NCBI GenBank assembly: GCA_045536845.1 | Contig: JAZSOG010000011.1 | Span: 34,172-98,171, forward strand | Source of the DNA: Kiritimatiellia bacterium | GTDB lineage: Bacteria > Verrucomicrobiota > Kiritimatiellia > RFP12 > UBA1067 | Direction: 5' to 3' | DNA: 64,000 bases | In this document: positions 1 to 64,000 of the stretch, one piece after another | Numbering within the stretch: position 1 is the first letter of the stretch | Layout of the letters: every line of letters begins with the position of its first letter | The notes under the pieces: model-generated | The model's database searches: none | Told to the model about the DNA's origin: nothing | The model's input: only the letters and a program-made list of their open reading frames with translations | Translations under genes and position numbers: made by a program

Positions 1-2703
1 AGTAAAGACATACGCGCCGTCGACGTACTTGGCGGGGACTTTCCTCATGCGCGTGCCGTCGGAGGCGAGCGCGTAAAGCGAAAGCCCCGCATTCGCGTTC
101 TTGAGCGAGACCTTCGCGGAACCCGTCTTTGCGAGATACGGAAGATTGCCCCACGCCTTTGTGTCGGTCCGCTTGTCGTTCGTAAAGGACATGTCGGTGT
201 TCACGACGTCGGTGATGTGCAGGACCAAGACGCGGCGCGACTTCGCAAGCGGTGCGCCGTCCATCGAGGACGCGGACACCGAGCAGAACGTCGTCGCGCC
301 AGAAACGGCGAGCGGCCCAGCCGAGAGGTCGTGCCTGTCGATCGAGCATACCGCGGCCGTGCGCGGCGAATTGACCGAGAGGTCGCCAAGTTTCGTGCTG
401 ATGCGAATCTCCTTCGTGTCCGAGACAGTCTCGCCCGAGAACTTCGGAATGGCGCTCTTGGTAGCGGCAGTCCAGGTCTTCGCGCAGGCGAGCTTCGGGC
501 TTTCGCCGTTGTCGGCCGTGTAGGAGCCGATGCGAGAGGTGTAGCCGAGCTGCGTGAACGGATGCGGGAAAAGCCCGTTCGCCCACATGTCGCCAAGACC
601 GCGCCCGAACGCCTCGCCCTTCGTGACGCCGTAGCCGTATGTCTCCTTGGCGGGCGCAACGTCGCCGCGTCCGAACATCAGCACGACCTGGCGCTCCGTG
701 AGCTGGCCAATGGGGTCGCGGCAGATATCGAAGCCCCTCACCGCGTGGTCGCCGAACATTCCATCGCGCGAATGGCTCCACGCGAAGCGGTAGAGCGCGT
801 CCCAGTCCTGGAGCGAGGCGTAGGCGCCCATCATGATACCGCCGTCGCCGCGGAACTTGTTCGGCGGGCAGTAGTTGTACTCCGTTATCGTGAAGGGCTT
901 CCCGAGGATGCGCGTCGGCGCCTTCATCATCGGCTCGTTGTACGTCGGGTTGCCGCTCTTGATGTCGGACGCCTGGTTGACGTGGAACGGCAGTTTCTGG
1001 TAGCTGGGCTGAGGATGGTCTCCGTAGCCGTGGTTGTCAACAACCTCAAGCGTCTCTCGCTCGTAGGCTTGCGCCGTGTTGTCCCACCAGTTGCCTCCCG
1101 AGATGAGAGCATGAACGCCGGCGTCCTTAAGGCGCTTTGCCATGCGGACGTTTGCCTCGGCCTTGACCTTGTAGAGGAACTCCGCGAACTCCTTCTTCTT
1201 GCCGATGTCCTTGGCGGGGTACTCGGGATAGCCCTTCCCCTTCGCCCACTCGTTGTACTTCTTGACGTACATGTCGGCCGCACCCCACCATACCGTCGCT
1301 ATCGAGTCCTCGTTCATCAGCGTGACGAAGAGCACCGCGGGATCGTCCTTCCACTTGATGCCGGTGTAGGGGTTTACGTGGTCGAAGATCTCCATCGCGC
1401 GGCGGAACCACTGGTCCTCGGCCGGCTTGTGGATAGGCACTATGGCCTTGACCGTATTCGAGTTAAGCGGCTTGTCGAAGCCCTCGCAGCTGCCGAGGCC
1501 GCCCATCGCGTAGAGGTCGAACGTCGCGTAGATGCCCGCCTTCTTGCACTCCGCGAACAAGTAGTCGAGCTGGTCGAGACGCGCGGGTGAGATCTCGGGA
1601 TATGTCTTGCGGTTCCAGAGGTTGTTCCACTCGTCCTTCGTTATCGTCACGTCGATGTGGTGGAAGCGCACCGTGTTCCAGCCACGGCGGACGAAGTCCT
1701 GGACGACCCGTTTGCACTGCTCCTTCGAGAGGAAGTTCGCGTCGAAGCAGAGATTGCCGCCGACGAAGCGGACGGGCTTGTTGGGACGCTTGTCGAAAAC
1801 GAAATGGCCGTCCTTCGTCACCTTGGCGAAACCGTACTTGCCGGCCGGGGCGTCAGCGGAAACCATGTCGGAGAAGTCGAGGATCGAGCCCTCCTTGATG
1901 TCGTTCTGGAACGGGAAGACGCACCAGTCGGCGTTCGCCACCATCTTCGCGGGCGGCGGCGGGAGGTCGAGCTTCACCTTGCCGGCAGACTTCTTCAGCG
2001 AATCGGCAAACGCGCCGTAGAACTCGAACTCGATCGTCGAACTCGTCGCGGCCTTGGCATCCGGGAAGTCGACGCGCAGCTCGAAGCGCCCCTGCTTGTC
2101 CTTGCGGCCATCCCACAAAACGGGATTGCCCTTGGAGACGGAGAGACCGAGCGTCTTGGCGCCTTCTTTTGACACGATCTTTATCGCGCCCTTTTCGCCG
2201 ACGCCGATCCACTCGTCGCCGTACTCGGCGGGAATAGGCTTGCCCGACACGGTGCCGCCCGCAAAGTCGGAGAGCGGAAGCGGGAAGCGTATGTAGGCGC
2301 GCTCAAGCGCCATCGGCTTGCCGTCGAGCGAGGCGATCTTCCAACGCACGTGCGCCTTTGCCTCGCCCTGCTTCGAAACGTCATAGAACTCCTCGCATAT
2401 CGAAAGCCCGCGCGACCCGGCCCATATCTTCGCGGTGAAGAGAAGACCCCGGCCGAGCGCAGGATCGTCGATCGGCTCCTTCTTGTGCTCCTTCGCTGCG
2501 TAGTCCTGCGCGGTGTACGCCCAGTTGGGGCCGAACGCGACGAAGTTCACGAATCCCCATTCCACCTTCGAGCTGTCGCGGACGATCCCCTGCACCTGCG
2601 GAAGTCCGCGGCCTTCGACGGAGATGTTCGCGGGCGTGTCCGCAAACGCGATCTGCGCGGCCACAACCGCGGCGAACGAAAATGCTGCAATACGAATCTT
2701 CAT
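1..2703 (-). CDS. secreted glycoside-hydrolase-like protein (clan GH-A TIM-barrel type); C-terminal ~25 codons lie outside the window; paralog of 38608..41388
   Basis: Absent from the ORF track because it is open at the window edge. Hand translation from ATG 2703 (SD AAGGAGAAG upstream) gives MKIRIAAFSFAAVVAAQIAFADTPANISVEGRGLPQVQGIV, colinear with ADTYATIGVEGRGLPQVEGII of the 932-aa ORF. Bases 1-90 translate in the same frame to AGLSLYALASDGTRMRKVPAKYVDGAYVFT, matching VWAVASDGTRLRQVPAVYEGGVYRFT near the paralog C-terminus. Confidence 0.8.
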   Translation of the reverse strand, partial: MKIRIAAFSFAAVVAAQIAFADTPANISVEGRGLPQVQGIVRDSSKVEWGFVNFVAFGPNWAYTAQDYAAKEHKKEPIDDPALGRGLLFTAKIWAGSRGLSICEEFYDVSKQGEAKAHVRWKIASLDGKPMALERAYIRFPLPLSDFAGGTVSGKPIPAEYGDEWIGVGEKGAIKIVSKEGAKTLGLSVSKGNPVLWDGRKDKQGRFELRVDFPDAKAATSSTIEFEFYGAFADSLKKSAGKVKLDLPPPPAKMVANADWCVFPFQNDIKEGSILDFSDMVSADAPAGKYGFAKVTKDGHFVFDKRPNKPVRFVGGNLCFDANFLSKEQCKRVVQDFVRRGWNTVRFHHIDVTITKDEWNNLWNRKTYPEISPARLDQLDYLFAECKKAGIYATFDLYAMGGLGSCEGFDKPLNSNTVKAIVPIHKPAEDQWFRRAMEIFDHVNPYTGIKWKDDPAVLFVTLMNEDSIATVWWGAADMYVKKYNEWAKGKGYPEYPAKDIGKKKEFAEFLYKVKAEANVRMAKRLKDAGVHALISGGNWWDNTAQAYERETLEVVDNHGYGDHPQPSYQKLPFHVNQASDIKSGNPTYNEPMMKAPTRILGKPFTITEYNYCPPNKFRGDGGIMMGAYASLQDWDALYRFAWSHSRDGMFGDHAVRGFDICRDPIGQLTERQVVLMFGRGDVAPAKETYGYGVTKGEAFGRGLGDMWANGLFPHPFTQLGYTSRIGSYTADNGESPKLACAKTWTAATKSAIPKFSGETVSDTKEIRISTKLGDLSVNSPRTAAVCSIDRHDLSAGPLAVSGATTFCSVSASSMDGAPLAKSRRVLVLHITDVVNTDMSFTNDKRTDTKAWGNLPYLAKTGSAKVSLKNANAGLSLYALASDGTRMRKVPAKYVDGAYVFT

Positions 2704-2772
2704 GTGTCTTCTCCTTTTCAACTGACGCCTGTACTGCCTACTCAAACGACAGGGCTCACAGTTTTCGCCGCA

Positions 2773-2816
2773 ATTTTACCAAACGCCGCACATCAATGGA
2801 ATATACGATGGTATAG
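2773..2816 (-). promoter_or_regulatory. predicted promoter of the GH paralog: palindrome ATATAC-GATG-GTATAG (2801..2816), then 22 nt, then TG-extended -10 TGGTAAAAT (hexamer 2773..2778)
   Basis: Read directly. Same palindrome-N22-(-10) architecture as at 32564..32607, 36799..36842, 45455..45498 and 48016..48059. Confidence 0.55.
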
Positions 2817-2832
2817 GCCTGAAAAGACGCCC

Positions 2833-4203
2833 TCAGGCGGAGAGGTGGCTGCGGCGCCACGCCCCGCCGTGGAAACGAAGCGCGAGAATCGTGGCGAGCA
2901 CGGCGAAAAACGAGGGCATTGTCCACCAAAGCGCTATGAGCGCCTTGTGGCACATGGCGATGGCAATCACCGCAGGCATCCATAGGCAGATGTCGCAACC
3001 GAGCTTCGCGCACATGACGAACTTCACGTCGCCGACGCCGCGCAACGCCCCCTCGAACACCAACCCCACGCCCTCTCCAATCTCGCGCAAGAGCATTATG
3101 AAGAACAGCGTGCGCACGGAAGCGCACCATGCGTCCATTGAAAACGCCGCGTCCGTAGGATAGAAAAGCGACGCTATGGGACCTGCAAACGGAAGAAGCA
3201 TGGAATATACCGCAGTCAATATCACGATGCAAAGAAAGAGTCCCGTGCGAACAGTCCGCCTGACGGCAACCGCATCGTCCGCTCCGTGATTGCGCCCGCC
3301 TACGATGCTCATGCCGTCGGAAACGGCGCACATCGTGCAGTAGAAGACGTTGTTGACGGCAAACACCACGTTCGCAGACCCCGCGCCAAGCGCATCGTAT
3401 CGTCCAAGGACGAGCGTAAATACAGTAAACGCGACGCAGGCGGCAAACGACGTCACACCGTTGAAAGAGCCAGTGCGAAGAATCTTGCCCATCAGCGGAA
3501 GATCGGCCTTAAGTGCACCATCGCGCCAATGTGCGCGAACGAGCGCATCGCGGCAGACAGCCGCGCCTTGAAGCACCGTCACCGACGCGAGTGAAATGAC
3601 ACCCGCGATCGCGGCGCCCGCGTTGCCCATCGCAGGGATCGGACCACAGCCGCCGATAAACACGGGGTTCATGGCGATATTTACGAGAACGCCAACTATT
3701 CCGCAGGCCGAAACCCAGCCCGTGCGTCCTTGCCCGGCGAGGAGCCCGCCAAGGACGCCGTTCAGTATCATGAAAAAGCCGCCTGGAACATAGATTGCGA
3801 TGTACGCCTTCTCGCCAGCCGCGACATCGGGAGCGTGCGTAGCAAAATCGACAAGCGCGAACGCGGCAAACACGAGCGCCACCAGAACCGGAATCGAGAA
3901 GATGGAAAGCCACACTCCCTGTGCAAACGCACGCACCGCATCGCGCCCCTTTCCCGCGCCGTGCAGCTGCGCGACATAGACCGACGTGTAGCCGACAGTC
4001 GCGGAGATGAGGCAGACGAACATGACGGAGACCATTGTAGCCGAAAGCGACGCCTGAAGCGGTGCACAGCCACGCTGGGAAAGGAGAAAGCGGTCCCAAA
4101 TGCTGTTCGCCGCGTAGACAAGCTGCATAAGGGCAAGAGGCAGAACGACCTTAAGCGTCTCCTCGAATCCACCCTTCGCCTTGATTTCGCAGTTGTCAGG
4201 CAT
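2833..4203 (-). CDS. MATE family efflux transporter
   Basis: 456-aa polytopic hydrophobic ORF. The N-terminal region EETLKVVLPLALMQLVYAANSIWDRFLLSQ and the overall 12-helix-like pattern are typical of MATE (NorM/DinF-type) exporters. Confidence 0.8.
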   Translation of the reverse strand: MPDNCEIKAKGGFEETLKVVLPLALMQLVYAANSIWDRFLLSQRGCAPLQASLSATMVSVMFVCLISATVGYTSVYVAQLHGAGKGRDAVRAFAQGVWLSIFSIPVLVALVFAAFALVDFATHAPDVAAGEKAYIAIYVPGGFFMILNGVLGGLLAGQGRTGWVSACGIVGVLVNIAMNPVFIGGCGPIPAMGNAGAAIAGVISLASVTVLQGAAVCRDALVRAHWRDGALKADLPLMGKILRTGSFNGVTSFAACVAFTVFTLVLGRYDALGAGSANVVFAVNNVFYCTMCAVSDGMSIVGGRNHGADDAVAVRRTVRTGLFLCIVILTAVYSMLLPFAGPIASLFYPTDAAFSMDAWCASVRTLFFIMLLREIGEGVGLVFEGALRGVGDVKFVMCAKLGCDICLWMPAVIAIAMCHKALIALWWTMPSFFAVLATILALRFHGGAWRRSHLSA

Positions 4204-4219
4204 GGCGATATTATATCAT

Positions 4220-4699
4220 TTACTGAACGGCGGAAAGGACAAGGCAGTCGATGTCGGGCAGCATGGAGTCGCCGAAGACCTTGACTTCGTTGTCGCCCTT
4301 CTTGAAGTCCACCGTTGCGGAAAGCCCCTTGAGCGGAACGCTCTTGCCGTTTACGGAAAGGCGGACCCCTTCCGAGCCCTCTCCGACGACGCGCAGCGCA
4401 AGGTCGCACTTCCCGCCCTTCGCGCTCCAAACGCGCTTCCATACAAGCGGCCCGCCCTTTCCGCCGACCTGCGCCGCGACAACGCCGCCCGAAGCGTTCG
4501 GGACCTGCTTGTAGTAGGCCGTTCCCGCGGCAACGGGGTCCGTGAGTTCCTGGTAAGTTTCCATCCACGCAGTCTCGGCTTCGTATACGCGGCGCTCGAG
4601 ACGCTTCTCTGCGGCGAGACGGTAGATGCGCGTGGCGCCTGCGGCGAGGGTGAACGGAAGCGCAACGAGCGCGGCGAACAGTAGGCTAAAATTTTTCAT
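4220..4699 (-). CDS. small secreted protein with a carbohydrate-binding-module-like (CBM6/35-type) beta-sandwich
   Basis: 159 aa with signal peptide MKNFSLLFAALVALPFTLAAGA. The C-terminal segment RLSVNGKSVPLKGLSATVDFKKGDNEVKVFGDSMLPDIDCLVL resembles the end of CBM6/35-type modules. The functional call is tentative. Confidence 0.5.
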   Translation of the reverse strand: MKNFSLLFAALVALPFTLAAGATRIYRLAAEKRLERRVYEAETAWMETYQELTDPVAAGTAYYKQVPNASGGVVAAQVGGKGGPLVWKRVWSAKGGKCDLALRVVGEGSEGVRLSVNGKSVPLKGLSATVDFKKGDNEVKVFGDSMLPDIDCLVLSAVQ

Positions 4700-4772
4700 G
4701 CCAACATTGTATATTAAATTTCGCCACTGCGATTTCAGATTCGTCCACTAATTATTATGTATTTGAGAAAGA

Positions 4773-5978
4773 CTAGTACAAGAACCCGAAGAGCCACAAG
4801 GGGATTCTGCATCCCCGCCCTACTTCGATGCCGTCCAATGCGAGATAGCTGTCCGGCAAGTCCTTGATCTGCTCGAACGTTTTTCTTTCCCCTCCTATTT
4901 CGAAAAGATGTCGTCCGTCGACAATGCTGTCACCGCGCGAAGGGAAGGCTGTCGTATTGCGAACCGAAAGCTGGTTGTTGAAAAACACTTCGCGGAGCGT
5001 TCCCTTGTCTGGATCGGGCGTAAGCGCGCACATCAAGTTTGTGTTGTCGCAAAAGAGCTTGCTCGGCGAACAAAGGCGCTTCAAGGCATCGGCGTCTTCC
5101 GCCAACATTCCGACTAATCCTGCCCGGCGGAGTGCATGCAAGACCTTGAGCCCCTGCTTGCGATCCATTTCAAGGCCCTGGCACAACTTGGAATTGTTCG
5201 GCGTCTGAGGGGTTGATTCTGCAAGTATCGTCAGCATCCTCCTCGCTTTGCGAATGGTTTCCGGCGTGACGTCCTCGACCTTTGGCAAATCGACATCCAG
5301 AACCTGGTTCACCACCTGAAGAAGTTTTCGATGGAAATGCCGAAGGTCCTCGCGATAGAACGGATAGTAACCATGCTCAAGATACTGTTCGAACTTTGGC
5401 ACGACTTTTACAGTTGAGACAACCGCCTCTGCAATGGACACATGATTTTTCAGGATGTCGCCCAGTTTCTGAACTGGGAATCTACCACACCCCTCAAACT
5501 CCAGAAATTCCCTGAAGGACATTCCGGCAAGTGAATATTCCACCTGGCGGCGCGAAAGATCCGCTTTCCCTTGCGCGAGGCGCAGAATCGAAGATCCCGT
5601 ATAGGCAATCTTCAAGGTCTTGAAATTGTCATACAAGGTCTTGATCAGATTCTGCCAATCTGCGAGATAGTGTATTTCGTCGATGTAGATGCTTTCACCG
5701 CCGTGTCTTACATGATGCTGGGCTAGTTCGTATAACTCCTGAGCGTTCAGCCACACGTTGTCAACGGAAACATAGAGTGCTGAATCCGATTCATCTCGAT
5801 TCTCTCTCAAATGCTGAAGAAGCATCGTCGTCTTTCCAACTCCGCGAGGGCCGTCAAGGGCGACCACCCTTGAATCCCAATCAATCTCATCAAAAAGATA
5901 GCGATGAAACGATGTTTCGGTCTCGCGAATGCGATCAGCGGACATGTCATAAATCATTTGAACGCTCTCTTCAGTCAT
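4773..5978 (-). CDS. AAA ATPase, DUF4143-type (orphan ATP-binding protein)
   Basis: Walker A GPRGVGKTTMLLQ and Walker B-like IYIDEIHY. The C-terminal part is typical of the DUF4143 family. Start moved from the track start (6083) to ATG 5978 (MTEESVQMIY), which is preceded by GGAGAG. Visibly lower GC than its neighbours. Confidence 0.8.
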   Translation of the reverse strand: MTEESVQMIYDMSADRIRETETSFHRYLFDEIDWDSRVVALDGPRGVGKTTMLLQHLRENRDESDSALYVSVDNVWLNAQELYELAQHHVRHGGESIYIDEIHYLADWQNLIKTLYDNFKTLKIAYTGSSILRLAQGKADLSRRQVEYSLAGMSFREFLEFEGCGRFPVQKLGDILKNHVSIAEAVVSTVKVVPKFEQYLEHGYYPFYREDLRHFHRKLLQVVNQVLDVDLPKVEDVTPETIRKARRMLTILAESTPQTPNNSKLCQGLEMDRKQGLKVLHALRRAGLVGMLAEDADALKRLCSPSKLFCDNTNLMCALTPDPDKGTLREVFFNNQLSVRNTTAFPSRGDSIVDGRHLFEIGGERKTFEQIKDLPDSYLALDGIEVGRGCRIPLWLFGFLY

Positions 5979-6005
5979 GGCATTGCTCTCCAATGTGTAG
6001 TTTGC

Positions 6006-6054
6006 AAACCACGTAATTTCGCAATTATCGTGGTTTTTAAACAACGATATTGTA
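6006..6054 (-). promoter_or_regulatory. candidate promoter (TGATACAAT, hexamer 6049..6054) and operator-like palindrome AAACCACG-N15-CGTGGTTT (6006..6036) in the ATPase leader
   Basis: Sequence inspection of the coding strand: GATATGATACAATATCG...AAACCACGATAATTGCGAAATTACGTGGTTT...GGAGAGCAATGCCATG. Confidence 0.4.
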
Positions 6055-6093
6055 TCATATCGCGCACAAGGGTGCAAGAGCACGTCTCAGGAG

Positions 6094-6133
6094 AAAAACG
6101 CGGCGGCGCTGGACAAAGGCCAACGCCGCCGGG
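6094..6133 (-). terminator. Rho-independent terminator after the 568-aa secreted protein gene
   Basis: Minus strand reads CCCGGCGGCG-TTGGCCTTTGTCCAG-CGCCGCCGCG followed by TTTTTCTCC, that is, a GC stem plus a T-run 45 nt downstream of the stop at 6178. Confidence 0.6.
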
Positions 6134-6177
6134 AATATCACAATATCCGCAGGGAAACCCTCGGCGTCGAAACCGCC

Positions 6178-7884
6178 TTATCGGATTATGATAATCGTAC
6201 CACTGCTACTCTTTGTCAGCTGGAGTTCGTAGTAGGTTACGCCGTCCTCTTCCACCTCAACATTGTATTTTGCCTTGTAGCCGGAAGTTACGCTGTCAAA
6301 TGTGCCCGTCACGGCATCGACCGTGCGCATGACGGTCCAAGTCCCCTGCTTGACCTTCCCACATTCGATGACATCAATGTTGCCACCTTCGATTGTGACA
6401 AAGCAGCGGTATTGCGTCGTTCCGGAGGTGGTGACCATGGTCGAAGTCCCATCCGGGCGCACTGTCACCACAAGATGGGAACCGGGCTTGATCACCAACT
6501 TGTTATAGCAGCGAAGGTCCATCGCACAGTCATCAAACCTGAGCGATCCCACGCGATAGCCATCATAGGAGAGCCCGCCCGGCACCAGATATCCGTTCCG
6601 GCCAACTACACAGCTCTTGTTGTCGCAGCTGGCGAAATCGGCATCATCGCCCAGCCATAGTTTTCCATTGAACTTGTCCTTGCTGGTGACAACGGAGTTC
6701 CCGGCGATTCCACGAAGATTGGCCGTCAGGTTGTGGTCGCTGAAATAACCATTTCCAATCCAGTTGCCGTATCCTGTGTCGAGGATCAGGTTCGTAGCAT
6801 TTGCGATGCTGGAGGAGAGCCGCTGGCGCGCGCGATAGACGCCAAAGAACTTGGACATATCATCCCTGGAAATCGGCGTTCTGTTGTAGTCGGGCAACCT
6901 ATAGTCGAACACCGGCTTCAGCGGGTCTGTGTTCCAGGTCGTGTCGAGCGTCACATTGAAGTGCTCCTTGTCCGCGCCTACGCCGTTGATGTAGAAGAAC
7001 TGGTCGCACACCTTCACGGTTCCGTTCGATATCACACCGCAATACACCCAGTTTCCGTTGCGACGAGGCCGGATGACGCCCGACTTGACCGTCAGCGTGT
7101 GGCCGTTGAGGTCGAGCGTCGTCCCATTGTGAATTTTCAGCGCGTTGATCGTCACGTCATCGGTCAAAGTTACACTACTTGAGGCATTGGACAGATAGAC
7201 GCAATCGTTCTCCCCGGCAGACATGATATCGTCGATAACATAGTCGGCGTCACCGGCTTCGATGAGCCTGCCATCTGCCGACAGCTTCAAGATCTCGCAG
7301 GGCCCGCCATTATTCGACGTCGCGACAAATTGCGGAGCAACGCCGTTGTATGTTTTCACAGAACTTGTGTCCGTGATGGTGAAAGTATTGGGGCTCGTTT
7401 CAAGAACCGCGCAGGCACCCATTGATTCGAACTTCCCGAACGTCGATCCCGACTTGCAAACGAGCTTCGGACATCCCTCGCCAAGGATCAACTTGTCGGC
7501 ATTGACCGTCTTCCATGCCCCAGACGCCGATACATTCCCGCTAAGCGTGAGGCTCTTAAACGTGAAGTCGGCGTCAATGGTCACCGCAATGTCCTGCGAC
7601 TTGGTCATCGAACTTTGTATGACCACTTCGTCATCAAAGCCAGGCGCCACGGAAGCTGGCGAGCCGTCAACCAACCAATTAGTCGGCTCCGACACATTGC
7701 CAGACGCAATGTTTGTATTCCATACGTATGTTTCCGCCAACGAGGGCACGACGAAAAGAAGCGCGGCAATAGCGCAAAGCGAGGATTTCATGATAGTCTT
7801 CATGGCTGTATTCATGAGTGTTTTCATTTTGATACTCTCGGTGTAGTTTTTCCCTTCACCACGCATTGTATCAAATTCCAGCAT
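6178..7884 (-). CDS. secreted beta-helix repeat protein (autotransporter-associated beta-strand-repeat-like), C-terminal tail ...SSSGTIIIIR; paralog of 9308..11224
   Basis: Signal peptide MKSSLCAIAALLFVVPSLA (several possible Met starts between 7884 and about 7800). The ETYVWNTNIASGNVSEPTNWLVDG motif and LNGHTLTVKSG are shared with the 638-aa ORF and with the giant proteins. Lower GC than flanking DNA. Confidence 0.75.
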   Translation of the reverse strand: MLEFDTMRGEGKNYTESIKMKTLMNTAMKTIMKSSLCAIAALLFVVPSLAETYVWNTNIASGNVSEPTNWLVDGSPASVAPGFDDEVVIQSSMTKSQDIAVTIDADFTFKSLTLSGNVSASGAWKTVNADKLILGEGCPKLVCKSGSTFGKFESMGACAVLETSPNTFTITDTSSVKTYNGVAPQFVATSNNGGPCEILKLSADGRLIEAGDADYVIDDIMSAGENDCVYLSNASSSVTLTDDVTINALKIHNGTTLDLNGHTLTVKSGVIRPRRNGNWVYCGVISNGTVKVCDQFFYINGVGADKEHFNVTLDTTWNTDPLKPVFDYRLPDYNRTPISRDDMSKFFGVYRARQRLSSSIANATNLILDTGYGNWIGNGYFSDHNLTANLRGIAGNSVVTSKDKFNGKLWLGDDADFASCDNKSCVVGRNGYLVPGGLSYDGYRVGSLRFDDCAMDLRCYNKLVIKPGSHLVVTVRPDGTSTMVTTSGTTQYRCFVTIEGGNIDVIECGKVKQGTWTVMRTVDAVTGTFDSVTSGYKAKYNVEVEEDGVTYYELQLTKSSSGTIIIIR

Positions 7885-7960
7885 TTTCGCTTGCTATTTC
7901 ATCCACAAGTTATTGCCATTTTGCAGACAAATGGCGCAGCACTTGCGCCGCGTTTTATGC

Positions 7961-9280
7961 TCATTCCAGCGGCGCACCGGCAATCGGCGACGACGAAGCG
8001 ATGACAACAACGAATCCAATAATGGCCTCTTTGTCGGAATCGCTCTCGCTGCCCTTCGAGACAACATCAACGCGGAGTCGGCAAATCGTCTCGCGCTCGC
8101 GGTTGCGCGCTTCATAGACAAGGAAGCGCCCAGTCGCAGTCGTTGTCGGAACTGTCAGCACCTGATCTAGCCCGATGGGATTGAACGTCGGCATGTTGCC
8201 GCAATACCAGTAGAGGTTGGTGTCAGAGACATTCACGGGGACAAGCGTGTACTTGAGCTTGCGTGTCTCGCCAGGATACATCTTGATTTCGTAGCGGCTG
8301 TACTGGTTATTCCATGTAAGCCCCTTGTTCGAGAGCGTCGCGGAAGTCGCCTTGACATAACTTGCCTTCTCCGCGTCGATCTGGGCCTGCGTCTTGTAGT
8401 TCGCAGGGATCGGCCCTGCCTGGATGAGTCCGTGGCCCCAAACCTTCGATGGCCCGTCGGAAAGCTTTTCACAGTTCGCCTTGAGAATCTCGTAAAGCTC
8501 GTCGCGCGTGAGATTCGGCTTCTGCTGCAAATAGAGCGCGCAGATCGCCGTCGCCATCGGCGCGGCGAAGGACGAGCCGCCATTCGTGCCCGTCGCGCCC
8601 GTGGCGCTCGTGTAGAGCGGAACGTTGCTGCCGAACGCCGCAAATTCCTTCGCCCAGTTGTCGTTGAGCCCGGCAGACGTGCGGTCTCGCTTGATCCCTG
8701 CGATGTTGATCACGCCGTCAATGTCCTGCGGAAAAGAAAGCGTCTCGTTCGGCGCATTGCCGCCGGCCGCCACAAGAATAAGTCCCTGTGCGAGCATCGT
8801 GCGGATCTGCTCGGTAGCCCACGCGAGTTGCTGCTCCGTGTAGTCGAACGGTGTGTAGCCGCCGCTGAAGTTGACAACGCGGCAGCCGTTCGTGAAGCAC
8901 CACCAGATGCCGTTGATGTCGTCCTCGAAGTCCCTTCCGTTGTAGGCGTAGAGCGTGCAGTCGGGCGCGATGCCGAACTTGTCGGACTTGATGATCGAGG
9001 CGACGCCGAGTCCGTGTGACGCAGTCTGCGACGTATCGCCACCTAAGACGTCAATCGCCATGTTCGTGACCGAGCCATTTACAATTGGGCGAATCCCCGT
9101 GTCGACCATGCCGACCTTGACGCCCTTGACGGTGAAGCCCTGGACGAACGCGTTGGTCACACCCAGCTCGCTCATATACCACGCCGAGGCGTCGTAGGTT
9201 GGAGCACCCGCCGCAAGCGCTGCTGACATTGCGAAGACGAACGGCGCGATGGAAGCAAGCAGAAGACGAGCGTTTTTCAT
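7961..9280 (-). CDS. S8 family (subtilisin-like) serine peptidase with signal peptide and C-terminal hydrophobic segment
   Basis: Catalytic triad contexts are present: VKVGMVDTGI (Asp), ASHGLGVASII (His), NGGSSFAAPMATA (Ser). Oxyanion Asn lies in VAAGGNAPNE. N-terminal signal MKNARLLLASIAPFVFAMSAALA. C-terminus ...EAIIGFVVVIASSSPIAGAPLE. Confidence 0.85.
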   Translation of the reverse strand: MKNARLLLASIAPFVFAMSAALAAGAPTYDASAWYMSELGVTNAFVQGFTVKGVKVGMVDTGIRPIVNGSVTNMAIDVLGGDTSQTASHGLGVASIIKSDKFGIAPDCTLYAYNGRDFEDDINGIWWCFTNGCRVVNFSGGYTPFDYTEQQLAWATEQIRTMLAQGLILVAAGGNAPNETLSFPQDIDGVINIAGIKRDRTSAGLNDNWAKEFAAFGSNVPLYTSATGATGTNGGSSFAAPMATAICALYLQQKPNLTRDELYEILKANCEKLSDGPSKVWGHGLIQAGPIPANYKTQAQIDAEKASYVKATSATLSNKGLTWNNQYSRYEIKMYPGETRKLKYTLVPVNVSDTNLYWYCGNMPTFNPIGLDQVLTVPTTTATGRFLVYEARNRERETICRLRVDVVSKGSESDSDKEAIIGFVVVIASSSPIAGAPLE

Positions 9281-9307
9281 GGCATCTACACCTTGCAGTG
9301 CTTGACC

Positions 9308-11224
9308 TTAGCGGAGCGAGATTCGCGTGCCTACGTTCTTCCGCGAGACGACAACGGCGTAGGAGCCATCCTCCTGCTGGACGTCATATTGCACACGGAA
9401 GCCCTGCGTGACGCTCGCGAACTTTCCGGTGCGCATCCCTTCGTGATACTTGATGATCGGATACGTAGCGCCAAACGCGACCTTGCCGCCAGTCGTGACG
9501 GATAGCGCGCCTGCAAGCGAGACGGAGAGGTATTTGCCCTCGACCTTGGTTCCCGATGCATCAAGGCAACCGCAGGTGCCGTCGGAATTGATGGACGTCA
9601 TAAACGTTCCGCCCTCCTGCATCAGGAACGCGCGAAGCATCATGACGTTGAACGCATGTTCCATGTAGGGCATACGAATGGAACCACGACGGCCGCCGTC
9701 GTAGCCGACGAGCCCGGGCGCGAATACGCCCTTGTTGCCAACCATCACGGAGCAATTCACCGTCCCGTTCGCGACGAGCGCCACATCGTCGTCCGACATT
9801 TCGCCGAGCCACACGTTGCAGTTCCACTTGTTCGCTCCGTTCCAGATGAAGTTGATCTCGCCGTCGCCGGCCAGACCTCCAAAGTTGGCCTTGCGCTCCG
9901 AGTTCTGCGAACTCAGATTGCTGTTGCGCAACTCAAGGACAGCTTTCGGCGCCTCGAAAGACGACTGCAGGTAATAGGGCTTGCCCATCGGCGTCGAAAA
10001 GACGCCCGTGAAGCCAGCATACTTGGACTTGACCGCCCAGCCACCGCCCTGGTCCTCATGGACCAGCATCGGTGTAAGGACATCGCTGACGCCCTCTGTT
10101 TCAAAGTCGACCTGCATGCGCACATCGGTGTTGTTCGTTCCATCCGCCAAGACATTCGGCCTGCAAAGCCGCGCCTTGCCGTTCGAAACGGTCTTGCCGA
10201 ACAATCCGCCCGATCCCTCGCGGAACTGGCCGCTTTTCACGGTCACCGTATGTCCGCCGAGATCGCAGCTCGCACCCGAGAAGAGGACGGCGTTCACAGT
10301 GGCGTCTGACGCGAGGGCCGTGGCGTTGGTGATGCAGACGTTGTCGAGCGCGGTCGCGTTCTCGAACGAGTCGAGCATGGCTTCCTGCGGAATCTTGCGA
10401 ATGACGCCGTTTGCGTCAATCGTGCAAAGCGAGTGACCATAGCGAACCCCCATGACCGACTGATTGCCGCCAGGAAGAAGGAATTGCGGACAGACCGGAA
10501 TCTGCGAACCGGGATTGTCGAGTGTATCTGTGCCGCCAATCATCTCGACGGAATTCCTGTCAACAATCGTCACTTTCCCGTCGTTGACGAGAACCGAGGA
10601 GACGCCGGAACCGGGACGAGTCTCAAGCGAGGCGAAGGAGAAGGAATAGGCGCCATTTTGGCTGTAAACCCGCCCGGGGCCGCCCTGGAGAATCAGCTTT
10701 CCAAACACCTTGCCATCCTCCCAGCCGGAGTAAAGACATCCGCCGTCCACGAGCAGAATCTCGGTCGTTCCGCTGTTAGCGGGAAACACCTGACCGCTGC
10801 CGACGATTGCAAGCTGCTTGAGATTGGCGAGGTCCGTGATCTTCCCGTCGACTGTTATGTTGTCAAAGACGAGCGTACCGCCGCCGGCGCCCGCAAGCTT
10901 GGCATTGTTGTTGTTGACCTTGAGCGTGTAGCTCTTCGAAGGTCCGGGCGTGCGGAAGACGTGCTTGCCGACGGACGAGACAGTAAGGCCGTCGAGGGTG
11001 ACGCTCTCCGAAAGCTCGATGAACGAATCGGCATCGCCGACGACGACGCTCGACCCTTCGCCCGGAACGCCCGCGGCACCCGCGTCCGTGGTGGCCCACA
11101 TCGTGGAATCGTTCCATGAGCCGACGCCTCCCTTCCAAGTGTAGGCAGCGGCGTCCGCCATCGCGGCGGGCACGCCGAAAACAATCGCTGCAAGTATTGC
11201 GATCAAGGCACGAACAGTTGTCAT
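9308..11224 (-). CDS. secreted beta-helix repeat protein, C-terminal tail ...NVGTRISLR; paralog of 6178..7884
   Basis: Signal peptide MTTVRALIAILAAIVFGVPAAMA. AAYTWKGGVGSWNDSTMWATTD and LGGHTVTVKSG motifs. C-terminal region FASVTQGFRVQYDVQQEDGSYAVVVSRKNVGTRISLR aligns with FDSVTSGYKAKYNVEVEEDGVTYYELQLTKSSSGTIIIIR. Confidence 0.8.
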   Translation of the reverse strand: MTTVRALIAILAAIVFGVPAAMADAAAYTWKGGVGSWNDSTMWATTDAGAAGVPGEGSSVVVGDADSFIELSESVTLDGLTVSSVGKHVFRTPGPSKSYTLKVNNNNAKLAGAGGGTLVFDNITVDGKITDLANLKQLAIVGSGQVFPANSGTTEILLVDGGCLYSGWEDGKVFGKLILQGGPGRVYSQNGAYSFSFASLETRPGSGVSSVLVNDGKVTIVDRNSVEMIGGTDTLDNPGSQIPVCPQFLLPGGNQSVMGVRYGHSLCTIDANGVIRKIPQEAMLDSFENATALDNVCITNATALASDATVNAVLFSGASCDLGGHTVTVKSGQFREGSGGLFGKTVSNGKARLCRPNVLADGTNNTDVRMQVDFETEGVSDVLTPMLVHEDQGGGWAVKSKYAGFTGVFSTPMGKPYYLQSSFEAPKAVLELRNSNLSSQNSERKANFGGLAGDGEINFIWNGANKWNCNVWLGEMSDDDVALVANGTVNCSVMVGNKGVFAPGLVGYDGGRRGSIRMPYMEHAFNVMMLRAFLMQEGGTFMTSINSDGTCGCLDASGTKVEGKYLSVSLAGALSVTTGGKVAFGATYPIIKYHEGMRTGKFASVTQGFRVQYDVQQEDGSYAVVVSRKNVGTRISLR

Positions 11225-11352
11225 TTCATCTCCCTCTTGTTTTTGCTTTGAGGAGGATTTCCTCCCGACGGCAGAAATTATATTTTAAATTCCGCCGCCG
11301 TAGTTTCATTTTCGTCTACAATGTTTTTCGAAATCAAATCATAAATGGCAGG

Positions 11353-11390
11353 CAGAAAAAACAAGGAAGCGCGGCACATTTGCCGCGCCC
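11353..11390 (-). terminator. Rho-independent terminator after the 1013-aa glycoside hydrolase gene
   Basis: Minus strand reads GCGCGGCA-AATG-TGCCGCGC (perfect 8-bp stem, 11369..11388) followed by TTCCTTGTTTTTTCT. Confidence 0.75.
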
Positions 11391-11445
11391 CATTGTCCTA
11401 CACGATCTACACGGCTCAAAGCCGAGATCGCATATTCGGGACAAA

Positions 11446-14400
11446 TTATTCCGCCTCCTCCAAACGGAAGTTGCGGAAGGCAAGGCCGGAGTGCTCGGCC
11501 GGCATCATCTGGAACTGCACGGCGATCGAGATGATCTTGCGCATATGGTCCGGGACTGTTCCCTTGTCGATGCCGATCCAGACGGTCTCCCATGTCTCGG
11601 GGTCGTTGTCGGTGCGATAGGCCCAGCCGCCGCGCTTGTACATCGGAACGCGCCACCCGCCGAAGGCGAGCTTGCCGTTCTCGTCGCGTCCGTTCAGCTT
11701 GAGCTGGGGCGTCGCGTGGTCATGGTAGTTTCCGTCCGCGTCGGGGAGGCGGTTCATCTCAAAGTAGAGGCGGCAGTACTTGCCGGGCTCGACAGGGATG
11801 GACTCGGCGAGGTCCGCGTTGCCACAGCACCAGCTGCCGGCGGTCTCGTCGAGCGCCACGTTCCATGTTCTAGTCGCCTCGTCGTAGCTCGGATGCACGC
11901 CGCGTCCGCCGCCCGTGCGGGCGAACTTCGGGAACACCACTGTCTTCGGCTCCGGCTTCTGCACGGTGATCGCCGCGACGGTCGCGCCCGGCTTGCCCGG
12001 CGCGATGTCGATCGAGACGATCTTCTTCTCGGGCTTCGGATTCGGCCACTGGCGGATCAGGTACTTGTGCCCTTCGCCGTCCTTCCAGCCGACGACCTCC
12101 TGTCCGCTCTTCGCGTCGACCTCGACGGACGTCTTGTCGTCGTACACGACGCGGTACTTCGGCGCGGCCGTGTGGGCGAAGTAGACGTACGCCGCGCGGC
12201 TGTCGACTGCTATGCCCTTGACGGGCTTGTCGACCTTGATCACGTCTTTGAACTGGTTCTGGTCGAAGCGGACGAAGTCGAAGCGCATTCCGCGCCAGTC
12301 GGTGACGCCCCACGGAATCTTGAAACCGGGGTTCTGGATGTTGGCGAATTCGTTGAGGCGCACGAACACCATGCGGTTTGGATCGACGTCGAAAACGGGC
12401 TGGCGAGCCGCGCGCTCCGCTTTCTCGCGGGCGATTTCCGCCTTGCCGAGCTCAAGCGCCTTCTCCGCGGTAAGCCCCTGATCCCACACGACATCCGACG
12501 AGCGCGGATATTTCGCAAGGACATCGGAAACATCGCCGTACACGTAGAAATGCGAGCCGCCCGAAAGAACGAGCGTGTAGTAGCCGTCCGCATCGGGCTT
12601 GAGCGGCTGGCGATGGGAGACGAGATTGCGGACACGCGGATCCGCGCCAGCGACCGACTTGTCGTCGGGGAGCGTGAAGAGGCGCACAAGTATCGGCTTC
12701 TTCGCGCCACCAGGAAGAGGCGCGGGCTTAAAGCGCACGACCGGCAGCGTCGGCGCACGCGAAGTAATCATGTACGCGTCAAGTTTGCCGCGGCGGGCTG
12801 GCGTCACTTCGATCGAGGCCGCGGCGCTTCCGTCGTCCTTGATCGCGTCCAGCATTTCGCAGCACGGCTTCACGCCCTTCTTCGCGGCCGCCGCGAGAAC
12901 GGCGGAAACCATTTCAGCCGTCGGCACCTTCTCCTTGAACTCGACGAGCGAACCGCCCTTCGCAGCCCATTCGTCGATGCGGCTGCGCGTGACGGGATCC
13001 ATCGCCGCAATTCCGGCGAACGTCAGCACATCGTAGCGGGAGAGACGGTCGGTCTCGTTGATCTGCGGCTCGAAGATCACGTCGACCGGAAGGTGCGCAT
13101 ATTCGAGCGCCTGCACGAGCGCATCGAAGAGACGGTTGTTTCCTCCGCCGCACGCGAAGGCCTCGCGCTCGTTCGTCTGGGAGAACAGCACCGCCACCTT
13201 GCGCGGAACGCCGCGGTCTCGGGGCGTAAAGAACTCGTTGACGTCCTGGATCTCGCGCTTCGCGATGCGGATGCCGAGGAGCTGGTCGGTTGCGACCTTG
13301 TAAGGGCAGAGGAAGTTGTAGGCGCTGACCTTGCCGACCTTCTTGAGCGACTCCTCGGGCCACATCCGCCAGAACTTCATGCCCTTCCACTTGCCCTCCT
13401 TCTCCTCAACCTCATGCACGGCCCGCCAGTCGCTCGGACGGCGCGACCACTTGAACATGTAGCTCACGTTGTAGCCGCGCTGGTACTGGTCAAGGAAGCT
13501 CTGGCGGATCGAGTTCGTGGAGCAGCCGACGTACATCTCAGAGTCGACGATCGGCTTGCCGTCCGCGAGCGCGCGGAGAAGATGCGCCTCGACCGCGCCG
13601 CCGTGTCCGCCCGTCGGCGCGCAGACGACTTTGAGGTGGCGGTTCGCCTCGTAGAGGTCGATGCCGCGCGTGCGCATCGTGGTCGGCTGGAAGCACGCGA
13701 GCGCATCTGGGTCGACTTTGCGGAGCGCCTCCTGGCCCTCCTTCAGCAGCGACGAGAACTTCTCCTCTACGAACTTGATGCGGTCTGCGCCCTTGAGGTT
13801 CTCAGGGGCCCGCCCCTCCTCGGAGCAGGCGGGCTCGTTGAAGAGCTCGTAGCACCAGGGCTTCCAGCCCATTGCGATCGTGTCCTTCGCGCCTTCGGTC
13901 CACATCGTCTTCCAGACGTTGCGCCCTTCCTCGGTGACGATCGAATAGGGCATGAAATGGTGCCCTCCGGGCGCCTTCATCTTCTCGTCCTTGAGCCACA
14001 GCGCGCCATGGCTCCAGGTGGACGCGGTGAAGTCCACGTAGAGCGGAAGTCCGCTCGCGATCGCGCCGGCGTACTTCTTGTCGTCGCGGCGGCGGACCTT
14101 CTGGTCGGGGTTGAACTTGTGGAACCAGTCCATCGGCGCCTCGTAGCCGATCCCGTCGAGTCCGAGCCTCTGCAGGTCGTCGTATCCGGGCATCGCCTGG
14201 TATAGCCACTTAAGATCGTCGACATAGCCGGGCGTGTCCTCGTTGCACTCGAGCTCCGTCGAGCCGTACCAGATGGTCGCCGTGAAGTAGTGCGGCTGGC
14301 CGTTGACGAGAAGGTGCCCCTCCTTCGACACGCTGAACTTCGCGGCCTTCGGATAGAGCTCGGACCGCGGGATCGCCCCGAAAGGCACGAAGGGGTCGAA

Positions 14401-14487
14401 GCCAAGTCCCTTGGGATCGAGGTATTCGTCGGCCGGAGCAACGGCAGCGGCCAAAACAGCGGAAAGTGCGATCGACAGACGTTTCAT
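11446..14487 (-). CDS. secreted glycoside hydrolase, clan GH-A TIM barrel with a GH42-like A/B/A middle domain
   Basis: Signal peptide MKRLSIALSAVLAAAVAPA. Acid/base-type motif CYELFNEP. Candidate nucleophile context IVDSEMYVG. VAVLFSQTNEREAFACGGGNNRLFDALVQALEYAHLPVDVIF resembles the GH42 trimerisation/amidotransferase-like domain. The family assignment needs an HMM search. Confidence 0.7.
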   Translation of the reverse strand: MKRLSIALSAVLAAAVAPADEYLDPKGLGFDPFVPFGAIPRSELYPKAAKFSVSKEGHLLVNGQPHYFTATIWYGSTELECNEDTPGYVDDLKWLYQAMPGYDDLQRLGLDGIGYEAPMDWFHKFNPDQKVRRRDDKKYAGAIASGLPLYVDFTASTWSHGALWLKDEKMKAPGGHHFMPYSIVTEEGRNVWKTMWTEGAKDTIAMGWKPWCYELFNEPACSEEGRAPENLKGADRIKFVEEKFSSLLKEGQEALRKVDPDALACFQPTTMRTRGIDLYEANRHLKVVCAPTGGHGGAVEAHLLRALADGKPIVDSEMYVGCSTNSIRQSFLDQYQRGYNVSYMFKWSRRPSDWRAVHEVEEKEGKWKGMKFWRMWPEESLKKVGKVSAYNFLCPYKVATDQLLGIRIAKREIQDVNEFFTPRDRGVPRKVAVLFSQTNEREAFACGGGNNRLFDALVQALEYAHLPVDVIFEPQINETDRLSRYDVLTFAGIAAMDPVTRSRIDEWAAKGGSLVEFKEKVPTAEMVSAVLAAAAKKGVKPCCEMLDAIKDDGSAAASIEVTPARRGKLDAYMITSRAPTLPVVRFKPAPLPGGAKKPILVRLFTLPDDKSVAGADPRVRNLVSHRQPLKPDADGYYTLVLSGGSHFYVYGDVSDVLAKYPRSSDVVWDQGLTAEKALELGKAEIAREKAERAARQPVFDVDPNRMVFVRLNEFANIQNPGFKIPWGVTDWRGMRFDFVRFDQNQFKDVIKVDKPVKGIAVDSRAAYVYFAHTAAPKYRVVYDDKTSVEVDAKSGQEVVGWKDGEGHKYLIRQWPNPKPEKKIVSIDIAPGKPGATVAAITVQKPEPKTVVFPKFARTGGGRGVHPSYDEATRTWNVALDETAGSWCCGNADLAESIPVEPGKYCRLYFEMNRLPDADGNYHDHATPQLKLNGRDENGKLAFGGWRVPMYKRGGWAYRTDNDPETWETVWIGIDKGTVPDHMRKIISIAVQFQMMPAEHSGLAFRNFRLEEAE

Positions 14488-14501
14488 GGCGCGAGACCCC
14501 C

Positions 14502-16676
14502 TCAGTCAAGCATGTCGTGGTATTTGCCGTCCTTGAAACCGCGGCAGGTGCCGAGCGGAAGCCCAGCGCCATTCACGACGTTCCAGCCGCAGTCGAGGTC
14601 GAACCAGGCGTAGCGGAACGAGAACGCCTCCTTGACATCGGGATGCGAGAGCTCGATCGTGTCACCGATGATCTTCGCGTTGGCAAAGCGAAGCTTGATG
14701 CCTTCCTTGTCCTTGCCTTTCTTGTCTTTGCCCGTTTCAACGGGACCGGAGAGCTCGAAGCCCTTCACGGCCTTTCCGTCGCGCGTCTTGAGACCCTTCG
14801 CGTTCTTGAGGTGAATCACGCACTTCGGGCCCTTCCACTCGACGGACTCCACCTGCGAACAGCGTCCCTCGACATTCTTGCCGTAGACGTTCTGGAGCGC
14901 CCAGTTGGCGTAGCGCTCGCCAACCTCCTCCTTGTGGATCGGATGGATGTCGGGCTCACCGAGGTCGAGTAGCGAAATCGTGTCGCAATCGGGAAGCAGC
15001 GTCGCGAGCTCATTGAGCTGGCGGCGCATGTCGGCGTTCACGGACCACGTCGGCGCGTTCGTGTCGCCCTCGCGCATGCGCTCTACGGAGTTGGGCTTCG
15101 TGTCGAGCTGGTGCGGGCAGATCTCCGTGATGATCACTGGGAGTTTGTCCTTGTAGGTGAACTGCGCGCGCCATCCCTCGACAAGAGTCTTGAAGAAGTC
15201 GGCGTACTTGCCGTTCCCGAGGTCGCTACAGCCCTGGTACCAGACCGCGCCCTTGATCGCCATCGGATAGAGCGGATGGACGAGTCCCGCGTCCATGGTC
15301 GTCGCGCTGAACAAGTTGATTGCGCGCGCATCGTTCGGCTTGCGGCACTCGGGGTGATTCCAGATGTCCTTCGGCATCTGCTCGCCGATACATGCCTTGA
15401 ACTTCATTTCGTGCGACTCTGCGCGCGACGGCCAAAGCGCGATCGAGACCGGCTTGAGCATGCCGCCCGGCCTACCTTCCTTGCTTGCTGCATAGACCTT
15501 GTAGCGCACCGAAAGGACGTTCTTGCCGACGCGTCCATGTTCCTTGATGGGGACGCCGTAGCCGTGGTTGGGGTTGCCCGAGCCGCCGAAAGCATGGCCG
15601 TTCAGATAGTTCATGTCCTGCCCGTACGACTCACTGTAGCCAATGGACCAGTTCTTCTTGAGGTCGGCTTCCGTAAGCTCGAATGTCGCGCGCATCCAGA
15701 CCTCGCCGGTGAAGCCCTCGGGGAAAGGATCGCACTGGAAGCCGCGTCCGTCGATCGTAAGCTCCTTCCAGCTCTCGTCCTCGACGAAATCCGGGTCGTG
15801 GAGCGACGGCTTGGTGTTGACGAAGTTGGAAGCGGGGTCGAAGCGCTTGTTCCACTCGAAGATCTTCTTCTCGTATACCTCGGGTCCGCCGGCCTTCATG
15901 AAGTCGGTCCAGCGGTTGTACCAGAAGCCGGCAACGCCCTTCGCGTGGCCCGTGCCGTGGTCCTTCGCCCAGGCCTGGTCTATCCAGCCGTCGATCTTCG
16001 TCGCGCCCCACGAGGCGTTCACGAGGCCGATCGGGACGTCGAGCACCTGGTTGAGCTTCCAGCCCATCCAGTAGAGTGCCGCACCGTTCTTGCGCATCGA
16101 CTTGTAGGTCGAGGTCTCCCACTTGATTCCAATCGCGTCCTCACGAGGATACGGCGAGTTCTTGTTCTTGCCGTCGTTCATGAGAAGCGTGCGGATGTTG
16201 GGATTCCCCTCCGCCTTCTTGAGAAACTCCTCGCCGCCGATCGGGAGCCGCCCATAGCCCGCGAACGTGTAGGCCATGTTCGACTGGCCGCATCCGAACC
16301 ACACGTCGCCGAAAAGGACGTTGGTGATCGAGTGCGTCTCCTTGCCGCACTTGGCGGTGATCGTCGACGGCTTCTTGTTCGCCTTCTGCGGCGGGAGCTT
16401 CACGGTCCAGCGGCCCTTCTCATCCGCCGTCGCCTCGCCAACGGTCTTTCCGTTGAGCGCGACCGACACTTTCGCGCCTGGCTCGGCGAAGCCCCACACG
16501 GGAGATGCGACATCGCGCTGAATGACCATGTCGTCTGAGCAGACGGACGCGAACTTGAATTCCGCCGCACGGGATGTCAGTGTAATAAGGAGCGCAATCA
16601 CGGAGATTGCAATTGCCGCAATTGACGACGCCTCTACAAACGTTTCACGGGACTTTATGGAGTTTTGCGTTTTCAT
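14502..16676 (-). CDS. sialate O-acetylesterase-like carbohydrate esterase (SGNH/DUF303 type)
   Basis: N-terminal anchor or signal, then the hallmark GDVWFGCGQSNM block (Ser nucleophile in GQSN) of the sialate O-acetylesterase family. 724 aa. Only 14 nt upstream of the GH gene, so probably co-transcribed. Confidence 0.8.
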   Translation of the reverse strand: MKTQNSIKSRETFVEASSIAAIAISVIALLITLTSRAAEFKFASVCSDDMVIQRDVASPVWGFAEPGAKVSVALNGKTVGEATADEKGRWTVKLPPQKANKKPSTITAKCGKETHSITNVLFGDVWFGCGQSNMAYTFAGYGRLPIGGEEFLKKAEGNPNIRTLLMNDGKNKNSPYPREDAIGIKWETSTYKSMRKNGAALYWMGWKLNQVLDVPIGLVNASWGATKIDGWIDQAWAKDHGTGHAKGVAGFWYNRWTDFMKAGGPEVYEKKIFEWNKRFDPASNFVNTKPSLHDPDFVEDESWKELTIDGRGFQCDPFPEGFTGEVWMRATFELTEADLKKNWSIGYSESYGQDMNYLNGHAFGGSGNPNHGYGVPIKEHGRVGKNVLSVRYKVYAASKEGRPGGMLKPVSIALWPSRAESHEMKFKACIGEQMPKDIWNHPECRKPNDARAINLFSATTMDAGLVHPLYPMAIKGAVWYQGCSDLGNGKYADFFKTLVEGWRAQFTYKDKLPVIITEICPHQLDTKPNSVERMREGDTNAPTWSVNADMRRQLNELATLLPDCDTISLLDLGEPDIHPIHKEEVGERYANWALQNVYGKNVEGRCSQVESVEWKGPKCVIHLKNAKGLKTRDGKAVKGFELSGPVETGKDKKGKDKEGIKLRFANAKIIGDTIELSHPDVKEAFSFRYAWFDLDCGWNVVNGAGLPLGTCRGFKDGKYHDMLD

Positions 16677-16706
16677 GCCTAAGATTATATATCAAAATAC
16701 GACACC

Positions 16707-16739
16707 ATGATTTCAATTTCATCTATGATTAATTTCAAA
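16707..16739. promoter_or_regulatory. imperfect direct repeat ATGATT(TC)AATTTCA x2 in the divergent esterase/xylR intergenic region
   Basis: 16707..16721 ATGATTTCAATTTCA and 16725..16739 ATGATTAATTTCAAA, inside the AT-rich 116-nt spacer 16677..16792. Confidence 0.3.
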
Positions 16740-16792
16740 TTTAGATTTACCCGTTGCGCGTCGCCAAAAACTGTTGTAGACTATGAGGCGTC

Positions 16793-17995
16793 ATGAAAAA
16801 GCCAGCAGACATAAAGGACGTCTGGTTCATCCTCCCGGACGGGACGAATATCTTCGACTCTGAGTTCCGCGCGGGCGCGCTTTCAGTCGCACGCGAACTC
16901 GCCCTGCCAAAGGTGCGACTTTCCAACGAGACGCTCTTGCTGAAGAAGTTCAGCATCGAGAAAAGCGGCAAGAACAGCGCGATGGCAGTAATCGCACACG
17001 TCCGCAAACCCGCACTCCTAAAGGCGTTTGGAAAATCAGGCATACCGCTCGTCCTTCTCGGCGAGGAAGCGGTGGAGGACTGGCGCAAGGCCTTCGGAGG
17101 ACCCATCACCGTATGCTCGGTCGACAACGAGTCCATTGGCCAGATGGCAGCGGACTATCTCCACGAGCAAGGTCGTTTCGCGTCGTACATCTACGCAGAC
17201 GGATCGTCGGACCAGTTCTACCAATGGTGGACTTCGAGGCGTTACGAATCCTTCGTCGACACCTTGCGCGAGCACGGCTACACTGGCGAGGTCCTGCGCG
17301 TTCCAGTGCTGAACTCCTCGGCCCACACCGACGCCGAGCATTTCCTCAAGGCGATGGAGAAGATCCCGCGTCCAATCGCCGTATTCGCATGTAACGACCG
17401 CGCCGCGCGCGAGATCGTCTCATTCTGCCACTTGGCAAACCTCCACATCCCAGATGACGTAGCGGTTCTCGGCGTAGACGACGAGAAAGACCTCTGCGAA
17501 TCATGCCCCGTTCCGCTTTCGTCCATCAAGATCGAGCACTACCGCCTCGGGCGCACTGCGATGCACCTGATATTCAGGATGCTAGAGGGCGGCCCGCGTC
17601 GTGACAAGGTGATCCTGTGCCCGCCCGTGCGCGTAATAGAGCGCGCGTCAACGAAGAGAAGCACCCCGAGCGACAAGTTCGTCGCGAGCGCCGTCAACTT
17701 CATCCGCACCGCGCGCCTGGACACGCTCGACGTCATGGCAGTCGTAAAGGCGTGCGGCGCCTCGCGCAGCTATCTCGAGAAGCGCTTCAGAGCCGAGACG
17801 GGGCGGACGATTCTCGATGCCATTCACCGCCGCACCATGGAAGACGTGAAGCATCTACTTCTCGACACCGACAAGTCGGTTGCGGTCATAGCCCAGGAGA
17901 CGGGATTCCCGTCCGCCTCGGGTCTCTGCTCGATGTTCCGTCGTCTGACAGGACAGTCGACATCAGAATTTCGCGCCACCCGCCAACCGCGCTAA
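16793..17995 (+). CDS. XylR-like hybrid regulator (LacI-type periplasmic-binding-protein-like sensor domain + C-terminal AraC-family HTH)
   Basis: 400 aa. The central region VFACNDRAAREIVSFCHLANLHIPDDVAVLGVDD is typical of sugar-binding LacI/PBP folds. The C-terminal YLEKRFRAETGRTILDAIHRRTMEDVKHLLLDTDKSVAVIAQETGFPSASGLCSMFRRLTGQSTSEFR is an AraC HTH. Confidence 0.85.
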   Translation: MKKPADIKDVWFILPDGTNIFDSEFRAGALSVARELALPKVRLSNETLLLKKFSIEKSGKNSAMAVIAHVRKPALLKAFGKSGIPLVLLGEEAVEDWRKAFGGPITVCSVDNESIGQMAADYLHEQGRFASYIYADGSSDQFYQWWTSRRYESFVDTLREHGYTGEVLRVPVLNSSAHTDAEHFLKAMEKIPRPIAVFACNDRAAREIVSFCHLANLHIPDDVAVLGVDDEKDLCESCPVPLSSIKIEHYRLGRTAMHLIFRMLEGGPRRDKVILCPPVRVIERASTKRSTPSDKFVASAVNFIRTARLDTLDVMAVVKACGASRSYLEKRFRAETGRTILDAIHRRTMEDVKHLLLDTDKSVAVIAQETGFPSASGLCSMFRRLTGQSTSEFRATRQPR

Positions 17996-18000
17996 TAATA

Positions 18001-18128
18001 TATAGGCAGTGGCCGAAGGATCCTCCTCATGGACCCTCGGCGAATACGCCGTATCCATTCGCTCGGACCTTCGCTCCACTGCCTATGTCTATCGCATGCG
18101 CCCATAGCCTTCGGCCACCGGCTCTATA
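18001..18128. repeat. 128-nt inverted-repeat element filling the convergent xylR / response-regulator spacer
   Basis: Left arm TATAGGCAGTGGCCGAAGG (18001..18019) is the near reverse complement of 18068..18086 (CCTTCGCTCCACTGCCTAT) and of 18108..18128 (CCTTCGGCCACCGGCTCTATA). Confidence 0.5.
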
Positions 18129-18129
18129 A

Positions 18130-18756
18130 TTATGCGCGAGGCGGTATTAGACCGCGCTCCACGGCGCGATTCACCGCGTCTAAGCGGTCGCGGGCGCCAA
18201 GCTTGGCGAAGACGCTGGAAAGGCGAACCTTCACCGTTATCTCGCTGACCTCGAGCGCCTCGGCAATCTCACGGTTTTGCTTCCCTTCGGAAACGAGGCG
18301 CAGGGTGTCGATCTCCTTGTCGGAAAATGTGGGCGAGGCGGCACGACGCTCGTAGATGACGCGCACGGGCTCGGGGACATAGCGGTCTCCGCCTGCGACG
18401 GTGCGTATCGCGGCGACGATGTCGTCGGCCGCCTCGGTCTTGAGGACATACCCCTTCGCGCCGATCTCAAGCGAACGATAGATGTCTTCGTCGGTCCCGC
18501 TCGTAGTGAGCATCACCACTTTTGCCTTGGGGTTTGCGGCAAGAATCTCTTCAAGCGCCGCGATTCCGTCGGTTTCCGGCATCCTTATGTCGAGAATCGT
18601 GACATCGGGCTTTACGCGCGCGACGAAATCCGCGGCGCCTGCGCCGCTGTCGTGTTCGCCGACGAAGTCAAGGTCCTTGAAGAGCCTCACTGTGAACTTG
18701 AGGCCCATCCTGACAACCGAGTGGTCGTCTATCACCGCGACACGTATGCGCTTCAT
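18130..18756 (-). CDS. response regulator, NarL/FixJ (LuxR-type HTH) family
   Basis: MKRIRVAVIDDHSVVRMGLKF receiver domain with ...DVTILDIRMPETDG. C-terminal LuxR HTH KEIDTLRLVSEGKQNREIAEALEVSEITVKVRLSSVFAKLG. The ATG at 18756 overlaps the kinase stop (ATGA). Confidence 0.9.
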   Translation of the reverse strand: MKRIRVAVIDDHSVVRMGLKFTVRLFKDLDFVGEHDSGAGAADFVARVKPDVTILDIRMPETDGIAALEEILAANPKAKVVMLTTSGTDEDIYRSLEIGAKGYVLKTEAADDIVAAIRTVAGGDRYVPEPVRVIYERRAASPTFSDKEIDTLRLVSEGKQNREIAEALEVSEITVKVRLSSVFAKLGARDRLDAVNRAVERGLIPPRA

Positions 18757-20541
18757 TTCCGCTCCTCCAAGATTACACAACGCCATTCCCCGTCGTCACG
18801 GAACGACACGGAGAACCCGCTTCGCATTCCGCGCTCGCGCATTCCCTCGAGTCCGAAATGCCCGGGACCGCCGGCGCTCGCCACAGGGTCGAAGGCACGG
18901 CCGTCGTTCTCGATCGACACGCGAAAACCGCCGTTTTCGCCCTTCCCGCAGGTGATACGCACGTTCGCCGCCTTGCCGTGGCGGACGGCGTTCGTGACGG
19001 CCTCCTGCACGACCGCCATTACATCGCCCTTCACCTCTGTCGCGATGCCGCCCGAAAGCGGCTCGAGGCGAGACTCCATTGCAACGGCGCGCGACGCGGA
19101 GATGCGGCGGGCGTAGAGAGCGAGTATCTCGTCGAGGCGCATCGTCAGTATCTCGTCGTTGCGGAGATTGTGGATCGCGTTGCTGACTTCGATGCGCGAA
19201 AGGTCGAGCATCTCGCAGGCGGCCGTAAGCGCCTCCTTCTGCTCGGGCGGCAGCGAAGACTCGACGGCGACGACGTTGCGCAGGAGAAGCTGGGTTCCCG
19301 CGATATACTGCGAAATGCTGTCGTGAAGTTCCGCGGCGATGCGGCGGCGCTCGTCTGCGACCGCGAGGTCCCTAATGCGCTTGCGACGGCGCTCGAGAAG
19401 GAGCCAGAAGAATGCGACAAGGAGCGGCACGGACGTGACGATCGCGGCTGTGCGGAAAAACGCCGTCGCCCCGGCGACCCATCTGTTCCACCCCGGAAGC
19501 AGGTGGATCAACTCGTCGCCTATCGCCTCAAGCACTGGGGCAAGCTCGATTCCCGACGAGCTGACATACGGCATCATCACGCCGTCAATGTATACCATCT
19601 CGCCTGCAAATTGTTGAATGGCCTCTTCGCTAAGGCCGTGGACGCGCAGGGGCCCCTCGTCCGTCTCGAGGACAAGCTCCGGCATCTTGTGTTCGAACGC
19701 CGCAATCATCTTGAGCTCGCCGACGATTCCCTCAAACCGCACACGGGTATTGGACTTCTTGCCGTCGACGACATCGCGAAGCCGCGTCAGTGGGGGCGGC
19801 GGAAGTTCCGCCTGACCGATCTTCGTGATGCGCGCGGCGGTGACGCCCTGACGCACGATGAGGGGGTCTACGTAGCCGATCACTTCGACAATGTCCCCGA
19901 CGCGCAGCCGATCGTAGCCGACGCGCACGGACTTCGGCACTTCGGGCATCGCGCCCGACATGTACATTCCGATCCCGTTGGGGTCGCGTTCGTCCACAAG
20001 GACCGCCGTGTCGTTGATGAAGGCGTGTGCAAACGCAACGACGCCGGTCACGACGCAGGGCGGCTTGAAGCGTATTGCGACGCGGTCTACCGACATGATC
20101 TCCGCGATGGTCGTCGGCCGCGGCTTGACCTTGAGCTCTACAAGGTCACCCGCCGTAGGAAGGAAGGAAGGAATCCTCGTCGACCGTTTCGACAACAAGC
20201 TCGTTCTCGCCAACGCGCATGAACGGCGTGATGTCGCAAATGTAGGGCGGGGACGACAAGGTACAGACGCTCTTGTCGTTCAGCACTACCTCGAACGAAC
20301 CGCCGGCGCCGGCGAAGTTGATGCCGTACCTCGTGCCGGGGCGGTTGTGCATTTCGAACTTCGCGGACATGGAATGCGCCGTGCCAGCCTCGGCTTCGGG
20401 GTCGCCCGAGGCGAACACAATCGGCCGTGCGTAACGGCTGTTTGGGTATTTCGGCTCTATCTCAAGCGGATCAGTCAGAGCCACCGCAAAAACGGTGGCC
20501 ACGGGAAAGAGCAATGCAAGAATCGCCGCGCCGAGCTTCAT
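18753..20541 (-). pseudogene. sensor histidine kinase (HisKA_3 + HATPase_c, NarX/DesK type) interrupted by a +1-unit frameshift at a (TTCC)4 tract
   Basis: The 5' ORF (20541..20146) supplies a signal/TM1 (MKLGAAILALLFPVATVFAVAL) and the start of a periplasmic domain. The 3' ORF (20213..18753, only a TTG start) supplies the rest of that domain, TM2, ERRRIAAELHDSISQ (HisKA_3) and the ATPase domain. The two frames overlap at the repeat. Removing 4 nt gives one 594-codon ORF (1786-4 = 1782 nt). Confidence 0.8.
20157..20173. repeat. tetranucleotide tract (GGAA)4 on plus = (TTCC)4 on the coding strand
   Basis: Plus strand gtAGGAAGGAAGGAAGGAAtcc read directly. It sits exactly in the overlap of the two kinase ORFs. 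Confidence 0.95.
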
Positions 20542-20547
20542 GTGGGT

Positions 20548-20556
20548 ATTTTACCA
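20548..20556 (-). promoter_or_regulatory. extended -10 TGGTAAAAT placed 6 nt upstream of the kinase ATG (leaderless-type promoter)
   Basis: Coding strand TTTAATATGGTAAAATACCCACATG. No Shine-Dalgarno sequence between the -10 box and the ATG. Confidence 0.45.
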
Positions 20557-20584
20557 TATTAAAGCGGCGAATTCACACAGAGAT

Positions 20585-21193
20585 TCAAATCACATTAAGC
20601 GAGCGTATGCAGGGTATGAGAGTGTTTGCGAGAACTTCGGAGTTCAGCTGGTGCCCGCCCGGGAAGGACTGTGCCATGCCGGGGTAGTGTTGCTCGAAGG
20701 CCTCCCTCGACTCCGGGCCGACGAGCGTGTCGGCGTCCCCGAATAGTCCGTGGCAGAGCATGCGGTCGTCGTCGTCGATGCCGTCGAACTGGCGCGATTC
20801 AAGCTCCTGGAAATGGGCAATCGTCTCCTTAGTGACGTGGAACTCAGTCTCGCCGTCCTTGCGCTTGTTTAGCCACTTGTGCTTGCCGACGTAGAGAATG
20901 TCGTACTTCTTGGATGTCCAGAACGACGGATTTACGCAGATGCGCGTAAAACCGTGGAGCATCTGTGCGTACATCCCGCCCATCGATGTGCCTATGACGA
21001 GATCTGGCATCTCGTCGTAGGCAAGCGCCTCGAGCGTCTTCTCGGCGACAAGCGGATCAAGCGGAATGTCCGGCGCTACCACGACTGCGCGATGCGCCGG
21101 TTCCGCCCGCTCCCAGAACCACTTCCGCAACAGCTCAACGGTCCCGCTCGCGCCCGACGACGCAAATCCATGTAAGTACAGTATCTTCTTCAT
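20585..21193 (-). CDS. alpha/beta-fold esterase, YqiA-like (UPF0227)
   Basis: MKKILYLHGFASSGASGTVELL... with nucleophile elbow GTSMGG. Start set at ATG 21193, since the upstream track extension is Arg-rich and overlaps a gene relic. Confidence 0.75.
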   Translation of the reverse strand: MKKILYLHGFASSGASGTVELLRKWFWERAEPAHRAVVVAPDIPLDPLVAEKTLEALAYDEMPDLVIGTSMGGMYAQMLHGFTRICVNPSFWTSKKYDILYVGKHKWLNKRKDGETEFHVTKETIAHFQELESRQFDGIDDDDRMLCHGLFGDADTLVGPESREAFEQHYPGMAQSFPGGHQLNSEVLANTLIPCIRSLNVI

Positions 21194-21276
21194 CTGCGGC
21201 GGCAGTAGTAGCGTATCCAGTCGATCTTCATTTCCATCGGGAACTTCGCGGCGGGAATCGCCTCGCAAAGATTCGC
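21190..21276 (-). pseudogene. 28-codon relic of a gene 3' end (..ANLCEAIPAAKFPMEMKIDWIRYYCRRR*), stop overlapping the esterase ATG (ATGA)
   Basis: Preceded by an in-frame TAA at 21277..21279. 42-nt core 21217..21258 is 40/42 identical to 24362..24403. Confidence 0.5.
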
Positions 21277-21305
21277 TTACCTGATTAACAACAAGGAACT
21301 GTTGA

Positions 21306-24263
21306 CTATCGGATTATAATTGCAAGGCCCATGCTCCCTACGCGGAACTTGAGGGCCGTTACTATAGGCGACTCGCCAGACGAGTCCGTTACAAGTTTAA
21401 ATTCGTATGGGCGATCGCCTTTTGTCAAATGGCCGTCTTTCTCGACAAGCACAACGCGGCTCGCAAGATTCTCCTCGGTAAGGTTTGTTATGCCCTTCTC
21501 CGCGGCAAGCAGCGAGACCCACGCGCAGTTCTTGCATTCCGTAGCGTCGACCGTGATCGGCGGCATTCCCGCTGCAAGGTGAATCTTGTTCGTCGCCGAA
21601 ACGATGTCCGCATTTTCAAAACCATTTTCAGGAACGACGAACTTCACGACCGCGTTCGTGAGGCAGTTGAGAGTTCCGAGCCGCATAGACGCCGTCGCGC
21701 CGGAAATAGTGAGGTAGTCGTTTCGGCGGTCATAGTCTCCGCCACCGACATTAAGCGTTCCGCCAACAGCCACAGAGCCACCGTCGACGTTCATACGTGT
21801 CGACCCGGACGTTCCGTATGACGAGGCCGTCATATTTACGCATCCCAGCGTGGCGTTGCCTGTTACGTCAAACAAGGCATTCTCTCCGGAAACGTCGATC
21901 TTGTACAAGCCCTTGAACTGCGTGTGCCGCGGAGAGACGAATCCCGCCGCCTTGAAGGTAGAGTTGGAGACGAGAAGCGTGCCGGCAGTCGTGCTATTGT
22001 CGCCATCGCAACCGAGATAGAATGCCGCGCCGGACGCATCGAAGGTCGAACCATTCAGGACATTCAGTGTGCCTTCGCCCTTGCCGCCCACACCCGTCGA
22101 ACTTGCCCAGTGCTGGCGGAAGCAGGCACCGTTCCTGATCGTCAGCGTACCCTGCTTGGCATTGTTGCCAACAGCCAGATTGGCCCTGTTGGTAACGGTC
22201 GACGAATCGACTATCATCGTGCCGGTGTAGGAGACCGTAAGCCCGTTGGTGATTGTAAGCACAGACCCCAATTTGACATTGACGCTGTTGTTCGCGCCTG
22301 AATCGTTCCCCGTGGCGGTCGAAAGCGATCCGTTGATTGTCATCTCGGTGCCGTTGATCTCAAACCTGTTCCAGCTCGTACGGGCACTCCATTCCGGAGC
22401 AACATTGCCGTTCACCGTTACGACGCCGCCTGTTGTCGCAAAGACGCCACTGTTGCAATTCATGATATTCTTGTCGCCAAAAGAAATGGAGCCAATTGTC
22501 ATCGAGGACGCGCCACGCAGGTCGACGGTAGCCTGTCCGTTCTTGACAGCGAGCGACTTTACGACGGCGTCCGTGTCTTCGAGGTAGAGCGACGCCATCG
22601 TGGTGACGTTGGAAATCGCCGCAGAAATGACGTCGTTCGGCGGCACGCCCAGCGACCAGTTCGCGCCGTCCGTCCAATCGCCGGACGCCGTTGTCTTGAG
22701 AAAGTCAAGCGCAACGGGCTTTACGCTACCGCTCGGCGTTTCGGTCGTATATGTGTTGTTGTTATACTCGAACGTCGAAACGAACTTGAAGAGATAGGTC
22801 TTGCCCCACGCAGCCGCGGAGTTGGTGGCGACAAGCGTATCTCCCGCCTGCACGTTCTGCCACGTTCCGATCGCAGTCATGTTCTCCGCCGTCTCGCCGC
22901 TCCAGCACGTGACCGTTGTTGCGCCGATGCCAGTCTCCACGACGCCAACGGACGCCCAGACGCCGCCTTCGGACGGCCGCCCGCCCGTCGTCACGTCCCC
23001 AAAGACGACGTCGCCCTTAGTCTTGAAAGAATCAACCGGACTCGTCGCTGAATCGACACCCGAAGCCGCGACCGTCCACTGGTAGTAATACGTCGTCATC
23101 GGATCAAGTCCCGAAAGCGTCGCCGTCACGGTGTCCGCCGCGCTGATCGCCGCAAGCGTGTTGGTGTGGGCAAGCGCATCCGCCGTCGTGCCCCAGGCGA
23201 CGGACGGCGTCGCGGACGCAACGCCATTGAGGACGATGGAGGCAGATAGGTCGGCAGAGGAATCCGCTATAGTGGAAACTTCCGACGAGAGAATGAGCAC
23301 CCCACTGGCAGACGGTTCCGTATAGATTGTGTTATTGCAAACCTCGGCAAGCGTTGTCGCAATCTTGAACTGGTCAATCGCCACCTCTTTATTGCCCGTC
23401 TGGTATTGCCCACCAAAGGCGATGTAGGAGACAGGCGTACCGCCACTGACGATATTCGCCTCGACGTTCTTGACATTCCAGTCCCAAGCCATGTTGTATG
23501 CCGTGGAAGCGATCGGCTGGGCGGCCATGTCCACTAGATCCTTACCGTTCGCCCCCATCCCGATCCTGACGCGGGCAACAAACATGAAAGTTGACCAAGT
23601 GCTAAGAGTGGAATCGGACGTGGTGTACGGGAGAACATAGTCCGTCGATCCAACGCGACCAAAGAGCGATATTGCCGAGCCGACTTTCTTATAGCCCATC
23701 CAGATGCCATCCGTAGTAAGACTTTGCATGGCGTCCGACCCTCCGCTGAAGGTGTTCTGCACAAGCCCGCCGGCCCAGTAGCCGCCAGACTGAAGGGCGC
23801 TAGTATAATCGGAAGCGTTTGCGTTAAGCTTCATGAGAAAGCGATAGTAGATCGTCCCGGTCGTGGGCAACGTGGCCGAGAACTTACGGTAGATGCCACG
23901 TCCTTTCGCCTCTTTGCCATCGTTTAGCATAATCACTTTGCCAGTGTCGTTCGTTTCTGTATTGTCATATGCGGCGTCAAGTGTTAGCGACCCAGCGGTC
24001 GATTTTGGGACGGCAGTGCCACCAGCCCAGAGATCGCTAGAAGAAAAACCTATATTCTTCCCAGTAGGATTAGCGTCTCTCAACATGGTTGCCGTGGCCA
24101 GGGTGTAGTCAGAGGCATGAAACCCCTCAGAGACTAGGACATCGGCACTTGCCGTGAACACAGCAAGAGTGCAAAGCAAGACTGCGGCAATAAGCGCAAA
24201 GAATGTCCTAAACACCCCGCCAATCGGGATCACAGCGTTTTTCATAACTAACCGAACCTCCAT
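21306..24263 (-). CDS. large secreted LamG-like / beta-helix surface protein, C-terminal tail ...GSMGLAIIIR
   Basis: 985 aa with a signal/anchor FFALIAAVLLCTLAVFTASA. N-terminal domain DVLVSEGFHASDY...TGTIYYRFLMKL is homologous to EVLVYEGF..SGSIYFRFLMQV of the 1795-aa protein. An alternative start at ATG 24245 (MKNAVIP) lies 11 nt after GGAGG. Confidence 0.8.
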   Translation of the reverse strand: MEVRLVMKNAVIPIGGVFRTFFALIAAVLLCTLAVFTASADVLVSEGFHASDYTLATATMLRDANPTGKNIGFSSSDLWAGGTAVPKSTAGSLTLDAAYDNTETNDTGKVIMLNDGKEAKGRGIYRKFSATLPTTGTIYYRFLMKLNANASDYTSALQSGGYWAGGLVQNTFSGGSDAMQSLTTDGIWMGYKKVGSAISLFGRVGSTDYVLPYTTSDSTLSTWSTFMFVARVRIGMGANGKDLVDMAAQPIASTAYNMAWDWNVKNVEANIVSGGTPVSYIAFGGQYQTGNKEVAIDQFKIATTLAEVCNNTIYTEPSASGVLILSSEVSTIADSSADLSASIVLNGVASATPSVAWGTTADALAHTNTLAAISAADTVTATLSGLDPMTTYYYQWTVAASGVDSATSPVDSFKTKGDVVFGDVTTGGRPSEGGVWASVGVVETGIGATTVTCWSGETAENMTAIGTWQNVQAGDTLVATNSAAAWGKTYLFKFVSTFEYNNNTYTTETPSGSVKPVALDFLKTTASGDWTDGANWSLGVPPNDVISAAISNVTTMASLYLEDTDAVVKSLAVKNGQATVDLRGASSMTIGSISFGDKNIMNCNSGVFATTGGVVTVNGNVAPEWSARTSWNRFEINGTEMTINGSLSTATGNDSGANNSVNVKLGSVLTITNGLTVSYTGTMIVDSSTVTNRANLAVGNNAKQGTLTIRNGACFRQHWASSTGVGGKGEGTLNVLNGSTFDASGAAFYLGCDGDNSTTAGTLLVSNSTFKAAGFVSPRHTQFKGLYKIDVSGENALFDVTGNATLGCVNMTASSYGTSGSTRMNVDGGSVAVGGTLNVGGGDYDRRNDYLTISGATASMRLGTLNCLTNAVVKFVVPENGFENADIVSATNKIHLAAGMPPITVDATECKNCAWVSLLAAEKGITNLTEENLASRVVLVEKDGHLTKGDRPYEFKLVTDSSGESPIVTALKFRVGSMGLAIIIR

Positions 24264-24281
24264 CTTTTAAGAGTTGGCAAT

Positions 24282-24310
24282 ATTGTACAAAAATCCATGC
24301 AAAACGGCAA
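24282..24310 (-). promoter_or_regulatory. sigma70-type promoter of the 985-aa gene: TTGCCG (24305..24310), 17 nt, TG-extended TACAAT (24282..24287)
   Basis: Coding strand TTGCCGTTTTGCATGGATTTTTGTACAAT read directly. Confidence 0.5.
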
Positions 24311-24340
24311 TACCTGAAGGCAAATAGAGACCATTTTGTG

Positions 24341-24490
24341 TCAGCGGCGATAGTACCTGACCCAGTCGATCTTCATCTCCATCGGGAACTTCGCGGCGGG
24401 GATGACCTTGCCGAGCAACTCGGTCGGCAGAGCGAGACCGAAATTCGTGCCGTAGACCTTCGGCATGCTTCCGTTCATATGCCCGCAGCC
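24341..24490 (-). pseudogene. gene relic (..MNGSMPKVYGTNFGLALPTELLGKVIPAAKFPMEMKIDWVRYYRR*)
   Basis: The 3' part repeats the relic at 21190..21276. Bases 24438..24486 are about 88% identical to 36422..36470 inside the 1341-aa gene (GSQPKVYGTNFGLSLP). No plausible start or SD, and shorter than any full-length homolog. Confidence 0.5.
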
Positions 24491-24524
24491 CGCGCTTAGC
24501 ACGGGAATGTAAATGAGGATGGCT

Positions 24525-25811
24525 TTAGGGCTTAAGGCAACCTATGGGACAGATCAGGGTCCCATCAGTGTCCTCATACGCATAATCCCCCTCTGCGACG
24601 ACTATCATCATAAAAGAAGGAGCGGGCATCTTTTTAGTGTCTATCTCGTTCGCGAGTTCATGGAGCCTCCGCTGCCCTTCTGCTATAAGCGCAGACCCGC
24701 CGATCTTGACTTCTATGAGTCCATATCTGCCGTTGCGAAGGTGCATCACGGCGTCGCACTCAAGTCCGCTCTTGTCACGATAATGGCTGATCTTTCCGTC
24801 ATTCGCGGCCGCGTATGTCCGTAGATCTCGCGCAACCATGGTCTCGAAGAACAGACCAAATGTCTTAAGGTCGTTCATCAGGTCGCCAGGCCCCAGCCCC
24901 AGAGAGGCTGTGGCGATGGATGGGTCGGTGAAATAGCGCGTATCGGTGGTGCGGACCGGGGTTTTGCACCTGAGATTGGGACACCATGCCGGCATGTCCT
25001 CGACTACAAATATCTTCTTCAGCGCCCCGATGTACGAGTAGATGGTGTTCTCGTGCGCACCTCCAGCGGCTGCATTTGGAGACAAATCGGCCTTTATAGC
25101 GCTGATAGCCGACTGCGTACCCTGAAGCCTGGCAAGGGATTTCATTATCCGAAGCGCAAGCTCTGAATCACGCAAAACGTCGTCTACTCTGGATATGTCC
25201 GTATTGATGATCGCGTCAACATAGTCGAATGCCTGACGAAGCGCCGCTCTTCCGGACTTGCATGTCGCCTTTGGCCAACCGCCTCGGCATGTCAGATACG
25301 CCACCTCCTCCAGTGTATGCGGCATCGCATCACCAAGCGACCTTTTGCCTGAAAACAACTCAGCAAACGAAACACTCCCAGAAGACTCCAGGCTTTCGAA
25401 CAATGACATAGGCCGCATCTTCACCCATGCAAAGCGCCCCGTCCCAGAATGGTGGATCTTCTTTTTCTCTTCATCGTCAAGAGGCACCGCGCTTCCTGTA
25501 AGAATATACTTGCCGTCTGCATCTGAATGATCAACATCAAACCGTATTGTATCCCAAAGTTCAGGTGCCGTCTGCCATTCGTCAATCAGACGCGGATTAT
25601 CTCCTTCTAGCAGACGCTGCGGATTCGTCTGCGCCGTCATGAAATACTGGTCGCGCAGCTTGGGATTGTTCAGGTATATTACGCTCTTTGCTATCTGCTC
25701 CGCAGTAGTCGTCTTTCCGCACCACTTTGCGCCCTCGATTAGAACGGCCCCCTTAGCATCTAAAGCGTCGCGCAAAATGCTGTCAAAAACCCTATTCTTG
25801 TAGTTTTTCAT
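24525..25811 (-). CDS. AAA ATPase, DUF4143-type (orphan ATP-binding protein)
   Basis: MKNYKNRVFDSILRDALDAKGAVLIEGAKWCGKTTTAEQ (Walker A) and ..ILTGSA.. The C-terminal EVKIGGSALIAEGQ restriction-endonuclease-like tail is typical of the family. Lower GC. Confidence 0.85.
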   Translation of the reverse strand: MKNYKNRVFDSILRDALDAKGAVLIEGAKWCGKTTTAEQIAKSVIYLNNPKLRDQYFMTAQTNPQRLLEGDNPRLIDEWQTAPELWDTIRFDVDHSDADGKYILTGSAVPLDDEEKKKIHHSGTGRFAWVKMRPMSLFESLESSGSVSFAELFSGKRSLGDAMPHTLEEVAYLTCRGGWPKATCKSGRAALRQAFDYVDAIINTDISRVDDVLRDSELALRIMKSLARLQGTQSAISAIKADLSPNAAAGGAHENTIYSYIGALKKIFVVEDMPAWCPNLRCKTPVRTTDTRYFTDPSIATASLGLGPGDLMNDLKTFGLFFETMVARDLRTYAAANDGKISHYRDKSGLECDAVMHLRNGRYGLIEVKIGGSALIAEGQRRLHELANEIDTKKMPAPSFMMIVVAEGDYAYEDTDGTLICPIGCLKP

Positions 25812-25817
25812 GCATAT

Positions 25818-25847
25818 ATTATATCAGTTTGAATAATAACATGTCAA
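25818..25847 (-). promoter_or_regulatory. near-consensus sigma70 promoter TTGACA (25842..25847), 18 nt, TGATATAAT (hexamer 25818..25823), only 6 nt upstream of the ATPase ATG
   Basis: Coding strand TTGACATGTTATTATTCAAACTGATATAATATATGCATG read directly. Confidence 0.65.
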
Positions 25848-25850
25848 CTG

Positions 25851-25891
25851 CGTTGTGACAGTTGGCGCGATTTCGTTGTGGCAGTTGGCGC
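25851..25891. repeat. two 18-nt direct repeats (17/18 identical, 23-nt period) just upstream of the ATPase -35 box
   Basis: CGTTGTGACAGTTGGCGC (25851..25868) and CGTTGTGGCAGTTGGCGC (25874..25891). Confidence 0.9.
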
Positions 25892-25949
25892 TAAGTTCAA
25901 AGTTCAAGGGTCCATCGGGGCGAGGTGCCGCCGCCAAGATGGCGGGCGG

Positions 25950-26011
25950 AGCGGGACGCTCCACCTCCTTGTGACAGTAGCAAAAACCCAAGGAGGCGCA
26001 GCGTCCCGCTG
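25950..26011 (-). terminator. long GC-rich hairpin downstream of the CE4 deacetylase gene (terminator-like, no clear T-run)
   Basis: AGCGGGACGCTCCACCTCCTTG / CAAGGAGGCGCAGCGTCCCGCT arms around an 18-nt loop, 20 nt after the stop at 26031. Confidence 0.45.
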
Positions 26012-26030
26012 CGCCCACGTTGGCAGGCCG

Positions 26031-27041
26031 TCAGCGGACGGCTATCGTGTCGCCGGTGTGCGCAAGGACTGCGTTCTGCGCATTCGGCGCCGCGGGCTTC
26101 CCGTTGATCGCAACCTTCTCGCCCGGCGCAAGGCGGAGCCAGATTTCGCCCGGCTCGCAGATGTCCTTCGGCTTTTCGGCGAAGACAAGGCGGTATTCGC
26201 CCGGCTTGTCCGCGACGGGCACGAGGCGCGTGTTCCGCGCGCGCGCCTTGTACGCGGCGTTGTTGCCGAACGTGTCGACGTGCAGGCGGTCGCGCCGTTC
26301 GGCTACGAGCCTCAGAAGCGACTCGTACACCTCTACGGACGGGATCGGATTCCATCCGTCGCCGCTGTCTCCCGTGCCGACGCCGTGGATCATGCAGCAG
26401 CTGACGTTGTTCGATACGACGATCTTCTCGTCGAGCTGTTTGCGGTATCCCTCCTCCGTGTCGGTGCGTCCCGTGGCGATGCGGAGGTTCTCGCGCGTGT
26501 AGATGCGCGCCGTCGAGATGATGCGCCCCGTCCAGTCGGGATAGGCGTTCCCGGCAAAGGCGTACGTGCGCACCTTCTGCCCCGTGTGCGACTCGAGCGC
26601 CTCGCGCGAAAGCTCGATCTCGCTCCACACCGTGGGCCAGTTCGGCTCGCGCATCGCGAAGAGCTCGGCGCGCGTCTTGCCCTTCATCATCTCCTTCGTG
26701 AGCCCGGCGGACTCGAGGTCGCGCATGTTCCGGTGGGTCTTGGTGTGCGAGGCCATCTCCATGCCCTTGCCGGCCATCTCCTTGACCTCGGCCCACGAGC
26801 AGTACTTCTTCGCGCGGCCCTCGCCGTCCTGCTCGACGCGGTCGGTGATGATGAAGAACGTCGCGGGCATGCCGTACTTCAGGTGCATCGGCAGCGCGGT
26901 CGTGTAGTGGGAATACGCCCCGTCGTCGTAAGTAAACGAGAACGCCGCCAGCTTGCCTTCGAGAACCGGCGATATCTCCACGCCGAACGCCGGCGTGGCA
27001 AGGATGAATGCAAGGATCGCAATGTGAAGAATTCGTTTCAC
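26031..27041 (-). CDS. polysaccharide deacetylase (CE4, NodB homology domain), secreted
   Basis: Signal peptide MKRILHIAILAFILATPAFG. FSFTYDDGAYSHYTTALPMHLKYGMPATFFIITDRV and MEMASHTKTHRNM are NodB motifs 1-3. Lies 49 nt downstream of the 1795-aa gene. Confidence 0.85.
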   Translation of the reverse strand: MKRILHIAILAFILATPAFGVEISPVLEGKLAAFSFTYDDGAYSHYTTALPMHLKYGMPATFFIITDRVEQDGEGRAKKYCSWAEVKEMAGKGMEMASHTKTHRNMRDLESAGLTKEMMKGKTRAELFAMREPNWPTVWSEIELSREALESHTGQKVRTYAFAGNAYPDWTGRIISTARIYTRENLRIATGRTDTEEGYRKQLDEKIVVSNNVSCCMIHGVGTGDSGDGWNPIPSVEVYESLLRLVAERRDRLHVDTFGNNAAYKARARNTRLVPVADKPGEYRLVFAEKPKDICEPGEIWLRLAPGEKVAINGKPAAPNAQNAVLAHTGDTIAVR

Positions 27042-27090
27042 GGCTGTCTAGTTCAAATGGCTGGATGGCTGGAATTGTCAAATGGTCTTG

Positions 27091-30000
27091 TTAGCGGACT
27101 AGGATTACGGTGCCGATGCCGAGGACGCGGAGCGTGCCGCCTGCGCCGTCGGCGGTGTCGATAAATTCGGCGAGGCCTACCGCTTCAAGTTGTGCGGCGG
27201 CGTATGTGCCGGGCGCGAGCTTCGTGTCCCCGATCTTCGCCGACTTGACCGTGAGCGTCTTGCCATTAAGGTCGAGAACAGATCCGGATGACACCTGTAC
27301 GCTACGAAGCCTCAGCTCATCAAAGAACTTGACACGTCCGCAGTCACCGACGACTAGCGCCGCCTTCTTGAAATCGGCAGCGGAATCGGGGGATACTCCG
27401 CCTTTCGTGACTCCAGCGGGAATCGGCGTGTAGGTGTTCGTGTTGAGTGCGTTTTTGTCGTTGCGTACATAGATCGTGCCGCCCTTCTCGCCGTCGCTCT
27501 TCCCCTGAAGGTAGACTGTGCCGGCCGAAGAGCTCTTGTCCGAACTTGCGTTGTCCTTGACGACCGTCGCGCCGCGCGCGAAGAAGTTCGTCTCTGCGCC
27601 TCCGGCGAAGCCCCCGTTCGTAAGCCGCACCGCGATGCGGCCACCGCCGCCGCTGCCGATGCTTCCAGAGGCAGAATCGGCCTTGAATGTGCCGGTCCCT
27701 GAAAGCGTACCGGCTGTGAGAACAATCGAGCCGCCCGACGCGCCGGCGCCCGAAGCGGAACTGCCGTTCGCCGTCACAGTGCCGTTGTTCACGAACGCGC
27801 CGCTCACGTTGAGCAGCAGGAGACCTCCGCCCGGCGCACTCGTCGCCTGGTCGTCCTTAGCGGTGCCGTAACCGGGCAGGCGCGGGGCAAAGACCGAGTC
27901 GAATGCCTTGTTGCCCGATGCCCCGGCAGACTGGCCGCCATGGAAGGAAACGGTGTCCCGGTTGATGTTCATGTCCGGACCGCCGCCGTTCGCGTAGAGG
28001 TAGCCGCCCGATTCGACCGTCAGGTTCCCGTTCACCGTGATGTCGCACTTGGTGAGGTCACTGAAATCCGTCTTGCCCTGGAACTGCAGGCATCCAATCG
28101 CGCCGCCACTATGAACGACCACGTCGCCGTCGAAGGTGTAGGGAGCATTTGCCTGGAAAATCCAGTTGCTCGCGAATTCGTAGGGCGCAGAGCCCCAGTT
28201 GATCGTGCCGCCGTCGTAGCGGATACCGCCCTGGCGGGTCGAGGACGCCGAAACAGACATGGGGCCGTTGGGGAGGTTGAGCGTCGTTCCCGCCGGCACG
28301 GCGAGCATGCCGTAGCCGCTGATGACGATCGCGTCAAATGTCCAGGTCTCGCCCGGCGGGATCGCCGTGATCGCCTGCGGGGCGTGCCACCGCGCGCCGT
28401 AGGACTTGTTGCGCTGGTCGTCCAGGTAGAGCGTGCCGTTCGGCTTCGCGGGGTCGGCCGTCTTTACGTAGAACGTTCCGCCGCCGCCGCCTGACCCGCC
28501 CGCGTTGATGCCGTTGATCTTCACGTTCGCGACGGGGAAGCCGAGCGTCGTCGCCTCCGTGAGCTCGATCGCTACGCGGCCACCGGAACCACGGCTGCCG
28601 TTGTAGTAGGAGTTCGCCGAAAAGTTCGCGAGAATGCTGCCCGATCCCGAGCAGCTCTTCGCCTTGACATAGGCCGAGCCGCACGCCGTGTTGGAACCGT
28701 CGAACTGACGGCCTCGGACGTTGATCGTGCCGTTCAGCGTCGTCGCGCCGCCGACCTCCAGCCAGACAGCGCCGCCGCCCGACTTGTTGTCCGTTGCGGA
28801 ACCGGCACTCGAGCTTCCAGCGCCTAGATCCGCCGGCCTGTAGACGTTGCCGTAGACCTTACCGAAGCCGTCGTAGCTCGCGGCATGCGCCGAGGCAGCG
28901 CTGCCCGCCGGGAACTTCTGCGCCCAGTAGCCCTTCTTCTCCGCGTCAATCTTGCAGCCAGATGCCAGCGTGAAGTCGCCTCCGACGACTGCCTTGAGAT
29001 GGTACTTCTGTCCGTCGTTCGCGCCGTTGATCTTGTGCGTCCAGTTGCCACCGAGAATCTCGACATCGCCCGACACATTCAGCGCCGGGAAGGTGGCGTC
29101 GTATGTCGTGTCGATCTGGACGGTTCCCGTGTAGTCCGCCGTCTGCGTCCACGAGGCGACCGTTGCAGATGCAGCAGCATCCCATTCGCAGTTCGCCTTC
29201 GAGAATCGGCCGTCGAAGAGAATGTTGTCGGACGCGGCAGGCGCGACGCCCTTGGACCAGTTGGAGCCTTCCGACGCGAGGCCGTCCGACGTGGCGACCC
29301 ACGTGTTGTAGCCAGCGGGCGCGACGAGGTTCACGACCGTGAGCTCGGCGGAGCCGGCCTGCGCGTCGATGCCGTAGAGCCCAGCGGCAAGCGTGACTGT
29401 CACGGTCGTGTCGGATGTCGTCTGAGCATCAATAAGCGGCACTACCTCGACATCCACCGAAGAAGAACCTGCTGGAATCGTCGCCATGCCAGAGAGCGTC
29501 ACGAATGTCTGTCCCTCCATGGCGGTTCCATCGACAGTGTAGGAGACCGTGAGATCATGCGCCGTGTCGGATCGCGAGATGCGGAACACGCCGGGAACAA
29601 GTCCGTACTCGTTGGCATCGGATATCTTCTCGATCGAAATGTCGCCGTTGTAGAAGACGCCGCCCTTCGCGACGACCTCGGTGCCGTTGGCGTTCTTCCC
29701 GTAGGCCGCAAAATTGTACGTAGTGTTCGCCGACAGATTCGCGGGCGTGTCCATGTAGGTACCGGGATTGGCGGCGGTGGCGAGGATATTCGTGATGGCC
29801 GTCTCGCCCGCGTCATAGATCACGCCAACATCTCCGCTGTTCTCACTCAGGACGACCGTGACCGTGTAGGTGCCGTTCGCGTTGCGGACGGCAGTCGGCG
29901 TCTGGAACTTCTGCGCCGTGGCGTCGACACTCTCGATCTCTCCCATGCCGAAGAACGCCGCATCGGACATCGTCGCGTATTCGAGCGCGACCTCGGCCGC

Positions 30001-32478
30001 GCTCGCCGCGCCCTTGCGCAGGCGCGCCTCGTCGACGGCGCCGACAAAGTAGGCCTCGCTGCCGTCCGAATCGCAGCCGATCGAGAGCGGATAGCCGTTT
30101 TCCGTGGCTTCCCGGATCGACCCCGTGCCGATCTGGGCCCCGTCGAGGAAGGCCGTCAGCGTGCTGCCGCGGTAGACGAACGCGAAGCGCATCCAGCCGG
30201 ACGAGACGATGTCGGAGAAGCTCGCCGAGATGGCGGTTTCCGAGGAGCCGCGGGCCGAAAGCTTGTTGTTCGCGTTCGCCAGCTCGACCTCCCAGCCGCC
30301 GCCGTCGTTGTATTCACGCTTCCGGGAGACGAGCCGGTCGTAGCCCTTCCGCGCCGTGGCGTCGTAGAAGCAGGAGAAAGTGAAGTTGCCGCCGAGGCCA
30401 AGGGAATTGTAGTTCGGGATCGTCAGGTAGTCCTTCACATCAGACGTGGCAGTCTGGCGCGCCGTGCCGACGGCACCTGCGGCCTGCGCGACCGAAACGG
30501 CGGACGACTTCGCGGGCGACGCGCCGAGGCCGTTGCCCGTCGCGTCCGCCACGGTGCCGGACGCCTCATTCATGTGCCAGACGCCAGCATAGTTCGTCCA
30601 AACGGCGGTCGGGTCGTTGTCGACGTTCGCCGCGCCGCCGAAGTACACCGTCAGTTCTGTTGCAGACGAAAGCGATGGCACCTTGACCCAGACGAGCGTC
30701 TCGCCCGCAGGATCGAAGGTGTCAACCTCGAACGGAAGCGAGGCGTCATTCTCGTCCGTGAAGAAGAGGTCCGTACCGTTTGCGCTTTGGTGGAGTAGCG
30801 CCGAGGCTTCGACGGGCAGACGCACAAGTACGGGGAAGTCCGCCCACGCCGTCTCGCCGATCTTCGCGAGCGCCGTCGCGGATGGCGTCAGCGTCATTTT
30901 CTTCGCGAAGTCCGTCTTTGAGACGGCGACCCGGTTGTGGAGAACCAGATTGGTCGAGGCTGTGGACGGCAGCTCGTAGTTTCCGGCGAGGAGCGTAACG
31001 GTGATCGTCACGTCCTCGTCGACTGTCACATCGTCCAGCGGCATGACCGGAAGAACCGCGCTAGCTGCGTTGGCGGGAATCGTGACGGCGACAGGCACCT
31101 CCCAAGTCGTTCCTTCCGTGCCCGCGCTGCCGGAAATCGTATAGTTCACCGTGAGCGGGAGCGAATCGTCATTGACGCGCGAAACCGTGACGCCACCCGC
31201 GACGAGGCCCTTCTCGTTCGCATCTGTTGTCGCGCCGAGAGACAGCACGCCCGTGTAGAGCGTCCCGGCGTCGGCTTCGACCGTTCCGTTCTCGTTCGTC
31301 GCGAGAACGGAGATCTCGTATGTCGTGTCCACCGCAAGGCCGGAGACGGTCCAGTTGGCCATGCCGCCATCGGCCACGGACTGCCAGCCGTTCGTCGTCG
31401 CGGAGGCGCCGTCGTCCGCAATCCAGGCCAGGTCGGCCGCGTTCGCGTCCTCGGTCGCCGAGAGCGCGTAGGTTGCCGCGCCAGTGCGAGACATGGCGAC
31501 GGTGCCAAGCGCCGGCACGAGGCGGGAGGCATGGGCGTAGGCTTCGTCTTCATCGGTCGTCACAAGAAATTCGTCGAAGGTGATATACTGGCTGTTGACC
31601 TTGTAGTGGCCGAGCATCTGAAGGTAGGAGGGCTTAGCCGATCCGCTAACGAGCGCAATGCCGTTCGTCGTGAACGTCCACTCGAAGTCGGTTGTCAGGG
31701 TGTTGGTCGGAGCGGCGTAGAACGAGAGGGTGTCGTTGCCGTTTTCGCCTATGTCGATTTTCGCGATGCAGGCGCATCGAAGTGTCTTCGACGTGTCGAT
31801 GGTGAAGAGAGGTTTCGTGAAGGTCGCGCCGTCCGCGGGGTTCTTGACATAGGCGGCAACCTCCAGCGTCCCGTTGCGGTTGCGGACGCCCATGTAGATG
31901 CCGTTCGCGATGTTGCATTGGTCGCCCGTCGTCGGCTTTTCGATCGCCTCGGTGCCGAGGCCGGCGATCCAGTAGTTCCATTCGCCGAGGTAGGACGTGC
32001 TTAGGGCGGCTTTGGGAACCTGCATCAGGAATCGAAAGTAGATGGAGCCGGACGTCGGCCACGTGCAGGTAAGCTTCCGCTGCTGGGCGCGGTTGTCGCG
32101 GGTGGCACTGGTCGCCGTGGTGTTGTAGAGGACAGCGCGCAAATCCTTTGTTCCGTGGACAGTTCCATCCTTCCAAATGTCGGGAAGCTGGAGTCCGTCG
32201 GGTTGTGCAACAAAGACGCCCGTTCCGGAATTCCAGCCATTCACCTTGTCGAGACCGATCGAGTCGATGCCGGACTTCTTTCCGTTGAGGGACGAGGCTG
32301 TGTAGTCGGACGTGGCCGTGTAGTCGGCCGAGCTGAAGCCCTCGTAGACAAGAACCTCCGCGCGCGCTTCCGGCGCGGAGAGCGCAAACGCGAGAAGAGC
32401 CGCTACAAGCGGGAACATTCCGCGCGCGAGACGCGATTTAAGAATCGAACCGGAACCTTCGGTATGTTTCATTGCCAT
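27091..32478 (-). CDS. giant secreted surface protein (1795 aa): LamG-like N-domain, FN3-like + Calx-beta modules (x2), DUF2341 + LamG, long G-rich parallel beta-helix, C-terminal tail ...GIGTVILVR
   Basis: Calx-beta-type blocks VSRVNDDSLPLTVNYTISGSAGTEGTTWEV..VTITVTLLAGNYE and ISRSDTAHDLTVSYTVDGTAMEGQTF... DUF2341-like DENDASLPFEVDTFDPAGETLVWVKVP. LamG-like VWHMNEASGTVADATGNG...AVDEARL. Conserved signal peptide MAMKHTEGSGSILKSRLARGMFPLVAALLAFALSAPEARA. Confidence 0.85.
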   Translation of the reverse strand: MAMKHTEGSGSILKSRLARGMFPLVAALLAFALSAPEARAEVLVYEGFSSADYTATSDYTASSLNGKKSGIDSIGLDKVNGWNSGTGVFVAQPDGLQLPDIWKDGTVHGTKDLRAVLYNTTATSATRDNRAQQRKLTCTWPTSGSIYFRFLMQVPKAALSTSYLGEWNYWIAGLGTEAIEKPTTGDQCNIANGIYMGVRNRNGTLEVAAYVKNPADGATFTKPLFTIDTSKTLRCACIAKIDIGENGNDTLSFYAAPTNTLTTDFEWTFTTNGIALVSGSAKPSYLQMLGHYKVNSQYITFDEFLVTTDEDEAYAHASRLVPALGTVAMSRTGAATYALSATEDANAADLAWIADDGASATTNGWQSVADGGMANWTVSGLAVDTTYEISVLATNENGTVEADAGTLYTGVLSLGATTDANEKGLVAGGVTVSRVNDDSLPLTVNYTISGSAGTEGTTWEVPVAVTIPANAASAVLPVMPLDDVTVDEDVTITVTLLAGNYELPSTASTNLVLHNRVAVSKTDFAKKMTLTPSATALAKIGETAWADFPVLVRLPVEASALLHQSANGTDLFFTDENDASLPFEVDTFDPAGETLVWVKVPSLSSATELTVYFGGAANVDNDPTAVWTNYAGVWHMNEASGTVADATGNGLGASPAKSSAVSVAQAAGAVGTARQTATSDVKDYLTIPNYNSLGLGGNFTFSCFYDATARKGYDRLVSRKREYNDGGGWEVELANANNKLSARGSSETAISASFSDIVSSGWMRFAFVYRGSTLTAFLDGAQIGTGSIREATENGYPLSIGCDSDGSEAYFVGAVDEARLRKGAASAAEVALEYATMSDAAFFGMGEIESVDATAQKFQTPTAVRNANGTYTVTVVLSENSGDVGVIYDAGETAITNILATAANPGTYMDTPANLSANTTYNFAAYGKNANGTEVVAKGGVFYNGDISIEKISDANEYGLVPGVFRISRSDTAHDLTVSYTVDGTAMEGQTFVTLSGMATIPAGSSSVDVEVVPLIDAQTTSDTTVTVTLAAGLYGIDAQAGSAELTVVNLVAPAGYNTWVATSDGLASEGSNWSKGVAPAASDNILFDGRFSKANCEWDAAASATVASWTQTADYTGTVQIDTTYDATFPALNVSGDVEILGGNWTHKINGANDGQKYHLKAVVGGDFTLASGCKIDAEKKGYWAQKFPAGSAASAHAASYDGFGKVYGNVYRPADLGAGSSSAGSATDNKSGGGAVWLEVGGATTLNGTINVRGRQFDGSNTACGSAYVKAKSCSGSGSILANFSANSYYNGSRGSGGRVAIELTEATTLGFPVANVKINGINAGGSGGGGGTFYVKTADPAKPNGTLYLDDQRNKSYGARWHAPQAITAIPPGETWTFDAIVISGYGMLAVPAGTTLNLPNGPMSVSASSTRQGGIRYDGGTINWGSAPYEFASNWIFQANAPYTFDGDVVVHSGGAIGCLQFQGKTDFSDLTKCDITVNGNLTVESGGYLYANGGGPDMNINRDTVSFHGGQSAGASGNKAFDSVFAPRLPGYGTAKDDQATSAPGGGLLLLNVSGAFVNNGTVTANGSSASGAGASGGSIVLTAGTLSGTGTFKADSASGSIGSGGGGRIAVRLTNGGFAGGAETNFFARGATVVKDNASSDKSSSAGTVYLQGKSDGEKGGTIYVRNDKNALNTNTYTPIPAGVTKGGVSPDSAADFKKAALVVGDCGRVKFFDELRLRSVQVSSGSVLDLNGKTLTVKSAKIGDTKLAPGTYAAAQLEAVGLAEFIDTADGAGGTLRVLGIGTVILVR

Positions 32479-32607
32479 CCCCCTTGATGCATCGTTTCGT
32501 TTCTAGCGACATTCTACCGTCTCGGGAAAACATCGCCAATGCCCTGAACCATCGTTCGGCGACATTCTAACAAAACGAGGCAGGGATATGAATATACGAA
32601 AGTATAG
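32479..32607 (-). promoter_or_regulatory. conserved promoter/leader cassette, copy A: palindrome 32592..32607; P1 -10 TAGAAT 32564..32569; P2 TTGGCG (32534..32539), 17 nt, TAGAAT (32511..32516); SD AAGGGGGA
   Basis: About 90% identical over ~130 nt to 36714..36842 and 45370..45498. Confidence 0.6.
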
Positions 32608-32611
32608 GCGG

Positions 32612-32671
32612 GGCTGAAAAGTTGAAAGGCGGACAGCCTTCGGCTGGGGGATACGCATCTCCGAAGCGGAG
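32612..32671 (-). terminator. two short GC hairpins plus a T-rich tail after the 1341-aa gene
   Basis: Minus strand CTCCGCTTCGGAG (32659..32671) and CAGCCGAAGGCTG (32634..32646) followed by TCCGCCTTTCAACTTTTCAG. Confidence 0.45.
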
Positions 32672-32729
32672 GTACACCGTCTCAGTGCGCCATTCGCGGC
32701 AGAGCTGGGAACTCAACCACCTTGTGCAA

Positions 32730-35700
32730 TTACCTGACGATCAGCTGAAAACCGATGCCCTTCACGATAAGTTCACCGCCTGCGCCTTCGGCCGTGTCAA
32801 CGAGATAGTCCGCAAGCGTCCTCTCGCCGATTGCAACGGTCGATCCCGCGCCGTATGCGCCCGTCGCGAGCCTCACGCCGTTGACTGTCGCAGACTTTAC
32901 GGTGAGCGTATGACCTCCGAGGTCGAGGCTCGAATTAGCATCCGCTATCTCGATGCTGGCCGCATTCATGTCGGCATTCACCGCGGCACGTCCGTAGTCA
33001 CGCACGACGTACTTGACCTTCTTGTAGTCAGCAATCGCGTCGCCGCCATAGCCGAGCGACACCATTTCCGTGGTGTTGGTATTATTGGCGGCCTGGTTTC
33101 CAGCACTCATGGCGATATATACCGTGCCGCCCTTCTCGCCGTCGGCAGCAGTCTGAAGATAGACAGTGCCGGCGGAGGAGTCGGCGGGACCGCCGGAGCC
33201 CAAAACGCGGCCAGAGGCGGAAATCGCCCCGCTAAAGCTCGAGAAATCGGCACCGGGCGATGTAAGCTTCACGGCAATGCGTCCAGCCGATCCGCGAACG
33301 GCTTGTTTGGAACCTGCCTCTGCAACAACTCGCCCTGTCCCCGAGATAGTTCCTGCCGTAATGTCGATGGATCCCCCCGTTCCTCCAGAGCAGTTTCCGC
33401 CGTCCTTGTAAACCTCCAGCATGCCGTTGGCATTAGCCTCACCGTTGAGCGTAAGTGCGCCTGCCACGACAAGCTTGATGACACCGCCACTCGCTTCAGC
33501 CGCCTGACCGTTGGGCCACGGTACGGAGTTACCAGGAAGGCACGGTGCAAATACCGAGTCATATCCAGTGTAGAACTGCGCGCCCTTGTACTTGTACGCC
33601 AGGCACCGCCCGCCGTGCGTGTGACTCTCCAGAACGCCGGAAAAGCCGTTATTCAGGCTGTTCTTCTCCTTTTTGAGGCCGCATTGCTTCGCGACCAGCA
33701 AGCCATCCGATTCAACCGTCAAATCGCCGTTGACAGTCAGGTTACACGACACAAACGTCGGTAGCGAAGCCCCGTTGTCCACGATGTCCGCCATAGCGGG
33801 CACGCCGATCGCCGCGCCGCCCTTCACCGTGACATCGGCGTCCAGAACGAGGTTGGTCCATGTCGTCAGCATCCAGTTTCCGGTCATCGTCTGGTCGGTC
33901 GAGGAGCCGAGGTCGAGCGTGCCGTCCTCGTAGCGGATCGAGCCGTAGGCCGTGCTGCCCGACGCATTGAGCGAGAACACGCTGTCGAGGCCGTTCGGCA
34001 AATGCAGCGCCGTCCCGACGGGAACCGCAAGGACCGCGTAGTTGCCGAGACCGAGCGAATCGAACGTCCAGTCGCCGTCGGCGGTCACGGGAGTGCATCG
34101 CGCGATCGACGGCGCAAACGCCCCGTCGGCATTGTCGAGAAGGAGCGTGCCGTAGGTCTGCGAGGCATCCTTGATGAAAACCGTCCCGCAGCTGCCGTAG
34201 GTCGAACTCTGCCCGTTGCTGTTGTTGTAGGGATAGACCGAAGCCTTGAGATGGAGCGTCGAATAGTCGATCGGCGTCGACGAAGTGGCAATCACCGCGA
34301 CGCGACCGCCGACGCCGCGGTAGTTCTGCTCGGATGTCGCGACAGCGCTCGCGGAAATCGTGCCCGAACCCGAAACGGTTGCGCCGCGCACATAGACGGA
34401 TCCCGCCGCCCCTCCGCAACGGAGCGTCAAGTTTCGGTTCCAAGTGTCGGATCCCGTATCGGCGCCGATGTAGCCGTCCACGACGATGGCACCCAGAGAA
34501 GTGAGATAGACCGCGCCGCCGCCAATGCCGACATAGTAGTTGCCGCTCGCACGTTTGTAGGGCATGCCGATGTGGACCGGTTCTTTGAGGTTGTCGTAGG
34601 GCGCCTGTCCAGAAGCTCCGAACCATCCGCCGTGTGACGGCGGGGGAGAGGTGTGGTTGCCGGAGTTGGCATGGTAGTAACCCTTGTTCCTGGCATCGAT
34701 CCGGCCGTTCGCGCCGATGACGAGCGACCCCGCATCGATGCGGACGCGGTAGGTCTCGTTGTCGAGGAGATCCTGTAGGTAATCCGTCGCACTCTGCCAC
34801 TGCGTCCGCGACTGCGGATGGGTGATGGTGCCGCTCATGACCGCCATCGGCCCGGTGACGGTCAGGCACTGGAAGTCGCCCTTGCCGGGGTAGACCGTGT
34901 CGAGCGTAACGATGCCCGTGTAGCCGTTCTGCATCGTCCACGAGGCGACCATCGCGGTCGCAGCGGCATCCCATTCGCAGTTCTCGGTCGAGTAGAGGCC
35001 GTCGAAGAAAACGTTCTCCGCGGCGAGCGGCGCATGGCCCGCGGACCAGTTCGCGTCGGTCGAGGCAAGGAACTTTCCGTCCGTGGCCGTGCCGCCCATC
35101 CAATAGTTGCAACCTTCCGGCGTTGTGAAGTTCGCAATCGTCACGGCGACGGCCGCGGGGGCGGCGTAGTTGCCGGCGGCAAGGGAAACCGTCATCGTCG
35201 TGTCGACCGCCGTCGCCGCGTCGAGGATCGGCCTCACCGTGATTGTCGCGGAGGTTTCGCCCGCCGGAATCGTCACAGCGCCCGCGTCGTCCACGTAGTT
35301 CACCCCCGCGACGGCGGTACCGTCCGCGAAGGCGTAGTTCACAACGAGCGGCAGCGGGTCGGGATTCACGCGGCTTACCGTGAGTGTCGCGGGCGCGACG
35401 CCAAGCTCGGCCGCGTCGGAGACCTTCGCGAGCGACAGCGTCCCGCCGTAGATCGTGCCGAGAGCAAGCGTGTCCGTCTCGCCGCCTGCGTTCTCCGCCG
35501 TAAGCACCACTTCGTAGGTCGTGTCGTCCACTGGCGCGGCGAACGTGCCAGTAGCGGTGGAATCAGCCGTGAAGGAGCCCGCGCCGAGCGCAACCGGCGT
35601 TTCGACCGTCGCATCGTCGCCGTCCGAAAGCGTGTAGGTGATGGTCGCATCGCTCTGCGCGAGCGCGGCGGAGGCGGTGTAGACGCCGTTGGCGAGCGCA

Positions 35701-36713
35701 AGCGCGCCGCCTGAAAGTATCGGCTTGGTTGTGTTGACAAGCAGAATGTCCGAAAGGTCCGTGCCGACGACGAGTTCGTCCGCGCGGAAGCGGTCGCCGT
35801 TCGTGCCGTAGGGACCGGCCACGCCGATGCGCGTCGGGTAACTTGAATCCGTCATCAGATCGACCTCGACCGAATCGGACGCACCGCCGATCATCGCCCA
35901 TGGTGTATCAGTGGTGAAGGCGTCGGTCGCCATCGCGCCGGCGCGGAGAATCTCCTTTCCGTCCGTACCTGCGCCGACCTGGACCTCAGCATAGCAGATG
36001 TAGGTTGTTCCGAGAGTGATGCCAGTAACGAGCGGATACGACGTAAACGTCGTCCCGGAGGCGGTCGTATGCGCAAGGGAGAGAACGTACTGGTCGGAGG
36101 AATTCTTCCAGATGACGAACGCAAGCGACGCGGATGATTTCGTCAACAGGTAGTAGTCCGTCGTTCCAGTCGTAAGCCCGAAGCCGAAATAACCGCCGTC
36201 CTTCTGGGCAAGGGAGTCCCCCGCGTTGAGCTTGGTGGCCGCTTTGGAATCCAGATTGAGAAGCACGCGCACGTAGAGCATACCCGAGGAGACTTTTAGC
36301 GCCTCGGCGATCAGGCCATGACTCGTGGAACGAAGCGCAGCGCTACTTTCGCCAGGGTTCAGCCCGATCGAGCCGCCTAGGACGGAGAAGCCGGCGTCAG
36401 TCATGGCGGACGGCAAGGACAGCCCGAAATTCGTGCCGTAGACCTTCGGCTGGCTTCCGCTCATCTGCCAGGCCCCCGTAGCGAGTCCGACCGTATGGTC
36501 GCCGGTGACATTGGCGCCGGAGGGCGTCATCTGCGTGTTATCGCCCACATTGTTGTAGTCCACTGGATGGAAGCCCTCGTAGACGAGAACTTCGCCGTGT
36601 GCCGCAGGCGCGGCAAGCGCGCACGCGAGAAATGCCGCCACGAGCGGGAACATTCCGCGCGTAAAACGCGATTTAAGAATCGAACCGGAACCTTCGGTAT
36701 ATTTCATTGCCAT
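32730..36713 (-). CDS. giant secreted surface protein (about 1327 aa from MAMKY): LamG-like N-domain, FN3-like + Calx-beta module, parallel beta-helix, C-terminal tail ...GIGFQLIVR
   Basis: Start set at ATG 36713 (MAMKYTEGSGSILKSRFTRGMFPLVAAFLACALAAPAAHG), homologous to the starts of the other two giant genes and preceded by AAGGGGG. The track start at 36755 is upstream of the mapped -10 box. Calx-beta block LTVSRVNPDPLPLVVNYAFADGTAVAGVNY. Confidence 0.85.
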   Translation of the reverse strand: MAMKYTEGSGSILKSRFTRGMFPLVAAFLACALAAPAAHGEVLVYEGFHPVDYNNVGDNTQMTPSGANVTGDHTVGLATGAWQMSGSQPKVYGTNFGLSLPSAMTDAGFSVLGGSIGLNPGESSAALRSTSHGLIAEALKVSSGMLYVRVLLNLDSKAATKLNAGDSLAQKDGGYFGFGLTTGTTDYYLLTKSSASLAFVIWKNSSDQYVLSLAHTTASGTTFTSYPLVTGITLGTTYICYAEVQVGAGTDGKEILRAGAMATDAFTTDTPWAMIGGASDSVEVDLMTDSSYPTRIGVAGPYGTNGDRFRADELVVGTDLSDILLVNTTKPILSGGALALANGVYTASAALAQSDATITYTLSDGDDATVETPVALGAGSFTADSTATGTFAAPVDDTTYEVVLTAENAGGETDTLALGTIYGGTLSLAKVSDAAELGVAPATLTVSRVNPDPLPLVVNYAFADGTAVAGVNYVDDAGAVTIPAGETSATITVRPILDAATAVDTTMTVSLAAGNYAAPAAVAVTIANFTTPEGCNYWMGGTATDGKFLASTDANWSAGHAPLAAENVFFDGLYSTENCEWDAAATAMVASWTMQNGYTGIVTLDTVYPGKGDFQCLTVTGPMAVMSGTITHPQSRTQWQSATDYLQDLLDNETYRVRIDAGSLVIGANGRIDARNKGYYHANSGNHTSPPPSHGGWFGASGQAPYDNLKEPVHIGMPYKRASGNYYVGIGGGAVYLTSLGAIVVDGYIGADTGSDTWNRNLTLRCGGAAGSVYVRGATVSGSGTISASAVATSEQNYRGVGGRVAVIATSSTPIDYSTLHLKASVYPYNNSNGQSSTYGSCGTVFIKDASQTYGTLLLDNADGAFAPSIARCTPVTADGDWTFDSLGLGNYAVLAVPVGTALHLPNGLDSVFSLNASGSTAYGSIRYEDGTLDLGSSTDQTMTGNWMLTTWTNLVLDADVTVKGGAAIGVPAMADIVDNGASLPTFVSCNLTVNGDLTVESDGLLVAKQCGLKKEKNSLNNGFSGVLESHTHGGRCLAYKYKGAQFYTGYDSVFAPCLPGNSVPWPNGQAAEASGGVIKLVVAGALTLNGEANANGMLEVYKDGGNCSGGTGGSIDITAGTISGTGRVVAEAGSKQAVRGSAGRIAVKLTSPGADFSSFSGAISASGRVLGSGGPADSSAGTVYLQTAADGEKGGTVYIAMSAGNQAANNTNTTEMVSLGYGGDAIADYKKVKYVVRDYGRAAVNADMNAASIEIADANSSLDLGGHTLTVKSATVNGVRLATGAYGAGSTVAIGERTLADYLVDTAEGAGGELIVKGIGFQLIVR

Positions 36714-36842
36714 CCCCCTTAATACATCGTTTCGCTTCTGACGACATTCTACCACTTCGGGTAAATATCGTCAATGCTATGAACCATCGTTCGGCGACAT
36801 TCTAACAAAACGAGGCAGGGATAGGAATATACGAAAGTATAT
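36714..36842 (-). promoter_or_regulatory. conserved promoter/leader cassette, copy B: palindrome ATATAC-GAAA-GTATAT 36827..36842; P1 TGTTAGAAT (hexamer 36799..36804); P2 TTGACG (36769..36774), 17 nt, TAGAAT (36746..36751)
   Basis: Read directly and aligned by eye with copies A and C. Confidence 0.6.
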
Positions 36843-36897
36843 GTAGGGTTTGGGAAGTTAGAAATTGAAAGTTGAGGCACGTTTGCCACCTTACCGG

Positions 36898-36919
36898 CTC
36901 GACCTTGAAGAAGGCCGAG
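36898..36919 (-). terminator. hairpin CTCGGCCTT-CTTC-AAGGTCGAG after the ATPase gene
   Basis: 9-bp stem (one G-U pair) 15 nt downstream of the stop at 36934, with a T-rich stretch (CTCAACTTTCAATTTC) about 25 nt further downstream. Confidence 0.4.
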
Positions 36920-36933
36920 AACATCGAACACCG

Positions 36934-38118
36934 CTAACGTTCTTTGACTGCGCCTGCCACCCGTCTTATGTAAGAGCCGAACATCGGCACCGTGTAGGCT
37001 ACCGTACCGAGCGAAGGGGAATATATCATGCCCTTCTTGATCAAGGATCGCCGCATCATCGAAAGGGAATTTGCCGTCCTGCCCATCCGCACGGCAATGT
37101 CCGCCATCGACTGCGGCTTCTCGGGCACGCCGTCTGCCATCGCCATGAGAAACTTCTGCTCGGCAGCCGACACCCTGTCAAACCGCACCTCAAAGAAGCT
37201 CCTGTCGAGACTCTTTATCACCTGCGGCAATATCGACTTCACGTCGCTCGCCACAATCGGCGACCGCTCCGCATGCTGCCACACCTGATATCCGCATTCC
37301 TGGAGGAAGAAGGGATATCCCGCCGATGCCTTGAAAATCTCTGCAAAGGCGGCATTCTCCACTGCAATGCCATTGTCCTCGAACGGCTTCACTATGGCCG
37401 CCCACGACGCATCTTCATCCAATGCCCCAATCGGCTCGTAGACAAACATCCGCTCGGCGTATGTCTTGCTTTTCCCTACCAGCGTGCGGACCGTAGGAAG
37501 GCCGGAGCCGATCAAATACAGCGGAAGAAGCTCCTGCGCCGAACGATGAAGCGCCACGATAATGCCGCGCATAGCCTCTTCGTCCAAATTCTGAAGTTCG
37601 TCGATGTACAGACCGACCGCAGTCGAGGAAACCTTAGCAACGCGAGCTGTTGCGAGCAGTACCTGCGATAGATCAAGTTCCATGTTGCCAGACTCGCCTA
37701 TACCTCTATGAAGTTCAACCGACACGCCTACGTCGCCTATGTTGAGGGAGAACTTCCTGACAAAGTTTCCCAGAACCGCAAACGCCTCCTGGACACAGCC
37801 CTTCATCTTGCACTTGAAGTCAAGCGTGTATAAGGCCTCCTTAAGTTTCTGGGCAATATCCTCCAAGTCGCTTTTATCGCTTCTGATTTCCGATATCACG
37901 GAAATAATCCCGTTGTCTTTAGCCCGTTCAGACAGGTACTTCAAAAGAACAGTCTTGCCGACACCACGCTGGCCTATCAGCATCAAACCTCGCTCTGCAC
38001 GCTGAAGCTTCGCGCGCATCGCAACGACTTGTCCGTCCTCTATGACCTGATTCCTCCCTGCCAATTCTGGCGGCAAGTACCCAGCCCCAGGGGTGAATGG
38101 ATTTCTGATTCTGTCCAT
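36934..38118 (-). CDS. AAA/STAND-like ATPase with C-terminal winged-helix-like domain (Arch_ATPase/ORC-Cdc6-like ATP-binding protein)
   Basis: NPFTPGAGYLPPELAGR..., Walker A GQRGVGKTVLLKYL and Walker B GLYIDELQNL. The C-terminal region KFLMAMADG...MADIAVRMGRTANSLSMMRRSLIKKGMIY looks like a wHTH. Confidence 0.8.
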   Translation of the reverse strand: MDRIRNPFTPGAGYLPPELAGRNQVIEDGQVVAMRAKLQRAERGLMLIGQRGVGKTVLLKYLSERAKDNGIISVISEIRSDKSDLEDIAQKLKEALYTLDFKCKMKGCVQEAFAVLGNFVRKFSLNIGDVGVSVELHRGIGESGNMELDLSQVLLATARVAKVSSTAVGLYIDELQNLDEEAMRGIIVALHRSAQELLPLYLIGSGLPTVRTLVGKSKTYAERMFVYEPIGALDEDASWAAIVKPFEDNGIAVENAAFAEIFKASAGYPFFLQECGYQVWQHAERSPIVASDVKSILPQVIKSLDRSFFEVRFDRVSAAEQKFLMAMADGVPEKPQSMADIAVRMGRTANSLSMMRRSLIKKGMIYSPSLGTVAYTVPMFGSYIRRVAGAVKER

Positions 38119-38140
38119 TGACTTATACCTTTCAATAATA

Positions 38141-38176
38141 GCGAATAAGCGATTTTTTGATTTTTTACTTATTCGC
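38141..38176. repeat. inverted repeat GCGAATAAG-N18-CTTATTCGC in the AT-rich region just upstream of the ATPase start
   Basis: Read directly at 38141..38149 and 38168..38176. Confidence 0.6.
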
Positions 38177-38381
38177 CATTATTATACATTATTATCCGCT
38201 TAGTTGACAAGGGGGGGCGGGTCCATCTGGGCGCTCGTCTCACTTTGCCGCACATACGGACACGCGAACTGGGTCTACGAACTTGCGCCGGAAGAGCAGA
38301 TCGACCACCACATCGCGCAAATCACGCACAAGGAGCGCAAGCGCGCATCGCGGAGATCACCAAAGGGAAACGAGGTGCCAC

Positions 38382-38567
38382 ATGTATAGACGAGTTGCCG
38401 CCATTGACGTCTTCCTGTGGGGACACCATGTTGGAAGGATCGCACCTGACTTTGGATCATATTACCAGTTCCAGTATGATCCGTCTTTCGTCCGGACGGG
38501 GATCCAGATTGCGCCGTTCCAGATGCCGCTGCAGAAACAAATATACAAAGCCGTTGACGCGCATTGA
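38382..38567 (+). pseudogene. hipA: truncated hipA (N-terminal about 60 codons of a HipA-family kinase toxin), preceded by a degraded antitoxin tail
   Basis: MYRRVAAIDVFLWGHHVGRIAPDFGSYYQFQYDPSFVRTGIQIAPFQMPL matches the HipA N-terminal coupling domain pattern (..V.L.G..VG.L......F.Y......ISP..MPL). It stops after about 61 codons. The upstream ORF (38204..38389) ends ...EVPHV* with its TAG overlapping the ATG, and another frame reads ..LGARLTLP, like an XRE-antitoxin C-terminus. Confidence 0.6.
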
Positions 38568-38607
38568 CACACATTGTCCTTGCTCTCCTTTGCCCCCTAA
38601 ACTATCG

Positions 38608-41388
38608 TCACCTGGCCGCGAGCTCGTAGACCATCGTCGGGGCGTTTGCACCTTCGCCGGCGGCAATCTTGGCGGTGAAGCGGTAGACGCCACCCTCGTA
38701 GACCGCGGGAACCTGGCGGAGACGCGTGCCGTCCGACGCGACCGCCCAGACCTTGAGGCCCTTGTTTGAATTCTTCAGAGCAATCTTCGCTTCGCCGGCC
38801 GCGGCGAGATAGGGAAGCGCGCCCCAGTTCGTCATCTCCGTTCTGCCAGCGCTCTTGAACTCCGCGCCCGAGTTGAGGACGTCCGTGAGATGGAAGATCA
38901 CGACGCGCTTCGACGACGCAAGCGGCGCGCCGTCCATCGACGAGGCGGATACGCAGCAGAACGCGGTCACGCCCGAGACGGCGAGCGGACCCGCCGCGAG
39001 GTCGGACTTCTTGATCGAGCATACGCCCGCCGTGCGCGGCGTGGAGACCTTGAGCGTCCCCTTGTTGTAGTCGATCGAAAGCTCGCGCGTTTCCGAGACG
39101 CCCGCTTTGTTGAATGCGGGTATCTCGCCCTTGTTCGACGCTGTATAGATCTTGTCCACGTGCAGCGCGGGCTTCTTCCCCCCGTCCGCGACGAACGAGC
39201 CGATGCGGCAGATGTGCCCGAGCTCGGTGAACGGCAGCGGGAAGAGACCCCTCGACCACATGTCGCCGAGTCCGCCGCCGAAAGCCTCCGCCGCGGTGAC
39301 GCCGTAGGCCGCCGTCCCCTTCGCGGGCGCGGCGTCGCGGCGTCCGAAGAGTAGGACGGCCTGGCGCTCGGTGAGCTGGGAGAGCGGATCGGTTACCATA
39401 TCAAAGCCTTTCGACGGACTCGGCTTAAACATGTTGCCCTTGTCGTGACTCCACGCAAAGCGGTAGATGCCGTCCCAGTCCTGGAGCGAGGCGTAGGCGC
39501 CCATCATGAGTCCGCCTTCCGCGCGCCACTGGTTGGGGTTGCAGAAGTTCCACTCCGAGACGGTGAACGGCTTTCCGAATACGCGCGTACACGCCATCAT
39601 GATCGGCAGCGAGTACGCGGCGCTTCCGTTCTTGAGGTTCGCCTGGTTGTTGAAGCGCATCACCACGTTGCCGGAGTTGCCGTGGTAGATGTCGGCGTAC
39701 TGATGGTTGTCTACGACCTCGAGCGCCTCGCGCTCGTAAGTCTGGCCCATGTTCTCCCACCAGTTGCCGCCCGAGATGAGCGTCTTCACGCCCGCGTCCT
39801 TAAGCCGCTTCGACATACGGCGGTTCGCGTTCGCCTTAACCTCGTAAAGAAACTCGGCGAACTCCTTGCGCCTGCCGATGTCCTTCTTCTCGTACTGCGG
39901 ATAGCCCTTCCCCTTCGCCCACTCGTTGTACTTCTTGACGTAGACGTCTTCCGCACCTGACCAGACGGACGCGATGGAGTCCTCGTTGAGGAGCGTGACG
40001 AAAAGGACGGCCGGATCGTCCTTCCACTTTATCCCCGTGTATGGGTTCACGTGGTCGAAGAGTTCCATCGAGCGCTTGAACCACAGGTCCTCGGCGGGCT
40101 TGTGGATCGGGACGATCGCCTTGATGGTGCCGCAGTGAAGCGGCTTGTCGAAGCCCTCGCAACTTCCGTAGCTGCCCATCGCGTAGAGATCGAAGGTTAT
40201 GTAGACGCCCGCCTTCTTGCATGCCGCGACGAGGTAGTCGAGCTGGTCGAGACGCTGCGGAGAGATGGTCGGCCATGTACGACGGTTCCAGATGTCGTTC
40301 CATTCCTCCTTCGTGATCGTGACGTCGAGGTGGTGGAGGCGTATTGTGTTCCATCCGCGCATCACGAAGTCGCGCACCGCGCGGTCCGCTTCATCTTTCG
40401 AGAGGAAGTTCGCGCTGAAGCAGAGATTGCCGCCGACGAAGCGTCGCGGCGTCCTCTTCGCATCCTTCTCGAAGACGAAATGCCCCTCCGGCGACACGCG
40501 CGCGAAGCCGTACGCGCCCGCGGGCTCGTCGTGGCGCGTGACCTTCGAGAAGTCGAGGATCGTGCCAGGCTTGACGTCGTTCGTCCACGGGAACTTCACC
40601 CACTTGTCTCCCGCGGCGAGCTTCAGGGGCGGAGGCGGAAGCCCGAGCTTTACGCTGCCGCTCGCCCTTCCGAGCGAATCGGCGAAGACGCCCTGCACCT
40701 CGAACTCGACGGTCGAGCGCGCGGCGTTCTTCGCGTCCGGGAACTCGATGCGCAGCTCGAAGAGCTCCTTCTTGTCCTTTCGCGCGTCGGCGAGGACGGC
40801 GTTTCCGGAGACGACGGACACCCTCAGCTTCTTCTTCCCGCCCTTAGAGGCGATCTCGATGCGGCTTTTGTCACCAAGCCCCAGGAACTCCTTCCCGTAG
40901 GCCGCCGGAAGCTTCGCGCCGCCGGCCGTTCCCTCCGCGAAGTCGTTCACTGGCAGCGGGAAGCACAGGTACGCGCGCTCGAGCTTCAGCGGCGCGCCGT
41001 CCGTGGAGGAGAGCGTCCAGCGGACGTGCACCTTGGCAGCGTCGCCCTTAGTGACGTCGAAGAACTCCTCGCGGATCGCGATGCCGCGTCCGCCCGGCCA
41101 CATCTTCGCCGTGTGGAGAAGGCCCTTGCCGAACTTCGGATCGTCGACGGTGGACTTCTTGTGCTCCTTCGCGGCGTAGTCCTGCGCGGCGAACTGCCAG
41201 CCCGGGCCGAACACTATGAAGTTGACAAATCCCCATTCGACCTTGGGATCGTTCCGGATGATCCCCTCGACCTGGGGAAGCCCGCGCCCCTCAACTCCGA
41301 TCGTCGCGTACGTGTCTGCGAAAACCGCCGTAGCAGCTGACAGCGTGGCGGCCGCAACAGCCGAAACAATCATGCACCTTATCTTCAT
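38608..41388 (-). CDS. secreted glycoside-hydrolase-like protein (clan GH-A TIM-barrel type), paralog of <1..2703
   Basis: Start set at ATG 41388 (MKIRCMIVSAVAAATLSAATAVFA), preceded by GGAGGGAG. NTIRLHHLDVTI, VTLLNEDS (NE acid/base-like) and FTVSEWNFCNP (nucleophile-like) fit a (beta/alpha)8 clan GH-A enzyme. Lies 50 nt downstream of the 1303-aa gene. Confidence 0.8.
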   Translation of the reverse strand: MKIRCMIVSAVAAATLSAATAVFADTYATIGVEGRGLPQVEGIIRNDPKVEWGFVNFIVFGPGWQFAAQDYAAKEHKKSTVDDPKFGKGLLHTAKMWPGGRGIAIREEFFDVTKGDAAKVHVRWTLSSTDGAPLKLERAYLCFPLPVNDFAEGTAGGAKLPAAYGKEFLGLGDKSRIEIASKGGKKKLRVSVVSGNAVLADARKDKKELFELRIEFPDAKNAARSTVEFEVQGVFADSLGRASGSVKLGLPPPPLKLAAGDKWVKFPWTNDVKPGTILDFSKVTRHDEPAGAYGFARVSPEGHFVFEKDAKRTPRRFVGGNLCFSANFLSKDEADRAVRDFVMRGWNTIRLHHLDVTITKEEWNDIWNRRTWPTISPQRLDQLDYLVAACKKAGVYITFDLYAMGSYGSCEGFDKPLHCGTIKAIVPIHKPAEDLWFKRSMELFDHVNPYTGIKWKDDPAVLFVTLLNEDSIASVWSGAEDVYVKKYNEWAKGKGYPQYEKKDIGRRKEFAEFLYEVKANANRRMSKRLKDAGVKTLISGGNWWENMGQTYEREALEVVDNHQYADIYHGNSGNVVMRFNNQANLKNGSAAYSLPIMMACTRVFGKPFTVSEWNFCNPNQWRAEGGLMMGAYASLQDWDGIYRFAWSHDKGNMFKPSPSKGFDMVTDPLSQLTERQAVLLFGRRDAAPAKGTAAYGVTAAEAFGGGLGDMWSRGLFPLPFTELGHICRIGSFVADGGKKPALHVDKIYTASNKGEIPAFNKAGVSETRELSIDYNKGTLKVSTPRTAGVCSIKKSDLAAGPLAVSGVTAFCCVSASSMDGAPLASSKRVVIFHLTDVLNSGAEFKSAGRTEMTNWGALPYLAAAGEAKIALKNSNKGLKVWAVASDGTRLRQVPAVYEGGVYRFTAKIAAGEGANAPTMVYELAAR

Positions 41389-41457
41389 TTCTCCCTCCGT
41401 TATCAAAGCCGATTAATTCACGCTGCGGCGCTGCGAGTTCAACCACTCTGCACGCAA

Positions 41458-44400
41458 TTATCTGACAATCAACTGAAAACCGCCACCCGTCACGATAAGT
41501 TTACCGCCAGCGCCTTCAGCCGTGTCAACGAGATAGTCTGCCAGCGTTCCTTCTCCGATCTCAATCTTCGATCCCGCGGCGTATGTGCCTGGCGCGAGCT
41601 TCACGCCATTGACCTTCGCAGACCTGACCGTGAATGTCTTGCCGTTGAGATCAAGCACAGTGCCAGAGTCCATTTCGAGCACCGACATCCTGAGACCTGC
41701 GAAGAGCTTCACCCTTGCAGCCGCCTCGGTCTTGAGCGATGCCTTGCGGAAATCGTCCGTCTCGCCACCGGCCTTGACGGAAGGAATCGCCGTGAACGCG
41801 ACATTGTTCGCCGTGTTGCCGGTGTTGCGGATGACAATCGTGCCCGCACCTTCCGCCTGGTTCGCCGTCTGGAGGTAGATCGAGCCGGCGGACGAAGAGC
41901 GGTCAGCGGCAAACTTGGACGTGTAGTAGCCTTTGGCGTTGATCTTTGTCAACCAGGCATCGGAGAACGTTTCGCCCGCGCCCGTGAGGCGCACGGCGAT
42001 GCGCCCGCCGCCGCTTGAATTGCCGGAATCATCCTCAGAATAGTTGCGCGAATTGCCGTTCGCCTCAATGCGCCCAGCACCTTCAAGACGTCCGGCGGTG
42101 ATGTCGATCGATCCCGGCGCGCCGGAACGAGCGTCCGCAACGATCGGTGTCGCGCTTGCGACGCCGTCCAGCGTCAGCGTTCCGCCGACCACGAGGCGGA
42201 TTGCCCCGCCGCCGACGTTGACGCGGCCGTTGTCGGCGCCGAACGTGCCGGGATGGCGCGGGCGGAAGAACGAGTCGTAGGCAACATTCGACGTCGACCT
42301 TCCGCACTGTCCGCCATGGCAGGAGGTGCTTCCGCCGCCAACAGTCGCGGCACCGGTCGCGATGTAGCCGCCGCGGACGGCGCGCAGATACGAACTCGAT
42401 GCGACGTGCATGTCGCCGGAGACGGCAAGGCCGCAGGTTCGCACATTATTCGATGTGTCGGAGTAGAGCAGTAGCGTTCCCACGCCTGCCCCATTCGTGA
42501 CGACAAGGTTGCCGTCTAGCGCGAAGTCCTTAGGCTCGAATATCCACTTGCCGGAAATCGTGTGCGTCGCCGCGCTCGGCAGCAGGAGCGTGCCGCCGTC
42601 GACGATCAGGCCCGTTTCGTCGAGCGTGTTGCCGGTCGAGGAAACGGACGCGAGGCCGCCGCGCAGGTCGAGCGTCGTTCCGGTCGGAACCTCGAGGATG
42701 GCGTTCGCGCCGAAGACGATTTCGTCGAGGACCCACGTCTGACCCGCCGGGATGCGCGTGAGCTGGTTGGGCTTCGGGCGATATGCGTACATCCCGTACT
42801 TGTTCGTCCGGTCGCGGAGATACAGGACGCCGTTGGGCTTGAGCGGCGAGCGAACGAGAATCGTGCCGACGCTGCCGACCTTTGCGTAGGACGATACGCC
42901 GCCAAGCGCCGTAAGGTTCGCGTCCGGGAGACCGAGTTCACCGTTCGTGATGAGGACGGAGACGCGACCTCCGGCACCGGAGTTCTGGTTGGAGCCGGAA
43001 CTCGTGTTCGTGCAGTCCGCGGAGATCTTGCCCGATCCGGACAGCGTCGCGGTCTTAAGATAGACGGCGCCGCCCGAGCCGGAATAGCCGTTCCACTGTC
43101 CCCATGCGGAGACGCTGTCGGAACGGATCGAGCCGTCGAGTTGTGTACCGCCCGTGACCTCAATCCAGACCGCGCCGCCGGCAGGGGCGTTGTATGTATT
43201 GTCAGCCGCCGGACTTGAACCGACGCCGTACGGCTCGGTCAGACTGCCCCAGGAGAGTCCGCCGTCGTAGCTTCCGCCGTAGGCGCCGGCGCCTGTTCCG
43301 GAGTGAGGTCCATAGGCACCCTTGCCGGTGGCGTGGATCTGCGCGCCGGACGCGACTGCCAGGTTTCCGCCGACATCGATGCGCAGACGGTAGTAGTCTT
43401 CCTTGTTCGTGGCGTTGTGCGCCTTGTGAGTTACCTTGCCTGAAGCAATAGTCATGTCGCCGGAAACGGTCAGACAGGTAAAGCCACCCTTCTCCGGGAA
43501 TACGGTATCGACCGTGACCGTGCCGGTGTAACCATTCGTCTGCGTCCAGGAGGCGACCGTCGGCGTCGCGGCGGCGTCCCACTCGCAGTTCGCCGTCGAG
43601 AATCGCCCGTCGAAAAGAATGTTGTCGGACGCGGCAGGTGCGACGCCCTTGGACCAGTTGGAGCCTTCCGACGCGAGGCCGTCCGCCGTCGCAATCCATG
43701 TGTTGTAGCCAGCGGGGGCAGTGAGATTGACGAGCGTCAGCGTTGCAGACGTGACGGCAGGCATCTCGTAGTTACCTGCAGCAAGCGTCACGGTAATTGC
43801 GATGTCCTCGGTGACAGCGGAGTCAAGGATCGGCGCGACAAGTAGGTATCCTGTCGTTTCGCCAGCCGGTATTGTGACGGCGGTCGGTGCGTCCCATGTC
43901 GTTCCCTCGGCGGCTCCGACAGCGGAAGAGGAAATCGTGTAGTTCACCGTGAGCGGGAACGGGTCGTCGTTGGCACGCGAAACTGCAACCTTGCCGGCGA
44001 CAAGACCGTTCTCGTTCGCGTCCGTCGTCGCACCAAGAGAGAGTTCTCCCGTGTAGAACGTTCCGACGACCTTCTCGGCCGTGTCGCTGGCGTTCGTCGC
44101 AAGAATTGTCGCCTGCCAGGTCGTGTCCGCCGAAAGTCCGGAGATTGTCCATGTCGCAGAGTTTCCTTCGGCAACGGACTGCCAGCCGTTAGTCGAGACT
44201 GTCTCGCCATCCGATAGAATGTACGAGAGATCGGCGGCGTTGGCGTCCTCGGTCGCAGAGAGCGAGTAGGCGAGTGCACCAGTGCGGGAGAGGGAGACTG
44301 TTCCAAGATCGGGGGATTCGGTGTTGATGTAGAAGAACTCGAGCTCGTCGATTTGAATGTAGGAATCGCTCTCGTCCTGGTTCGCCGTAACCGCGAAACG

Positions 44401-45369
44401 ATAGGAGTCATAGGCGGTGTTGTTCTGGAACTCATAGTAACGGCTTTCGAGCGACGACCACCCAGTTTCCGACGATTGCGCGTCGAGGACGGCCCACATG
44501 ACGTCCTCCGCGTTCTTCGCCTCAAACGTCCAGGTCTTCGGCATGCGCTTGTCGTAGAAGTAGGGGGTCGTGCTCGGGCAGTACACCTTGTAGGCGTTGA
44601 CGACCGTCGGGGAGTCGAAGGTGTAGATCCAGTCCACGGTCGTGCCGCTGTGGATGGAGCGGTCGTCGTTGTTGTGGGCTGTTCCGTTGTCGAAGGCGTT
44701 TTTCGCGGGCTTCACCCAGTCGCCGGTGGTGGTCGTCGTAACGGCGCCGTTCGGATTCGTGAGATCCGTGAGGACAAATCCGGTGTCGCAGAGGAACTGG
44801 ATTTCGTAGATCTGCAGGTAGGAGTTCGAGCCGAGAATCTCCGTACAGCTGAACTTGTAGTATTCGTAAGCCGTCTCGTTTTCAAAGTGGAAAGACTTCA
44901 TCACGTCTCCGACGGGCCAAGTCACGCTCGAGCGCGCGTCAAGCTGCGTCCATGTCGAGCCGTCGTTCGAACCGTGGAAAGTCCACGCCTTCGGCGAGCG
45001 TTTGTTCGATTCATTTGCGTTTTTGATTCGAATACGGAGGATGTTGACCTTCGTCGGGGCGTTGAACTTATAGACAAGGTACATCGGATTGCTGGTCGTC
45101 TCCGCAAGCCATCTGCAGTCATCGCTGCTCCAGTTGCCGTCAAAGGCGTGATCGGCCGTGTAAGGGCTAAGCGTCGGGGATGACTCGACGACAGCACCGG
45201 CGGAGGCTGAGGTGTCGACGAGCAGTTGGTCGGGCGGCGTAGTTGCCGCGGCGCGCGCTTCGAGCGCGGCGAGCGCACACACGAGAAATGCCGCCGTTAG
45301 CGGGAATATTCCGCGTGCGAAACGCGATTTCAGAATCGAACCGGAAACTTCGGTATATTTCATTGCCAT
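41458..45369 (-). CDS. giant secreted surface protein (1303 aa): two F5/8 type C (discoidin/CBM32-like) domains, FN3-like + Calx-beta module, parallel beta-helix, C-terminal tail ...GGGFQLIVR
   Basis: Discoidin-type blocks YTADHAFDGNWSSDDCRWLAE...MYLVYKF..VNILRIRIKN...WTFHGSNDGSTWTQLD, and a second copy ..AKNAFDNGTAHNNDDRSIHSG..WIYTF. Calx-beta block VAVSRANDDPFPLTVNYTISSS. Signal peptide MAMKYTEVSGSILKSRFARGIFPLTAAFLVCALAALEARA. Confidence 0.85.
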   Translation of the reverse strand: MAMKYTEVSGSILKSRFARGIFPLTAAFLVCALAALEARAAATTPPDQLLVDTSASAGAVVESSPTLSPYTADHAFDGNWSSDDCRWLAETTSNPMYLVYKFNAPTKVNILRIRIKNANESNKRSPKAWTFHGSNDGSTWTQLDARSSVTWPVGDVMKSFHFENETAYEYYKFSCTEILGSNSYLQIYEIQFLCDTGFVLTDLTNPNGAVTTTTTGDWVKPAKNAFDNGTAHNNDDRSIHSGTTVDWIYTFDSPTVVNAYKVYCPSTTPYFYDKRMPKTWTFEAKNAEDVMWAVLDAQSSETGWSSLESRYYEFQNNTAYDSYRFAVTANQDESDSYIQIDELEFFYINTESPDLGTVSLSRTGALAYSLSATEDANAADLSYILSDGETVSTNGWQSVAEGNSATWTISGLSADTTWQATILATNASDTAEKVVGTFYTGELSLGATTDANENGLVAGKVAVSRANDDPFPLTVNYTISSSAVGAAEGTTWDAPTAVTIPAGETTGYLLVAPILDSAVTEDIAITVTLAAGNYEMPAVTSATLTLVNLTAPAGYNTWIATADGLASEGSNWSKGVAPAASDNILFDGRFSTANCEWDAAATPTVASWTQTNGYTGTVTVDTVFPEKGGFTCLTVSGDMTIASGKVTHKAHNATNKEDYYRLRIDVGGNLAVASGAQIHATGKGAYGPHSGTGAGAYGGSYDGGLSWGSLTEPYGVGSSPAADNTYNAPAGGAVWIEVTGGTQLDGSIRSDSVSAWGQWNGYSGSGGAVYLKTATLSGSGKISADCTNTSSGSNQNSGAGGRVSVLITNGELGLPDANLTALGGVSSYAKVGSVGTILVRSPLKPNGVLYLRDRTNKYGMYAYRPKPNQLTRIPAGQTWVLDEIVFGANAILEVPTGTTLDLRGGLASVSSTGNTLDETGLIVDGGTLLLPSAATHTISGKWIFEPKDFALDGNLVVTNGAGVGTLLLYSDTSNNVRTCGLAVSGDMHVASSSYLRAVRGGYIATGAATVGGGSTSCHGGQCGRSTSNVAYDSFFRPRHPGTFGADNGRVNVGGGAIRLVVGGTLTLDGVASATPIVADARSGAPGSIDITAGRLEGAGRIEANGNSRNYSEDDSGNSSGGGRIAVRLTGAGETFSDAWLTKINAKGYYTSKFAADRSSSAGSIYLQTANQAEGAGTIVIRNTGNTANNVAFTAIPSVKAGGETDDFRKASLKTEAAARVKLFAGLRMSVLEMDSGTVLDLNGKTFTVRSAKVNGVKLAPGTYAAGSKIEIGEGTLADYLVDTAEGAGGKLIVTGGGFQLIVR

Positions 45370-45500
45370 TCCCCTTAGTGCATCGTTTCGCTTCTGGCGA
45401 TATTATACCACTTCGGACAAATATCGTCAATGACCTGAACCATCGTCAGATGACATTCTAACAAAACGAGGCAGGGATAGGAATATACAAAAGTATATTC
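45370..45500 (-). promoter_or_regulatory. conserved promoter/leader cassette, copy C: palindrome GAATATAC-AAAA-GTATATTC 45481..45500; P1 TAGAAT 45455..45460; P2 TTGACG (45425..45430), 17 nt, TATAAT (45402..45407)
   Basis: Read directly. The distal palindrome arm overlaps the stop codon of the upstream beta-helix gene (45499..45501). Confidence 0.6.
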
Positions 45501-47982
45501 ACTTCCCAAGCCGGAACTTGGAGGAGAGGAACGAGAAAATTCGGTCGGGGTGCGACTCCCAAAGCGGCGGCTGCCCATTAAGGCCGAAAATGCAGTCGTC
45601 TGCGAGTTTTTCCCACTTCTCGTTCAGCTCCGGGCCAAGAATCTTTGCGATGGATTCAATCCTGGCGACCATCGCCACGGCACAGGCAAGGTCGCCAGCG
45701 GCAGAAAGCCAAGGCCCGTCCGCGCCCTTTTCCTCTACAAAGCGCCGCGCCGCGAGAAGCGCGACTTCCTTCATCACCGCCTCGGCCTTGCTGGCGCGCG
45801 ACGAATCCGCAAGCCGAATCACCTCGAGCGAGGCGTTCATCTGCAGAAACGAATACCCGGGCATCTGCCACTTCCGCTCCTGCTCGGAAAGCTTCGACAC
45901 GCCCCAAGACTGCTCTATCGCCTCGTCGACGAATTTCTCGTACGCCTCGCGGTAGCGTTCGTTGCCAGTCGTCTTCCACGCCGCGGCGTACACCATCGGC
46001 AGCCGCGCCGCCTCGTGCGGCTGCACATTCCACATCTTTAGGACACCCTTCGCGTCTTGCCTCCCGTTCGCGTCAAGCGCGTTCCATCCGTTCGTCTCGG
46101 TGACGTTTGCAATCATCCTGTCGGCAAGCGCGGCAAATGCGCCGCGTATCGCGTCCTTCTCATCGCGTGACGCCATCCCGCTCTCGTAGTAACGATAGAG
46201 TCCGTGTACGAAGTGGGTGATCTGGTCGCGCGAAGAGCCCCTGTTCACCGTTGCGCCGTCGCGCGACACGCCGCGGCACACATAGCCGGGGATCTTCGTG
46301 CCAAGCGAGAGAAGCGCCTTTGCGACGCCCTTCGCGCGCTCCGCGTCGTATTTGTCGACGAGCGCTGAAAGCGCGAGCCCAGCGATTATCGCGCAATCTT
46401 CGGTATCGTCCTCTCCCGCACCGAGGAAAAGCCCCGTCGCCTCGGAGCGGAACGTCGATGCGTGCGCCCAGGTCGCGGCGAAAGTGTCGAACTGGAATGG
46501 GATGCGGCAGCGAACGACCTCGTTGCCGTCGAACACGTTGTATTTCGGCAGGCGCGGCTCGTCATCCATTATCTTCGCGAGCTTCGGATACCTTCCCGCC
46601 CACGGCTCGGAACGATAGCCGAGATCTTCGGCCTTCTTCACGAGGTTCCAGCTCGGATCGTCCGGATTGTTCCAGTGCTGCGTCCAGGTGACCCCGCGGT
46701 CGTCGAGGTGGATCGCGATGTCGCAGTCTACCATCTTGTTCCCGACGACGACGTTCTCTCGTCCGCCGCCGAGCATCACGGCGCAGCCCGCGCGCTCGAA
46801 GACGTTGCTTGCTACCGTATCGCCGCAGTCGCAGTCGTCAAGGTACACGCCCATCGTGAAGACGTCGCGGCTCTTGCCGTTCGATATCGTGCGCCCGAGG
46901 TCGTGGATGCGGTTTCCTACGACCTTGTTGCCCTGGCTCGTCCAGTCGCGACCAGTGTAAAGCGCACCCGCGTCGCCTGTCTCCTTCACGACGTCGAAGA
47001 TGTCGTTCCCTTCGATCAGATGCTCGTTGCCGCCGTAGATGATCGCCGAATGGGGCGCGTCGTGGATGCGACAGCCGACGACCTCGTTGCCGCAGCCGTG
47101 CATCGCGACGCCAGGCGCGTATACGCGCTGCAGGAGTGCGAAGCGCGAGATGTCGCACCCGACGACGCGGTTGCCGCCCTTCGCGAGAGTGCGCCTGTTG
47201 CCGCCGTTCAGCGCGACGCCCCTCCGCCCGACGTTGCGTATGACGCAGTTTGAGATGACGACCCCTTCGCAGTCTCCGGCGATGTCGATGCCGTCTCCGG
47301 CAACGCATTCAATCGTGCAATCCGCCACGAGAACGTCGCGGCAGTCGCGGAGCACGAGTCCCGCGCCGCCGCCAAGCGCGATCGTCTTCCCTCGCACGAC
47401 CTCGCCGCGCCGGTGTTCGAGAAGCAAGACCGGCTCGTCGCCCCAGGCGATCGTCACCGGATTGGACGCGATATCGCCCCCGGGCGGGATAAAGAAAAGC
47501 GTGCTTCCCTCGACAAGCCATTCGCCCTCGGTGTCGAGGAAGCTCCTGTGACCGACGGCGTAGAACCGGCGCTTCTTCTGACCCCAGCTCGCCTTGCCGA
47601 TGCCGAACACGTGCTTGTCCTTGAACCGCGCGACGCCGTTCGAGACGGACGCGACGCGCAGTATCTCGAAAGCCCAGTCGTGCGTCCAGTAGCCGGCGAG
47701 CGAATAGCCGGAATCTGGCAGGCCCGTGACAGTCACGTTGTCCTCTCCTTCGAAAGTGAACCACGAGCCCTCCTCGGGTTCGCGTGCAAGCGTCATCGGA
47801 GCGCTTCCGAAGTATAAAGATGGGTGGCGAGGGAGATTCGTCCAACCGCCGCTATGGTATTCACCAGGAGTGACGCTGATGCCAATCCCAGAGAGGTCGC
47901 ACGACCAGACGCCGTTCTCGCCTTTGACAAATGAATCGGCGGGGAGAATCGCGGAAGCCGCCAGCAGAAGTGTTGCTATCAT
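45499..47982 (-). CDS. right-handed parallel beta-helix repeat enzyme (polysaccharide lyase/hydrolase-like) with a C-terminal alpha-helical domain
   Basis: Repeated ..V.GC.I.D..HSAIIYGGNEHLIEGNDIFDV..ETGDAGALYTGRDW..QGNKVVGNRIHDLG is typical of beta-helix (pectate-lyase-fold) proteins. N-terminal signal MIATLLLAASAILPA. Confidence 0.75.
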   Translation of the reverse strand: MIATLLLAASAILPADSFVKGENGVWSCDLSGIGISVTPGEYHSGGWTNLPRHPSLYFGSAPMTLAREPEEGSWFTFEGEDNVTVTGLPDSGYSLAGYWTHDWAFEILRVASVSNGVARFKDKHVFGIGKASWGQKKRRFYAVGHRSFLDTEGEWLVEGSTLFFIPPGGDIASNPVTIAWGDEPVLLLEHRRGEVVRGKTIALGGGAGLVLRDCRDVLVADCTIECVAGDGIDIAGDCEGVVISNCVIRNVGRRGVALNGGNRRTLAKGGNRVVGCDISRFALLQRVYAPGVAMHGCGNEVVGCRIHDAPHSAIIYGGNEHLIEGNDIFDVVKETGDAGALYTGRDWTSQGNKVVGNRIHDLGRTISNGKSRDVFTMGVYLDDCDCGDTVASNVFERAGCAVMLGGGRENVVVGNKMVDCDIAIHLDDRGVTWTQHWNNPDDPSWNLVKKAEDLGYRSEPWAGRYPKLAKIMDDEPRLPKYNVFDGNEVVRCRIPFQFDTFAATWAHASTFRSEATGLFLGAGEDDTEDCAIIAGLALSALVDKYDAERAKGVAKALLSLGTKIPGYVCRGVSRDGATVNRGSSRDQITHFVHGLYRYYESGMASRDEKDAIRGAFAALADRMIANVTETNGWNALDANGRQDAKGVLKMWNVQPHEAARLPMVYAAAWKTTGNERYREAYEKFVDEAIEQSWGVSKLSEQERKWQMPGYSFLQMNASLEVIRLADSSRASKAEAVMKEVALLAARRFVEEKGADGPWLSAAGDLACAVAMVARIESIAKILGPELNEKWEKLADDCIFGLNGQPPLWESHPDRIFSFLSSKFRLGK

Positions 47983-47988
47983 GGTTTC

Positions 47989-48059
47989 ATTATACCAAAA
48001 CCGCGCGACGGCAATCTATACAATAGTATAGAGACTGCGATGCACCTCTTTGATATAAT
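47989..48059. promoter_or_regulatory. bidirectional promoter region: central palindrome TCTATAC-AATA-GTATAGA (48015..48032) flanked by TGGTATAAT (hexamer 47989..47994, minus) and TATAAT (48054..48059, plus)
   Basis: Read directly. Spacing from the 6-bp arms to the -10 hexamers is 21 nt on the minus side and 22 nt on the plus side. Confidence 0.6.
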
Positions 48060-48082
48060 AAGGCCAACACAAGGGGACTACA

Positions 48083-50338
48083 ATGAACAACAAGCTTGCC
48101 AACTTTGCACCACTCCTGTTCCTTGCCTTCGCCACGCGCGCCGCCGTTCCGTATGGCGCCGCGCCGCAGCAGACCGGCGACCTCGTACTGCCGTCCGGCG
48201 AAATCACCGCCGCGACGCCGAAAATCCTCTTGATACACGGCGGCGGATGGACTTCCGAAAAATACCTTCGCGGCACGCTCGCCGACGAAGCCGCGCTTTT
48301 CCGCGACGCTGGATACGCAGTCTACAACATCGACTACCGTCTCGCGCCTGGAGCCGCGTGGCCGCTGATCGGAGACGACTGCCTTGCAGCAGCGAAGAAA
48401 CTCGTCTCGTGCAAGGGGATGCCGGAACTAGCCGCAGCCGCGGGAAAGCCAATCGCCATACTCGGCGTCTCGGCTGGCGGGCATCTCGCGCTCATGACGG
48501 GTCTGCGCCTCCCGCGCGCCGACGTGCTTGGCGTAATCTCAGTTTCAGGCATCGCAGACCCAGAGCAGGATTCAAAAGACCACCCCGCACGCTATGAGGC
48601 GCTCTTCGCGGGCGGGCCGATAGACCCCAAGGCGTTTCCAGAAGCGCACCTCTCGCCCGACGCGCCGCCGATCCTCTTCACCCACTGCTGGAACGATACG
48701 GTCGTTCCGATCGTCTCTCCAATCAAGCTCGCTCGCGCGATGACCGACCGCAAGCTCCACGCCGAGACATACTTCTACGACTTCGATCGGACGAACCAAG
48801 GGCACGCGATCTGGGACGTCTCCAACAAGAAACGCCACGTCCTCTATCCCGACATCCACGAGCGATGCCTCAAGTTCCTGCGCGACGTGCGCGGACTGCC
48901 GCAGCCGCTTCCATCCTCCGCAAACCCCAAGTTCCTCGGCAAGCTCCGCGACATATCCGCCGCGGAGGTAAAAGACAGCGGCGTCTCGATTGGCTTCGAG
49001 TGTCTCGACCGCGACCTCTTCGACCCCGAGCCATGCTACGACCGCATCGCCTCGATCGGCGTGAAGAACGCCCGAGTCCAGACCGGCTGGTGGAAATGCG
49101 AAAAGGAGAAAGGCGTCTACGACTGGACATGGCTCGACGGCATAGTCGGCAACCTCGAAAAGCGCGGAATCAAGGTGTGGTTCAACGTCGGCTTCGGCAA
49201 CAAGCTCTACATGACAAACACCTTCGGCGAGGCGTCGGTCGGCTTCGTGCCGATACACTACGGGCCCGAGTGCGAACAGGCGTGGAAGAACTACTGCCGT
49301 GCGCTCGCCGAGCACTACAAGGGACGTGTGGACCGCTTCGAGATCTGGAACGAAGTGAACGGAAAGAGCTTCTGGCGTCCGAAGGAGCCGAACGCGACGG
49401 AGTACGCGCGGCTTGTCGCGATCACGGCCAAGGCAATCCGCGAGGCGCAGCCAGACGCAAAGTGCGGCGGATGCGTGATGAGCTTCCCGACGCCGTTCCT
49501 CGACGAGTTCAAGCGTGCCGGCGGGCTCGCCCATCTGGACTTCTTCTCGTTCCACCCCTACGACCCGCGCCCCGAGTCGGGTTGGCCGGATCGCGTGAAG
49601 TGGCTGCGCCCCTTCTTCCATGGCGCAGGCCGCGGCGGGAAAGACGTCAAGATCTGGCAGGGAGAGAGCGGCTTCGCATCGTGGGCGCCGAAAAAGTACT
49701 GGCAGCCGCGCATCATCCGCGAAAGCGAGCGCGCACAAGCCGTCTGGCTCCTGCGCCGCTATGTACTGGACTTCTCGTTAGGAATCCCGTTCTCCTCGTA
49801 TTTCCAGACCGCCGACATGATGAAAAAAGGCTACCAGATGGGGAACTCGGAACAGAGTGCGTTCAATGTCGCGCGGCAGGGTGTGCTAAATGGCCTCACA
49901 TACACGCCGAAACCGGCGTACCGCGCCCTCGCAAGCATCGCCGCGGTGTTCCGCGACGGGGTCAGGCCGGACGCCAGGGCCGTCTTCTCCGCGACACGCG
50001 AAACCGCCCCCTCCGACAAGACGCCACCGGACGGCGCGACGATCCGCTGCCTCGCCTTCACGCGAGGCCCCGTGCCGCTCTACGTCTACTACATGTCGAC
50101 CGACCCGCAGCGCGCGTGGAGCGACAAGACCGCCCGCACGACGCTTCGAATCGAGATAAACGACCACACGTCCGTGATCCGCTCGCCGGTTCTCGTGAAC
50201 CTGCTCACAGGAGACGTCTTCGAACTTTCACTCCGCACCGATCCCGCCGTGCCAGGCGCGATCTTCGTCGACAACCTTCCGCTCTCCGACGCGCCGATGC
50301 TCGTCTGCGACCGCTCTGCAATAGAGCTAGGCCGCTGA
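48083..50338 (+). CDS. fusion of an alpha/beta-hydrolase (acetyl-esterase/lipase-like) domain and a clan GH-A glycoside hydrolase domain
   Basis: Esterase part: LLIHGGGWTSE oxyanion motif, nucleophile elbow GVSAGGHLA. GH part: RFEIWNEVNGKSFW (acid/base NE) and KIWQGESGFASW (nucleophile-like E). N-terminal signal MNNKLANFAPLLFLAFATRAA. Confidence 0.75.
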   Translation: MNNKLANFAPLLFLAFATRAAVPYGAAPQQTGDLVLPSGEITAATPKILLIHGGGWTSEKYLRGTLADEAALFRDAGYAVYNIDYRLAPGAAWPLIGDDCLAAAKKLVSCKGMPELAAAAGKPIAILGVSAGGHLALMTGLRLPRADVLGVISVSGIADPEQDSKDHPARYEALFAGGPIDPKAFPEAHLSPDAPPILFTHCWNDTVVPIVSPIKLARAMTDRKLHAETYFYDFDRTNQGHAIWDVSNKKRHVLYPDIHERCLKFLRDVRGLPQPLPSSANPKFLGKLRDISAAEVKDSGVSIGFECLDRDLFDPEPCYDRIASIGVKNARVQTGWWKCEKEKGVYDWTWLDGIVGNLEKRGIKVWFNVGFGNKLYMTNTFGEASVGFVPIHYGPECEQAWKNYCRALAEHYKGRVDRFEIWNEVNGKSFWRPKEPNATEYARLVAITAKAIREAQPDAKCGGCVMSFPTPFLDEFKRAGGLAHLDFFSFHPYDPRPESGWPDRVKWLRPFFHGAGRGGKDVKIWQGESGFASWAPKKYWQPRIIRESERAQAVWLLRRYVLDFSLGIPFSSYFQTADMMKKGYQMGNSEQSAFNVARQGVLNGLTYTPKPAYRALASIAAVFRDGVRPDARAVFSATRETAPSDKTPPDGATIRCLAFTRGPVPLYVYYMSTDPQRAWSDKTARTTLRIEINDHTSVIRSPVLVNLLTGDVFELSLRTDPAVPGAIFVDNLPLSDAPMLVCDRSAIELGR

Positions 50339-50342
50339 CCCG

Positions 50343-51773
50343 TCAGAACGCGAAGTCGATCTGCCAGCGGAAGAAGTAGCCGGGCTTGTCGGTGTCGTAG
50401 TAGTCGCCCGGATTAAAGAGCTCGGCTATGACATGCCCGTAGACCTCGAAGCGCTCGCCCTTGTCCTTGGCAGGCGTCCAGATAGGGAACGTGTAGAGGG
50501 CGCGAGAGAAAAGCCCCTTGAAGCGGCCATTGCCACCGCCGACACCGTCGCGATCTGCCGCAAACACCGGTCCAGTGGAGACTATGACCTTGTGGCGAGG
50601 CGAGAACTCAACGCCGCCCCAGAGCTTGAGGTAGTGCTGGTTCGACCACCAACCGACGCCGTCGTGCGTTCCATAGAGGTACATCTCCGACTCAATCGCG
50701 TCGCGGCCCCACATCGGGTCCCACTTGCCGCTCATGTAGCGGTAGTCCGCGCCGCAGAGGGGCTTCCAGCCATCGCGCGAGCTCTTCCAGTTGATTCCGG
50801 CGAAACCGCTCCACTCGCCGCACCTCTGGTACATCAAGTCGAAATCGGCTTTGACCGTCTCGGAAAGCCGCGGCTGGACGCGCGCGCCGATGAGATCCGT
50901 GCGGCGGCTTCTCTGGGGGCTCTGCGTCTCGCGCAGGCGCTTGGTAACGGCGAACACCTGGTATTCAAGCCAATCCACGGGCTTCTGCCCCCACACGACG
51001 CCCGCGCCCCAGTCGTCCTGGTTGCCCGAGCCGTCGGGGAAGCGCGACGAGAGCGAGGAGAGGCGATGGCGATCGTCGCCGATGCGGAAGTCGCTCGCCG
51101 AGTCGAAGTTGTAGAGCCCAAAGACGTCGAGCGTCGAGGTTTCGGTCACGTGGAACCTGACGGACGCCATGTCTGTGTAGAGCGTACGCGACCCGTCGCC
51201 CGGAGTGCCGTCGACGAAAATGCGGTCAAGCCCGCAGAGCCCGCGCAGGTTCTGGCGGCCGACCTTCAAGTCGAGAAAGCCGTCAAACACGCCCTTTCCT
51301 TCGAGATAAAGATTGTCGAGGACGATTTCGCCCGGCCACGCAGTCGTGCGGTTCGCAGGACGGCTGTTCCAGCGGAACTCGTCTGCGAGACGACCATAGA
51401 GCGTCCAGAGACCGGCCGCACCAGCATCGCCCTTCAACTCGGCCCAAACGCGCGGGCGGAAGCGGATGTGGTTGCGATAGCCCGACTCGCGGAAGCGGAA
51501 CGCGCGGAAACCGCCATACGGATTCCCAGGGACATGGTCCATTATCTCCTGGCGGATGCGCAGGTCTGCACCCGCGTTAAAGCTAAGCCCCGAGTCGTCG
51601 GATTTCTGAACAACGGCTTCAGGTGCAGTCGCTGCCGGGACGGCGACTTCTGTAGCAACAGGCTCAGAAGCAGTGGCTTTCGGGGCAGCGGACTCTTGAT
51701 CGGCCGCCGCACAGTGAGAGAAAAGCGCGAGCGCGGCGCTCGCAACGCAAATGCCGCGGAAGGGAATCGTCAT
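50343..51773 (-). CDS. outer-membrane beta-barrel protein (alginate-export/porin-like)
   Basis: Signal peptide ..AALALFSHCAAA and alternating amphipathic strands. It ends ...YFFRWQIDFAF, with the terminal aromatic residue typical of BAM substrates. The family assignment is tentative. Confidence 0.65.
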   Translation of the reverse strand: MTIPFRGICVASAALALFSHCAAADQESAAPKATASEPVATEVAVPAATAPEAVVQKSDDSGLSFNAGADLRIRQEIMDHVPGNPYGGFRAFRFRESGYRNHIRFRPRVWAELKGDAGAAGLWTLYGRLADEFRWNSRPANRTTAWPGEIVLDNLYLEGKGVFDGFLDLKVGRQNLRGLCGLDRIFVDGTPGDGSRTLYTDMASVRFHVTETSTLDVFGLYNFDSASDFRIGDDRHRLSSLSSRFPDGSGNQDDWGAGVVWGQKPVDWLEYQVFAVTKRLRETQSPQRSRRTDLIGARVQPRLSETVKADFDLMYQRCGEWSGFAGINWKSSRDGWKPLCGADYRYMSGKWDPMWGRDAIESEMYLYGTHDGVGWWSNQHYLKLWGGVEFSPRHKVIVSTGPVFAADRDGVGGGNGRFKGLFSRALYTFPIWTPAKDKGERFEVYGHVIAELFNPGDYYDTDKPGYFFRWQIDFAF

Positions 51774-51789
51774 GCGGGGTGTACCTTTC

Positions 51790-53091
51790 TTACTTGACGG
51801 GTTCGAGGCGTTCCTTGCCGCCCATGTAGGGGCGAAGCACCTCGGGAATCGTCACCGAGCCGTCGGCATTGAGGTGCTGCTCGAGGAGCGCGACGACGAG
51901 GCGCGGCAGAGCGACGCCAGAGCCGTTCAGCGTGTGTACGAGCTTCGTCTTGCCGTCGGAATCCTTGAAGCGGCAGTTGAGGCGGCGCGCCTGGTAGTCG
52001 GTGAAGCAGCTGCACGAGCTGACTTCAAGCCACTGCTGTTCGCCAGGAGCCCAAAGCTCGAGGTCGTAGCACTTCGCGGCCGAGAAGCCCATGTCGCCCG
52101 ACGAGAGCATGATGACACGGAACGCGAGGCCGAGCCCCGTAAGCACCTCTTCGGCTTCCTTGACGAGCGTCTCAAGCTGCTGGAACGAGACGGACGGATG
52201 GACGAAGTTGACCATTTCGACCTTGTCGAACTGGTGGACGCGCAGCATGCCGCGCGTCATCTTGCCGGCAGACCCTGCCTCGCGGCGGAAGCACGGCGTG
52301 TAGGCCGTGAGCTTGACAGGCGTCTCGGGCGTGATCTTCGGAAGGTTCACGCCGTCGAAGATGTCGTCACGGTAGTAGTTGGTGACAGGCACCTCGGCCG
52401 TCGGGATCAGCCAGAAGTCGTCGATCTGGCAGTGGTAAAGGTCTTCCGCGAACTTCGGGAGCTGGCCGGTGCCGGTCATCGAGTCGCTGTTCACGACGAA
52501 CGGCGGCAGCATCTCGGTGTATCCCTGCTTCTGGCAGTGGAGGTCGAGCATGTACTGGACGAGCGCGCGCTGAAGCTTCGCGCCCTGGCCGAGGATCACG
52601 GGGAAGCCCGTGCCCGTGAGCTTGACGCCGCGCGGGAAATCGAAGATGCCGAGCTTTTCGCCGATCTCGATATGCGTCGGGATCTTGAAGTCGGGATCCT
52701 TCCACTCGCCGACCATCCTGACGATCTTGTTCGTCGAGCTGTCGGGGCCGGTCGGGATCTCGGCCGCGGGGATGTTCGGGATCATCAGAAGCGTCTCGCG
52801 GAGATCGACGTCGACCTGCGCGAGCTCGCGGTCGATCTCTGCGATGCGGTCGCCGACCTTGCGCATCTCGTCCTTCGCGGCCGCGATGTCGCCTCCTGCA
52901 GCGGCGATCTTGCCGATCTCCTTCGAGGCGGCGTTGCGCTTCGCCTTCAGCGTCTCGGTCTCGGCGATGAGCGCGCGGCGCTTCGCGTCGAGGTCCTTCG
53001 CCTTTTGGAGTTTCTCGATCTCGACTCCGCGGCGGCCAAGCTCGGCCGCAGTCGCGTCGAATTCATCCCTCAGCTTCTTGATGTCGATCAT
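51790..53091 (-). CDS. serS: serine--tRNA ligase
   Basis: MIDIKKLRDEFDATAAELGRRGV... coiled-coil arm plus class II core (FRREAGSAGKMTRGMLRVHQFDKVE, GSGVALPRLVVALLE). Start set at ATG 53091. Confidence 0.95.
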   Translation of the reverse strand: MIDIKKLRDEFDATAAELGRRGVEIEKLQKAKDLDAKRRALIAETETLKAKRNAASKEIGKIAAAGGDIAAAKDEMRKVGDRIAEIDRELAQVDVDLRETLLMIPNIPAAEIPTGPDSSTNKIVRMVGEWKDPDFKIPTHIEIGEKLGIFDFPRGVKLTGTGFPVILGQGAKLQRALVQYMLDLHCQKQGYTEMLPPFVVNSDSMTGTGQLPKFAEDLYHCQIDDFWLIPTAEVPVTNYYRDDIFDGVNLPKITPETPVKLTAYTPCFRREAGSAGKMTRGMLRVHQFDKVEMVNFVHPSVSFQQLETLVKEAEEVLTGLGLAFRVIMLSSGDMGFSAAKCYDLELWAPGEQQWLEVSSCSCFTDYQARRLNCRFKDSDGKTKLVHTLNGSGVALPRLVVALLEQHLNADGSVTIPEVLRPYMGGKERLEPVK

Positions 53092-53146
53092 TTTTTCGTT
53101 CCTTCGGCGGCATATCGCCGCCATGGCCGTGAATTATACCATAAAT

Positions 53147-53551
53147 TCAATCGTCGGACGGAATTGTTCTGCGAAGACGCTTCACTTCCGAATGGGCGTG
53201 CTTGTCGTCGAGCATCTTCTGCTTCTGGCGGCGACTGCGGCGGCGTTTCTGGCGGCGAATCTTCTCTGCGGCCTGCCGTGCGGCCGACTTGCGCCCCTTC
53301 TCGCGCTCGAGTATGAGCTCCGCGAGCATGCGGCGCGCGAGCCAGCGGTTCGTCTCGCGGCTCCTTGTCTCGCCACAGCGCACCATGAGGCCGCTCGGCT
53401 CATGCGAGAGCCGCACTACGTTCGACGTCTTGTTCGTCTTCTGCCCGCCGGGCCCTCCTCCGAGGATGAAGCTCTCCTCGAGGTCCTCCTCGAATACGGA
53501 GGCCTCCACCATCAGCGCCTTGATGCGCTCGACGGTCTCAGGGGAGATCAC
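53147..53551 (-). CDS. RF-1-domain peptidyl-tRNA hydrolase (ArfB/YaeJ-like ribosome rescue factor)
   Basis: GGPGGQKTNKTSNVV GGQ motif and a very basic C-terminal tail (EKIRRQKRRRSRRQKQK). GTG start at 53551 overlaps the stop of the upstream gene (GTGA). The track extension to 53722 is Arg/Pro-rich and overlaps the DUF2062 gene. Confidence 0.7.
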   Translation of the reverse strand: MISPETVERIKALMVEASVFEEDLEESFILGGGPGGQKTNKTSNVVRLSHEPSGLMVRCGETRSRETNRWLARRMLAELILEREKGRKSAARQAAEKIRRQKRRRSRRQKQKMLDDKHAHSEVKRLRRTIPSDD

Positions 53552-54027
53552 GGCTCCGCCTTCCTCTGCGCGCGGCGGGCGCGGAGCGCGCGGGTGCGGA
53601 CGACGATCCGCTTCACGAAGAAGTACGCAATTGGAGTCAGCACTATGGCGAGCAGGAATCCGCCGAGGAAGAACGACGCCATCACCTCCGCGCCGAGACG
53701 CCGCACCGCAGCCCATGTCCACTCCGTCTCCGCGAGCCTGGAGTAGGTGAGCGAGCCGCCAAACAGCAGCTTGTTGACGACGAACGTCTGCGCGGGATAG
53801 ATGACGAATATCGTTACGGGGTTCGTGATGAGCGTCCCGAGCGTCGCGCCGATCTTGCTGACGCGCATCATCATCGCGAGCGGAATCGAGATGATGAGCT
53901 GCAGACCGAACGGGATTGCGCAGCCGACGAATACCCCGAGGGCCCAGCCGGCGGCTATGTCCTCAGGCGGAAGAGGGTCTCGGACCATCTTCTCGCGTAG
54001 CCGTCGGAAATAGCCGCGGAGATTCAT
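53548..54027 (-). CDS. DUF2062 domain-containing membrane protein
   Basis: PPEDIAAGWALGVFVGCAIPFGLQLIISIPLAMMMRVSKIGATLGTLITNPVT is characteristic of DUF2062. Confidence 0.8.
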   Translation of the reverse strand: MNLRGYFRRLREKMVRDPLPPEDIAAGWALGVFVGCAIPFGLQLIISIPLAMMMRVSKIGATLGTLITNPVTIFVIYPAQTFVVNKLLFGGSLTYSRLAETEWTWAAVRRLGAEVMASFFLGGFLLAIVLTPIAYFFVKRIVVRTRALRARRAQRKAEP

Positions 54028-54029
54028 CC

Positions 54030-55223
54030 TCAGACGGTGTGCACAAAGAGCCCCGAGCGGAGCTTCGGCTCGAACCAGGTGGACTTCGGAGGCATTATCG
54101 CCCCGGCGTCGGCTATGGCCATCATCTCCTCGACCGTCACCGGTTCCATCGCGAACGCGACGGCGGCTTCGCCCGAGTCGACCTTCGCGGCAAGCGCCGC
54201 GTCTCCGCGGATCCCGCCCATGAAGGAAATCCTCTTGTCTGTACGCGGGTCGCCGATGCCGAGAACCGGCGCGAGCAGCTTGTCCTGCAGATAGCTGACG
54301 TCAAGCGAAGAGACGACGTCTGCGCCGGACGGAATGTCCCACGAAAGGTCGGTCCATCTGCCGTTGAAGTACATGCGGCAGTTGCGCGCGCCCTTCTGGC
54401 CGATCGTGAAGTTCTCGCTGACGCGCGACATGAACTCGTACGGCGAAAGCCCGTTCAGGTCGGCGACGAGACGGTTGTAGGCAAGAATCTTGAGCTGGCT
54501 CGCGGGGAAGGCGACGGCGAGGAACCAGCGGCTCTCGCCCTCGAAGTTGTGCTCCTTCGCGTAGCGCGACGCCGCCGCGCTGCGATGGTGGCCGTCGGCG
54601 ATATAGGCGACGGGGATGCGCGCGAAGAGCTCCTGGAGCTCGTCGCCCGCGCACGACGAGGCGGACGCGATCTCCCAGACCGTGTGGCCGATGCCGTCGG
54701 GCGCGACGAAGTCGTACAGGGGCTCGCGGCGGCACGCGTCGGCGACGATGAGATCGATCGCCTTGTCGTCGCGATAGGTGAGGAACGCGGGACCGGTGTG
54801 CGCCGAAAGCGTCTCGATGTGGCGCGTGCGGTCGTCTTCCTTGTCCTTCCTCGTCTTCTCGTGTTGCTTCAGTACGCCGGCGAGATAGTCCTGGGTGTCG
54901 AACGTGGCGACGATGCCAGTCTGCGAGTGCGAGCCCATAGTCTGGCGGTAGGCGTAGAACTTCGGCTCGGCGTCGCGCACGAGTGTGCCGTTGGCGACGA
55001 GTGCGTCGAGGGCCTTGCGCGCCTGGGCGTACGCCTCGGGCGACGAGCAGTCGGTCCCGTCCGGAAGGTCGATCTCCGGGCGCGAGACGTGAAGGAAGCT
55101 CTTGGGGTTGCCGGCCGCGAGGGCTTTCGCCTCGGCCGTGTCTACCACATCATAAGGAACGGACGCGACAAGCGCCGCGTCCCCTTTGTTCGGCCTGACG
55201 GCCGCGAATGGATGTATGTTCAT
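54030..55223 (-). CDS. DUF1015 domain-containing protein
   Basis: MNIHPFAAVRPNKGDAALVASVPYDVVDTAEAKALAAGNPKSFLHVSRPEIDLP... and YIADGHHRSAAA match the DUF1015 family signature. Confidence 0.85.
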   Translation of the reverse strand: MNIHPFAAVRPNKGDAALVASVPYDVVDTAEAKALAAGNPKSFLHVSRPEIDLPDGTDCSSPEAYAQARKALDALVANGTLVRDAEPKFYAYRQTMGSHSQTGIVATFDTQDYLAGVLKQHEKTRKDKEDDRTRHIETLSAHTGPAFLTYRDDKAIDLIVADACRREPLYDFVAPDGIGHTVWEIASASSCAGDELQELFARIPVAYIADGHHRSAAASRYAKEHNFEGESRWFLAVAFPASQLKILAYNRLVADLNGLSPYEFMSRVSENFTIGQKGARNCRMYFNGRWTDLSWDIPSGADVVSSLDVSYLQDKLLAPVLGIGDPRTDKRISFMGGIRGDAALAAKVDSGEAAVAFAMEPVTVEEMMAIADAGAIMPPKSTWFEPKLRSGLFVHTV

Positions 55224-55228
55224 TTTCC

Positions 55229-55840
55229 TCAGAAGCCGACATTGAGGATCGGCATAAACTGGAATTCCGCGTCGCGGATTATGTTGATGAGTCCGAGCTG
55301 GAAGCCGTACATCGTCTCGCTGCGGTTGATGAGGCCGATCTGGAGGCCCTGCGAATCGCCGGAGACGTTGACCGCGCCAACCTGGATGCCGCGGTGGCTC
55401 ATGGACTCGTTCCAGAGACCGACCTGGATGCCGAAGAGGTCGCCGCGCGCAACGGAGTTGTAGCAGCCAACCTGGATGCCGGCGCAGGAATCCCTGACGT
55501 CGTTCCTGAGCACGTTGAGCTGGATGCCCTCGAAATACTCGGAGCGGCCCCAGAAGCCGACGTCAAGACCGGTCACGTTCTCCTGCTTGGTGGAGCACGG
55601 CACCGTTATGCGAAGGCCGACGAGATCGGGCGTCTCGGGGAAGTCCCAGATTGCGATGAAGGCCGGCCAAAGCGCAACGTTCTTGCGCGGCGCGTCGACC
55701 TTGACGTCAAGCCCGTTGTCCTCTTCCACGGTGAGCTCGTCTGCGACGTCCTCAGCCGTAACCATTTCAGATGCCGCGGTAGCGGCGCAAAGCGGAAGCA
55801 CGAAAGCGGCGATTGCGGCAACTGCTATAAGTTTCTTCAT
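55229..55840 (-). CDS. probable lipoprotein with G-[IFL]-Q-[VIL]-G-x-x-N repeats
   Basis: MKKLIAVAAIAAFVLPLCAA (lipobox-like LPLC), then repeats GIQLNVLRN, GIQVGCYN, GIQVGLWN, GIQVGAVN, GLQIGLIN, GFQLGLIN. Start set at ATG 55840. Confidence 0.7.
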   Translation of the reverse strand: MKKLIAVAAIAAFVLPLCAATAASEMVTAEDVADELTVEEDNGLDVKVDAPRKNVALWPAFIAIWDFPETPDLVGLRITVPCSTKQENVTGLDVGFWGRSEYFEGIQLNVLRNDVRDSCAGIQVGCYNSVARGDLFGIQVGLWNESMSHRGIQVGAVNVSGDSQGLQIGLINRSETMYGFQLGLINIIRDAEFQFMPILNVGF

Positions 55841-55900
55841 ATGTACTCCTGTTGGCGGTATTGCGGTTATTATAAACTTTTCCTGTCGTCTTGGCAACCG

Positions 55901-56395
55901 TCAATCTACGGTAACCTTGCGAATAACGACGGCCTCCTCTGGCACGTTCTCGTAGTGGCCTACCGACCTCGTACGGGATTTCGCGATTGCGTCGACCACG
56001 TCGAGACCGTCTGTAACATGGCCGAAGACGGCATATCCATACCCCTGGACCGTGGGGGCCGTGAAGTCGAGGAAGCCGTTGTCGACTAGGTTGATGAAGA
56101 ACTGGCTCGTCGCAGAGTTCGGGTCCATCGTGCGGGCCATCGCAATCGTCCCGCGCACGTTCGAGAGCCCGTTCATCGACTCGATCCTGATCGGCTCGCG
56201 CGTCTCCTTCTGGTTCATGTCGCGCGTAAAACCGCCGCCCTGAATCATGAACCCGTCGATTACTCGGTGGAAAATCGTGCCGTCGTAGAAGCCGCTTTTG
56301 GCGTATTCCACGAAGTTCGCCACAGTGGCCGGGGCCTTTTCCCCGTCCAGTTCGAGGGTTATCGTGCCCTTCGAAGTCTCAATAGTAGCTTTCAT
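55901..56395 (-). CDS. ppiB: peptidylprolyl isomerase, cyclophilin type
   Basis: KGTITLELDGEKAPATVANFVEYAKSGFYDGTIFHRVIDGFMIQGGGF is closely similar to bacterial PpiB. Confidence 0.9.
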   Translation of the reverse strand: MKATIETSKGTITLELDGEKAPATVANFVEYAKSGFYDGTIFHRVIDGFMIQGGGFTRDMNQKETREPIRIESMNGLSNVRGTIAMARTMDPNSATSQFFINLVDNGFLDFTAPTVQGYGYAVFGHVTDGLDVVDAIAKSRTRSVGHYENVPEEAVVIRKVTVD

Positions 56396-56403
56396 GGTTG
56401 AAA

Positions 56404-57819
56404 TTATATCACATTCCCGCGGATTTCTTCAAATGCTTTCGATATCTTCAGGAGCTTCGCCTCCTCGAAGGCACCGCAAATGAACTGGATGCCGACAGGC
56501 ATCTTCGTGTCGCGCGAGAAGCCGGCGGGAACCGACGAGGCGCAGACGCCAGCGAGCGAAGACGGAATCGTGAAGAGGTCATTCAGGTACATCGTAAGCG
56601 GATCCTGCAACTCCTTGAACTTGAACGCAGGCGTCGGGGCGCAGGGAGAAAGGAGCGCGTCGCACTTGCCGAAGGCCTCGGCAAAGTCGCGCGTTATGAG
56701 CGTACGCACCTTCTGGGCACGCCCGTAGTAGGCGTCGTAGTAGCCGCTCGAAAGGACGTAGGTCCCCATGATTATGCGGCGCTTCACCTCGGGGCCAAAG
56801 CCCTCGGCGCGGCTCTTCGTGTAGAGAGAGAAGACGTCTTTCGCCTCGGCGGAGCGGTGTCCATAGCGAACACCGTCGAACCTTGCGAGGTTCGCACTCG
56901 CCTCGGCCGGCGCGATGATGTAGTAGACCGCCATCGCATACTCGGTATGCGGCAGCGACACCTCGACAAGCTCCGCGCCCGCCTTCTCGCACTTCGAAAG
57001 CGCTTCTTCTGTGATGCGCTTCACCTCGGGATCGAGGCCCTTGACATCGAAATACTCCTTCGCGACGCCAAGCCTCACGCCCTTCATCGACGCGCCTTCG
57101 AGCGCAGATGCATAGTCCGGGACGGGGTCCTTCGGGGTCGTGCCATCCATCTCGTCGTGTCCTGCGAGCGCGCCGAGAAGTATCGCCGCGTCCTCGACCG
57201 ACTTCGTCATGGGGCCCACCTGATCGAGCGAGCTCGCAAACGCCGTAACGCCGTAGCGGCTCACGCGCCCATAGCTCGGCTTCACACCAACGCAATTGCA
57301 GAAGCTCGCCGGCTGGCGGATCGAACCGCCAGTGTCGGTGCCGAGCGCCGCGATGCAGAGATTCCCGCCGACCGCCGCCGCGCTGCCGCCGGAACTGCCG
57401 CCAGGAACACGACCAAGGTCGTAGGGGTTGCGCGTCACGCCAAGACCCGAGTTCTCGGTGGACGAACCCATCGCGAACTCGTCCATGTTGACGCGCCCTG
57501 CGGGGATGAAGTCGTGCGACTTCATGTTCTTGATGACGGTCGCGTCGTATGGCGAGACATAGCCCTTCAAGATCTTCGACGCACATGTGCACGGCTGGCC
57601 CGTGACATTGATGAGGTCCTTGACCGCGATCGGCACCGCCTTCGGGTTCGCGCGGGCGAGCTCAAGCGCCTGCTCCTCGTCGAAGGTGAGGTACGCGCCG
57701 ATTTCGGCGTTCTTCGCATGGTAGCGGTCGATGATCGCCTGCGTCAGATCGACCGACGAGAACTCACCCTTCGCAAGCCCCTCGCGCGCCGCCTTGATTC
57801 CAAGTTCGTAGAGTTCCAT
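56404..57819 (-). CDS. gatA: Asp-tRNA(Asn)/Glu-tRNA(Gln) amidotransferase subunit A
   Basis: Amidase signature GGSSGGSAAAVG and the N-terminal MELYELGIKAAREGLAKGEFSSVDLTQA. Start set at ATG 57819, directly after the gatC stop. Confidence 0.95.
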   Translation of the reverse strand: MELYELGIKAAREGLAKGEFSSVDLTQAIIDRYHAKNAEIGAYLTFDEEQALELARANPKAVPIAVKDLINVTGQPCTCASKILKGYVSPYDATVIKNMKSHDFIPAGRVNMDEFAMGSSTENSGLGVTRNPYDLGRVPGGSSGGSAAAVGGNLCIAALGTDTGGSIRQPASFCNCVGVKPSYGRVSRYGVTAFASSLDQVGPMTKSVEDAAILLGALAGHDEMDGTTPKDPVPDYASALEGASMKGVRLGVAKEYFDVKGLDPEVKRITEEALSKCEKAGAELVEVSLPHTEYAMAVYYIIAPAEASANLARFDGVRYGHRSAEAKDVFSLYTKSRAEGFGPEVKRRIIMGTYVLSSGYYDAYYGRAQKVRTLITRDFAEAFGKCDALLSPCAPTPAFKFKELQDPLTMYLNDLFTIPSSLAGVCASSVPAGFSRDTKMPVGIQFICGAFEEAKLLKISKAFEEIRGNVI

Positions 57820-57820
57820 A

Positions 57821-58111
57821 TCAGCTCTCCGCTCCTTCGACGATCTTGGGGAGAAGGAATTCGTCGCCCACACGCGCCGGCGCGTTGGCAAGCGCAGTTT
57901 CGGCCGCAAGCGACGGACGCACCTCGTCTTCGCGGAACGCGTTGACGAGCGTACGGCCATGCATCATCGGCTCCACGCCCTCGACGTCGACCTCCGAAAT
58001 CTTCTCGACGTACTTAACGATATTCTCGAGCTGTGGCTGGAACACCGACTTTTCCTCGTCGGTGAGCTCGAGCCGCGCCAGCTCCGCGACATATCCAACA
58101 TCGATTTTCAT
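57821..58111 (-). CDS. gatC: Asp-tRNA(Asn)/Glu-tRNA(Gln) amidotransferase subunit C
   Basis: 96 aa, MKIDVGYVAELARLELTDEEKSVFQPQLENIVKYVEKISEVDVEGVEPM. Confidence 0.9.
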   Translation of the reverse strand: MKIDVGYVAELARLELTDEEKSVFQPQLENIVKYVEKISEVDVEGVEPMMHGRTLVNAFREDEVRPSLAAETALANAPARVGDEFLLPKIVEGAES

Positions 58112-58112
58112 T

Positions 58113-58168
58113 CCTGACTCCTAACTCCTGACCCCTGACTCCTGGCCCCTGACTCCTGACCCCTAAAC
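58113..58168. repeat. eight tandem heptamers (CCTGACY on plus = RGTCAGG on the coding strand) filling the tolB-like/gatC spacer
   Basis: cctgact cctaact cctgacc cctgact cctggcc cctgact cctgacc cctaaac, read directly. The coding strand carries four AGGAG motifs, the last serving as the gatC SD. Confidence 0.9.
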
Positions 58169-58169
58169 C

Positions 58170-59333
58170 CTACCTAATCCAGCTCGGAGTGATCCAGTTG
58201 CCGGCAGCGCGGAACATCTGCCGCGGCTCATCGCCGCCTTCAGACGCCTCGACTGAGTCGACGATGAAAAGCGCCTTGTCGCGTCCCGCGACGAGGTGGC
58301 GGCCGTCACGCGACCAAACGGGGTGCTCCCAGCTGCCAGGCGACGTCACGAGTTTCGCGGTGGAGTCGTCCGCCTTGGGGTCCATAACGGCGACCTGGGC
58401 AAGCCCGCCGCGCTTCGTTATGTACGCGAGGCGTCCGTCCGCGCTCCAGTCGGGATCGACGTTCTGCGAGCCCTTCGAGGTAATGCGGCGCTTCGCCTTC
58501 GTCGCGACGTTGACGACGTATATCTGCGGGTGGCGCGTCTCGTCGGAGACATACGCGATTTCCGTTCCGTCGGGGCTCCACGTCGGCTGGCCCTCGCTCG
58601 CAGTCTTGGTGTTTGTGAGGCGCGTGTAGCGCCCGCCCGAGAGAACGTAAAGCTCGGGGTTGCCCTGGAAGGACGCGGCGATCGCGACCTTAGTGCCGTC
58701 GGGCGAAATCGCAGCCGGCGAAGAAATGCCCTTAAGGTTGAACGCAACCTTGCGCTCCCCAGTCTCAACGTTGTGCTCGAAGATCTGCTGGCCGCCGTTC
58801 AGGTAGCCGATGTAGTAGACGGACTTAGAGTCCTTCCAGCGAGGCCCCACGGCCGCCTTGCCGTCGCTCGTCAGCTGGCGGACATCCTGTCCGTCGGGAT
58901 AGCACATGCAAAGCTCGGACGACTGCGGGCTCTTGCGCGACACGAACACGACGCGATCGCACGCAAAGCCCTTCTGGCCATCCTCGGACATCGCGGCGCA
59001 GATCTCGTCGCTCATACGACGTGCGGACATCCTCACCGCCTTGTCGTCGCCAGCGGGAGTCGGCACGCCGATGGACTTGCCGGCGCCAGACGCCGTTATG
59101 GTGCCGCCAATCGCGCCGGACACCTTTATCGCGCCGCCGTTTTCGACCTGGAAGCAGCCGGTAAGCTCGAGGTTGCGCTTAAGCGTCTTCGTGTAGGCAT
59201 CGGCTCCAGCGCCTGTGACGCCGATGGAGACCGTCTTCTTCTTGTGGGCGCCAACGCCTGTCACGTCGACGACGGTCGCGCAGTTTCCGGCGATCGCCGC
59301 CGCGATCGCGCACGCAAATATCCAGTTCTTCAT
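58170..59333 (-). CDS. TolB-like periplasmic beta-propeller protein
   Basis: N-terminal TolB-type domain followed by repeated PD40/WD40-like blades (..GQPTWSPDGTEIAYVS.., ..VDPDWSADGRLAYI.., ..HPVWSRDGRHLV..). Confidence 0.8.
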   Translation of the reverse strand: MKNWIFACAIAAAIAGNCATVVDVTGVGAHKKKTVSIGVTGAGADAYTKTLKRNLELTGCFQVENGGAIKVSGAIGGTITASGAGKSIGVPTPAGDDKAVRMSARRMSDEICAAMSEDGQKGFACDRVVFVSRKSPQSSELCMCYPDGQDVRQLTSDGKAAVGPRWKDSKSVYYIGYLNGGQQIFEHNVETGERKVAFNLKGISSPAAISPDGTKVAIAASFQGNPELYVLSGGRYTRLTNTKTASEGQPTWSPDGTEIAYVSDETRHPQIYVVNVATKAKRRITSKGSQNVDPDWSADGRLAYITKRGGLAQVAVMDPKADDSTAKLVTSPGSWEHPVWSRDGRHLVAGRDKALFIVDSVEASEGGDEPRQMFRAAGNWITPSWIR

Positions 59334-59356
59334 TTTATTATCCTCCTTAAATTTTT

Positions 59357-59394
59357 AACTCTCAACTCACAACTCACAAACTCACCAACTTCTC
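59357..59394. repeat. four to five tandem heptamers (AACTCAC-like on plus = GTGAGTT on the coding strand) in the argJ/tolB-like spacer
   Basis: aactctc aactcac aactcac aaactcac caacttctc, read directly. Confidence 0.85.
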
Positions 59395-60622
59395 AAGTCG
59401 TATAGTCTGCGTTGATGTGTACGTAGTCGAGCGAGAGGTCGCAAGTGTAGATCGTGCTTTCGGCGGCACCGAGGTGCAAGTCGACGACGACCGAGAAGGC
59501 GTCCTTCTGCATGACCTTCGCGAGACGTGCGAGCTGCTTCTCGTCCGCGACTTTCCCGAAGCGGAACGCCCATACGCCGTCGTAGAAGACTTCCGACTTC
59601 ATGTCTACGACTTCCGCGCCCGAATAGCCGACGGCAGCGAGGACGCGGCCCCAGTTCGGGTCCTTGCCGAACCAGCTTGTCTTTGCAAGCGGCGACTTTG
59701 CGACGGCACGCGCGGCGCGCTCTGCGTCGCGCTCACTCTTCGCGCCCTTCACGGTGACGGTCACGAACTTCGTCGCGCCCTCGCCGTCCGTCGCCATCTG
59801 GCGGGCAAGCGAAATGCACACCGTCTCAAGCGCGACGCGGAAGGCGTCAAAGTCCTTGCCGGGGGCGTCGATCTCGCGATTCCCCGCCTTGCCCGACGCA
59901 AGAATGAAAAGAGAGTCGTTAGTCGATTCATCGCCGTCGACGACGAGGCGGTTGAAGCTGCGGCCAACGGCGAGCTGGAGAGCGCGCTTCAGCATCCGCG
60001 GCGAAACTGCCGCGTCGGTCGTAAGAAAGCCGAGCATCGTCGCCATATTGGGCTCGATCATCCCAGAGCCCTTCGACATGCCGCCGACGGTCACCTTCTT
60101 GCCGCCGATAGTTACAGTCGCGCACGCCTCTTTCGGGCGCGTGTCGGTCGTCATGACCGCCTTCGCCGCCGCGAGGCCGTGGGCACCTGTGCGCCCGAGC
60201 GCCTTGGCGGCCGCTTTCATGCCTGCAAGAAGCCTGTCGACGGGAAGACGACGGCCAATCACGCCGGTGGACGCGACGAGCACGTGGTGCGGGTCAAGCC
60301 CGAGTTCGCCTGCGGTGACGAGGGCCGAGAGACGCGCGTCCTCAAGCCCCTGTTCGCTGGTGCACGCGTTCGCGCAGCCGGAGTTGGCGAGGATCGCCTG
60401 CACCTTGCCGCCCTTCACGACCGAGCGGTCATAGACGACTGGCGCGGCGGCGACCTTGTTCGTCGTGAAGACGGCGGCCGCCGAGCACGGAGCATCGGCG
60501 ACGATCAGCGCGACGTCGTTGCGACCCTTGTACTTGATCTCCGCCGCGACGCCCGCCGCACGGAACCCCTTGGCGGAACATACGCCGCCCTTGACTTTCC
60601 TGCAAATCGCCATTTTTGCCAT
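59393..60622 (-). CDS. argJ: bifunctional glutamate N-acetyltransferase / amino-acid acetyltransferase
   Basis: VCSAKGFRAAGVAAEIKYKGRNDVALI... and the autoprocessing site context PNMATMLGFLTTDA. Start set at ATG 60622 (MAKMAICRK). Confidence 0.95.
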   Translation of the reverse strand: MAKMAICRKVKGGVCSAKGFRAAGVAAEIKYKGRNDVALIVADAPCSAAAVFTTNKVAAAPVVYDRSVVKGGKVQAILANSGCANACTSEQGLEDARLSALVTAGELGLDPHHVLVASTGVIGRRLPVDRLLAGMKAAAKALGRTGAHGLAAAKAVMTTDTRPKEACATVTIGGKKVTVGGMSKGSGMIEPNMATMLGFLTTDAAVSPRMLKRALQLAVGRSFNRLVVDGDESTNDSLFILASGKAGNREIDAPGKDFDAFRVALETVCISLARQMATDGEGATKFVTVTVKGAKSERDAERAARAVAKSPLAKTSWFGKDPNWGRVLAAVGYSGAEVVDMKSEVFYDGVWAFRFGKVADEKQLARLAKVMQKDAFSVVVDLHLGAAESTIYTCDLSLDYVHINADYTT

Positions 60623-60627
60623 TGTGC

Positions 60628-62007
60628 TCACTTGCTGAGAAGGCCGAGGAAGCCCTTCCTGTCGGAAAGCTTCACGTACTTGCGCGGCCTGTAGATTGGC
60701 TTGTAGGCGGGACGGATGATCGGTCCTTCGTTCACGAGCTCTTCCATGCGATGCGCACACCAGCTCACGCAGCGCGCGACGGCGAAGATCGGCGTGTAGA
60801 GGTCCTTGGGGATGCCGAGCATGTCGTAGACGAGCCCCGAGTAGAGGTCGACGTTGGCGCAGATGTCCTCCGCGCGCGGATGGCGCGCCTTGATTATCGC
60901 GGGGCCAAGTTCCTCGACGGTCTCGAAGAGCTTCATGTCGTCAGTGCGCCCGGCCTCCTTAGCAAGCGCCCTCGCCTTCTCCTTGAGGAGCTGCGCGCGC
61001 GGGTCGGAGATCGTGTAGACCGCGTGTCCAAGACCGTAGATGAGCCCCGTTCCGTCGCCGGCCTTCTTGTCGGCGATGCGCTCCAAGTAGCGGACGACGT
61101 TCTCGGACTTGGTCCAGTCCTTTACGTTCGCCTTGATCTCCTCCATCTGGCGCATGACGCGCAGGTTTGCACCGCCGTGGCGCGAGCCCTTCAGCGAGAG
61201 GATCGACGCCGCAACGGACGAATAGATGTCGGAGTGGGAAGAGGTGACGACGTGGGTCGTGAACGACGAGTTGTTGCCGCCGCCGTGCTCGGCGTGGAGG
61301 ATGAGCGAGAGGTCGAGCGTCTCGGCCTCGAGCTTCGTGTACTTCCCGTCCTCGCGCATGAGCATGAGCAGCGTCTCGGCCGTCGACTTCGCGGGGTCGG
61401 GGTTGCGGATCATCAGCGACCCACCGTCGTGGTAGTGGGCCTTCGCCTGGTAGGCGTAGGCGGCGATGGTCGGGATGGAGCCGATGAGGTCCATCGACTG
61501 CTTGAGGCACTTTTCGAGCGAGAGGTCGTCGGGCGTCCCCTCGGGGTCGAACGCATACGCGAAGAGGACGGCGCGGGCGAGGGCGTTCATGATGTCCTTC
61601 GGGGGGTTCTTCATGATCGCATTTTCCTTGAACCCGTCGGAAAGCTTCCTGTACTCGCCGATGTGCTGCTTCCAGTCGACGAGCTGACGCGCGGTCGGGA
61701 GCTCCCCGAAAAGAAGAAGGTACGCCGTCTCCTCGTATCCGAAGCGGTGCTCGCGCTTGTCGGCCTGCACGATGTCCTTGACGTTGATGCCGCGGTAGTA
61801 GAGTTCGCCGGGGATGGCCTTGCGCTCCCCCTCGTCCATGATATAGCCGTGGACGTTGCCGATCGTCGTAAGCCCGACGAGCACGCCAGAGCCGTTGTCG
61901 TTTCTAAGGCCCCTCTTGACGCCATACTTCGTGTAGAGCGCAGGGTCGATGTAGTCGACCGCCCGCACCTTTTCCGCTTGTTTCTTGAGCCATTTTCTGT
62001 CTATCAT
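60628..62007 (-). CDS. citrate synthase
   Basis: ILHAEHGGGNNSSF, GLGHAVY and NVDLYSG catalytic motifs. 459 aa. Confidence 0.9.
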   Translation of the reverse strand: MIDRKWLKKQAEKVRAVDYIDPALYTKYGVKRGLRNDNGSGVLVGLTTIGNVHGYIMDEGERKAIPGELYYRGINVKDIVQADKREHRFGYEETAYLLLFGELPTARQLVDWKQHIGEYRKLSDGFKENAIMKNPPKDIMNALARAVLFAYAFDPEGTPDDLSLEKCLKQSMDLIGSIPTIAAYAYQAKAHYHDGGSLMIRNPDPAKSTAETLLMLMREDGKYTKLEAETLDLSLILHAEHGGGNNSSFTTHVVTSSHSDIYSSVAASILSLKGSRHGGANLRVMRQMEEIKANVKDWTKSENVVRYLERIADKKAGDGTGLIYGLGHAVYTISDPRAQLLKEKARALAKEAGRTDDMKLFETVEELGPAIIKARHPRAEDICANVDLYSGLVYDMLGIPKDLYTPIFAVARCVSWCAHRMEELVNEGPIIRPAYKPIYRPRKYVKLSDRKGFLGLLSK

Positions 62008-62034
62008 CTGGACATTTCCTCGCTTAAAAGGGAA

Positions 62035-62043
62035 ATTATACCA
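62035..62043 (-). promoter_or_regulatory. extended -10 TGGTATAAT upstream of citrate synthase
   Basis: Coding strand GGATTTATGGTATAATTTCCCTTTTAAGCGAGGAAATGTCCAGATG, with the SD GAGGAAA downstream. Confidence 0.45.
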
Positions 62044-62111
62044 TAAATCCGCGCGTCTATGTGCGCATTTACGGCATGATATCAGGCAAGCATAATGCCG
62101 TCAAAAGTCGC

Positions 62112-63191
62112 TCACTTTGCCACGCTCTCGACAAGAGAGGCGACGCGAGATGCGGCGTCGGGCGCGGCGAGAGCGCGCATCTTCTCGGACATCTCGGCAA
62201 GGCGCTCGGGGCGGTCATAGCGCCCCATGAGGTAGATGTAAAGCTGCTTAGCGGAAAGCTGCGCCTGGATGCCCTCGTCCGCCGCGCCCTTCGACGCGAA
62301 CGCCTCGGCGTTGAAATGCTGGTGGTTGCGCATCGCCGACGGCAGCGGAATCAGCATCGCCGCCTTGCCGCAGGCCGCAAGCTCGAAGCACGTCGACGCA
62401 CCGGCGCGCGCTATGACGATGTCGGCCGAGGCAAACGCGTTCGCCATCTCGCGCTCGAACGCCTGGACGCGCGATTCAAGAGCCACGCTCGCGTACGTCG
62501 CGATCACTGCCCCCTCGTCTGCGACGCCGGTCTGGTGGATGACATAGAGCGGACGCACTTCCCTTCCTGACGCCGCGCGGCGGTCGATCTCGCTCTTCAT
62601 CATCGCAATCGCCTCGCTCGCGATGCAGTTGACCATGTGCGCGCCCTGCGAGCCGCCCGTCACGAACACGACGAAAGAGTCCTTGGGGATGAAGTCGAAG
62701 CGCGTTCCCGACGCGATGTCGGCGCGGACGGGAAGGCCCGTCTTCTCCGTGTCGCACCCAGGCAGGTACTTGGCAGTAACGTCGAAGCTTATCGCCACCT
62801 TCTTTGCAAAGCGAGAGAGGAACTCCACGGCACGCCCTGGAACAGTGTTCGCCTCATGGAGAACGACCGGCACGCCGCAGCCTTTCGCCGCGAGCACAGG
62901 CGGAAGCGACGAATAGCTTCCCATCGCGAGAAGAACGTCGGGCTTCGCGCGGCGCATCTCCCTGCGACAGCGCAGTATCGAGCGAAGTATGGAAAAGACA
63001 TTGCGGGCGGAGAGCTGCTTCGCGCCAGTCGAGAAGACGGGACCGTGCCAAAAGCGCATTACGCTCGACTCGATGTCGCGCCCCGAGTCCCACACGGTCA
63101 CGTCGTGTCCGCGACTCTTGAGCTCTTCCGCAACCGCGAGCCCCGGAAACGCATGTCCACCGGTTCCGCCACAGGCAACGACTATCTTCAT
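62112..63191 (-). CDS. murG: undecaprenyldiphospho-muramoylpentapeptide beta-N-acetylglucosaminyltransferase
   Basis: MKIVVACGGTGGHAFPGLAVAEEL G-loop, plus the C-terminal ..ARAGASTCFELAACGKAAMLIPLP. Confidence 0.95.
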   Translation of the reverse strand: MKIVVACGGTGGHAFPGLAVAEELKSRGHDVTVWDSGRDIESSVMRFWHGPVFSTGAKQLSARNVFSILRSILRCRREMRRAKPDVLLAMGSYSSLPPVLAAKGCGVPVVLHEANTVPGRAVEFLSRFAKKVAISFDVTAKYLPGCDTEKTGLPVRADIASGTRFDFIPKDSFVVFVTGGSQGAHMVNCIASEAIAMMKSEIDRRAASGREVRPLYVIHQTGVADEGAVIATYASVALESRVQAFEREMANAFASADIVIARAGASTCFELAACGKAAMLIPLPSAMRNHQHFNAEAFASKGAADEGIQAQLSAKQLYIYLMGRYDRPERLAEMSEKMRALAAPDAASRVASLVESVAK

Positions 63192-63192
63192 T

Positions 63193-64000
63193 TTACCAGT
63201 CCCTTTCGTTTGGCGGGAGCGGCGCCTTTCTCATGCGCGCTTTCTTCTCCGCCTCGTGCTCGTCGCTGCGCTCCTGCGCTTTCTTCAAAACGGCTTCGAC
63301 CTCCTGATCCTCGGAGTCCTGCTGATCGCCATCGTCGGGCTCGTCCTTGTTCTTGTCATCCTCGCCCTCGGACTGTTGCTGGTCCTGATTCTGTTGCTGC
63401 TGATCCTGATTCTGCTGTTGGTCCTGATTTTGCTGATTCTGCTGTTGGTTCTGGTCGTTCTTCTGCTGCTGGTCGTTTTTCTGCTGTTGCTGTCCGCCGC
63501 CATTGTTGTCCTTCGGCAGAAGCTCGCGTATCTCGTTGATGATCTCCAGTGCCTTCTCCTGCTCGGGCGGGAGGGACTTGTCTATGCAGCCAAGCTGAAT
63601 CTTCTCAAGTTCCGTTGCGAGAGCGGAAACCTTCGCCTGGTCCTCCGCAGTAAATGGCGGCTTGTTTGTGTCGCTCTGCGCCTGCTGCTCGTAGGCGCGC
63701 GCCCACGCAGGGAACTTCGCGCGGAAGGCACGCGTGTAGTCGAGCGCGTCCTGCTGCCAGCTGCGCCCGTTGAACTGCTCGACGTCAAGCCATGCGTTCG
63801 ACTGCGCGACAAGGTCTTCGTCCATCGCCGCTGGCGGCATCACCGTCAGCTTCACGAACCTCGTAAAGTCGTGCTCCACGTCAGAAAGAAGAGGATACGC
63901 CTCGGCGTCGAGATCGGAAAGCCGCTTCGCCGCGTCCTTCGTCTTCTTCCGCGCCGCGTCGATCTGCGCGGAGATAGTCGCCGCCTGCTCCTCGTTCGTG
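63193..64000 (-). CDS. hypothetical coiled-coil protein with a Q/N/D-rich acidic low-complexity region; probably 5'-partial
   Basis: The track starts it at GTG 63879. Hand translation shows the frame stays open with coding-like composition up to base 64000 (..TNEEQAATISAQIDAARKKTKDAAKRLSDLDAEAYPLLSD-VEHDF..), and there is no SD before 63879. Confidence 0.6.
   Translation of the reverse strand, partial: TNEEQAATISAQIDAARKKTKDAAKRLSDLDAEAYPLLSDVEHDFTRFVKLTVMPPAAMDEDLVAQSNAWLDVEQFNGRSWQQDALDYTRAFRAKFPAWARAYEQQAQSDTNKPPFTAEDQAKVSALATELEKIQLGCIDKSLPPEQEKALEIINEIRELLPKDNNGGGQQQQKNDQQQKNDQNQQQNQQNQDQQQNQDQQQQNQDQQQSEGEDDKNKDEPDDGDQQDSEDQEVEAVLKKAQERSDEHEAEKKARMRKAPLPPNERDW
63371..63497 (-). repeat. 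low-complexity CAG/CAA/AAC/GAC-rich coding tract (QQQKNDQQQKNDQNQQQNQQNQDQQQNQDQQQQNQDQQQ)
   Basis: Imperfect short tandem units (ctgattctgctgttggtcctgatt...) read directly. Confidence 0.85.

Follow-up and report, generated by a model that had tools for sequence, protein, structure and literature searches.

Which regulator controls the secreted-protein genes of this locus, and does a short palindrome recurring upstream of them mark its site of action? In the window, that is, the whole stretch of 64,000 nucleotides analysed, the motif [A/C]TATAC-N4-GTATA[T/G] occurs five times, whereas none is expected from 100 dinucleotide shuffles, which confirms the view of the initial annotation that these 16-mers do not recur by chance. 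All five copies are intergenic, as had been claimed, and no extra copies within the window appeared when one mismatch was allowed in the 14-bp core. The copies, two of them with the longer arms already described correctly, are the following:

2801..2816, minus strand: candidate operator copy 1, coding-strand sequence CTATACCATCGTATAT
32592..32607, minus strand: candidate operator copy 2, at the 5' edge of a paralogous promoter module
36827..36842, minus strand: candidate operator copy 3
45483..45498, minus strand: candidate operator copy 4, with 8-bp arms (45481-45500), touching the stop codon of the beta-helix gene
48016..48031, no strand assigned: candidate operator copy 5, common to two divergent promoters, with 7-bp arms (48015-48032)

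The palindrome stands in a fixed register with the -10 box. The pattern TATAC-N4-GTATA-N17-18-TTTGNTANAAT matches exactly six promoters in the window, with none expected, and the register holds for 5/5 palindromes and 6/6 promoters; the six -10 hexamers and the spacing of 21-22 nt to a TG-extended -10 were found exactly as the initial annotation had them.

2773..2783, minus strand: extended -10 TTTGGTAAAAT (hexamer 2773-2778) of the gene at <1-2703, with weak -35 TTCCAT at 2796-2801
32564..32574, minus strand: P1 extended -10 TTTGTTAGAAT of the 1795-aa gene, with -35 TTCATA at 32587-32592
36799..36809, minus strand: P1 extended -10 TTTGTTAGAAT of the Calx-beta giant gene, with -35 TTCCTA at 36822-36827
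45455..45465, minus strand: P1 extended -10 TTTGTTAGAAT of the 1303-aa gene unit, with -35 TTCCTA at 45478-45483
47989..47999, minus strand: extended -10 TTTGGTATAAT, 6 nt 5' of the beta-helix gene ATG; predicted leaderless promoter
48049..48059, plus strand: extended -10 TTTGATATAAT of the esterase-GH39 gene

Promoters of this organism are generally of the TGnTAnAAT type; the motif occurs 17 times in the window, mostly just 5' of gene starts. Several of these copies lie 6-8 nt from the ATG, indicating leaderless mRNAs, and 14 of 98 operator-linked genes are predicted to be leaderless. Two leaderless target families fix the palindrome centre at -41.5/-42.5; for instance, the beta-helix gene promoter places it at -41.5. 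The -35 hexamers directly abutted by the palindrome are weak (TTCCnn); when scanned for the sigma-70 consensus, the operator-linked P1 promoters were rejected as having no -35. The poor -35 regions and the class II-like geometry proposed earlier are therefore both supported. Well-known arrangements of this kind are the FNR site TTGAT-N4-ATCAA, CRP sites at -41.5, including that of the extended -10 promoter galP1, and the LuxR/TraR boxes at -42.5/-41.5. The present promoters share with them a dyad at -41.5/-42.5 abutting or overlapping a poor -35, the extended -10 and the use of one site for two divergent promoters, and the 5-N4-5 core of FNR is similar to the palindrome. They differ in that no CRP/FNR-type protein is implicated here and that the start sites are predicted from sequence.

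The genes downstream are as follows:

1..2703, minus strand: secreted 921-aa-family protein gene, cut by the window edge
25897..32478, minus strand: unit of a 1795-aa secreted giant protein (27091-32478, DUF2341) and, after a 9-nt gap, a 394-aa ORF
32730..36713, minus strand: secreted giant protein gene with a Calx-beta domain
38608..45369, minus strand: unit of a 1303-aa F5/8-type-C protein (41458-45369) and, after a 51-nt gap, a 932-aa paralog (38608-41406) of the gene at <1-2703
45499..47982, minus strand: 827-aa right-handed beta-helix protein gene
48083..50338, plus strand: secreted esterase (BD-FAE) fused to a GH39-like domain

Some earlier labels had to be revised. The Calx-beta gene, formerly given 1341 aa, likely starts at ATG 36713 (1327 aa) and not at GTG 36755, and Pfam does not back the CE4 label. 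Regarding the "GH paralog", the paralogy stands, but the GH part traces only to a very weak GH5 match.

The copies at 32592, 36827 and 45483 form the 5' edge of a paralogous module of about 180 bp, near-identical in the three giant genes, which comprises palindrome, promoter, a leader of about 85 nt and signal peptide, and starts exactly at the palindrome. All five copies are thus present, but they amount to about three independent occurrences in the window, not five. The duplicated modules also carry an extra promoter, P2, located 53 nt downstream of P1 and a better sigma-70 promoter (TTGACG/TTGGCG-17-TAGAAT/TATAAT):

32511..32539, minus strand: P2 in the leader, TTGGCG-17-TAGAAT
36746..36774, minus strand: P2, TTGACG-17-TAGAAT with TG, the sole full sigma-70 scanner match in the region
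45402..45430, minus strand: P2, TTGACG-17-TATAAT with TG

Beyond the window, 185,579 species genomes and a viral collection were scanned. Seven rumen/gut Kiritimatiellia-type (PVC-type) MAGs held 19 of 48 matching loci (25 of 54 matches); the remaining species-genome matches were single and in genomes whose GC content does not exceed 52%, and the viral collection gave just seven single matches. Over all high-GC loci, 97 palindromes were collected, 95 of them with TGnTAnnnT at 22-25 nt, and the gap was exactly 23 in 73 of 101 promoter instances, figures to be read with the fact that most non-window instances were fetched by a pattern already demanding palindrome and -10 box, that only about ten are unbiased for spacing and that many compared genomes are about 95% identical to each other. 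Copies not picked via the -10 box (L035:4821, L062, L065, L067 and L071) show gaps of 23-24. The palindromes precede 23 protein families, nearly all with signal-peptide-like N-termini, and orthologous genes with otherwise dissimilar promoters, such as those of L049 and L052, keep both palindrome and spacing. A second sub-class of sites has an RTTG flank and a gap of 24. The motif is restricted to a clade of uncultured rumen/gut Kiritimatiellia, and the regulon is genome-wide and clade-wide rather than specific to the island as first supposed.

These comparisons largely refute the reading that the palindrome binds no protein and represents a by-product of module duplication, a mobile-element terminus or an RNA structure (hairpin or terminator) following the regulator gene. 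Such an origin might account for the three paralogous copies in the window, for palindromes lying 9-12 nt past the regulator stop codon in several lineages and for the folding of longer-armed copies at -6.6 to -8.9 kcal/mol. However, the palindrome persists before 23 gene families that are unrelated to one another and differ in their flanks, and the conserved pattern is that of a sequence-specific half-site rather than of a base-paired stem. Folding is weak in most copies (-2 to -4.5 kcal/mol); these lack a T-tract and were not called by a terminator scan. No Rfam family matched, and the leader showed no covariation. Together, this makes the reading very improbable.

Repression deserves more weight. 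The same regulator at the same operator could repress or act in both directions, in that binding from -36 to -49 would block RNA polymerase contacts, through sigma region 4 or the alpha subunit, at extended -10 promoters that would be constitutive by themselves, until a signal releases it. NarL-family regulators are known both to repress and to activate. The -10 boxes are near-consensus and TG-extended, as are those of the window's housekeeping genes, and may be -35-independent; in E. coli, near-consensus extended -10 promoters can work without an activator. Nevertheless, repressor sites usually overlap the -35, the -10 or the start site at variable positions, whereas a strict spacing of 22-24 nt (mostly 23) over 23 gene families is typical of activators contacting RNA polymerase. 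The weak -35 hexamers also speak against repression, and a separate operator-free P2 in the giant-gene units fits an inducible P1 more easily. Repression or dual control is thus considered unlikely, and activation the probable mode.

As for the regulator itself, the candidate is encoded in a two-component system:

18130..18756, minus strand: 208-aa NarL/FixJ-type response regulator (receiver and GerE helix-turn-helix), candidate binder
18753..20541, minus strand: cognate HisKA_3 sensor kinase, frameshifted in the window
20158..20173, minus strand: (TTCC)4 tract causing the kinase frameshift
20548..20556, minus strand: extended -10 of the kinase operon itself, TGGTAAAAT, 6 nt 5' of the ATG

The order kinase, regulator, palindrome promoter is conserved in about a dozen lineages, with the palindrome within 9-290 nt (L020, L033, L039, L042, L062-65, L067-72, L107, L148, L167 and L183; L057 is linked in a divergent arrangement). 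In L020, L039 and L042, the gene directly 3' of the system is the ortholog of the gene at <1-2703. Four of five kinase lineages fetched by protein homology alone (47-84% identity) have their sole palindrome at that spot; in the other, L060/L061, there is none beside the regulator. The regulators are 70-86% identical across lineages, the kinases down to 47%, and T-V-K-V-R-L, the core of the recognition helix SE[I/V]TVKVRL, is invariant. No palindrome adjoins the regulator in the window, where the kinase is broken; the frameshift described earlier is real, as orthologs carry (TTCC)3 instead of (TTCC)4. The kinase operon promoter is devoid of the palindrome, giving no sign of autoregulation here.

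Another dimeric regulator might bind the palindrome, linkage to the two-component system then being functional co-location only, the candidates being the XylR-like PBP-AraC protein at 16793-17995 or a CRP/FNR-type or GntR/LacI-type protein. This would agree with the FNR/CRP-like layout (5-N4-5 centred at -41.5), with the second site sub-class, which has no orthologous two-component system nearby, and with L060/L061, where the system lacks an adjacent palindrome. AraC-type proteins, however, normally use asymmetric or direct-repeat sites, unlike the palindrome, and no XylR-like homolog was found across the other palindrome loci (235 kb); in the metagenome set, the gene occurs only in L183, 6 kb from the palindrome. 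It neighbours the regulator in the window only because a 6.1-kb target gene located beside the regulator elsewhere is missing there. Within the window, no helix-turn-helix gene of the CRP/FNR, GntR or LacI type was found, and co-location alone would hardly explain why the regulator lies 9-290 nt from the palindrome in about a dozen lineages, four of five of them fetched independently of the motif. A different binder is therefore quite unlikely, and conserved gene order favours the LuxR/NarL-type regulator over the XylR-like protein, as preferred earlier.

Taken together, TATAC-N4-GTATA is proposed, at a probability of roughly 0.68, to be the operator of this two-component system, which would itself be specific to the rumen/gut clade, probably activating secreted-enzyme genes throughout it. 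The closest solved relatives of the regulator are VraR/LiaR, DesR and NarL (E 6e-36 to 1e-25), each paired with a HisKA_3 kinase as here, although their operators differ from the palindrome. MctR/MadR/NarL are its best NCBIfam models; it falls below every curated equivalog threshold (136 bits against the MctR cutoff of 300), so that its DNA specificity cannot be read off from that of any known protein. A transcriptional activator of the same NarL family, ComA of Bacillus subtilis, recognises an inverted repeat of 6-N4-6 layout located upstream of RNA polymerase (PMC4797271). Its box, TTGCGG-N4-CCGCAA, likewise consists of two hexamers in inverted repeat with a 4-nt spacer just upstream of RNA polymerase, and ComA also combines a receiver domain with a tetrahelical LuxR/GerE helix-turn-helix. 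Nevertheless, the half-site TTGCGG is unrelated to ATATAC, further direct repeats accompany the box in ComA promoters, the input to ComA is a quorum-sensing peptide received by ComP rather than by a periplasmic sensor of jelly-roll and OB domains, and the phylum is different.

The HisKA_3 kinase, DesK-like in the fold of its core, would detect a periplasmic signal. Its periplasmic sensor of about 320 aa is all-beta and joins a GH2-like jelly-roll to two subsequent OB-like barrels; it weakly matches glycoside-hydrolase jelly-roll models, and Foldseek returned GH2 enzymes and tandem OB folds at TM-scores of about 0.2 and for single domains only. This architecture suggests that the signal is probably a glycan, whereas the kinases of VraR/LiaR, DesR and NarL sense membrane/envelope signals or nitrate. 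Bacteroidota possess hybrid two-component/SusR-type systems, in which glycan sensing in the periplasm controls the transcription of adjacent genes whose secreted products degrade glycans. These regulators of polysaccharide utilisation loci may be regarded as functional analogues insofar as glycan sensing, here suggested by the sensor fold, applies; they differ in promoters, in phylum and in using a one-protein hybrid kinase-AraC instead of a classical HisKA_3 and NarL-type pair. The kinase would then phosphorylate the 208-aa regulator (18130-18756), whose dimer may bind the palindrome centred at -41.5/-42.5, abutting the weak -35 (TTCCnn), and, judging from this position, would most likely activate transcription in a class II manner. 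The predicted targets encode secreted proteins that act on or bind carbohydrates and are for the most part very large. The single site at 48016-31 would serve two divergent promoters, and the three giant-gene units would have the additional operator-independent P2 in their leader.

Exactly five copies of the palindrome [A/C]TATAC-N4-GTATA[T/G] are present in the 64-kb window, the number claimed in the initial annotation, and none is expected by chance in dinucleotide-preserving shuffles. Permitting one mismatch in the 14-bp core gave no additional copies in the window. The palindromes and the regulatory genes considered here are as follows.

2801, palindrome upstream of the gene at <1-2703
32592, palindrome upstream of the giant gene 27091-32478 (minus strand, 1795 aa)
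36827, palindrome upstream of the giant gene 32730-36713 (minus strand)
45483, palindrome upstream of the giant gene 41458-45369 (minus strand, 1303 aa)
48016-48031, one palindrome between two divergent promoters
18130-18756 (minus strand), NarL/FixJ-type response regulator gene
18753-20541 (minus strand), HisKA_3 kinase gene
16793-17995, gene for a XylR-like protein of the PBP-AraC type

All -10 hexamers proposed in that annotation were found in place, 22 nt from the 16-mer or, at 47989 (minus strand), 21 nt. The composite pattern TATAC-N4-GTATA-N17-18-TTTGNTANAAT matches exactly these six promoters in the window, with zero matches expected by chance. All five copies are real; as a recurrence they count for less, since 32592, 36827 and 45483 are paralogous copies of one promoter module. 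In a three-region alignment their upstream regions show no likeness 5' of the palindrome and are near-identical from its first base, so these three copies are not independent. The shared module of the giant genes runs through a leader of ~85 nt into a common signal peptide, MAMK(H/Y)TEGSGSILKSRFARG.

The sequence TGnTAnAAT occurs 17 times in the window, mostly directly upstream of gene starts, where it precedes genes for MatE, AAA-ATPase, seryl-tRNA synthetase, amidase, citrate synthase and the kinase. Extended -10 boxes lie 6-8 nt before an ATG at 4210, 20548, 25818, 47989, 53133 and 56403 (all minus strand). Given this frequency at gene starts, the TG-extended -10 is predicted to be the general promoter type in the organism, which makes the -10 assignments of the initial annotation credible; leaderless mRNAs appear common, also for housekeeping genes. 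The TTTG form of the extension is nearly limited to palindrome promoters (six of seven occurrences). Among the target genes, the beta-helix gene at 47982 and the orthologs of gene <1-2703 in loci L020, L039 and L042 (L-numbers denote loci from other genomes or metagenomes) are leaderless, which fixes the predicted start site. With the A of their ATG as predicted +1, the 14-bp core occupies positions -48 to -35 or -49 to -36, which puts its center at -41.5 or -42.5. The fixed spacing to the -10, the center on leaderless genes, with start sites that are predicted from sequence, and the poor -35 would fit the class II geometry proposed earlier. A weak -35 (mostly TTCCnn, also TTCAnn or absent) follows immediately after the palindrome, 17 bp from the -10; the initial annotation had likewise called the -35 positions poor. 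A sigma-70 scanner does not call the palindrome-linked promoter (P1) at 36.8 kb, and in the divergent region at 47900-48150 it reported no complete promoter at all.

Two features lie outside the search pattern. An asymmetric spacer, Y-W-T-N, separates the half-sites, its third base being T in 17 of the 18 representative promoters, and the promoter-proximal flank TTCC is conserved. Orthologous genes retain the palindrome and its register despite otherwise dissimilar promoters; for instance, both are kept upstream of a MotA/ExbB-like gene in L049 and L052 although the rest of the promoter differs. A reading of the palindrome as a hairpin or intrinsic terminator was rejected, as its fold reaches -2 to -8.9 kcal/mol, its stems are AT-rich and no T-tract follows; a terminator scan did not call the palindromes.

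Across one genome per species (185,579 species), the composite pattern gave 54 matches in 48 loci. Nineteen of these loci (25 matches) are high in GC and come from seven assemblies, RUG12612, RUG12088, RUG14632, RUG673, RUG13889, a Kiritimatiellia MAG (JAZSLQ01) and a 'Verrucomicrobia' bin; the remaining 29 are single matches in genomes of at most 52% GC. Only seven matches, each single, were found in 2.9 million viral contigs. Several of the seven high-GC MAGs are ~95% identical to the window over shared genes, and the XylR-like protein of the window is present in identical form in ENA metagenome assemblies. A metagenome scan added at least 47 further high-GC loci with the same architecture. 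The motif extends across the clade and is not confined to the island. The high-GC loci together carry at least 97 palindromes, and among those listed 95 of 97 are flanked on one or both sides by an extended -10 at a distance of 22-25 nt; one of the two others, L185:3481, has TAAAAT at 23 nt and lacks the TG. The distance between palindrome and -10 is 23 nt in 73 of 101 promoter instances among the matches listed, most of which were selected by the pattern. Spacing is unbiased in about ten, namely the window copies and L035:4821, L062, L065, L067 and L071, and the latter five, not chosen through a -10 box, show distances of 23-24 nt. That the palindrome is an operator for a transcription factor, set at a constant distance from genuine promoters, is given a probability of roughly 0.85 to 0.9.

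The metagenome set also contains a second sub-class of sites (L073, L083, L087, L094, L098, L102, L106, L109, L119, L132, L147 and L192), in which a flank RTTGnn lies one nt farther from the palindrome, the distance to the -10 is 24 nt and the -10 is mostly TACAAT. Both sub-classes have a -35-like hexamer that abuts the palindrome, 17 bp from the -10. Sites of the second one have a GC-richer center and, among the matches listed, precede genes for other secreted proteins. Near these loci no orthologous two-component system was found; L073 and L119 have only a 36%-identity paralog. The second sub-class may be a sister regulon of another lineage.

The regulator combines a receiver domain (Pfam Response_reg, 4.7e-23), in which D10, D11, D56, T84 and K106 are invariant in a seven-lineage alignment, with a C-terminal GerE domain (Pfam, 3.6e-14). 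It matches the structures of VraR, DesR, NarL and DevR over its full length, and its nearest solved relatives are VraR/LiaR, DesR and NarL. All NCBIfam equivalogs, NarL, MctR, MadR and UhpA among them, stayed below threshold, the best being MctR, where 136.5 bits fall short of the cutoff of 300. Domain content and gene pairing place the protein in the NarL/FixJ two-component class and in no named subfamily. The kinase gene, which encodes HisKA_3 and HATPase_c domains, overlaps the regulator start by 4 nt, and this gene pair is kept in all lineages.

Linkage of the pair to the palindrome is seen outside the window. BLAST of loci against the window revealed that in L020, L039, L042 and L033 the palindrome promoter directly adjoins a homolog of 18106-21266, the segment with the GerE-type response regulator, the HisKA_3 kinase and a UPF0227 gene. 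In L057, a relative of 71% GC, the kinase operon is divergent from the palindrome promoter. A motif-blind test was also made, in which kinase homologs were searched and the genomic context of five lineages (named here by kinase homolog clusters, P-numbers) was then retrieved. In four of the five, the only palindrome of the locus lies 9-285 nt after the regulator stop; TTCC comes next, and then an extended -10 with the spacing seen elsewhere.

Kinase lineages of the motif-blind test and presence of a palindrome after the regulator
P0003 (L071/72), yes
P0008 (L065), yes
P0010 (L062-64), yes
P0011 (L067-70), yes
P0012 (L060/61), no

At least four further metagenome loci (L107, L148, L167 and L183) have the order kinase, regulator, palindrome. 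Regulators are 70-86% identical across lineages and their kinases down to 47%. The T-V-K-V-R-L core of the recognition helix SE[I/V]TVKVRL is invariant in all lineages found, as is the half-site. The earlier preference for the LuxR/NarL-type regulator over the XylR homolog is supported by this conserved order in four of five motif-blind lineages. No XylR-like homolog was found in 235 kb of other palindrome loci, and L183 is the only palindrome locus, among the matches listed, with such a gene, at 6 kb from the site. The XylR-like protein was rejected as the likely binder, since in these loci its gene shows no conserved linkage to palindrome promoters. From this synteny, the NarL-type regulator is quite probably the protein that binds the palindrome.

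In L183 the order is kinase, regulator, palindrome promoter, a giant F5/8-type-C gene of ~6 kb and the XylR-like gene. Comparison of window 17994-18105 with L183 5519-11654 showed that ~6.1 kb, comprising the palindrome promoter and the giant F5/8-type-C gene, are missing from the window between the genes for the regulator and the XylR-like protein. The target once next to the window regulator is therefore gone, and only this loss has made the XylR-like gene its neighbor. An imperfect inverted repeat of ~85 nt (~18003-18087, AGGCAGTGGCC...CCACTGCCT) is what is left there; comparison of the window with L183 suggests that its orientation to the regulator gene has been reversed.

In the proposed mechanism, a periplasmic signal, probably a glycan, would activate the kinase, and the phosphorylated regulator would dimerize on TATAC-N4-GTATA, abutting the weak -35. 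It would then activate TG-extended -10 promoters in a class II manner, the site at 48016-31 driving two divergent promoters. ComA, a member of the same family, is a transcriptional activator whose target, upstream of the RNA polymerase site, consists of two inverted-repeat hexamers 4 nt apart (PMC4797271). The ComA box shares the hexamer-N4-hexamer layout of the palindrome, whereas its half-site is TTGCGG and that of the window is (A/C)TATAC. Binding of the regulator as a dimer to the inverted repeat is predicted by analogy with this 6-N4-6 geometry, together with the synteny of regulator and palindrome. Other NarL/LuxR-family operators resembling this system are the LuxR/TraR boxes, and the promoters resemble FNR/CRP class II promoters. 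The regulator might instead repress, a possibility to which the near-consensus -10 boxes lend weight; the weak -35 and the strict spacing point the other way, and activation is considered somewhat the likelier mode of action.

A literature search for a regulator binding TATAC-N4-GTATA returned nothing relevant, and none of the literature found describes a promoter, operator or regulon of Kiritimatiellia. Operator sequence, regulon and sensor architecture are not previously described. Members of the Kiritimatiellia (Kiritimatiellota) abound in the rumen, gut and marine sediments, where they degrade complex and sulfated glycans; hardly any have been cultured. The clade gains a working promoter model, in which TG-extended -10 boxes go together with many leaderless mRNAs, a precise operator of 14-16 bp with a named candidate regulator and sensor, and a list of at least 23 secreted-protein families predicted to be co-regulated, most of unassigned function. 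The operator could serve as a genomic marker for functionally linked glycan-degrading genes in metagenomes, and the predictions are open to direct testing without culturing the organism. This is an ordinary kind of bacterial regulation, so its conceptual novelty is limited, and the model is useful though not surprising.

The kinase consists of a signal/transmembrane segment, an all-beta periplasmic part of ~320 aa, one transmembrane helix and a DesK-like core; the promoter of its operon is a leaderless extended -10 type that lacks a palindrome. The family is narrow, with only 12 full-length clusters (47-95% identity) among 5.8 billion proteins. The periplasmic residues ~25-350 of P0001-P0012 matched no Pfam family, and a sensor profile search against PDB sequences found nothing. 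NCBIfam gave weak, sub-threshold glycoside-hydrolase jelly-roll matches at residues ~57-120 (rhamnoside_JR, 3.5e-5). With the full-length model, a fold search yielded nothing but DesK-type kinase cores. A sensor-only AlphaFold model (pLDDT 78.6) matches GH2 enzymes (beta-glucuronidase, LacZ), presumably through the jelly-roll, and tandem OB-fold proteins (Teb1, RPA), presumably through the two barrels; E-values range from 1e-6 to 1e-4, and global TM-scores are low. The model suggests a GH2-type jelly-roll and two OB-like beta-barrels in a HisKA_3 kinase, for which a carbohydrate ligand may reasonably be proposed.

The kinase had been described as frameshift-prone. It is indeed frameshifted here by (TTCC)4 at 20158-20173 (minus strand), the frame being lost after about residue 126. 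L001, L002, L003, L033 and L042 have (TTCC)3; the tract is very short and a single variant allele was seen. Slipped-strand phase variation could account for the (TTCC)4, as could a rare mutant or a mistake in the assembly. A far-reaching scenario would make the kinase a new type of periplasmic glycan sensor, with the GH2-type jelly-roll, two OB-like barrels, a single transmembrane helix and a DesK-like HisKA_3 core, that binds host or dietary polysaccharide directly, and would make (TTCC)n slippage in its sensor-coding region a population-level on/off switch (phase variation) of the whole secreted-enzyme regulon in rumen Kiritimatiellia; this combination is considered improbable.

In the high-GC loci the operator lies upstream of at least 23 protein families, nearly all with signal-peptide-like N-termini. 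Recognizable domains include DUF2341, LamG, Calx-beta, F5/8 type C, right-handed beta-helix, an esterase-GH39 fusion and a MotA/ExbB-like type, and for many families no Pfam model matched. The 'GH paralog' <1-2703 and its 932-aa paralog of the initial annotation match no Pfam family, their glycoside-hydrolase label retaining only a very weak GH5 match (E = 0.14), and the ORF labeled CE4 has no Pfam match. Judged from these domains and N-termini, the common theme of the targets is secreted glycan-related proteins. One operator-controlled family, found in L049, L052, L089, L124 and L141, is a MotA/TolQ/ExbB-like proton-channel protein of 265 aa, which hints at an energized transport or secretion component co-regulated with the secreted enzymes.

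In the paralogous module of the giant genes, P1 is followed 53 nt downstream by another promoter (P2), of the form TTGACG/TTGGCG-17 bp-TAGAAT/TATAAT. Its near-consensus sigma-70 copies lie within the conserved leader.

32511-32539 (minus strand), P2 of the giant gene 27091-32478
36746-36774 (minus strand), P2 of the giant gene 32730-36713
45402-45430 (minus strand), P2 of the giant gene 41458-45369

At 36700-36950 the sigma-70 consensus scanner gave P2 as the sole full match and did not call P1. An RNA structure in the leader was dropped in favor of this DNA-level second promoter, because an alignment of 11 homologs had no compensatory base-pair changes or covarying pairs; an Rfam scan of the whole window gave no match either. 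Conservation of the leader is thus best read at the DNA level. Similar sequence follows the -10 boxes of both P1 and P2 in these modules (TAGAATGTCGCC...GAACGATG), as if the core promoter had been duplicated in tandem. Even the distant L062 keeps the leader.

The three giant proteins and many homologs also share a long conserved N-terminal leader, MK(H/Y)TEGSGSILKSRFARG(I/V/M)FPL..A, before the hydrophobic core, which looks like an extended signal peptide particular to this protein family. Many giant secreted proteins end in an extreme C-terminal tag, ~G-x-G-(F/T)-x-(L/I/V)-(L/I/V)-V-R, a candidate sorting or anchoring signal of the clade; it is present in the products of 27091-32478, 32730-36713, 41458-45369, 21306-24263, 6178-7884 and 9308-11224 and in L026, L053, L056 and L057. 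In addition, three AAA-ATPase genes of the AAA_14/DUF4143 and AAA_22/AAA_16 types (4773-6083, 24525-25811 and 36934-38118) sit in local low-GC stretches (52-55%) among the glycan genes. They could be insertions or mobile genes, and one lies between two operator-controlled units.

Follow-up and report, generated by a model that had tools for sequence, protein, structure and literature searches.

The closest described look-alike of the C-terminal tail analysed here is the final strand of the type B CTD (C-terminal domain) in the T9SS (secretion system of type IX; CHU_C PF13585/TIGR04131, Bacteroidota). The CTD serves T9SS cargo as its signal for outer-membrane export, and cargo of type B remains bound to PorP/SprF-type outer-membrane carriers (PMC9143113, PMC12618676, PMC10994853). 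The signal is a 7-stranded sandwich domain (PMC10994853), and type B CTDs carry five conserved motifs within the last 100 residues (PMC12618676), among them motif E, which lies on a beta-strand and is needed for secretion (PMC12618676, PMC9143113, PMC10994853). The system is described as confined to Bacteroidota/FCB (PMC11611037, PMC12398890), and the secretion systems listed in the genome paper on K. glycovorans are Sec, Tat and T2SS only (PMC5148204). The type B CTDs compared here end in EMVKLIR, KGFLQLIR, KGSVTIFR and GGVMTLIR, each followed by the stop codon.

Concerning other signals read at the C-terminus, the BAM beta-signal is a terminal amphipathic strand with the consensus G-x-x-Phi-x-Phi, recognised via strand pairing at the barrel seam. 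PapD-like chaperones and PDZ domains use beta-augmentation to bind a short strand at the C-terminus whose hydrophobic residues alternate, and they hold its terminal carboxylate in a pocket; pilin C-termini have a penultimate Tyr, and a hydrophobic last residue is typical of most PDZ domains.

We analysed a window of 64,000 nucleotides in which six genes for secreted proteins end in such a tail. The genes, their tails (coordinates including the stop codon) and the module preceding three of the tails are:

6178–7884, minus strand: gene A, 568 aa, secreted, beta-helix-like, paralog of gene B
6178–6207, minus strand: tail of gene A, SSSGTIIIIR-stop (the interval spans SSGTIIIIR and the stop), Arg codon CGA
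9308–11224, minus strand: gene B, 638 aa, secreted, paralog of gene A
9308–9337, minus strand: tail of gene B, NVGTRISLR-stop, Arg codon CGC
21306–24263, minus strand: gene C, 985 aa, secreted
21306–21335, minus strand: tail of gene C, SMGLAIIIR-stop, Arg codon CGA
27091–32478, minus strand: gene D, 1795 aa, giant, secreted, DUF2341 domain
27091–27120, minus strand: tail of gene D, GIGTVILVR-stop, Arg codon CGC
about 27121–27300, minus strand: C-terminal module of gene D, as in gene F
32730–36755, minus strand: gene E, 1341 aa as listed, giant, secreted, Calx-beta domain
32730–32759, minus strand: tail of gene E, GIGFQLIVR-stop, Arg codon AGG
about 32760–32950, minus strand: C-terminal module of gene E, as in gene F
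41458–45369, minus strand: gene F, 1303 aa, giant, secreted, F5/8 type C (CBM32-like) domain
41458–41487, minus strand: tail of gene F, GGGFQLIVR-stop, Arg codon AGA
41488–41680, minus strand: C-terminal beta-helix module of gene F, LDLNGKTFTVRSAK...GTY...DTAEGAGGKLIV, conserved and directly before the tail

Translation of the open reading frames on the minus strand reproduces exactly the six C-termini given in the original prediction. The signal peptides that it assigned to all six proteins are also present: each has a basic N-terminal region, then a hydrophobic stretch and an AxA-like site. The signal peptide of gene A probably starts at an internal Met (MKTLMNTAMKTIMKSSLCAIAALLFVVPSLA), and gene E probably starts at the ATG at 36713 and not at the upstream GTG. 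The module said to precede the tail in D, E and F (LDLNGKTLTVKSA...GTY...DTAxGAGGxLxV) is likewise real, and its profile matched 1170 representative proteins (a 1,170-cluster family). Genes C and D have an N-terminal domain in common, whereas their C-terminal regions are unrelated. The six tails represent three independent C-terminal contexts and not six independent cases, because B is a paralog of A, the module is common to D, E and F, and C resembles D only N-terminally.

Comparison of C-terminal profiles shows the tail to be modular, as the regions of the three groups have no homology beyond it. The hhalign alignment of the C-type and D/E/F-type profiles covers the 12-residue tail only; the sole stretch common to the A/B and D/E/F profiles is the mid-protein LDLNGxTLTVKS motif, and the C-type and A/B profiles have nothing in common. 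The tail is also found in a Flg_new_2 protein (L009, ...SSGLKLIVR-stop), a Pel9A-like/PKD protein (L026, ...PATVIVIR-stop) and an autotransporter-repeat protein (L019, ...VGLMIILR-stop). At least five unrelated C-terminal contexts, on very different bodies, bear it.

The six tails fit G-[TFL]-x-[ILV]-x-[ILV]-R-stop, and the wider consensus is G-(G/x)-G-[F/T/L]-x-[I/L]-[I/L/F]-[V/I/L]-[R>K>Q]-COOH: 7–9 residues made up of Gly, five beta-strand residues and a last Arg. Information content at positions -6, -5, -4, -3 and -2 is 2.1, 1.0, 2.3, 1.7 and 2.5 bits. Hydrophobic residues occupy -4 in 99%, -2 in about 100% and -3 in 85% of tails, and -5 and -3 tolerate polar residues (S, K, H, R or Q), a pattern which reads as a strand-like period of two. 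About 85% of tails close with R or K, and some lineages have a terminal Q, Y or H.

The tail is confirmed as real and non-random. The chance rate per protein is 1.8e-4 (from composition) or 4e-4 (from the internal-match rate), and the probability of finding it in at least 3 of 32 proteins, with the six tails counted as three independent cases, is 3e-8. Within proteins, the motif was matched at 7 of 17,337 positions, close to the chance level. No spurious open reading frame has the tail in a set of 1128 stop-to-stop segments (60 aa or longer) from the window and the first seven loci; the matches are long tail-bearing genes or their fragments only. As had been claimed, no other protein of the window ends in this way: zero further predicted proteins fit the strict pattern [GA][TFLMIV].[ILVM].[VLIF]R$, and the closest near-match is a CE4 deacetylase (26031–27041) ending GDTIAVR-stop.

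Well over a hundred tail carriers were sampled from relatives, some of the loci being assigned to Kiritimatiellia. The tail is kept in 63/65 close homologs of the window proteins (by context 39/41, 3/3 and 21/21, the last being the A/B family). Homologs P0047-49 and P0057 of gene A and P0042-44, L006 and L009 of gene C keep it. Among 211 sequences, comprising the close homologs and only the best listed matches of the 1,170-cluster family, 198 end in hydrophobic residues and R/K/Q. In the D/E/F-type subset (n=187) the last residue is R in 142 (about 76%), K in 24 and Q in 9, and G is found at -7 in 138. The stop codon always directly follows the terminal R/K/Q, as predicted if function needs a free C-terminus. 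One carrier lies on a Kiritimatiellia contig of 39.6% GC (L028, GEGTLILLR-stop), and other carriers are on 69% GC contigs. Since the Arg codons vary (CGA, CGC, AGG, AGA), the DNA downstream of the tails is unrelated and the hosts range from 40 to 69% GC, conservation is at the protein level.

The carriers are beta-helix, LamG or CBM32-type proteins with Sec signal peptides, encoded in polysaccharide-utilisation-like loci and often in tandem (e.g. D and E); most are linked by BLAST into one component via common body domains. Every complete carrier has a signal peptide after start miscalls and frameshifts are resolved, and no enzyme, regulator or housekeeping protein has the tail in about 330 kb of loci, which were retrieved via tail proteins. 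In these loci the tail is thus restricted to signal-peptide proteins. Two of the three findings named in advance as speaking against the original prediction, a tail as frequent in cytoplasmic proteins and its loss in related genomes, were not made; it is absent from cytoplasmic proteins of these loci and kept in orthologs and distant relatives. Neither in the window nor in any of the retrieved loci does a PorP/SprF, PorV, Omp85-type or other conserved outer-membrane gene adjoin a tail gene.

The tail had been said to belong to no named sorting-signal family, and indeed the Pfam and NCBIfam models, those for sorting signals included, do not cover it; no description of the motif was found in the literature. 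A close known look-alike, the last strand of the T9SS type B CTD (...KGFLQLIR-COOH), had been overlooked. The two have in common the extreme C-terminal ...G-x-Phi-x-Phi-Phi-R-COOH strand and its occurrence on large, Sec-exported adhesin-like or carbohydrate-active proteins, but membership fails. CHU_C, TIGR04131 and Por_Secre_tail match neither the full-length tail proteins nor, even at E up to 10, their last 60–65 residues; a whole sandwich domain contrasts with 7–9 residues on non-homologous beta-helix ends; porP/sprF is not adjacent; and the host belongs to the PVC phylum (Kiritimatiellia), which is not known to have T9SS.

The BAM beta-signal shares the spacing of the tail (G at -7, Phi at -4 and -2), to which the tail adds an Arg; it ends in an aromatic residue and is found on barrels, whereas the tail has Arg after a hydrophobic core and is found on beta-helices. 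The window's own outer-membrane protein (50343–51773) ends ...WQIDFAF-stop. PEP-CTERM, GlyGly-CTERM and LPXTG signals (exosortase, rhombosortase and sortase, respectively) are, like the tail, C-terminal on signal-peptide proteins, often behind choice-of-anchor or autotransporter-like repeats, with a common layout of small motif, hydrophobic residues and basic residue(s). They differ in having a helix of about 20 transmembrane residues and PEP, GG or LPXTG, against 5–6 hydrophobic residues and a single Arg, and models of these types gave no HMM match to the tail proteins. The tail of L026 comes after a match to choice-of-anchor Q (NF041518, residues 952–984 of 995) that is weak at 18 bits, below the 25-bit cutoff, and carriers match the T5SS/PEP-CTERM-associated repeat and autotrns_rpt weakly or at threshold (at or just below cutoffs). 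The tail lies where known sorting signals lie. As to chaperone-usher pilins and PDZ/TPR recognition, the general principle is alike but the sequence motifs are unlike the tail, and chaperone-usher genes are not present here.

Two independent AlphaFold models, with pLDDT 85.8 and 74.9, cover C-terminal regions (one in F, one in B). Both place confident beta structure directly ahead of the tail, with a Gly-rich linker between; in F the 170 residues ahead of the tail score 79–96 per 10-residue block. The last 10 residues have pLDDT 64 and no DSSP strand in either model. The tail is therefore unpacked in the monomer models, although the low pLDDT could instead be AlphaFold uncertainty. The last 250 aa of B are modelled as a beta-helix like that of autotransporter passengers (Foldseek: Ssp 8e7f at E 3.8e-3, then EspC and Hbp). 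Type V passengers share this body and the borderline repeat matches, but the tail proteins have neither a 12-stranded translocator barrel nor PEP-CTERM, and B ends about 10 residues past the helix.

The reading that we favour, at roughly even odds, is a modular terminal beta-strand tag on Sec-exported surface proteins of Kiritimatiellia, which would serve export or anchoring by docking on a partner in the outer membrane or periplasm. Sec would export the protein and its body would fold as a beta-helix, lectin or CBM, leaving the tail free behind the flexible Gly-rich linker. The tail would then add as a strand to the partner, burying the face formed by -6, -4 and -2, while a pocket in the partner would read the terminal Arg and the free carboxylate. 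Docking could lead to targeting across the outer membrane, retention on it, or both. A candidate partner is an outer-membrane barrel, by analogy with PorP/SprF carriers or an Omp85-type lateral gate; alternatively, it may be a periplasmic or T2SS component.

The free strand could instead insert into the groove of an adjacent copy through donor-strand exchange or a strand swap, or form a short cross-beta zipper, yielding oligomers, fibres or a surface matrix and not an address for transport or anchoring machinery. With 5–6 aliphatic or aromatic residues and an Arg 'gatekeeper', the tail is typical of stretches prone to aggregation; it is unpacked in the monomer models, and the carriers are large, adhesin-like beta-helix proteins, often in tandem. 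We nevertheless consider such self-association unlikely, as the same tail occurs on at least five unrelated C-terminal contexts with no common acceptor domain evident, and a terminal residue kept so strictly ahead of the stop is rather to be expected where a dedicated receptor recognises the C-terminus. A purely structural role, as the last beta-helix strand or cap or as a folding nucleus, with conservation due to descent within one large paralogous superfamily, would suit the beta-rich carriers and their single BLAST component; the preceding strand and Gly turn could make a terminal hairpin, and the AlphaFold confidence at the tail is intermediate, not very low. This role seems distinctly unlikely: the regions directly upstream are non-homologous between contexts, the models leave the tail unpacked, the motif is not an internal helix repeat, and C-termini with a structural role are normally of variable length, in contrast to the stop fixed directly after R/K/Q in 198/211 sequences here.

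The 5–6 hydrophobic residues might also dip directly into the outer membrane's outer leaflet or the LPS/lipid interface, with the terminal Arg on phosphate groups and no protein partner. The highly hydrophobic core, the prevalence of terminal R or K and the Gly linker agree with this, but six residues are too short for a stable leaflet-spanning helix, a lone strand in lipid would leave backbone hydrogen bonds unsatisfied, the period of two with polar-tolerant -5 and -3 is less suited to burial in lipid than to a protein interface on one side, and the terminal Q, Y or H of some lineages speaks against a purely electrostatic role, making a direct membrane anchor improbable. Most improbable is a reduced but truly homologous T9SS signal, in which the last strand of a type B CTD alone is retained for a divergent T9SS-like translocon and carrier. 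Real type B ends are nearly identical to GFQLIVR or GTVILVR and T9SS cargo is of a similar kind; however, the family models do not match, the other four type B motifs and a separate sandwich domain are absent, no PorP/SprF gene is a neighbour, and the described distribution of T9SS and the K. glycovorans secretion systems argue against it.

Of the original strand-tag prediction, a real, conserved and strand-like element at the extreme C-terminus of exported proteins only has held; its sorting or anchoring function is a proposed one. In this rumen-type Kiritimatiellia bacterium and the sampled relatives, the tail has the look of a so far undescribed address label, unusually short, for cell-surface export or anchoring.

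The window has a GC content of about 60%, and most of its real genes are on the minus strand. Six of them, here called A to F, encode proteins which end in a tail of 7-9 residues of the form G-(G/x)-G-[F/T/L]-x-[I/L]-[I/L/F]-[V/I/L]-R (more rarely K, then Q), directly before the stop codon:

6178-7884, minus strand: gene A, C-terminus ...SSSGTIIIIR
9308-11224, minus strand: gene B, C-terminus ...NVGTRISLR
21306-24263, minus strand: gene C, C-terminus ...SMGLAIIIR
27091-32478, minus strand: gene D, C-terminus ...GIGTVILVR
32730-36755, minus strand: gene E, C-terminus ...GIGFQLIVR
41458-45369, minus strand: gene F, C-terminus ...GGGFQLIVR

Translation of the six ORFs gives exactly the C-termini of the original prediction, which had also placed signal peptides on all six proteins; a Sec signal peptide is indeed recognised on each by direct reading, because a basic N-region, a hydrophobic core and an AxA-like site are present. 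Pfam finds only body domains in A to F (F5/8 type C in F, Calx-beta in E and DUF2341 in D); in C, the matches of purple-acid-phosphatase-N type are sub-threshold (27.9 and 20.2 bits against a cutoff of 30). That no other protein of the window ends in this way was confirmed with the strict pattern [GA][TFLMIV].[ILVM].[VLIF]R$, which none of them matches. The chance rate of this pattern, calculated from composition, is 1.8e-4 per protein, and the probability of finding it in at least 3 of 32 proteins is 3e-8. When 1128 stop-to-stop segments (60 aa or longer) from the window and seven related loci were scanned, the only matches were long tail-bearing genes or gene fragments, with no spurious ORF carrying the pattern. 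Chance or composition as the source of the tail is ruled out by the segment scan and this probability. Inside proteins the pattern occurs at 4e-4 per position; such internal matches are at about the chance rate, so the tail motif does not recur within the beta-helix as a repeat unit. The six window cases are three independent ones, since A and B are paralogs (27% identity across 487 residues), D, E and F have a C-terminal module in common, and C shares an N-terminal domain with D and only that. No region shared by C and B was found.

Conservation of the tail in orthologs is borne out by the counts for each of three queries:

Last 200 aa of F: tail in 39/41 homologs, as GGG[FL]x[ILV]x[VI]R, one with K
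Last 300 aa of C: tail in 3/3 homologs
A/B profile: tail in 21/21 homologs

The homologs carry the names Kiritimatiellae or Kiritimatiellia bacterium or come from rumen RUG MAGs, a taxonomic assignment confirmed for some of the loci only. The profile of the 200 C-terminal residues of the D/E/F type, searched against 1.84 billion representatives at 50% identity, retrieved 1170 proteins at E up to 1e-3, 271 of them at E up to 1e-30. Scans of genome and metagenome contigs with narrow back-translated patterns gave 4 and 9 loci, respectively. Two sequence sets (n=187 and n=211) were compiled from the homologs and the matches listed from the 1170-protein search. The D/E/F-type set of 187 has terminal R in 142 sequences, K in 24 and Q in 9; counting back from the protein end, G is found at -7 in 138, F, T or L at -6, and I, L, V or F at -4, -3 and -2. 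In 198/211 sequences the last residue is R, K or Q with a hydrophobic one before it. Some of the exceptions are visibly truncated (the homolog P0205 stops at ...SGEGG) and others are lineage variants (...GLWVFVQ, ...GSVFTFE). On a metagenome contig of 67% GC (L008), two adjacent giant genes (6288-10004 and 10001-17743) end in variants of the tail, ...PGSLLEVR and, with Glu as the last residue, ...RGSVFTFE, which suggests lineage-specific drift of the tag.

The tail is conserved at the protein level. The Arg codons of the six tails are CGA, CGC, CGA, CGC, AGG and AGA; because they differ and the DNA downstream of the tails is unrelated, a DNA-level repeat or terminator dictating the ending is ruled out. 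The same ending is present across GC contents: a Kiritimatiellia contig of 39.6% GC (L028) encodes a 1795-aa protein ending in GEGTLILLR, and two contigs of 69% GC (L026 and L027) encode proteins ending in ...GAATVLIVK and ...GSATMLILR. On these 69% GC contigs there is also, just upstream of the signal peptide of a tail-protein gene, a tandem repeat reading TIKTIKTI in the frame of the gene (L026 12374-12460, L027 11415-11500), which is probably non-coding and upstream of the real start.

The profiles of the three contexts were compared with hhalign. Between the C-type and D/E/F profiles only 12 terminal residues align (RVGSMGLAIIIR vs IVTGGGFQLIVR), and between the C-type and A/B profiles nothing meaningful was aligned. 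The D/E/F and A/B profiles have only the motif LDLNGxTLTVKS in common, which in A and B is located about 300 residues upstream of the tail. These comparisons rule out the tail as a piece of a shared C-terminal domain. Further contexts are a Flg_new_2 protein (L009) ending in ...CYEGMSSGLKLIVR, a Pel9A-like beta-helix/PKD protein (L026) ending in ...CYECPFQPATVIVIR, an autotransporter-repeat protein (L019) ending in ...SPVGLMIILR and a group ending in ...IVW..G[FL].[IL][FI][VL]R.

Concerning the predicted structure, the last 200 aa of F and the last 250 aa of B were modelled with AlphaFold2 using family alignments (mean pLDDT 85.8 and pTM 0.82 for F; 74.9 and 0.76 for B). In both models a body of beta-helix type runs up to the tail and the strands just before it are confident (KLIV in F, YAVVVSR in B); the last ten residues lie outside any sheet, with no DSSP strand and a mean pLDDT of 64. 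By Foldseek, the B model resembles Ssp (8e7f, E 3.8e-3), followed by EspC and Hbp, all beta-helices of autotransporter passengers; no significant PDB neighbour was found for F. The information content from -6 to -2 is 2.1, 1.0, 2.3, 1.7 and 2.5 bits, a period of two, with polar S, K, H, R and Q allowed at -5 and -3; this is the pattern expected of a strand with one buried face. The linker ahead of it is Gly-rich (G in 61% at -9 and in 76% at -7).

The carriers are located in polysaccharide-utilisation-like loci. Once miscalled starts and frameshifts had been resolved, a signal peptide was found on every complete tail-bearing gene, and in the roughly 330 kb of loci examined no enzyme, regulator or housekeeping protein has the tail, so that in these loci it is limited to exported proteins. 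The other window features around the six genes are:

4773-6083, 24525-25811 and 36934-38118, all minus strand: three AAA-type ATPase genes among the giants (AAA_14/DUF4143 and AAA_22/AAA_16)
7961-9280, minus strand: secreted S8 subtilase between A and B, best NCBIfam match mycosin-like, far below cutoff
18130-20213, minus strand: HisKA_3 kinase and LuxR-type regulator near C
26031-27041, minus strand: CE4 polysaccharide deacetylase with signal peptide
32359-32640, 36594-36875 and 45250-45531, minus strand: leaders of D, E and F
38608-41406, minus strand: 932-aa secreted protein with no family match
45499-47982, minus strand: 827-aa right-handed beta-helix protein
50343-51773, minus strand: 476-aa predicted outer-membrane protein

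The recurrent neighbours of tail genes are enzymes and regulators. The 932-aa protein is found downstream and the 827-aa protein upstream of F-type genes, each in five loci, an arrangement kept beyond the window (L004, L005, L019, L021; L004, L007, L017, L022), and F with these flanks looks like a conserved polysaccharide-utilisation-like cassette. The CE4 deacetylase lies downstream of D-type genes in three loci; its ending, ...LAHTGDTIAVR, is a near miss to the tail (G-D-T-I-A-V-R) and may be either a diverged form of it or coincidental. L018 and L022 keep this ending, in both cases immediately downstream of D-type genes. GH16, SASA esterases, GH2, heparinase II/III and GH84 also recur, as does the HisKA_3/LuxR two-component system, which is found near C-type genes in three loci (the window, L006 12535-14966 and L009 4049-6894) and may regulate the cassette. 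No outer-membrane or secretion gene was found to recur beside tail genes in the window and the retrieved loci. The 476-aa outer-membrane protein is syntenic in L004, has a canonical beta-signal ending (…FRWQIDFAF) and gave no Pfam, NCBIfam or PDB sequence match. The S8 subtilase is not supported as a dedicated tail-processing enzyme, because the L003 gene downstream of a B homolog shares with it the signal peptide (MK..RLL.ASIAPFVFAM) and not the mature N-terminus, and no S8 gene recurs near tail genes in the loci compared. The leaders of D, E and F, of about 135 nt, have about 88% DNA identity together with roughly the first 110 nt of the coding sequences; an element repeated twice (TAGAATGTCGCC...GAACGATG) lies in the leader. 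The coding part gives the N-terminus MAMK[HY]TEGSGSILKSR[FL]ARG followed by a hydrophobic region, an extended conserved signal-peptide n-region found also in homologs from other MAGs (L004-L007, L017, L021). This region could be a shared promoter/leader or an ESPR-like extended signal peptide; Rfam gave no match for it, or anywhere in the window.

As originally predicted, the tail lies outside the named C-terminal sorting-signal families: no model of Pfam or NCBIfam (June 2026 release) covers the motif, either in the full proteins or in their last 60-65 residues at E up to 10, and no mention of it was found in the literature searched on sorting and secretion in Kiritimatiellota. Membership in the PEP-CTERM, GlyGly-CTERM, LPXTG, T1SS and T5SS classes is rejected on their defining features. 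PEP-CTERM/exosortase substrates have a PEP motif, a transmembrane helix of about 20 residues and an Arg-rich end; the tails, on direct reading, have no PEP motif and only 5-6 hydrophobic residues, and TIGR02595 (PEP-CTERM) matched neither the six proteins nor their C-termini. The window C-termini also lack the signature motif, membrane-spanning helix and basic tail of LPXTG and GlyGly-CTERM proteins; an SVAGG GlyGly-CTERM match in E (20.8 bits against a cutoff of 150) is at residues 479-543, away from the C-terminus. Substrates of the RTX-type T1SS have an uncleaved C-terminal signal, no Sec signal peptide and adjacent ABC/MFP genes, whereas all tail carriers have Sec signal peptides and no ABC/MFP gene lies beside the tail genes in the window. 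The passenger-like fold of type Va autotransporters is weakly matched by the B model; however, F and B stop about 10 residues after the helix without a translocator barrel, and neither Pfam nor NCBIfam finds an autotransporter barrel domain in A to F. Some carriers have weak or threshold matches to the T5SS/PEP-CTERM-associated repeat and autotrns_rpt, after which neither a barrel nor PEP-CTERM follows. The BAM beta-signal has the spacing G-x-x-Phi-x-Phi, which the tail shares; it ends in an aromatic residue on a barrel-forming protein, whereas the tails end in Arg, or more broadly in R/K/Q (175/187 of the D/E/F type), on non-barrel bodies of beta-helix or lectin-like type. For its barrels the organism uses an ordinary beta-signal, as in the 476-aa protein (WQIDFAF). 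Lpp-like covalent linkage via a terminal Lys is unlikely, because Arg predominates at the tail end. The name of the 'choice-of-anchor' domains reflects that they precede sorting signals which differ from protein to protein. The tail is located where such signals are: in L026 it comes after a weak match to choice-of-anchor Q (NF041518; residues 952-984 of 995, with 18 bits for a cutoff of 25).

The closest likeness considered is to the C-terminal domain (CTD) of type B in the T9SS, checked on real genes. Six Bacteroidota genes annotated 'gliding motility-associated C-terminal domain' were sampled by tblastn against plasmids. Four of them have Arg directly before the stop (EMVKLIR, KGFLQLIR, KGSVTIFR and GGVMTLIR); of the other two, one ends in GSITILY and one extends beyond ...INILR. 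A C-terminal strand ...G-x-Phi-x-Phi-Phi-R at the very end is seen also in the window tails (GFQLIVR, GTVILVR, GLAIIIR, GTIIIIR), so that the tail resembles, at least in appearance, the last strand of such a domain. The type B HMM domain comprises about 85 residues, in which a 7-stranded beta-sandwich holds the terminal strand; this sandwich is absent from the F and B models, Foldseek returned no CTD-like PDB match for either, and the other four type B motifs are absent from the tail proteins. Neither the six full proteins nor, at E up to 10, their last 60-65 residues were matched by CHU_C (PF13585), TIGR04131 or Por_Secre_tail; in the same search CHU_C gave 91.9 bits for a synthetic type B consensus. 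No PorP/SprF gene lies beside tail genes in the window or in the loci with precomputed Pfam annotation; one of the sampled type B genes (L013) has one directly downstream. In F. johnsoniae each of five type B motifs is needed for secretion, including motif E on a beta-strand, and the cargo pairs with cognate SprF-like shuttles (PMC12618676). Type B cargo is described as remaining bound to carrier proteins, by which it is anchored to the cell surface (PMC9143113, PMC10994853). Only Sec, Tat and T2SS are reported for K. glycovorans (PMC5148204), and the T9SS is described as limited to Bacteroidota/FCB (PMC11611037, PMC12398890). Type B membership is rejected because of the missing HMM matches, further motifs, sandwich and PorP/SprF neighbour, in a phylum with only Sec, Tat and T2SS reported; the first four of these also weigh against a true but reduced T9SS signal, which we consider very improbable.

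The tail has a fixed terminal position, is conserved at the protein level over 40-69% GC, has been transferred among contexts that are not homologous, follows a flexible Gly linker, is an unpacked strand conserved on one face, and is present only on exported, non-barrel, passenger-like proteins. These features match those of known C-terminal sorting signals and lead us to propose a docking strand. The tail would be added as a beta-strand to a partner with a pocket that would recognise the terminal Arg and its carboxylate. An outer-membrane barrel is the most plausible candidate for this partner, a periplasmic component or one of the T2SS being the alternatives; docking would carry the protein across the outer membrane, hold it there, or do both. 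We give this reading about an even chance. The original prediction had taken the tail for a sorting or anchoring tag; its sequence and structural features hold, and the docking, the partner and the outcome are what we infer from them. Homotypic strand exchange or a zipper, in which the protein would associate with copies of itself, is unlikely, and we rank a purely structural cap next after it, the tail not being part of a shared C-terminal domain in the hhalign comparisons. A direct lipid anchor is improbable, though less so than the reduced T9SS signal. The docking strand may, more tentatively, belong to a novel route by which Kiritimatiellia export very large folded proteins or display them at the outer membrane, keyed by the linear 7-9-residue tag GGG-Phi-x-Phi-Phi-Phi-R-COOH. 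The tag's reader would be an outer-membrane carrier dedicated to it, an Omp85-type protein or a component of the T2SS. In that route the tag would be, by analogy, a minimal counterpart of the T9SS CTD (about 85-100 residues).

The tail is best classed among the C-terminal envelope-sorting signals, as an unusually short one in an understudied phylum. LPXTG, PEP-CTERM, the T9SS CTD and the beta-signal are such signals, and each of these four opened the way to finding an envelope machine dedicated to it. With its sharp definition and modularity, the motif marks out at least 1,170 protein clusters (at the level of 50% identity) as a family and offers a direct handle on the responsible machinery via phylogenetic profiling or AlphaFold-Multimer screening. 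It also enables a test of whether the likeness of ...Phi-x-Phi-Phi-R-COOH to T9SS type B cargo reflects a common recognition principle. If the proposal is true, few of the C-terminal signals known to sort proteins to the outer membrane of diderm bacteria would be as short as the tail, and its nine residues would be a ready-made tag, attractive for engineered surface display. Kiritimatiellia are abundant and poorly studied polysaccharide degraders of the rumen, gut and marine sediments, and the tail makes the surface proteome of their uncultured members predictable from sequence.

Follow-up and report, generated by a model that had tools for sequence, protein, structure and literature searches.

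Tetranucleotide repeats in the 5′ part of open reading frames (ORFs), for which one frame in three is ON, are known from the contingency loci of Haemophilus influenzae and Neisseria (mod AGTC, the lic genes). The tracts there have at least five and mostly at least 15 units, exceed the length expected from composition and differ from strain to strain, and each genome has many such loci (De Bolle et al. 2000, as cited in PMC4235727 and PMC6321876). Screens of phasomes take tracts of at least five tetranucleotide units (PMC6321876). Tetranucleotide tracts of 2–4 units have been classed as “proto-mutable” (1e-9 to 1e-7 per division) and those of 3–12 units as “mutable” (1e-7 to 1e-5); according to this classification, tracts of both classes reflect the composition of the genome, selection for mutability playing no part (PMC4235727). 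Expansions of short tracts are favoured over contractions (PMC4235727; bioRxiv 10.1101/2025.07.08.663602), and in Staphylococcus aureus loss-of-function alleles at short simple repeats (SSRs), which are homopolymers, recur convergently across thousands of genomes (bioRxiv 10.1101/2025.07.08.663602). The C6/C7 tract in bvgS of Bordetella pertussis is a short SSR that gives true phase variation at low frequency, although genome sequences show no variation in it (Stibitz et al. 1989, as described in PMC1891110).

The 64-kb stretch of DNA analysed here (hereafter the window) contains a two-component sensor kinase gene that is broken at a TTCC tract. As at the Haemophilus and Neisseria loci, the unit is a tetranucleotide in the 5′ part of an ORF, but the tract has 3–4 units in the window and its relatives, occurs at chance frequency, is invariant among relatives and stands alone in 64 kb. 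The likeness to bvgS is that a short coding repeat in a two-component sensor kinase gains a unit, which truncates the kinase and would silence its regulon, and that the ON tract is short and non-polymorphic; the bvgS tract, however, is a homopolymer for which reversible switching has been shown in culture, whereas the window presents a tetranucleotide and a single OFF allele. With proto-mutable and mutable short SSRs (PMC4235727) the locus shares a coding repeat born of codon usage, in which an occasional frameshift null allele appears that is revertible in principle. It departs from the homopolymeric, recurrent alleles of S. aureus in its TTCC unit and in the lack of recurrence among related loci. 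We argue below that the window probably carries a fresh null allele of a conserved sensor kinase, produced by a single slipped-strand duplication, and not an evolved switch.

A sensor kinase reading frame is broken at a TTCC tract

An ORF on the minus strand of the window (20541..20146) starts with ATG at 20541, encodes 131 aa and ends in ...GAC GAG GAT TCC TTC CTT CCT TCC TAC GGC GGG TGA... The C-terminal residues SYGG* of this product are out of frame, and its stop lies 9 nt past a perfect (TTCC)4 tract (20158..20173, minus strand; (GGAA)4 on the plus strand), itself embedded in a 17-nt period-4 run (20157–20173). The lesion leaves a 5′ fragment of the kinase gene (20146..20541, minus strand; 131 codons plus stop), which encodes a signal/TM1 helix and a GH2_N-like beta-sandwich, and a 3′ part in the +1 frame (18753..20157, minus strand), which encodes OB-like periplasmic domains in tandem, TM2, HisKA_3 and HATPase_c and is undamaged except for its frame. 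The downstream ORF (20213..18753, minus strand; 486 aa) is in a different frame from the upstream one, and its earliest start is a TTG. An earlier note on this DNA had described the gene as split exactly at the (TTCC)4 tract, with the upstream stop 9 nt beyond it and a TTG-started remainder in another frame, and each of these readings was confirmed.

The tract codes for Ser-Phe-Leu-Pro (residues 125–128), directly past the last strand of the beta-sandwich, and the (TTCC)3 run exists only because these residues happen to be encoded TCC TTC CTT CCT. With the fourth unit the kinase frame shifts at codon 129 and reaches a stop at codon 132. Editing the tract in silico produced a single ORF of 594 codons with three units and of 598 codons with six, whereas two, four, five or seven units led to truncation at codon 131–135; the earlier note’s assignment of 3 or 6 units to ON and 4 or 5 to OFF is thus correct as arithmetic of the frame, and the tract is a non-triplet repeat within an ORF that toggles its frame. 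The two kinase frames are open together only from 20279 to 20146, so that any frame-restoring change is confined to these 134 nt, inside which the tract lies.

Simple repeats are otherwise scarce in this DNA. The TTCC tract is the sole tetranucleotide tract of at least three units in the 64 kb, and no other simple repeat or microsatellite, nor any homopolymer of at least 8 nt, was found in the window. Markov-1 simulations gave an expectation per 64 kb of 1.4 ± 1.2 tetranucleotide tracts of at least 12 nt (one was observed) and of 0.01 tracts of at least 16 nt, which means that the four-unit tract is no chance word, while its three-unit precursor occurs at the chance level. Tetranucleotide tracts in 146 kb of related loci were likewise at chance level only.

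The broken gene belongs to a HisKA_3/NarL-type two-component system

The repaired 594-aa protein matched the Pfam families HisKA_3 (1.5e-08) and HATPase_c (3.3e-06), both above their gathering scores, and His405, within the ELHDS motif of the HisKA_3 domain, was unchanged in 13 homologues. Residues 20–119 showed a sub-threshold match to the GH2 N-terminal sugar-binding domain. AlphaFold models of the kinase, built on shallow alignments (mean pLDDT 71 and 76), consisted of an N-terminal helix, a beta-sandwich, two OB-like barrels, a long transmembrane/signalling helix and a DesK-like catalytic core. Foldseek matches to the whole kinase were dominated by the kinase core, with DesK as the top structural matches, while the separately modelled periplasmic part retrieved GH2 N-terminal domains and the tandem OB folds of Teb1. 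Since these periplasmic matches were low-TM and covered single domains only, we put forward carbohydrate sensing by this part of the kinase just as a suggestion.

The kinase stop and the start codon of the next gene, which encodes a NarL/LuxR-type response regulator (18130..18756, minus strand; REC plus GerE HTH, 208 aa), share the sequence ATGA, an overlap that the earlier note had pointed out and that both the sequence and the regulator’s domains (Response_reg at 4e-23, GerE at 3e-14) bear out. The regulator has a Shine-Dalgarno sequence of its own, GGAGGAG, 8 nt upstream. A phosphoacceptor His and HATPase_c in the kinase, together with a cognate REC plus GerE regulator in the same operon, are the hallmarks of HisKA_3/NarL-LuxR two-component systems; what the window lacks is the uninterrupted kinase frame. 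The pair resembles DesK/NarX-class kinases and their NarL/LuxR regulators in its HisKA_3 and HATPase_c domains, its structural matches to DesK and the translational coupling of the regulator, but differs from DesK/NarX sensors in a periplasmic part in which a GH2_N-like beta-sandwich is followed by OB-like barrels.

A putative extended −10 element, TGGTAAAAT (20548..20556, minus strand), was read by eye 6 nt upstream of the kinase ATG, which suggests that the operon transcript may be leaderless or carry a very short leader. A consensus sigma-70 scan of 17900–20700 returned no full −35/−10 promoter. Elements resembling a −10 also stand 6–8 nt upstream of the ATG at palindrome-containing promoters (described below) in the related loci L002, L004, L009 and L022, as at the kinase, and suggest that in relatives, too, the genes behind the palindrome have mRNAs with no leader or almost none. 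At the other end of the operon, the interval 18005–18125 between the regulator stop and a convergent AraC-type gene holds a long imperfect inverted repeat, GGTGGCCGAAGG...CCTTCGGCCAC. Its motif GAGGCGGTGGCCGAAGGCT is also present behind the regulator of L004 and of L006, and the sequence is possibly a conserved terminator or repeat element.

The tract has a constant length in related loci

Over its full length the repaired protein was 95–98% identical to intact 594-aa kinases. The 90% cluster to which these belong has 232 members, of which 40 were read, and those of its sources that have names are MAGs of rumen Kiritimatiellia/Lentisphaerae (among them the RUG series). The intact relatives all read ...DEDSFLPTAGDLVELK... 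over the junction. To these proteins we added nucleotide evidence from 25 related loci that cover the tract, eight of them retrieved by tblastn from genome and metagenome collections, 13 through intact proteins and four by exact match to the AraC-type protein encoded next door, a route unaffected by whether the kinase is intact. The 13 loci found through intact proteins bias the set toward ON alleles; the 12 others (tblastn and AraC-type neighbour) were sampled independently of the kinase frame.

The tract measured 12 nt in 25 of 25 loci, and no tract of two, four, five or six units occurred among them. It was a perfect (TTCC)3 in 14 loci, and in the remaining 11 it was interrupted (TTCCTTTCTTCC or TTCCTTCCTCCC) by the synonymous substitutions TTC>TTT or CTT>CTC, which keep SFLP. 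The peptide is therefore retained while the repeat is not maintained as DNA. Compared with these loci, in which the kinase frame is intact across the tract, the window gene has exactly one additional unit, and the presence of (TTCC)3 at this position in the closest relatives strongly supports an origin by slipped-strand mispairing, as the earlier note had proposed. That note had taken a four-unit tract fixed in all reads and related genomes, accompanied by additional disabling mutations, as the sign of a plain pseudogene; no related locus had four units, and the repaired window gene showed no second lesion.

Length variants were also sought at the protein level. The products predicted for tracts of two, four, five and six units on nine N-terminal haplotypes (19 in all) were looked up in a collection of 15 billion proteins, where only the window’s own 131-aa product was present, a single time, on an NCBI contig 103,897 bp long (P0077); the 18 slip variants predicted on other haplotypes were absent from this collection. 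Neither the 131-aa product nor the 208-aa regulator had an exact match in the contig index.

Near-identical kinase-regulator pairs were also seen in L013–L017 and L021–L023, with 87–94% nucleotide identity at the junction to the window and to L012/L024 and with different neighbourhoods, comprising GH16 plus an MFS transporter, a DUF2341/Laminin_G giant protein, an F5/8 type C giant protein or a beta-helix protein. The differing neighbourhoods imply that the pair is either multi-copy or located within a highly rearranging surface-protein/glycan-utilisation region.

The lesion is recent and is unlikely to be an assembly artefact

Against L024 the window is 98.4% identical over 6,752 nt, with the 4-nt unit as the only indel, and against L012 it is 97.8% identical over 6.4 kb, where the 4-nt unit is joined by one in-frame 3-nt indel in a different gene. 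The repaired gene differs from that of L012 by 15.5 synonymous and 5.5 non-synonymous changes (three amino-acid differences), a dN/dS of 0.11 that falls within the family range of 0.10–0.16 and points to purifying selection; the gene has no further stop or frameshift. Taken together, the low dN/dS, the lack of a second lesion and the fact that the unit is the sole indel against L024 indicate that the break is recent. A long-standing pseudogene was also considered and was rejected on the dN/dS of 0.11 and the absence of a second lesion.

The same comparisons bear on whether the fourth unit exists at all. A true (TTCC)3 and an intact kinase could have been obscured by a read error, by polishing or by the consensus of a mixed population, and this would explain why the four-unit allele is found on exactly one public contig and why every other near-identical-strain assembly examined has three units. 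Short tandem repeats are, on some platforms, more error-prone than unique sequence. Yet apart from the unit there is no other indel against the 98.4% relative over 6.7 kb and a single in-frame 3-nt difference from the 97.8% relative over 6.4 kb, so the assembly is not indel-prone; long ORFs also tile the window without other obvious splits (in a crude GC3-based tiling that missed some real genes), the clean gain of one entire unit is what biological slippage leaves behind, and short reads trivially span a 16-nt tract. We therefore regard an assembly or sequencing artefact as unlikely. Its more specific form, a noisy long-read assembly, was rejected, in that close relatives differ only by the 4-nt unit and one in-frame 3-nt indel.

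The locus has decayed independently in L006 (RUG673, ONVK01000065.1; L006:4001-4260, corresponding to window 20303–18349), where a deletion of ~1.95 kb joins codon ~80 of the kinase to codon ~136 of the regulator and a further 1-nt deletion lies near kinase codon 12. If L006 is no MAG artefact, the two-component system would appear to be dispensable and to have been lost outright in that lineage. With most of the kinase-regulator pair gone there, the system can on this evidence be lost, which fits pseudogenisation.

A full-length kinase could still be made from the window allele if the frameshift were read through by recoding, and the local sequence has one feature of this kind, in that a +1 shift at GGG before UGA-C enters the downstream frame exactly (GAC CTT GTA = DLV...), with SYGG replacing TAG in the product. 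It is also established that a stop codon in the A site stimulates +1 shifts, as in prfB. Re-pairing from GGG to GGU is poor, however, no properly spaced Shine-Dalgarno-like stimulator can be read at GGG-UGA-C, and the shifted arrangement is absent from the relatives examined, so that nothing here has been selected for recoding. The conserved site, slippery codon, in-frame stop and SD-like stimulator that together define a prfB-like +1 frameshift do not come together at this locus. Transcriptional slippage could in theory have the same effect but, to our knowledge, is a property of long homopolymers and not of four-unit tetranucleotides. With no orthologue sharing the shifted arrangement, programmed frameshifting and transcriptional slippage were both rejected, and rescue by recoding is extremely improbable.

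A palindromic promoter element accompanies giant surface-protein genes and the kinase-regulator pair

The earlier note had also linked the kinase, tentatively, to a regulon of giant surface proteins marked by a palindrome. The palindrome TATAC-N4-GTATA occurs at five sites in the window against 0.01 expected, and four of the five are upstream of giant secreted-protein genes. Besides the site at 2802–2815, these are 32593..32606, upstream of a 1795-aa surface-protein gene and with its centre at about −42 as placed from the extended −10; 36828..36841, upstream of a 1341-aa gene; 45484..45497, upstream of a 1303-aa gene; and 48017..48030, between a divergent 827-aa beta-helix gene and a 751-aa esterase/GH39 gene (no strand is assigned to these four sites). 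An extended −10, TTTGnTAnAAT, lies ~20 nt downstream of each palindrome, so that the palindrome is centred near −42.

In 10 related loci, the palindrome and its −10 lie 30–240 nt past the stop codon of the regulator and ahead of the next gene (L001:5542-5555, L002:6506-6519, L021:3934-3947, L022:4145-4158 and others). Because this adjacency is conserved in 10 loci, the regulator, the window’s sole representative of its type, is the leading candidate to bind the palindrome, as a candidate by association only. The proposed link between the kinase and a palindrome regulon thus gained a positional association, and stands at that strength.

Three of these genes have more in common than the palindrome. 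The 5′ ends and upstream regions of the 1795-, 1341- and 1303-aa genes are 75–85% identical over ~295 nt (32319–32613, 36554–36848 and 45210–45504) and their 3′ ends share repeats (27197–27288, 32848–32939 and 41576–41667); judged by these similarities, the three are a paralogous family with a common promoter module. Three AAA-ATPase genes (AAA_14/DUF4143, AAA_22/AAA_16) lie among the giant surface-protein genes (4773–6083, 24525–25811 and 36934–38118), and genes at 21306–25811 have a GC3 below that of their neighbours in a crude frame analysis.

Phase variation versus a fresh null allele

The earlier note had left the choice between a phase-variable switch and a fresh pseudogene, and had favoured the classical slipped-strand contingency mechanism. 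An evolved contingency locus would here be a selected, hypermutable TTCC switch, ON with three or six units and OFF with four or five, that toggles the kinase at high frequency and, through the regulator, the surface-protein regulon. Several features of the locus are of the kind expected from such a switch: the non-triplet repeat lies in the first 21% of the coding sequence, where changes in unit number toggle the frame as needed; the OFF allele is otherwise undamaged; SSR switching in a sensor kinase has a precedent in bvgS; and giant surface proteins are a typical target class, with the palindrome promoter beside the kinase-regulator pair in 10 relatives. What is missing is any indication that selection has formed the tract or that it serves as a switch. 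The number of units, four here and three in relatives, is below the cut-offs of at least five and far from hypermutable tetranucleotide tracts of more than ~10 units, and does not put the repeat above what composition leads one to expect, since tracts of at least three units occur at chance frequency and the 64 kb hold no further SSR. Tract length did not vary over the 25 related loci, in 11 of them synonymous substitutions interrupt the repeat, which speaks against secondary selection for mutability at the DNA level, and the 18 predicted slip variants on other haplotypes are missing from public proteins. An evolved switch is therefore unlikely, and the unit thresholds, the interrupted repeats and the absence of other SSRs in the window speak against the classical contingency locus. 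Of the two possibilities that had been left side by side, the fresh pseudogene is favoured by the lack of a second lesion and by the dN/dS of 0.11, whereas the switch is disfavoured by the absence of length variation in 25 loci.

A milder form of switching deserves separate mention. As bvgS varies in phase and yet is invariant between genomes, a lack of variation between genomes is compatible with low-frequency switching, and the same precedent makes the slippage mechanism put forward in the earlier note physically valid and the four-unit allele revertible in principle. The corresponding scenario would be a low-frequency, bvgS-like and reversible exchange between (TTCC)3 and (TTCC)4 that stochastically silences a carbohydrate-sensing kinase of rumen Kiritimatiellia and, via the NarL-type regulator acting at the class-II-like palindrome promoter, giant secreted/surface proteins. 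We consider this scenario improbable; if true, the switch would let the population hedge its bets, for instance against phage or factors of the host.

The reading that we prefer, a fresh null allele, can be set out as a sequence of steps. Replication would have slipped once, adding a unit to (TTCC)3 and shifting the frame at codon 129 of a periplasmic-sensing HisKA_3 (DesK/NarX-class) histidine kinase that is conserved in all other respects. Translation initiated at the native start would then end at codon 132 and yield a stub made up of the signal/TM1 helix and the GH2_N-like beta-sandwich, presumably secreted or membrane-anchored, while the kinase core would not be produced from that start. 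Loss of kinase function is inferred from this arrangement; in principle a C-terminal fragment could be initiated internally, but without a signal/TM1 helix of its own such a product would be mis-topologised. The regulator may still be made via its own GGAGGAG site and would then be without its partner kinase/phosphatase. Reversion by the loss of one unit would be expected at a low rate, in the order of 1e-9 to 1e-5 per division on the published classifications, and would in this be comparable to the bvgS C6/C7 tract. The null allele would be confined to one genome or population, and the tract would act as a mutational hot spot and not as a selected switch.

On this reading the lesion belongs to a familiar type of mutation and has its main practical meaning in annotation, in that the two ORFs are to be read as one frameshifted kinase pseudogene and the genome as a natural null mutant of its two-component system. 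It also illustrates that a frameshift associated with a repeat is in itself insufficient to infer phase variation, and that tract length, conservation of the repeat at the DNA level and polymorphism among relatives need to be checked. The adjacency of the palindrome to the kinase-regulator pair is possibly the more useful outcome, as it provides a testable hypothesis for the control of the giant surface-protein genes, for which the frameshifted strain would be a ready comparison.
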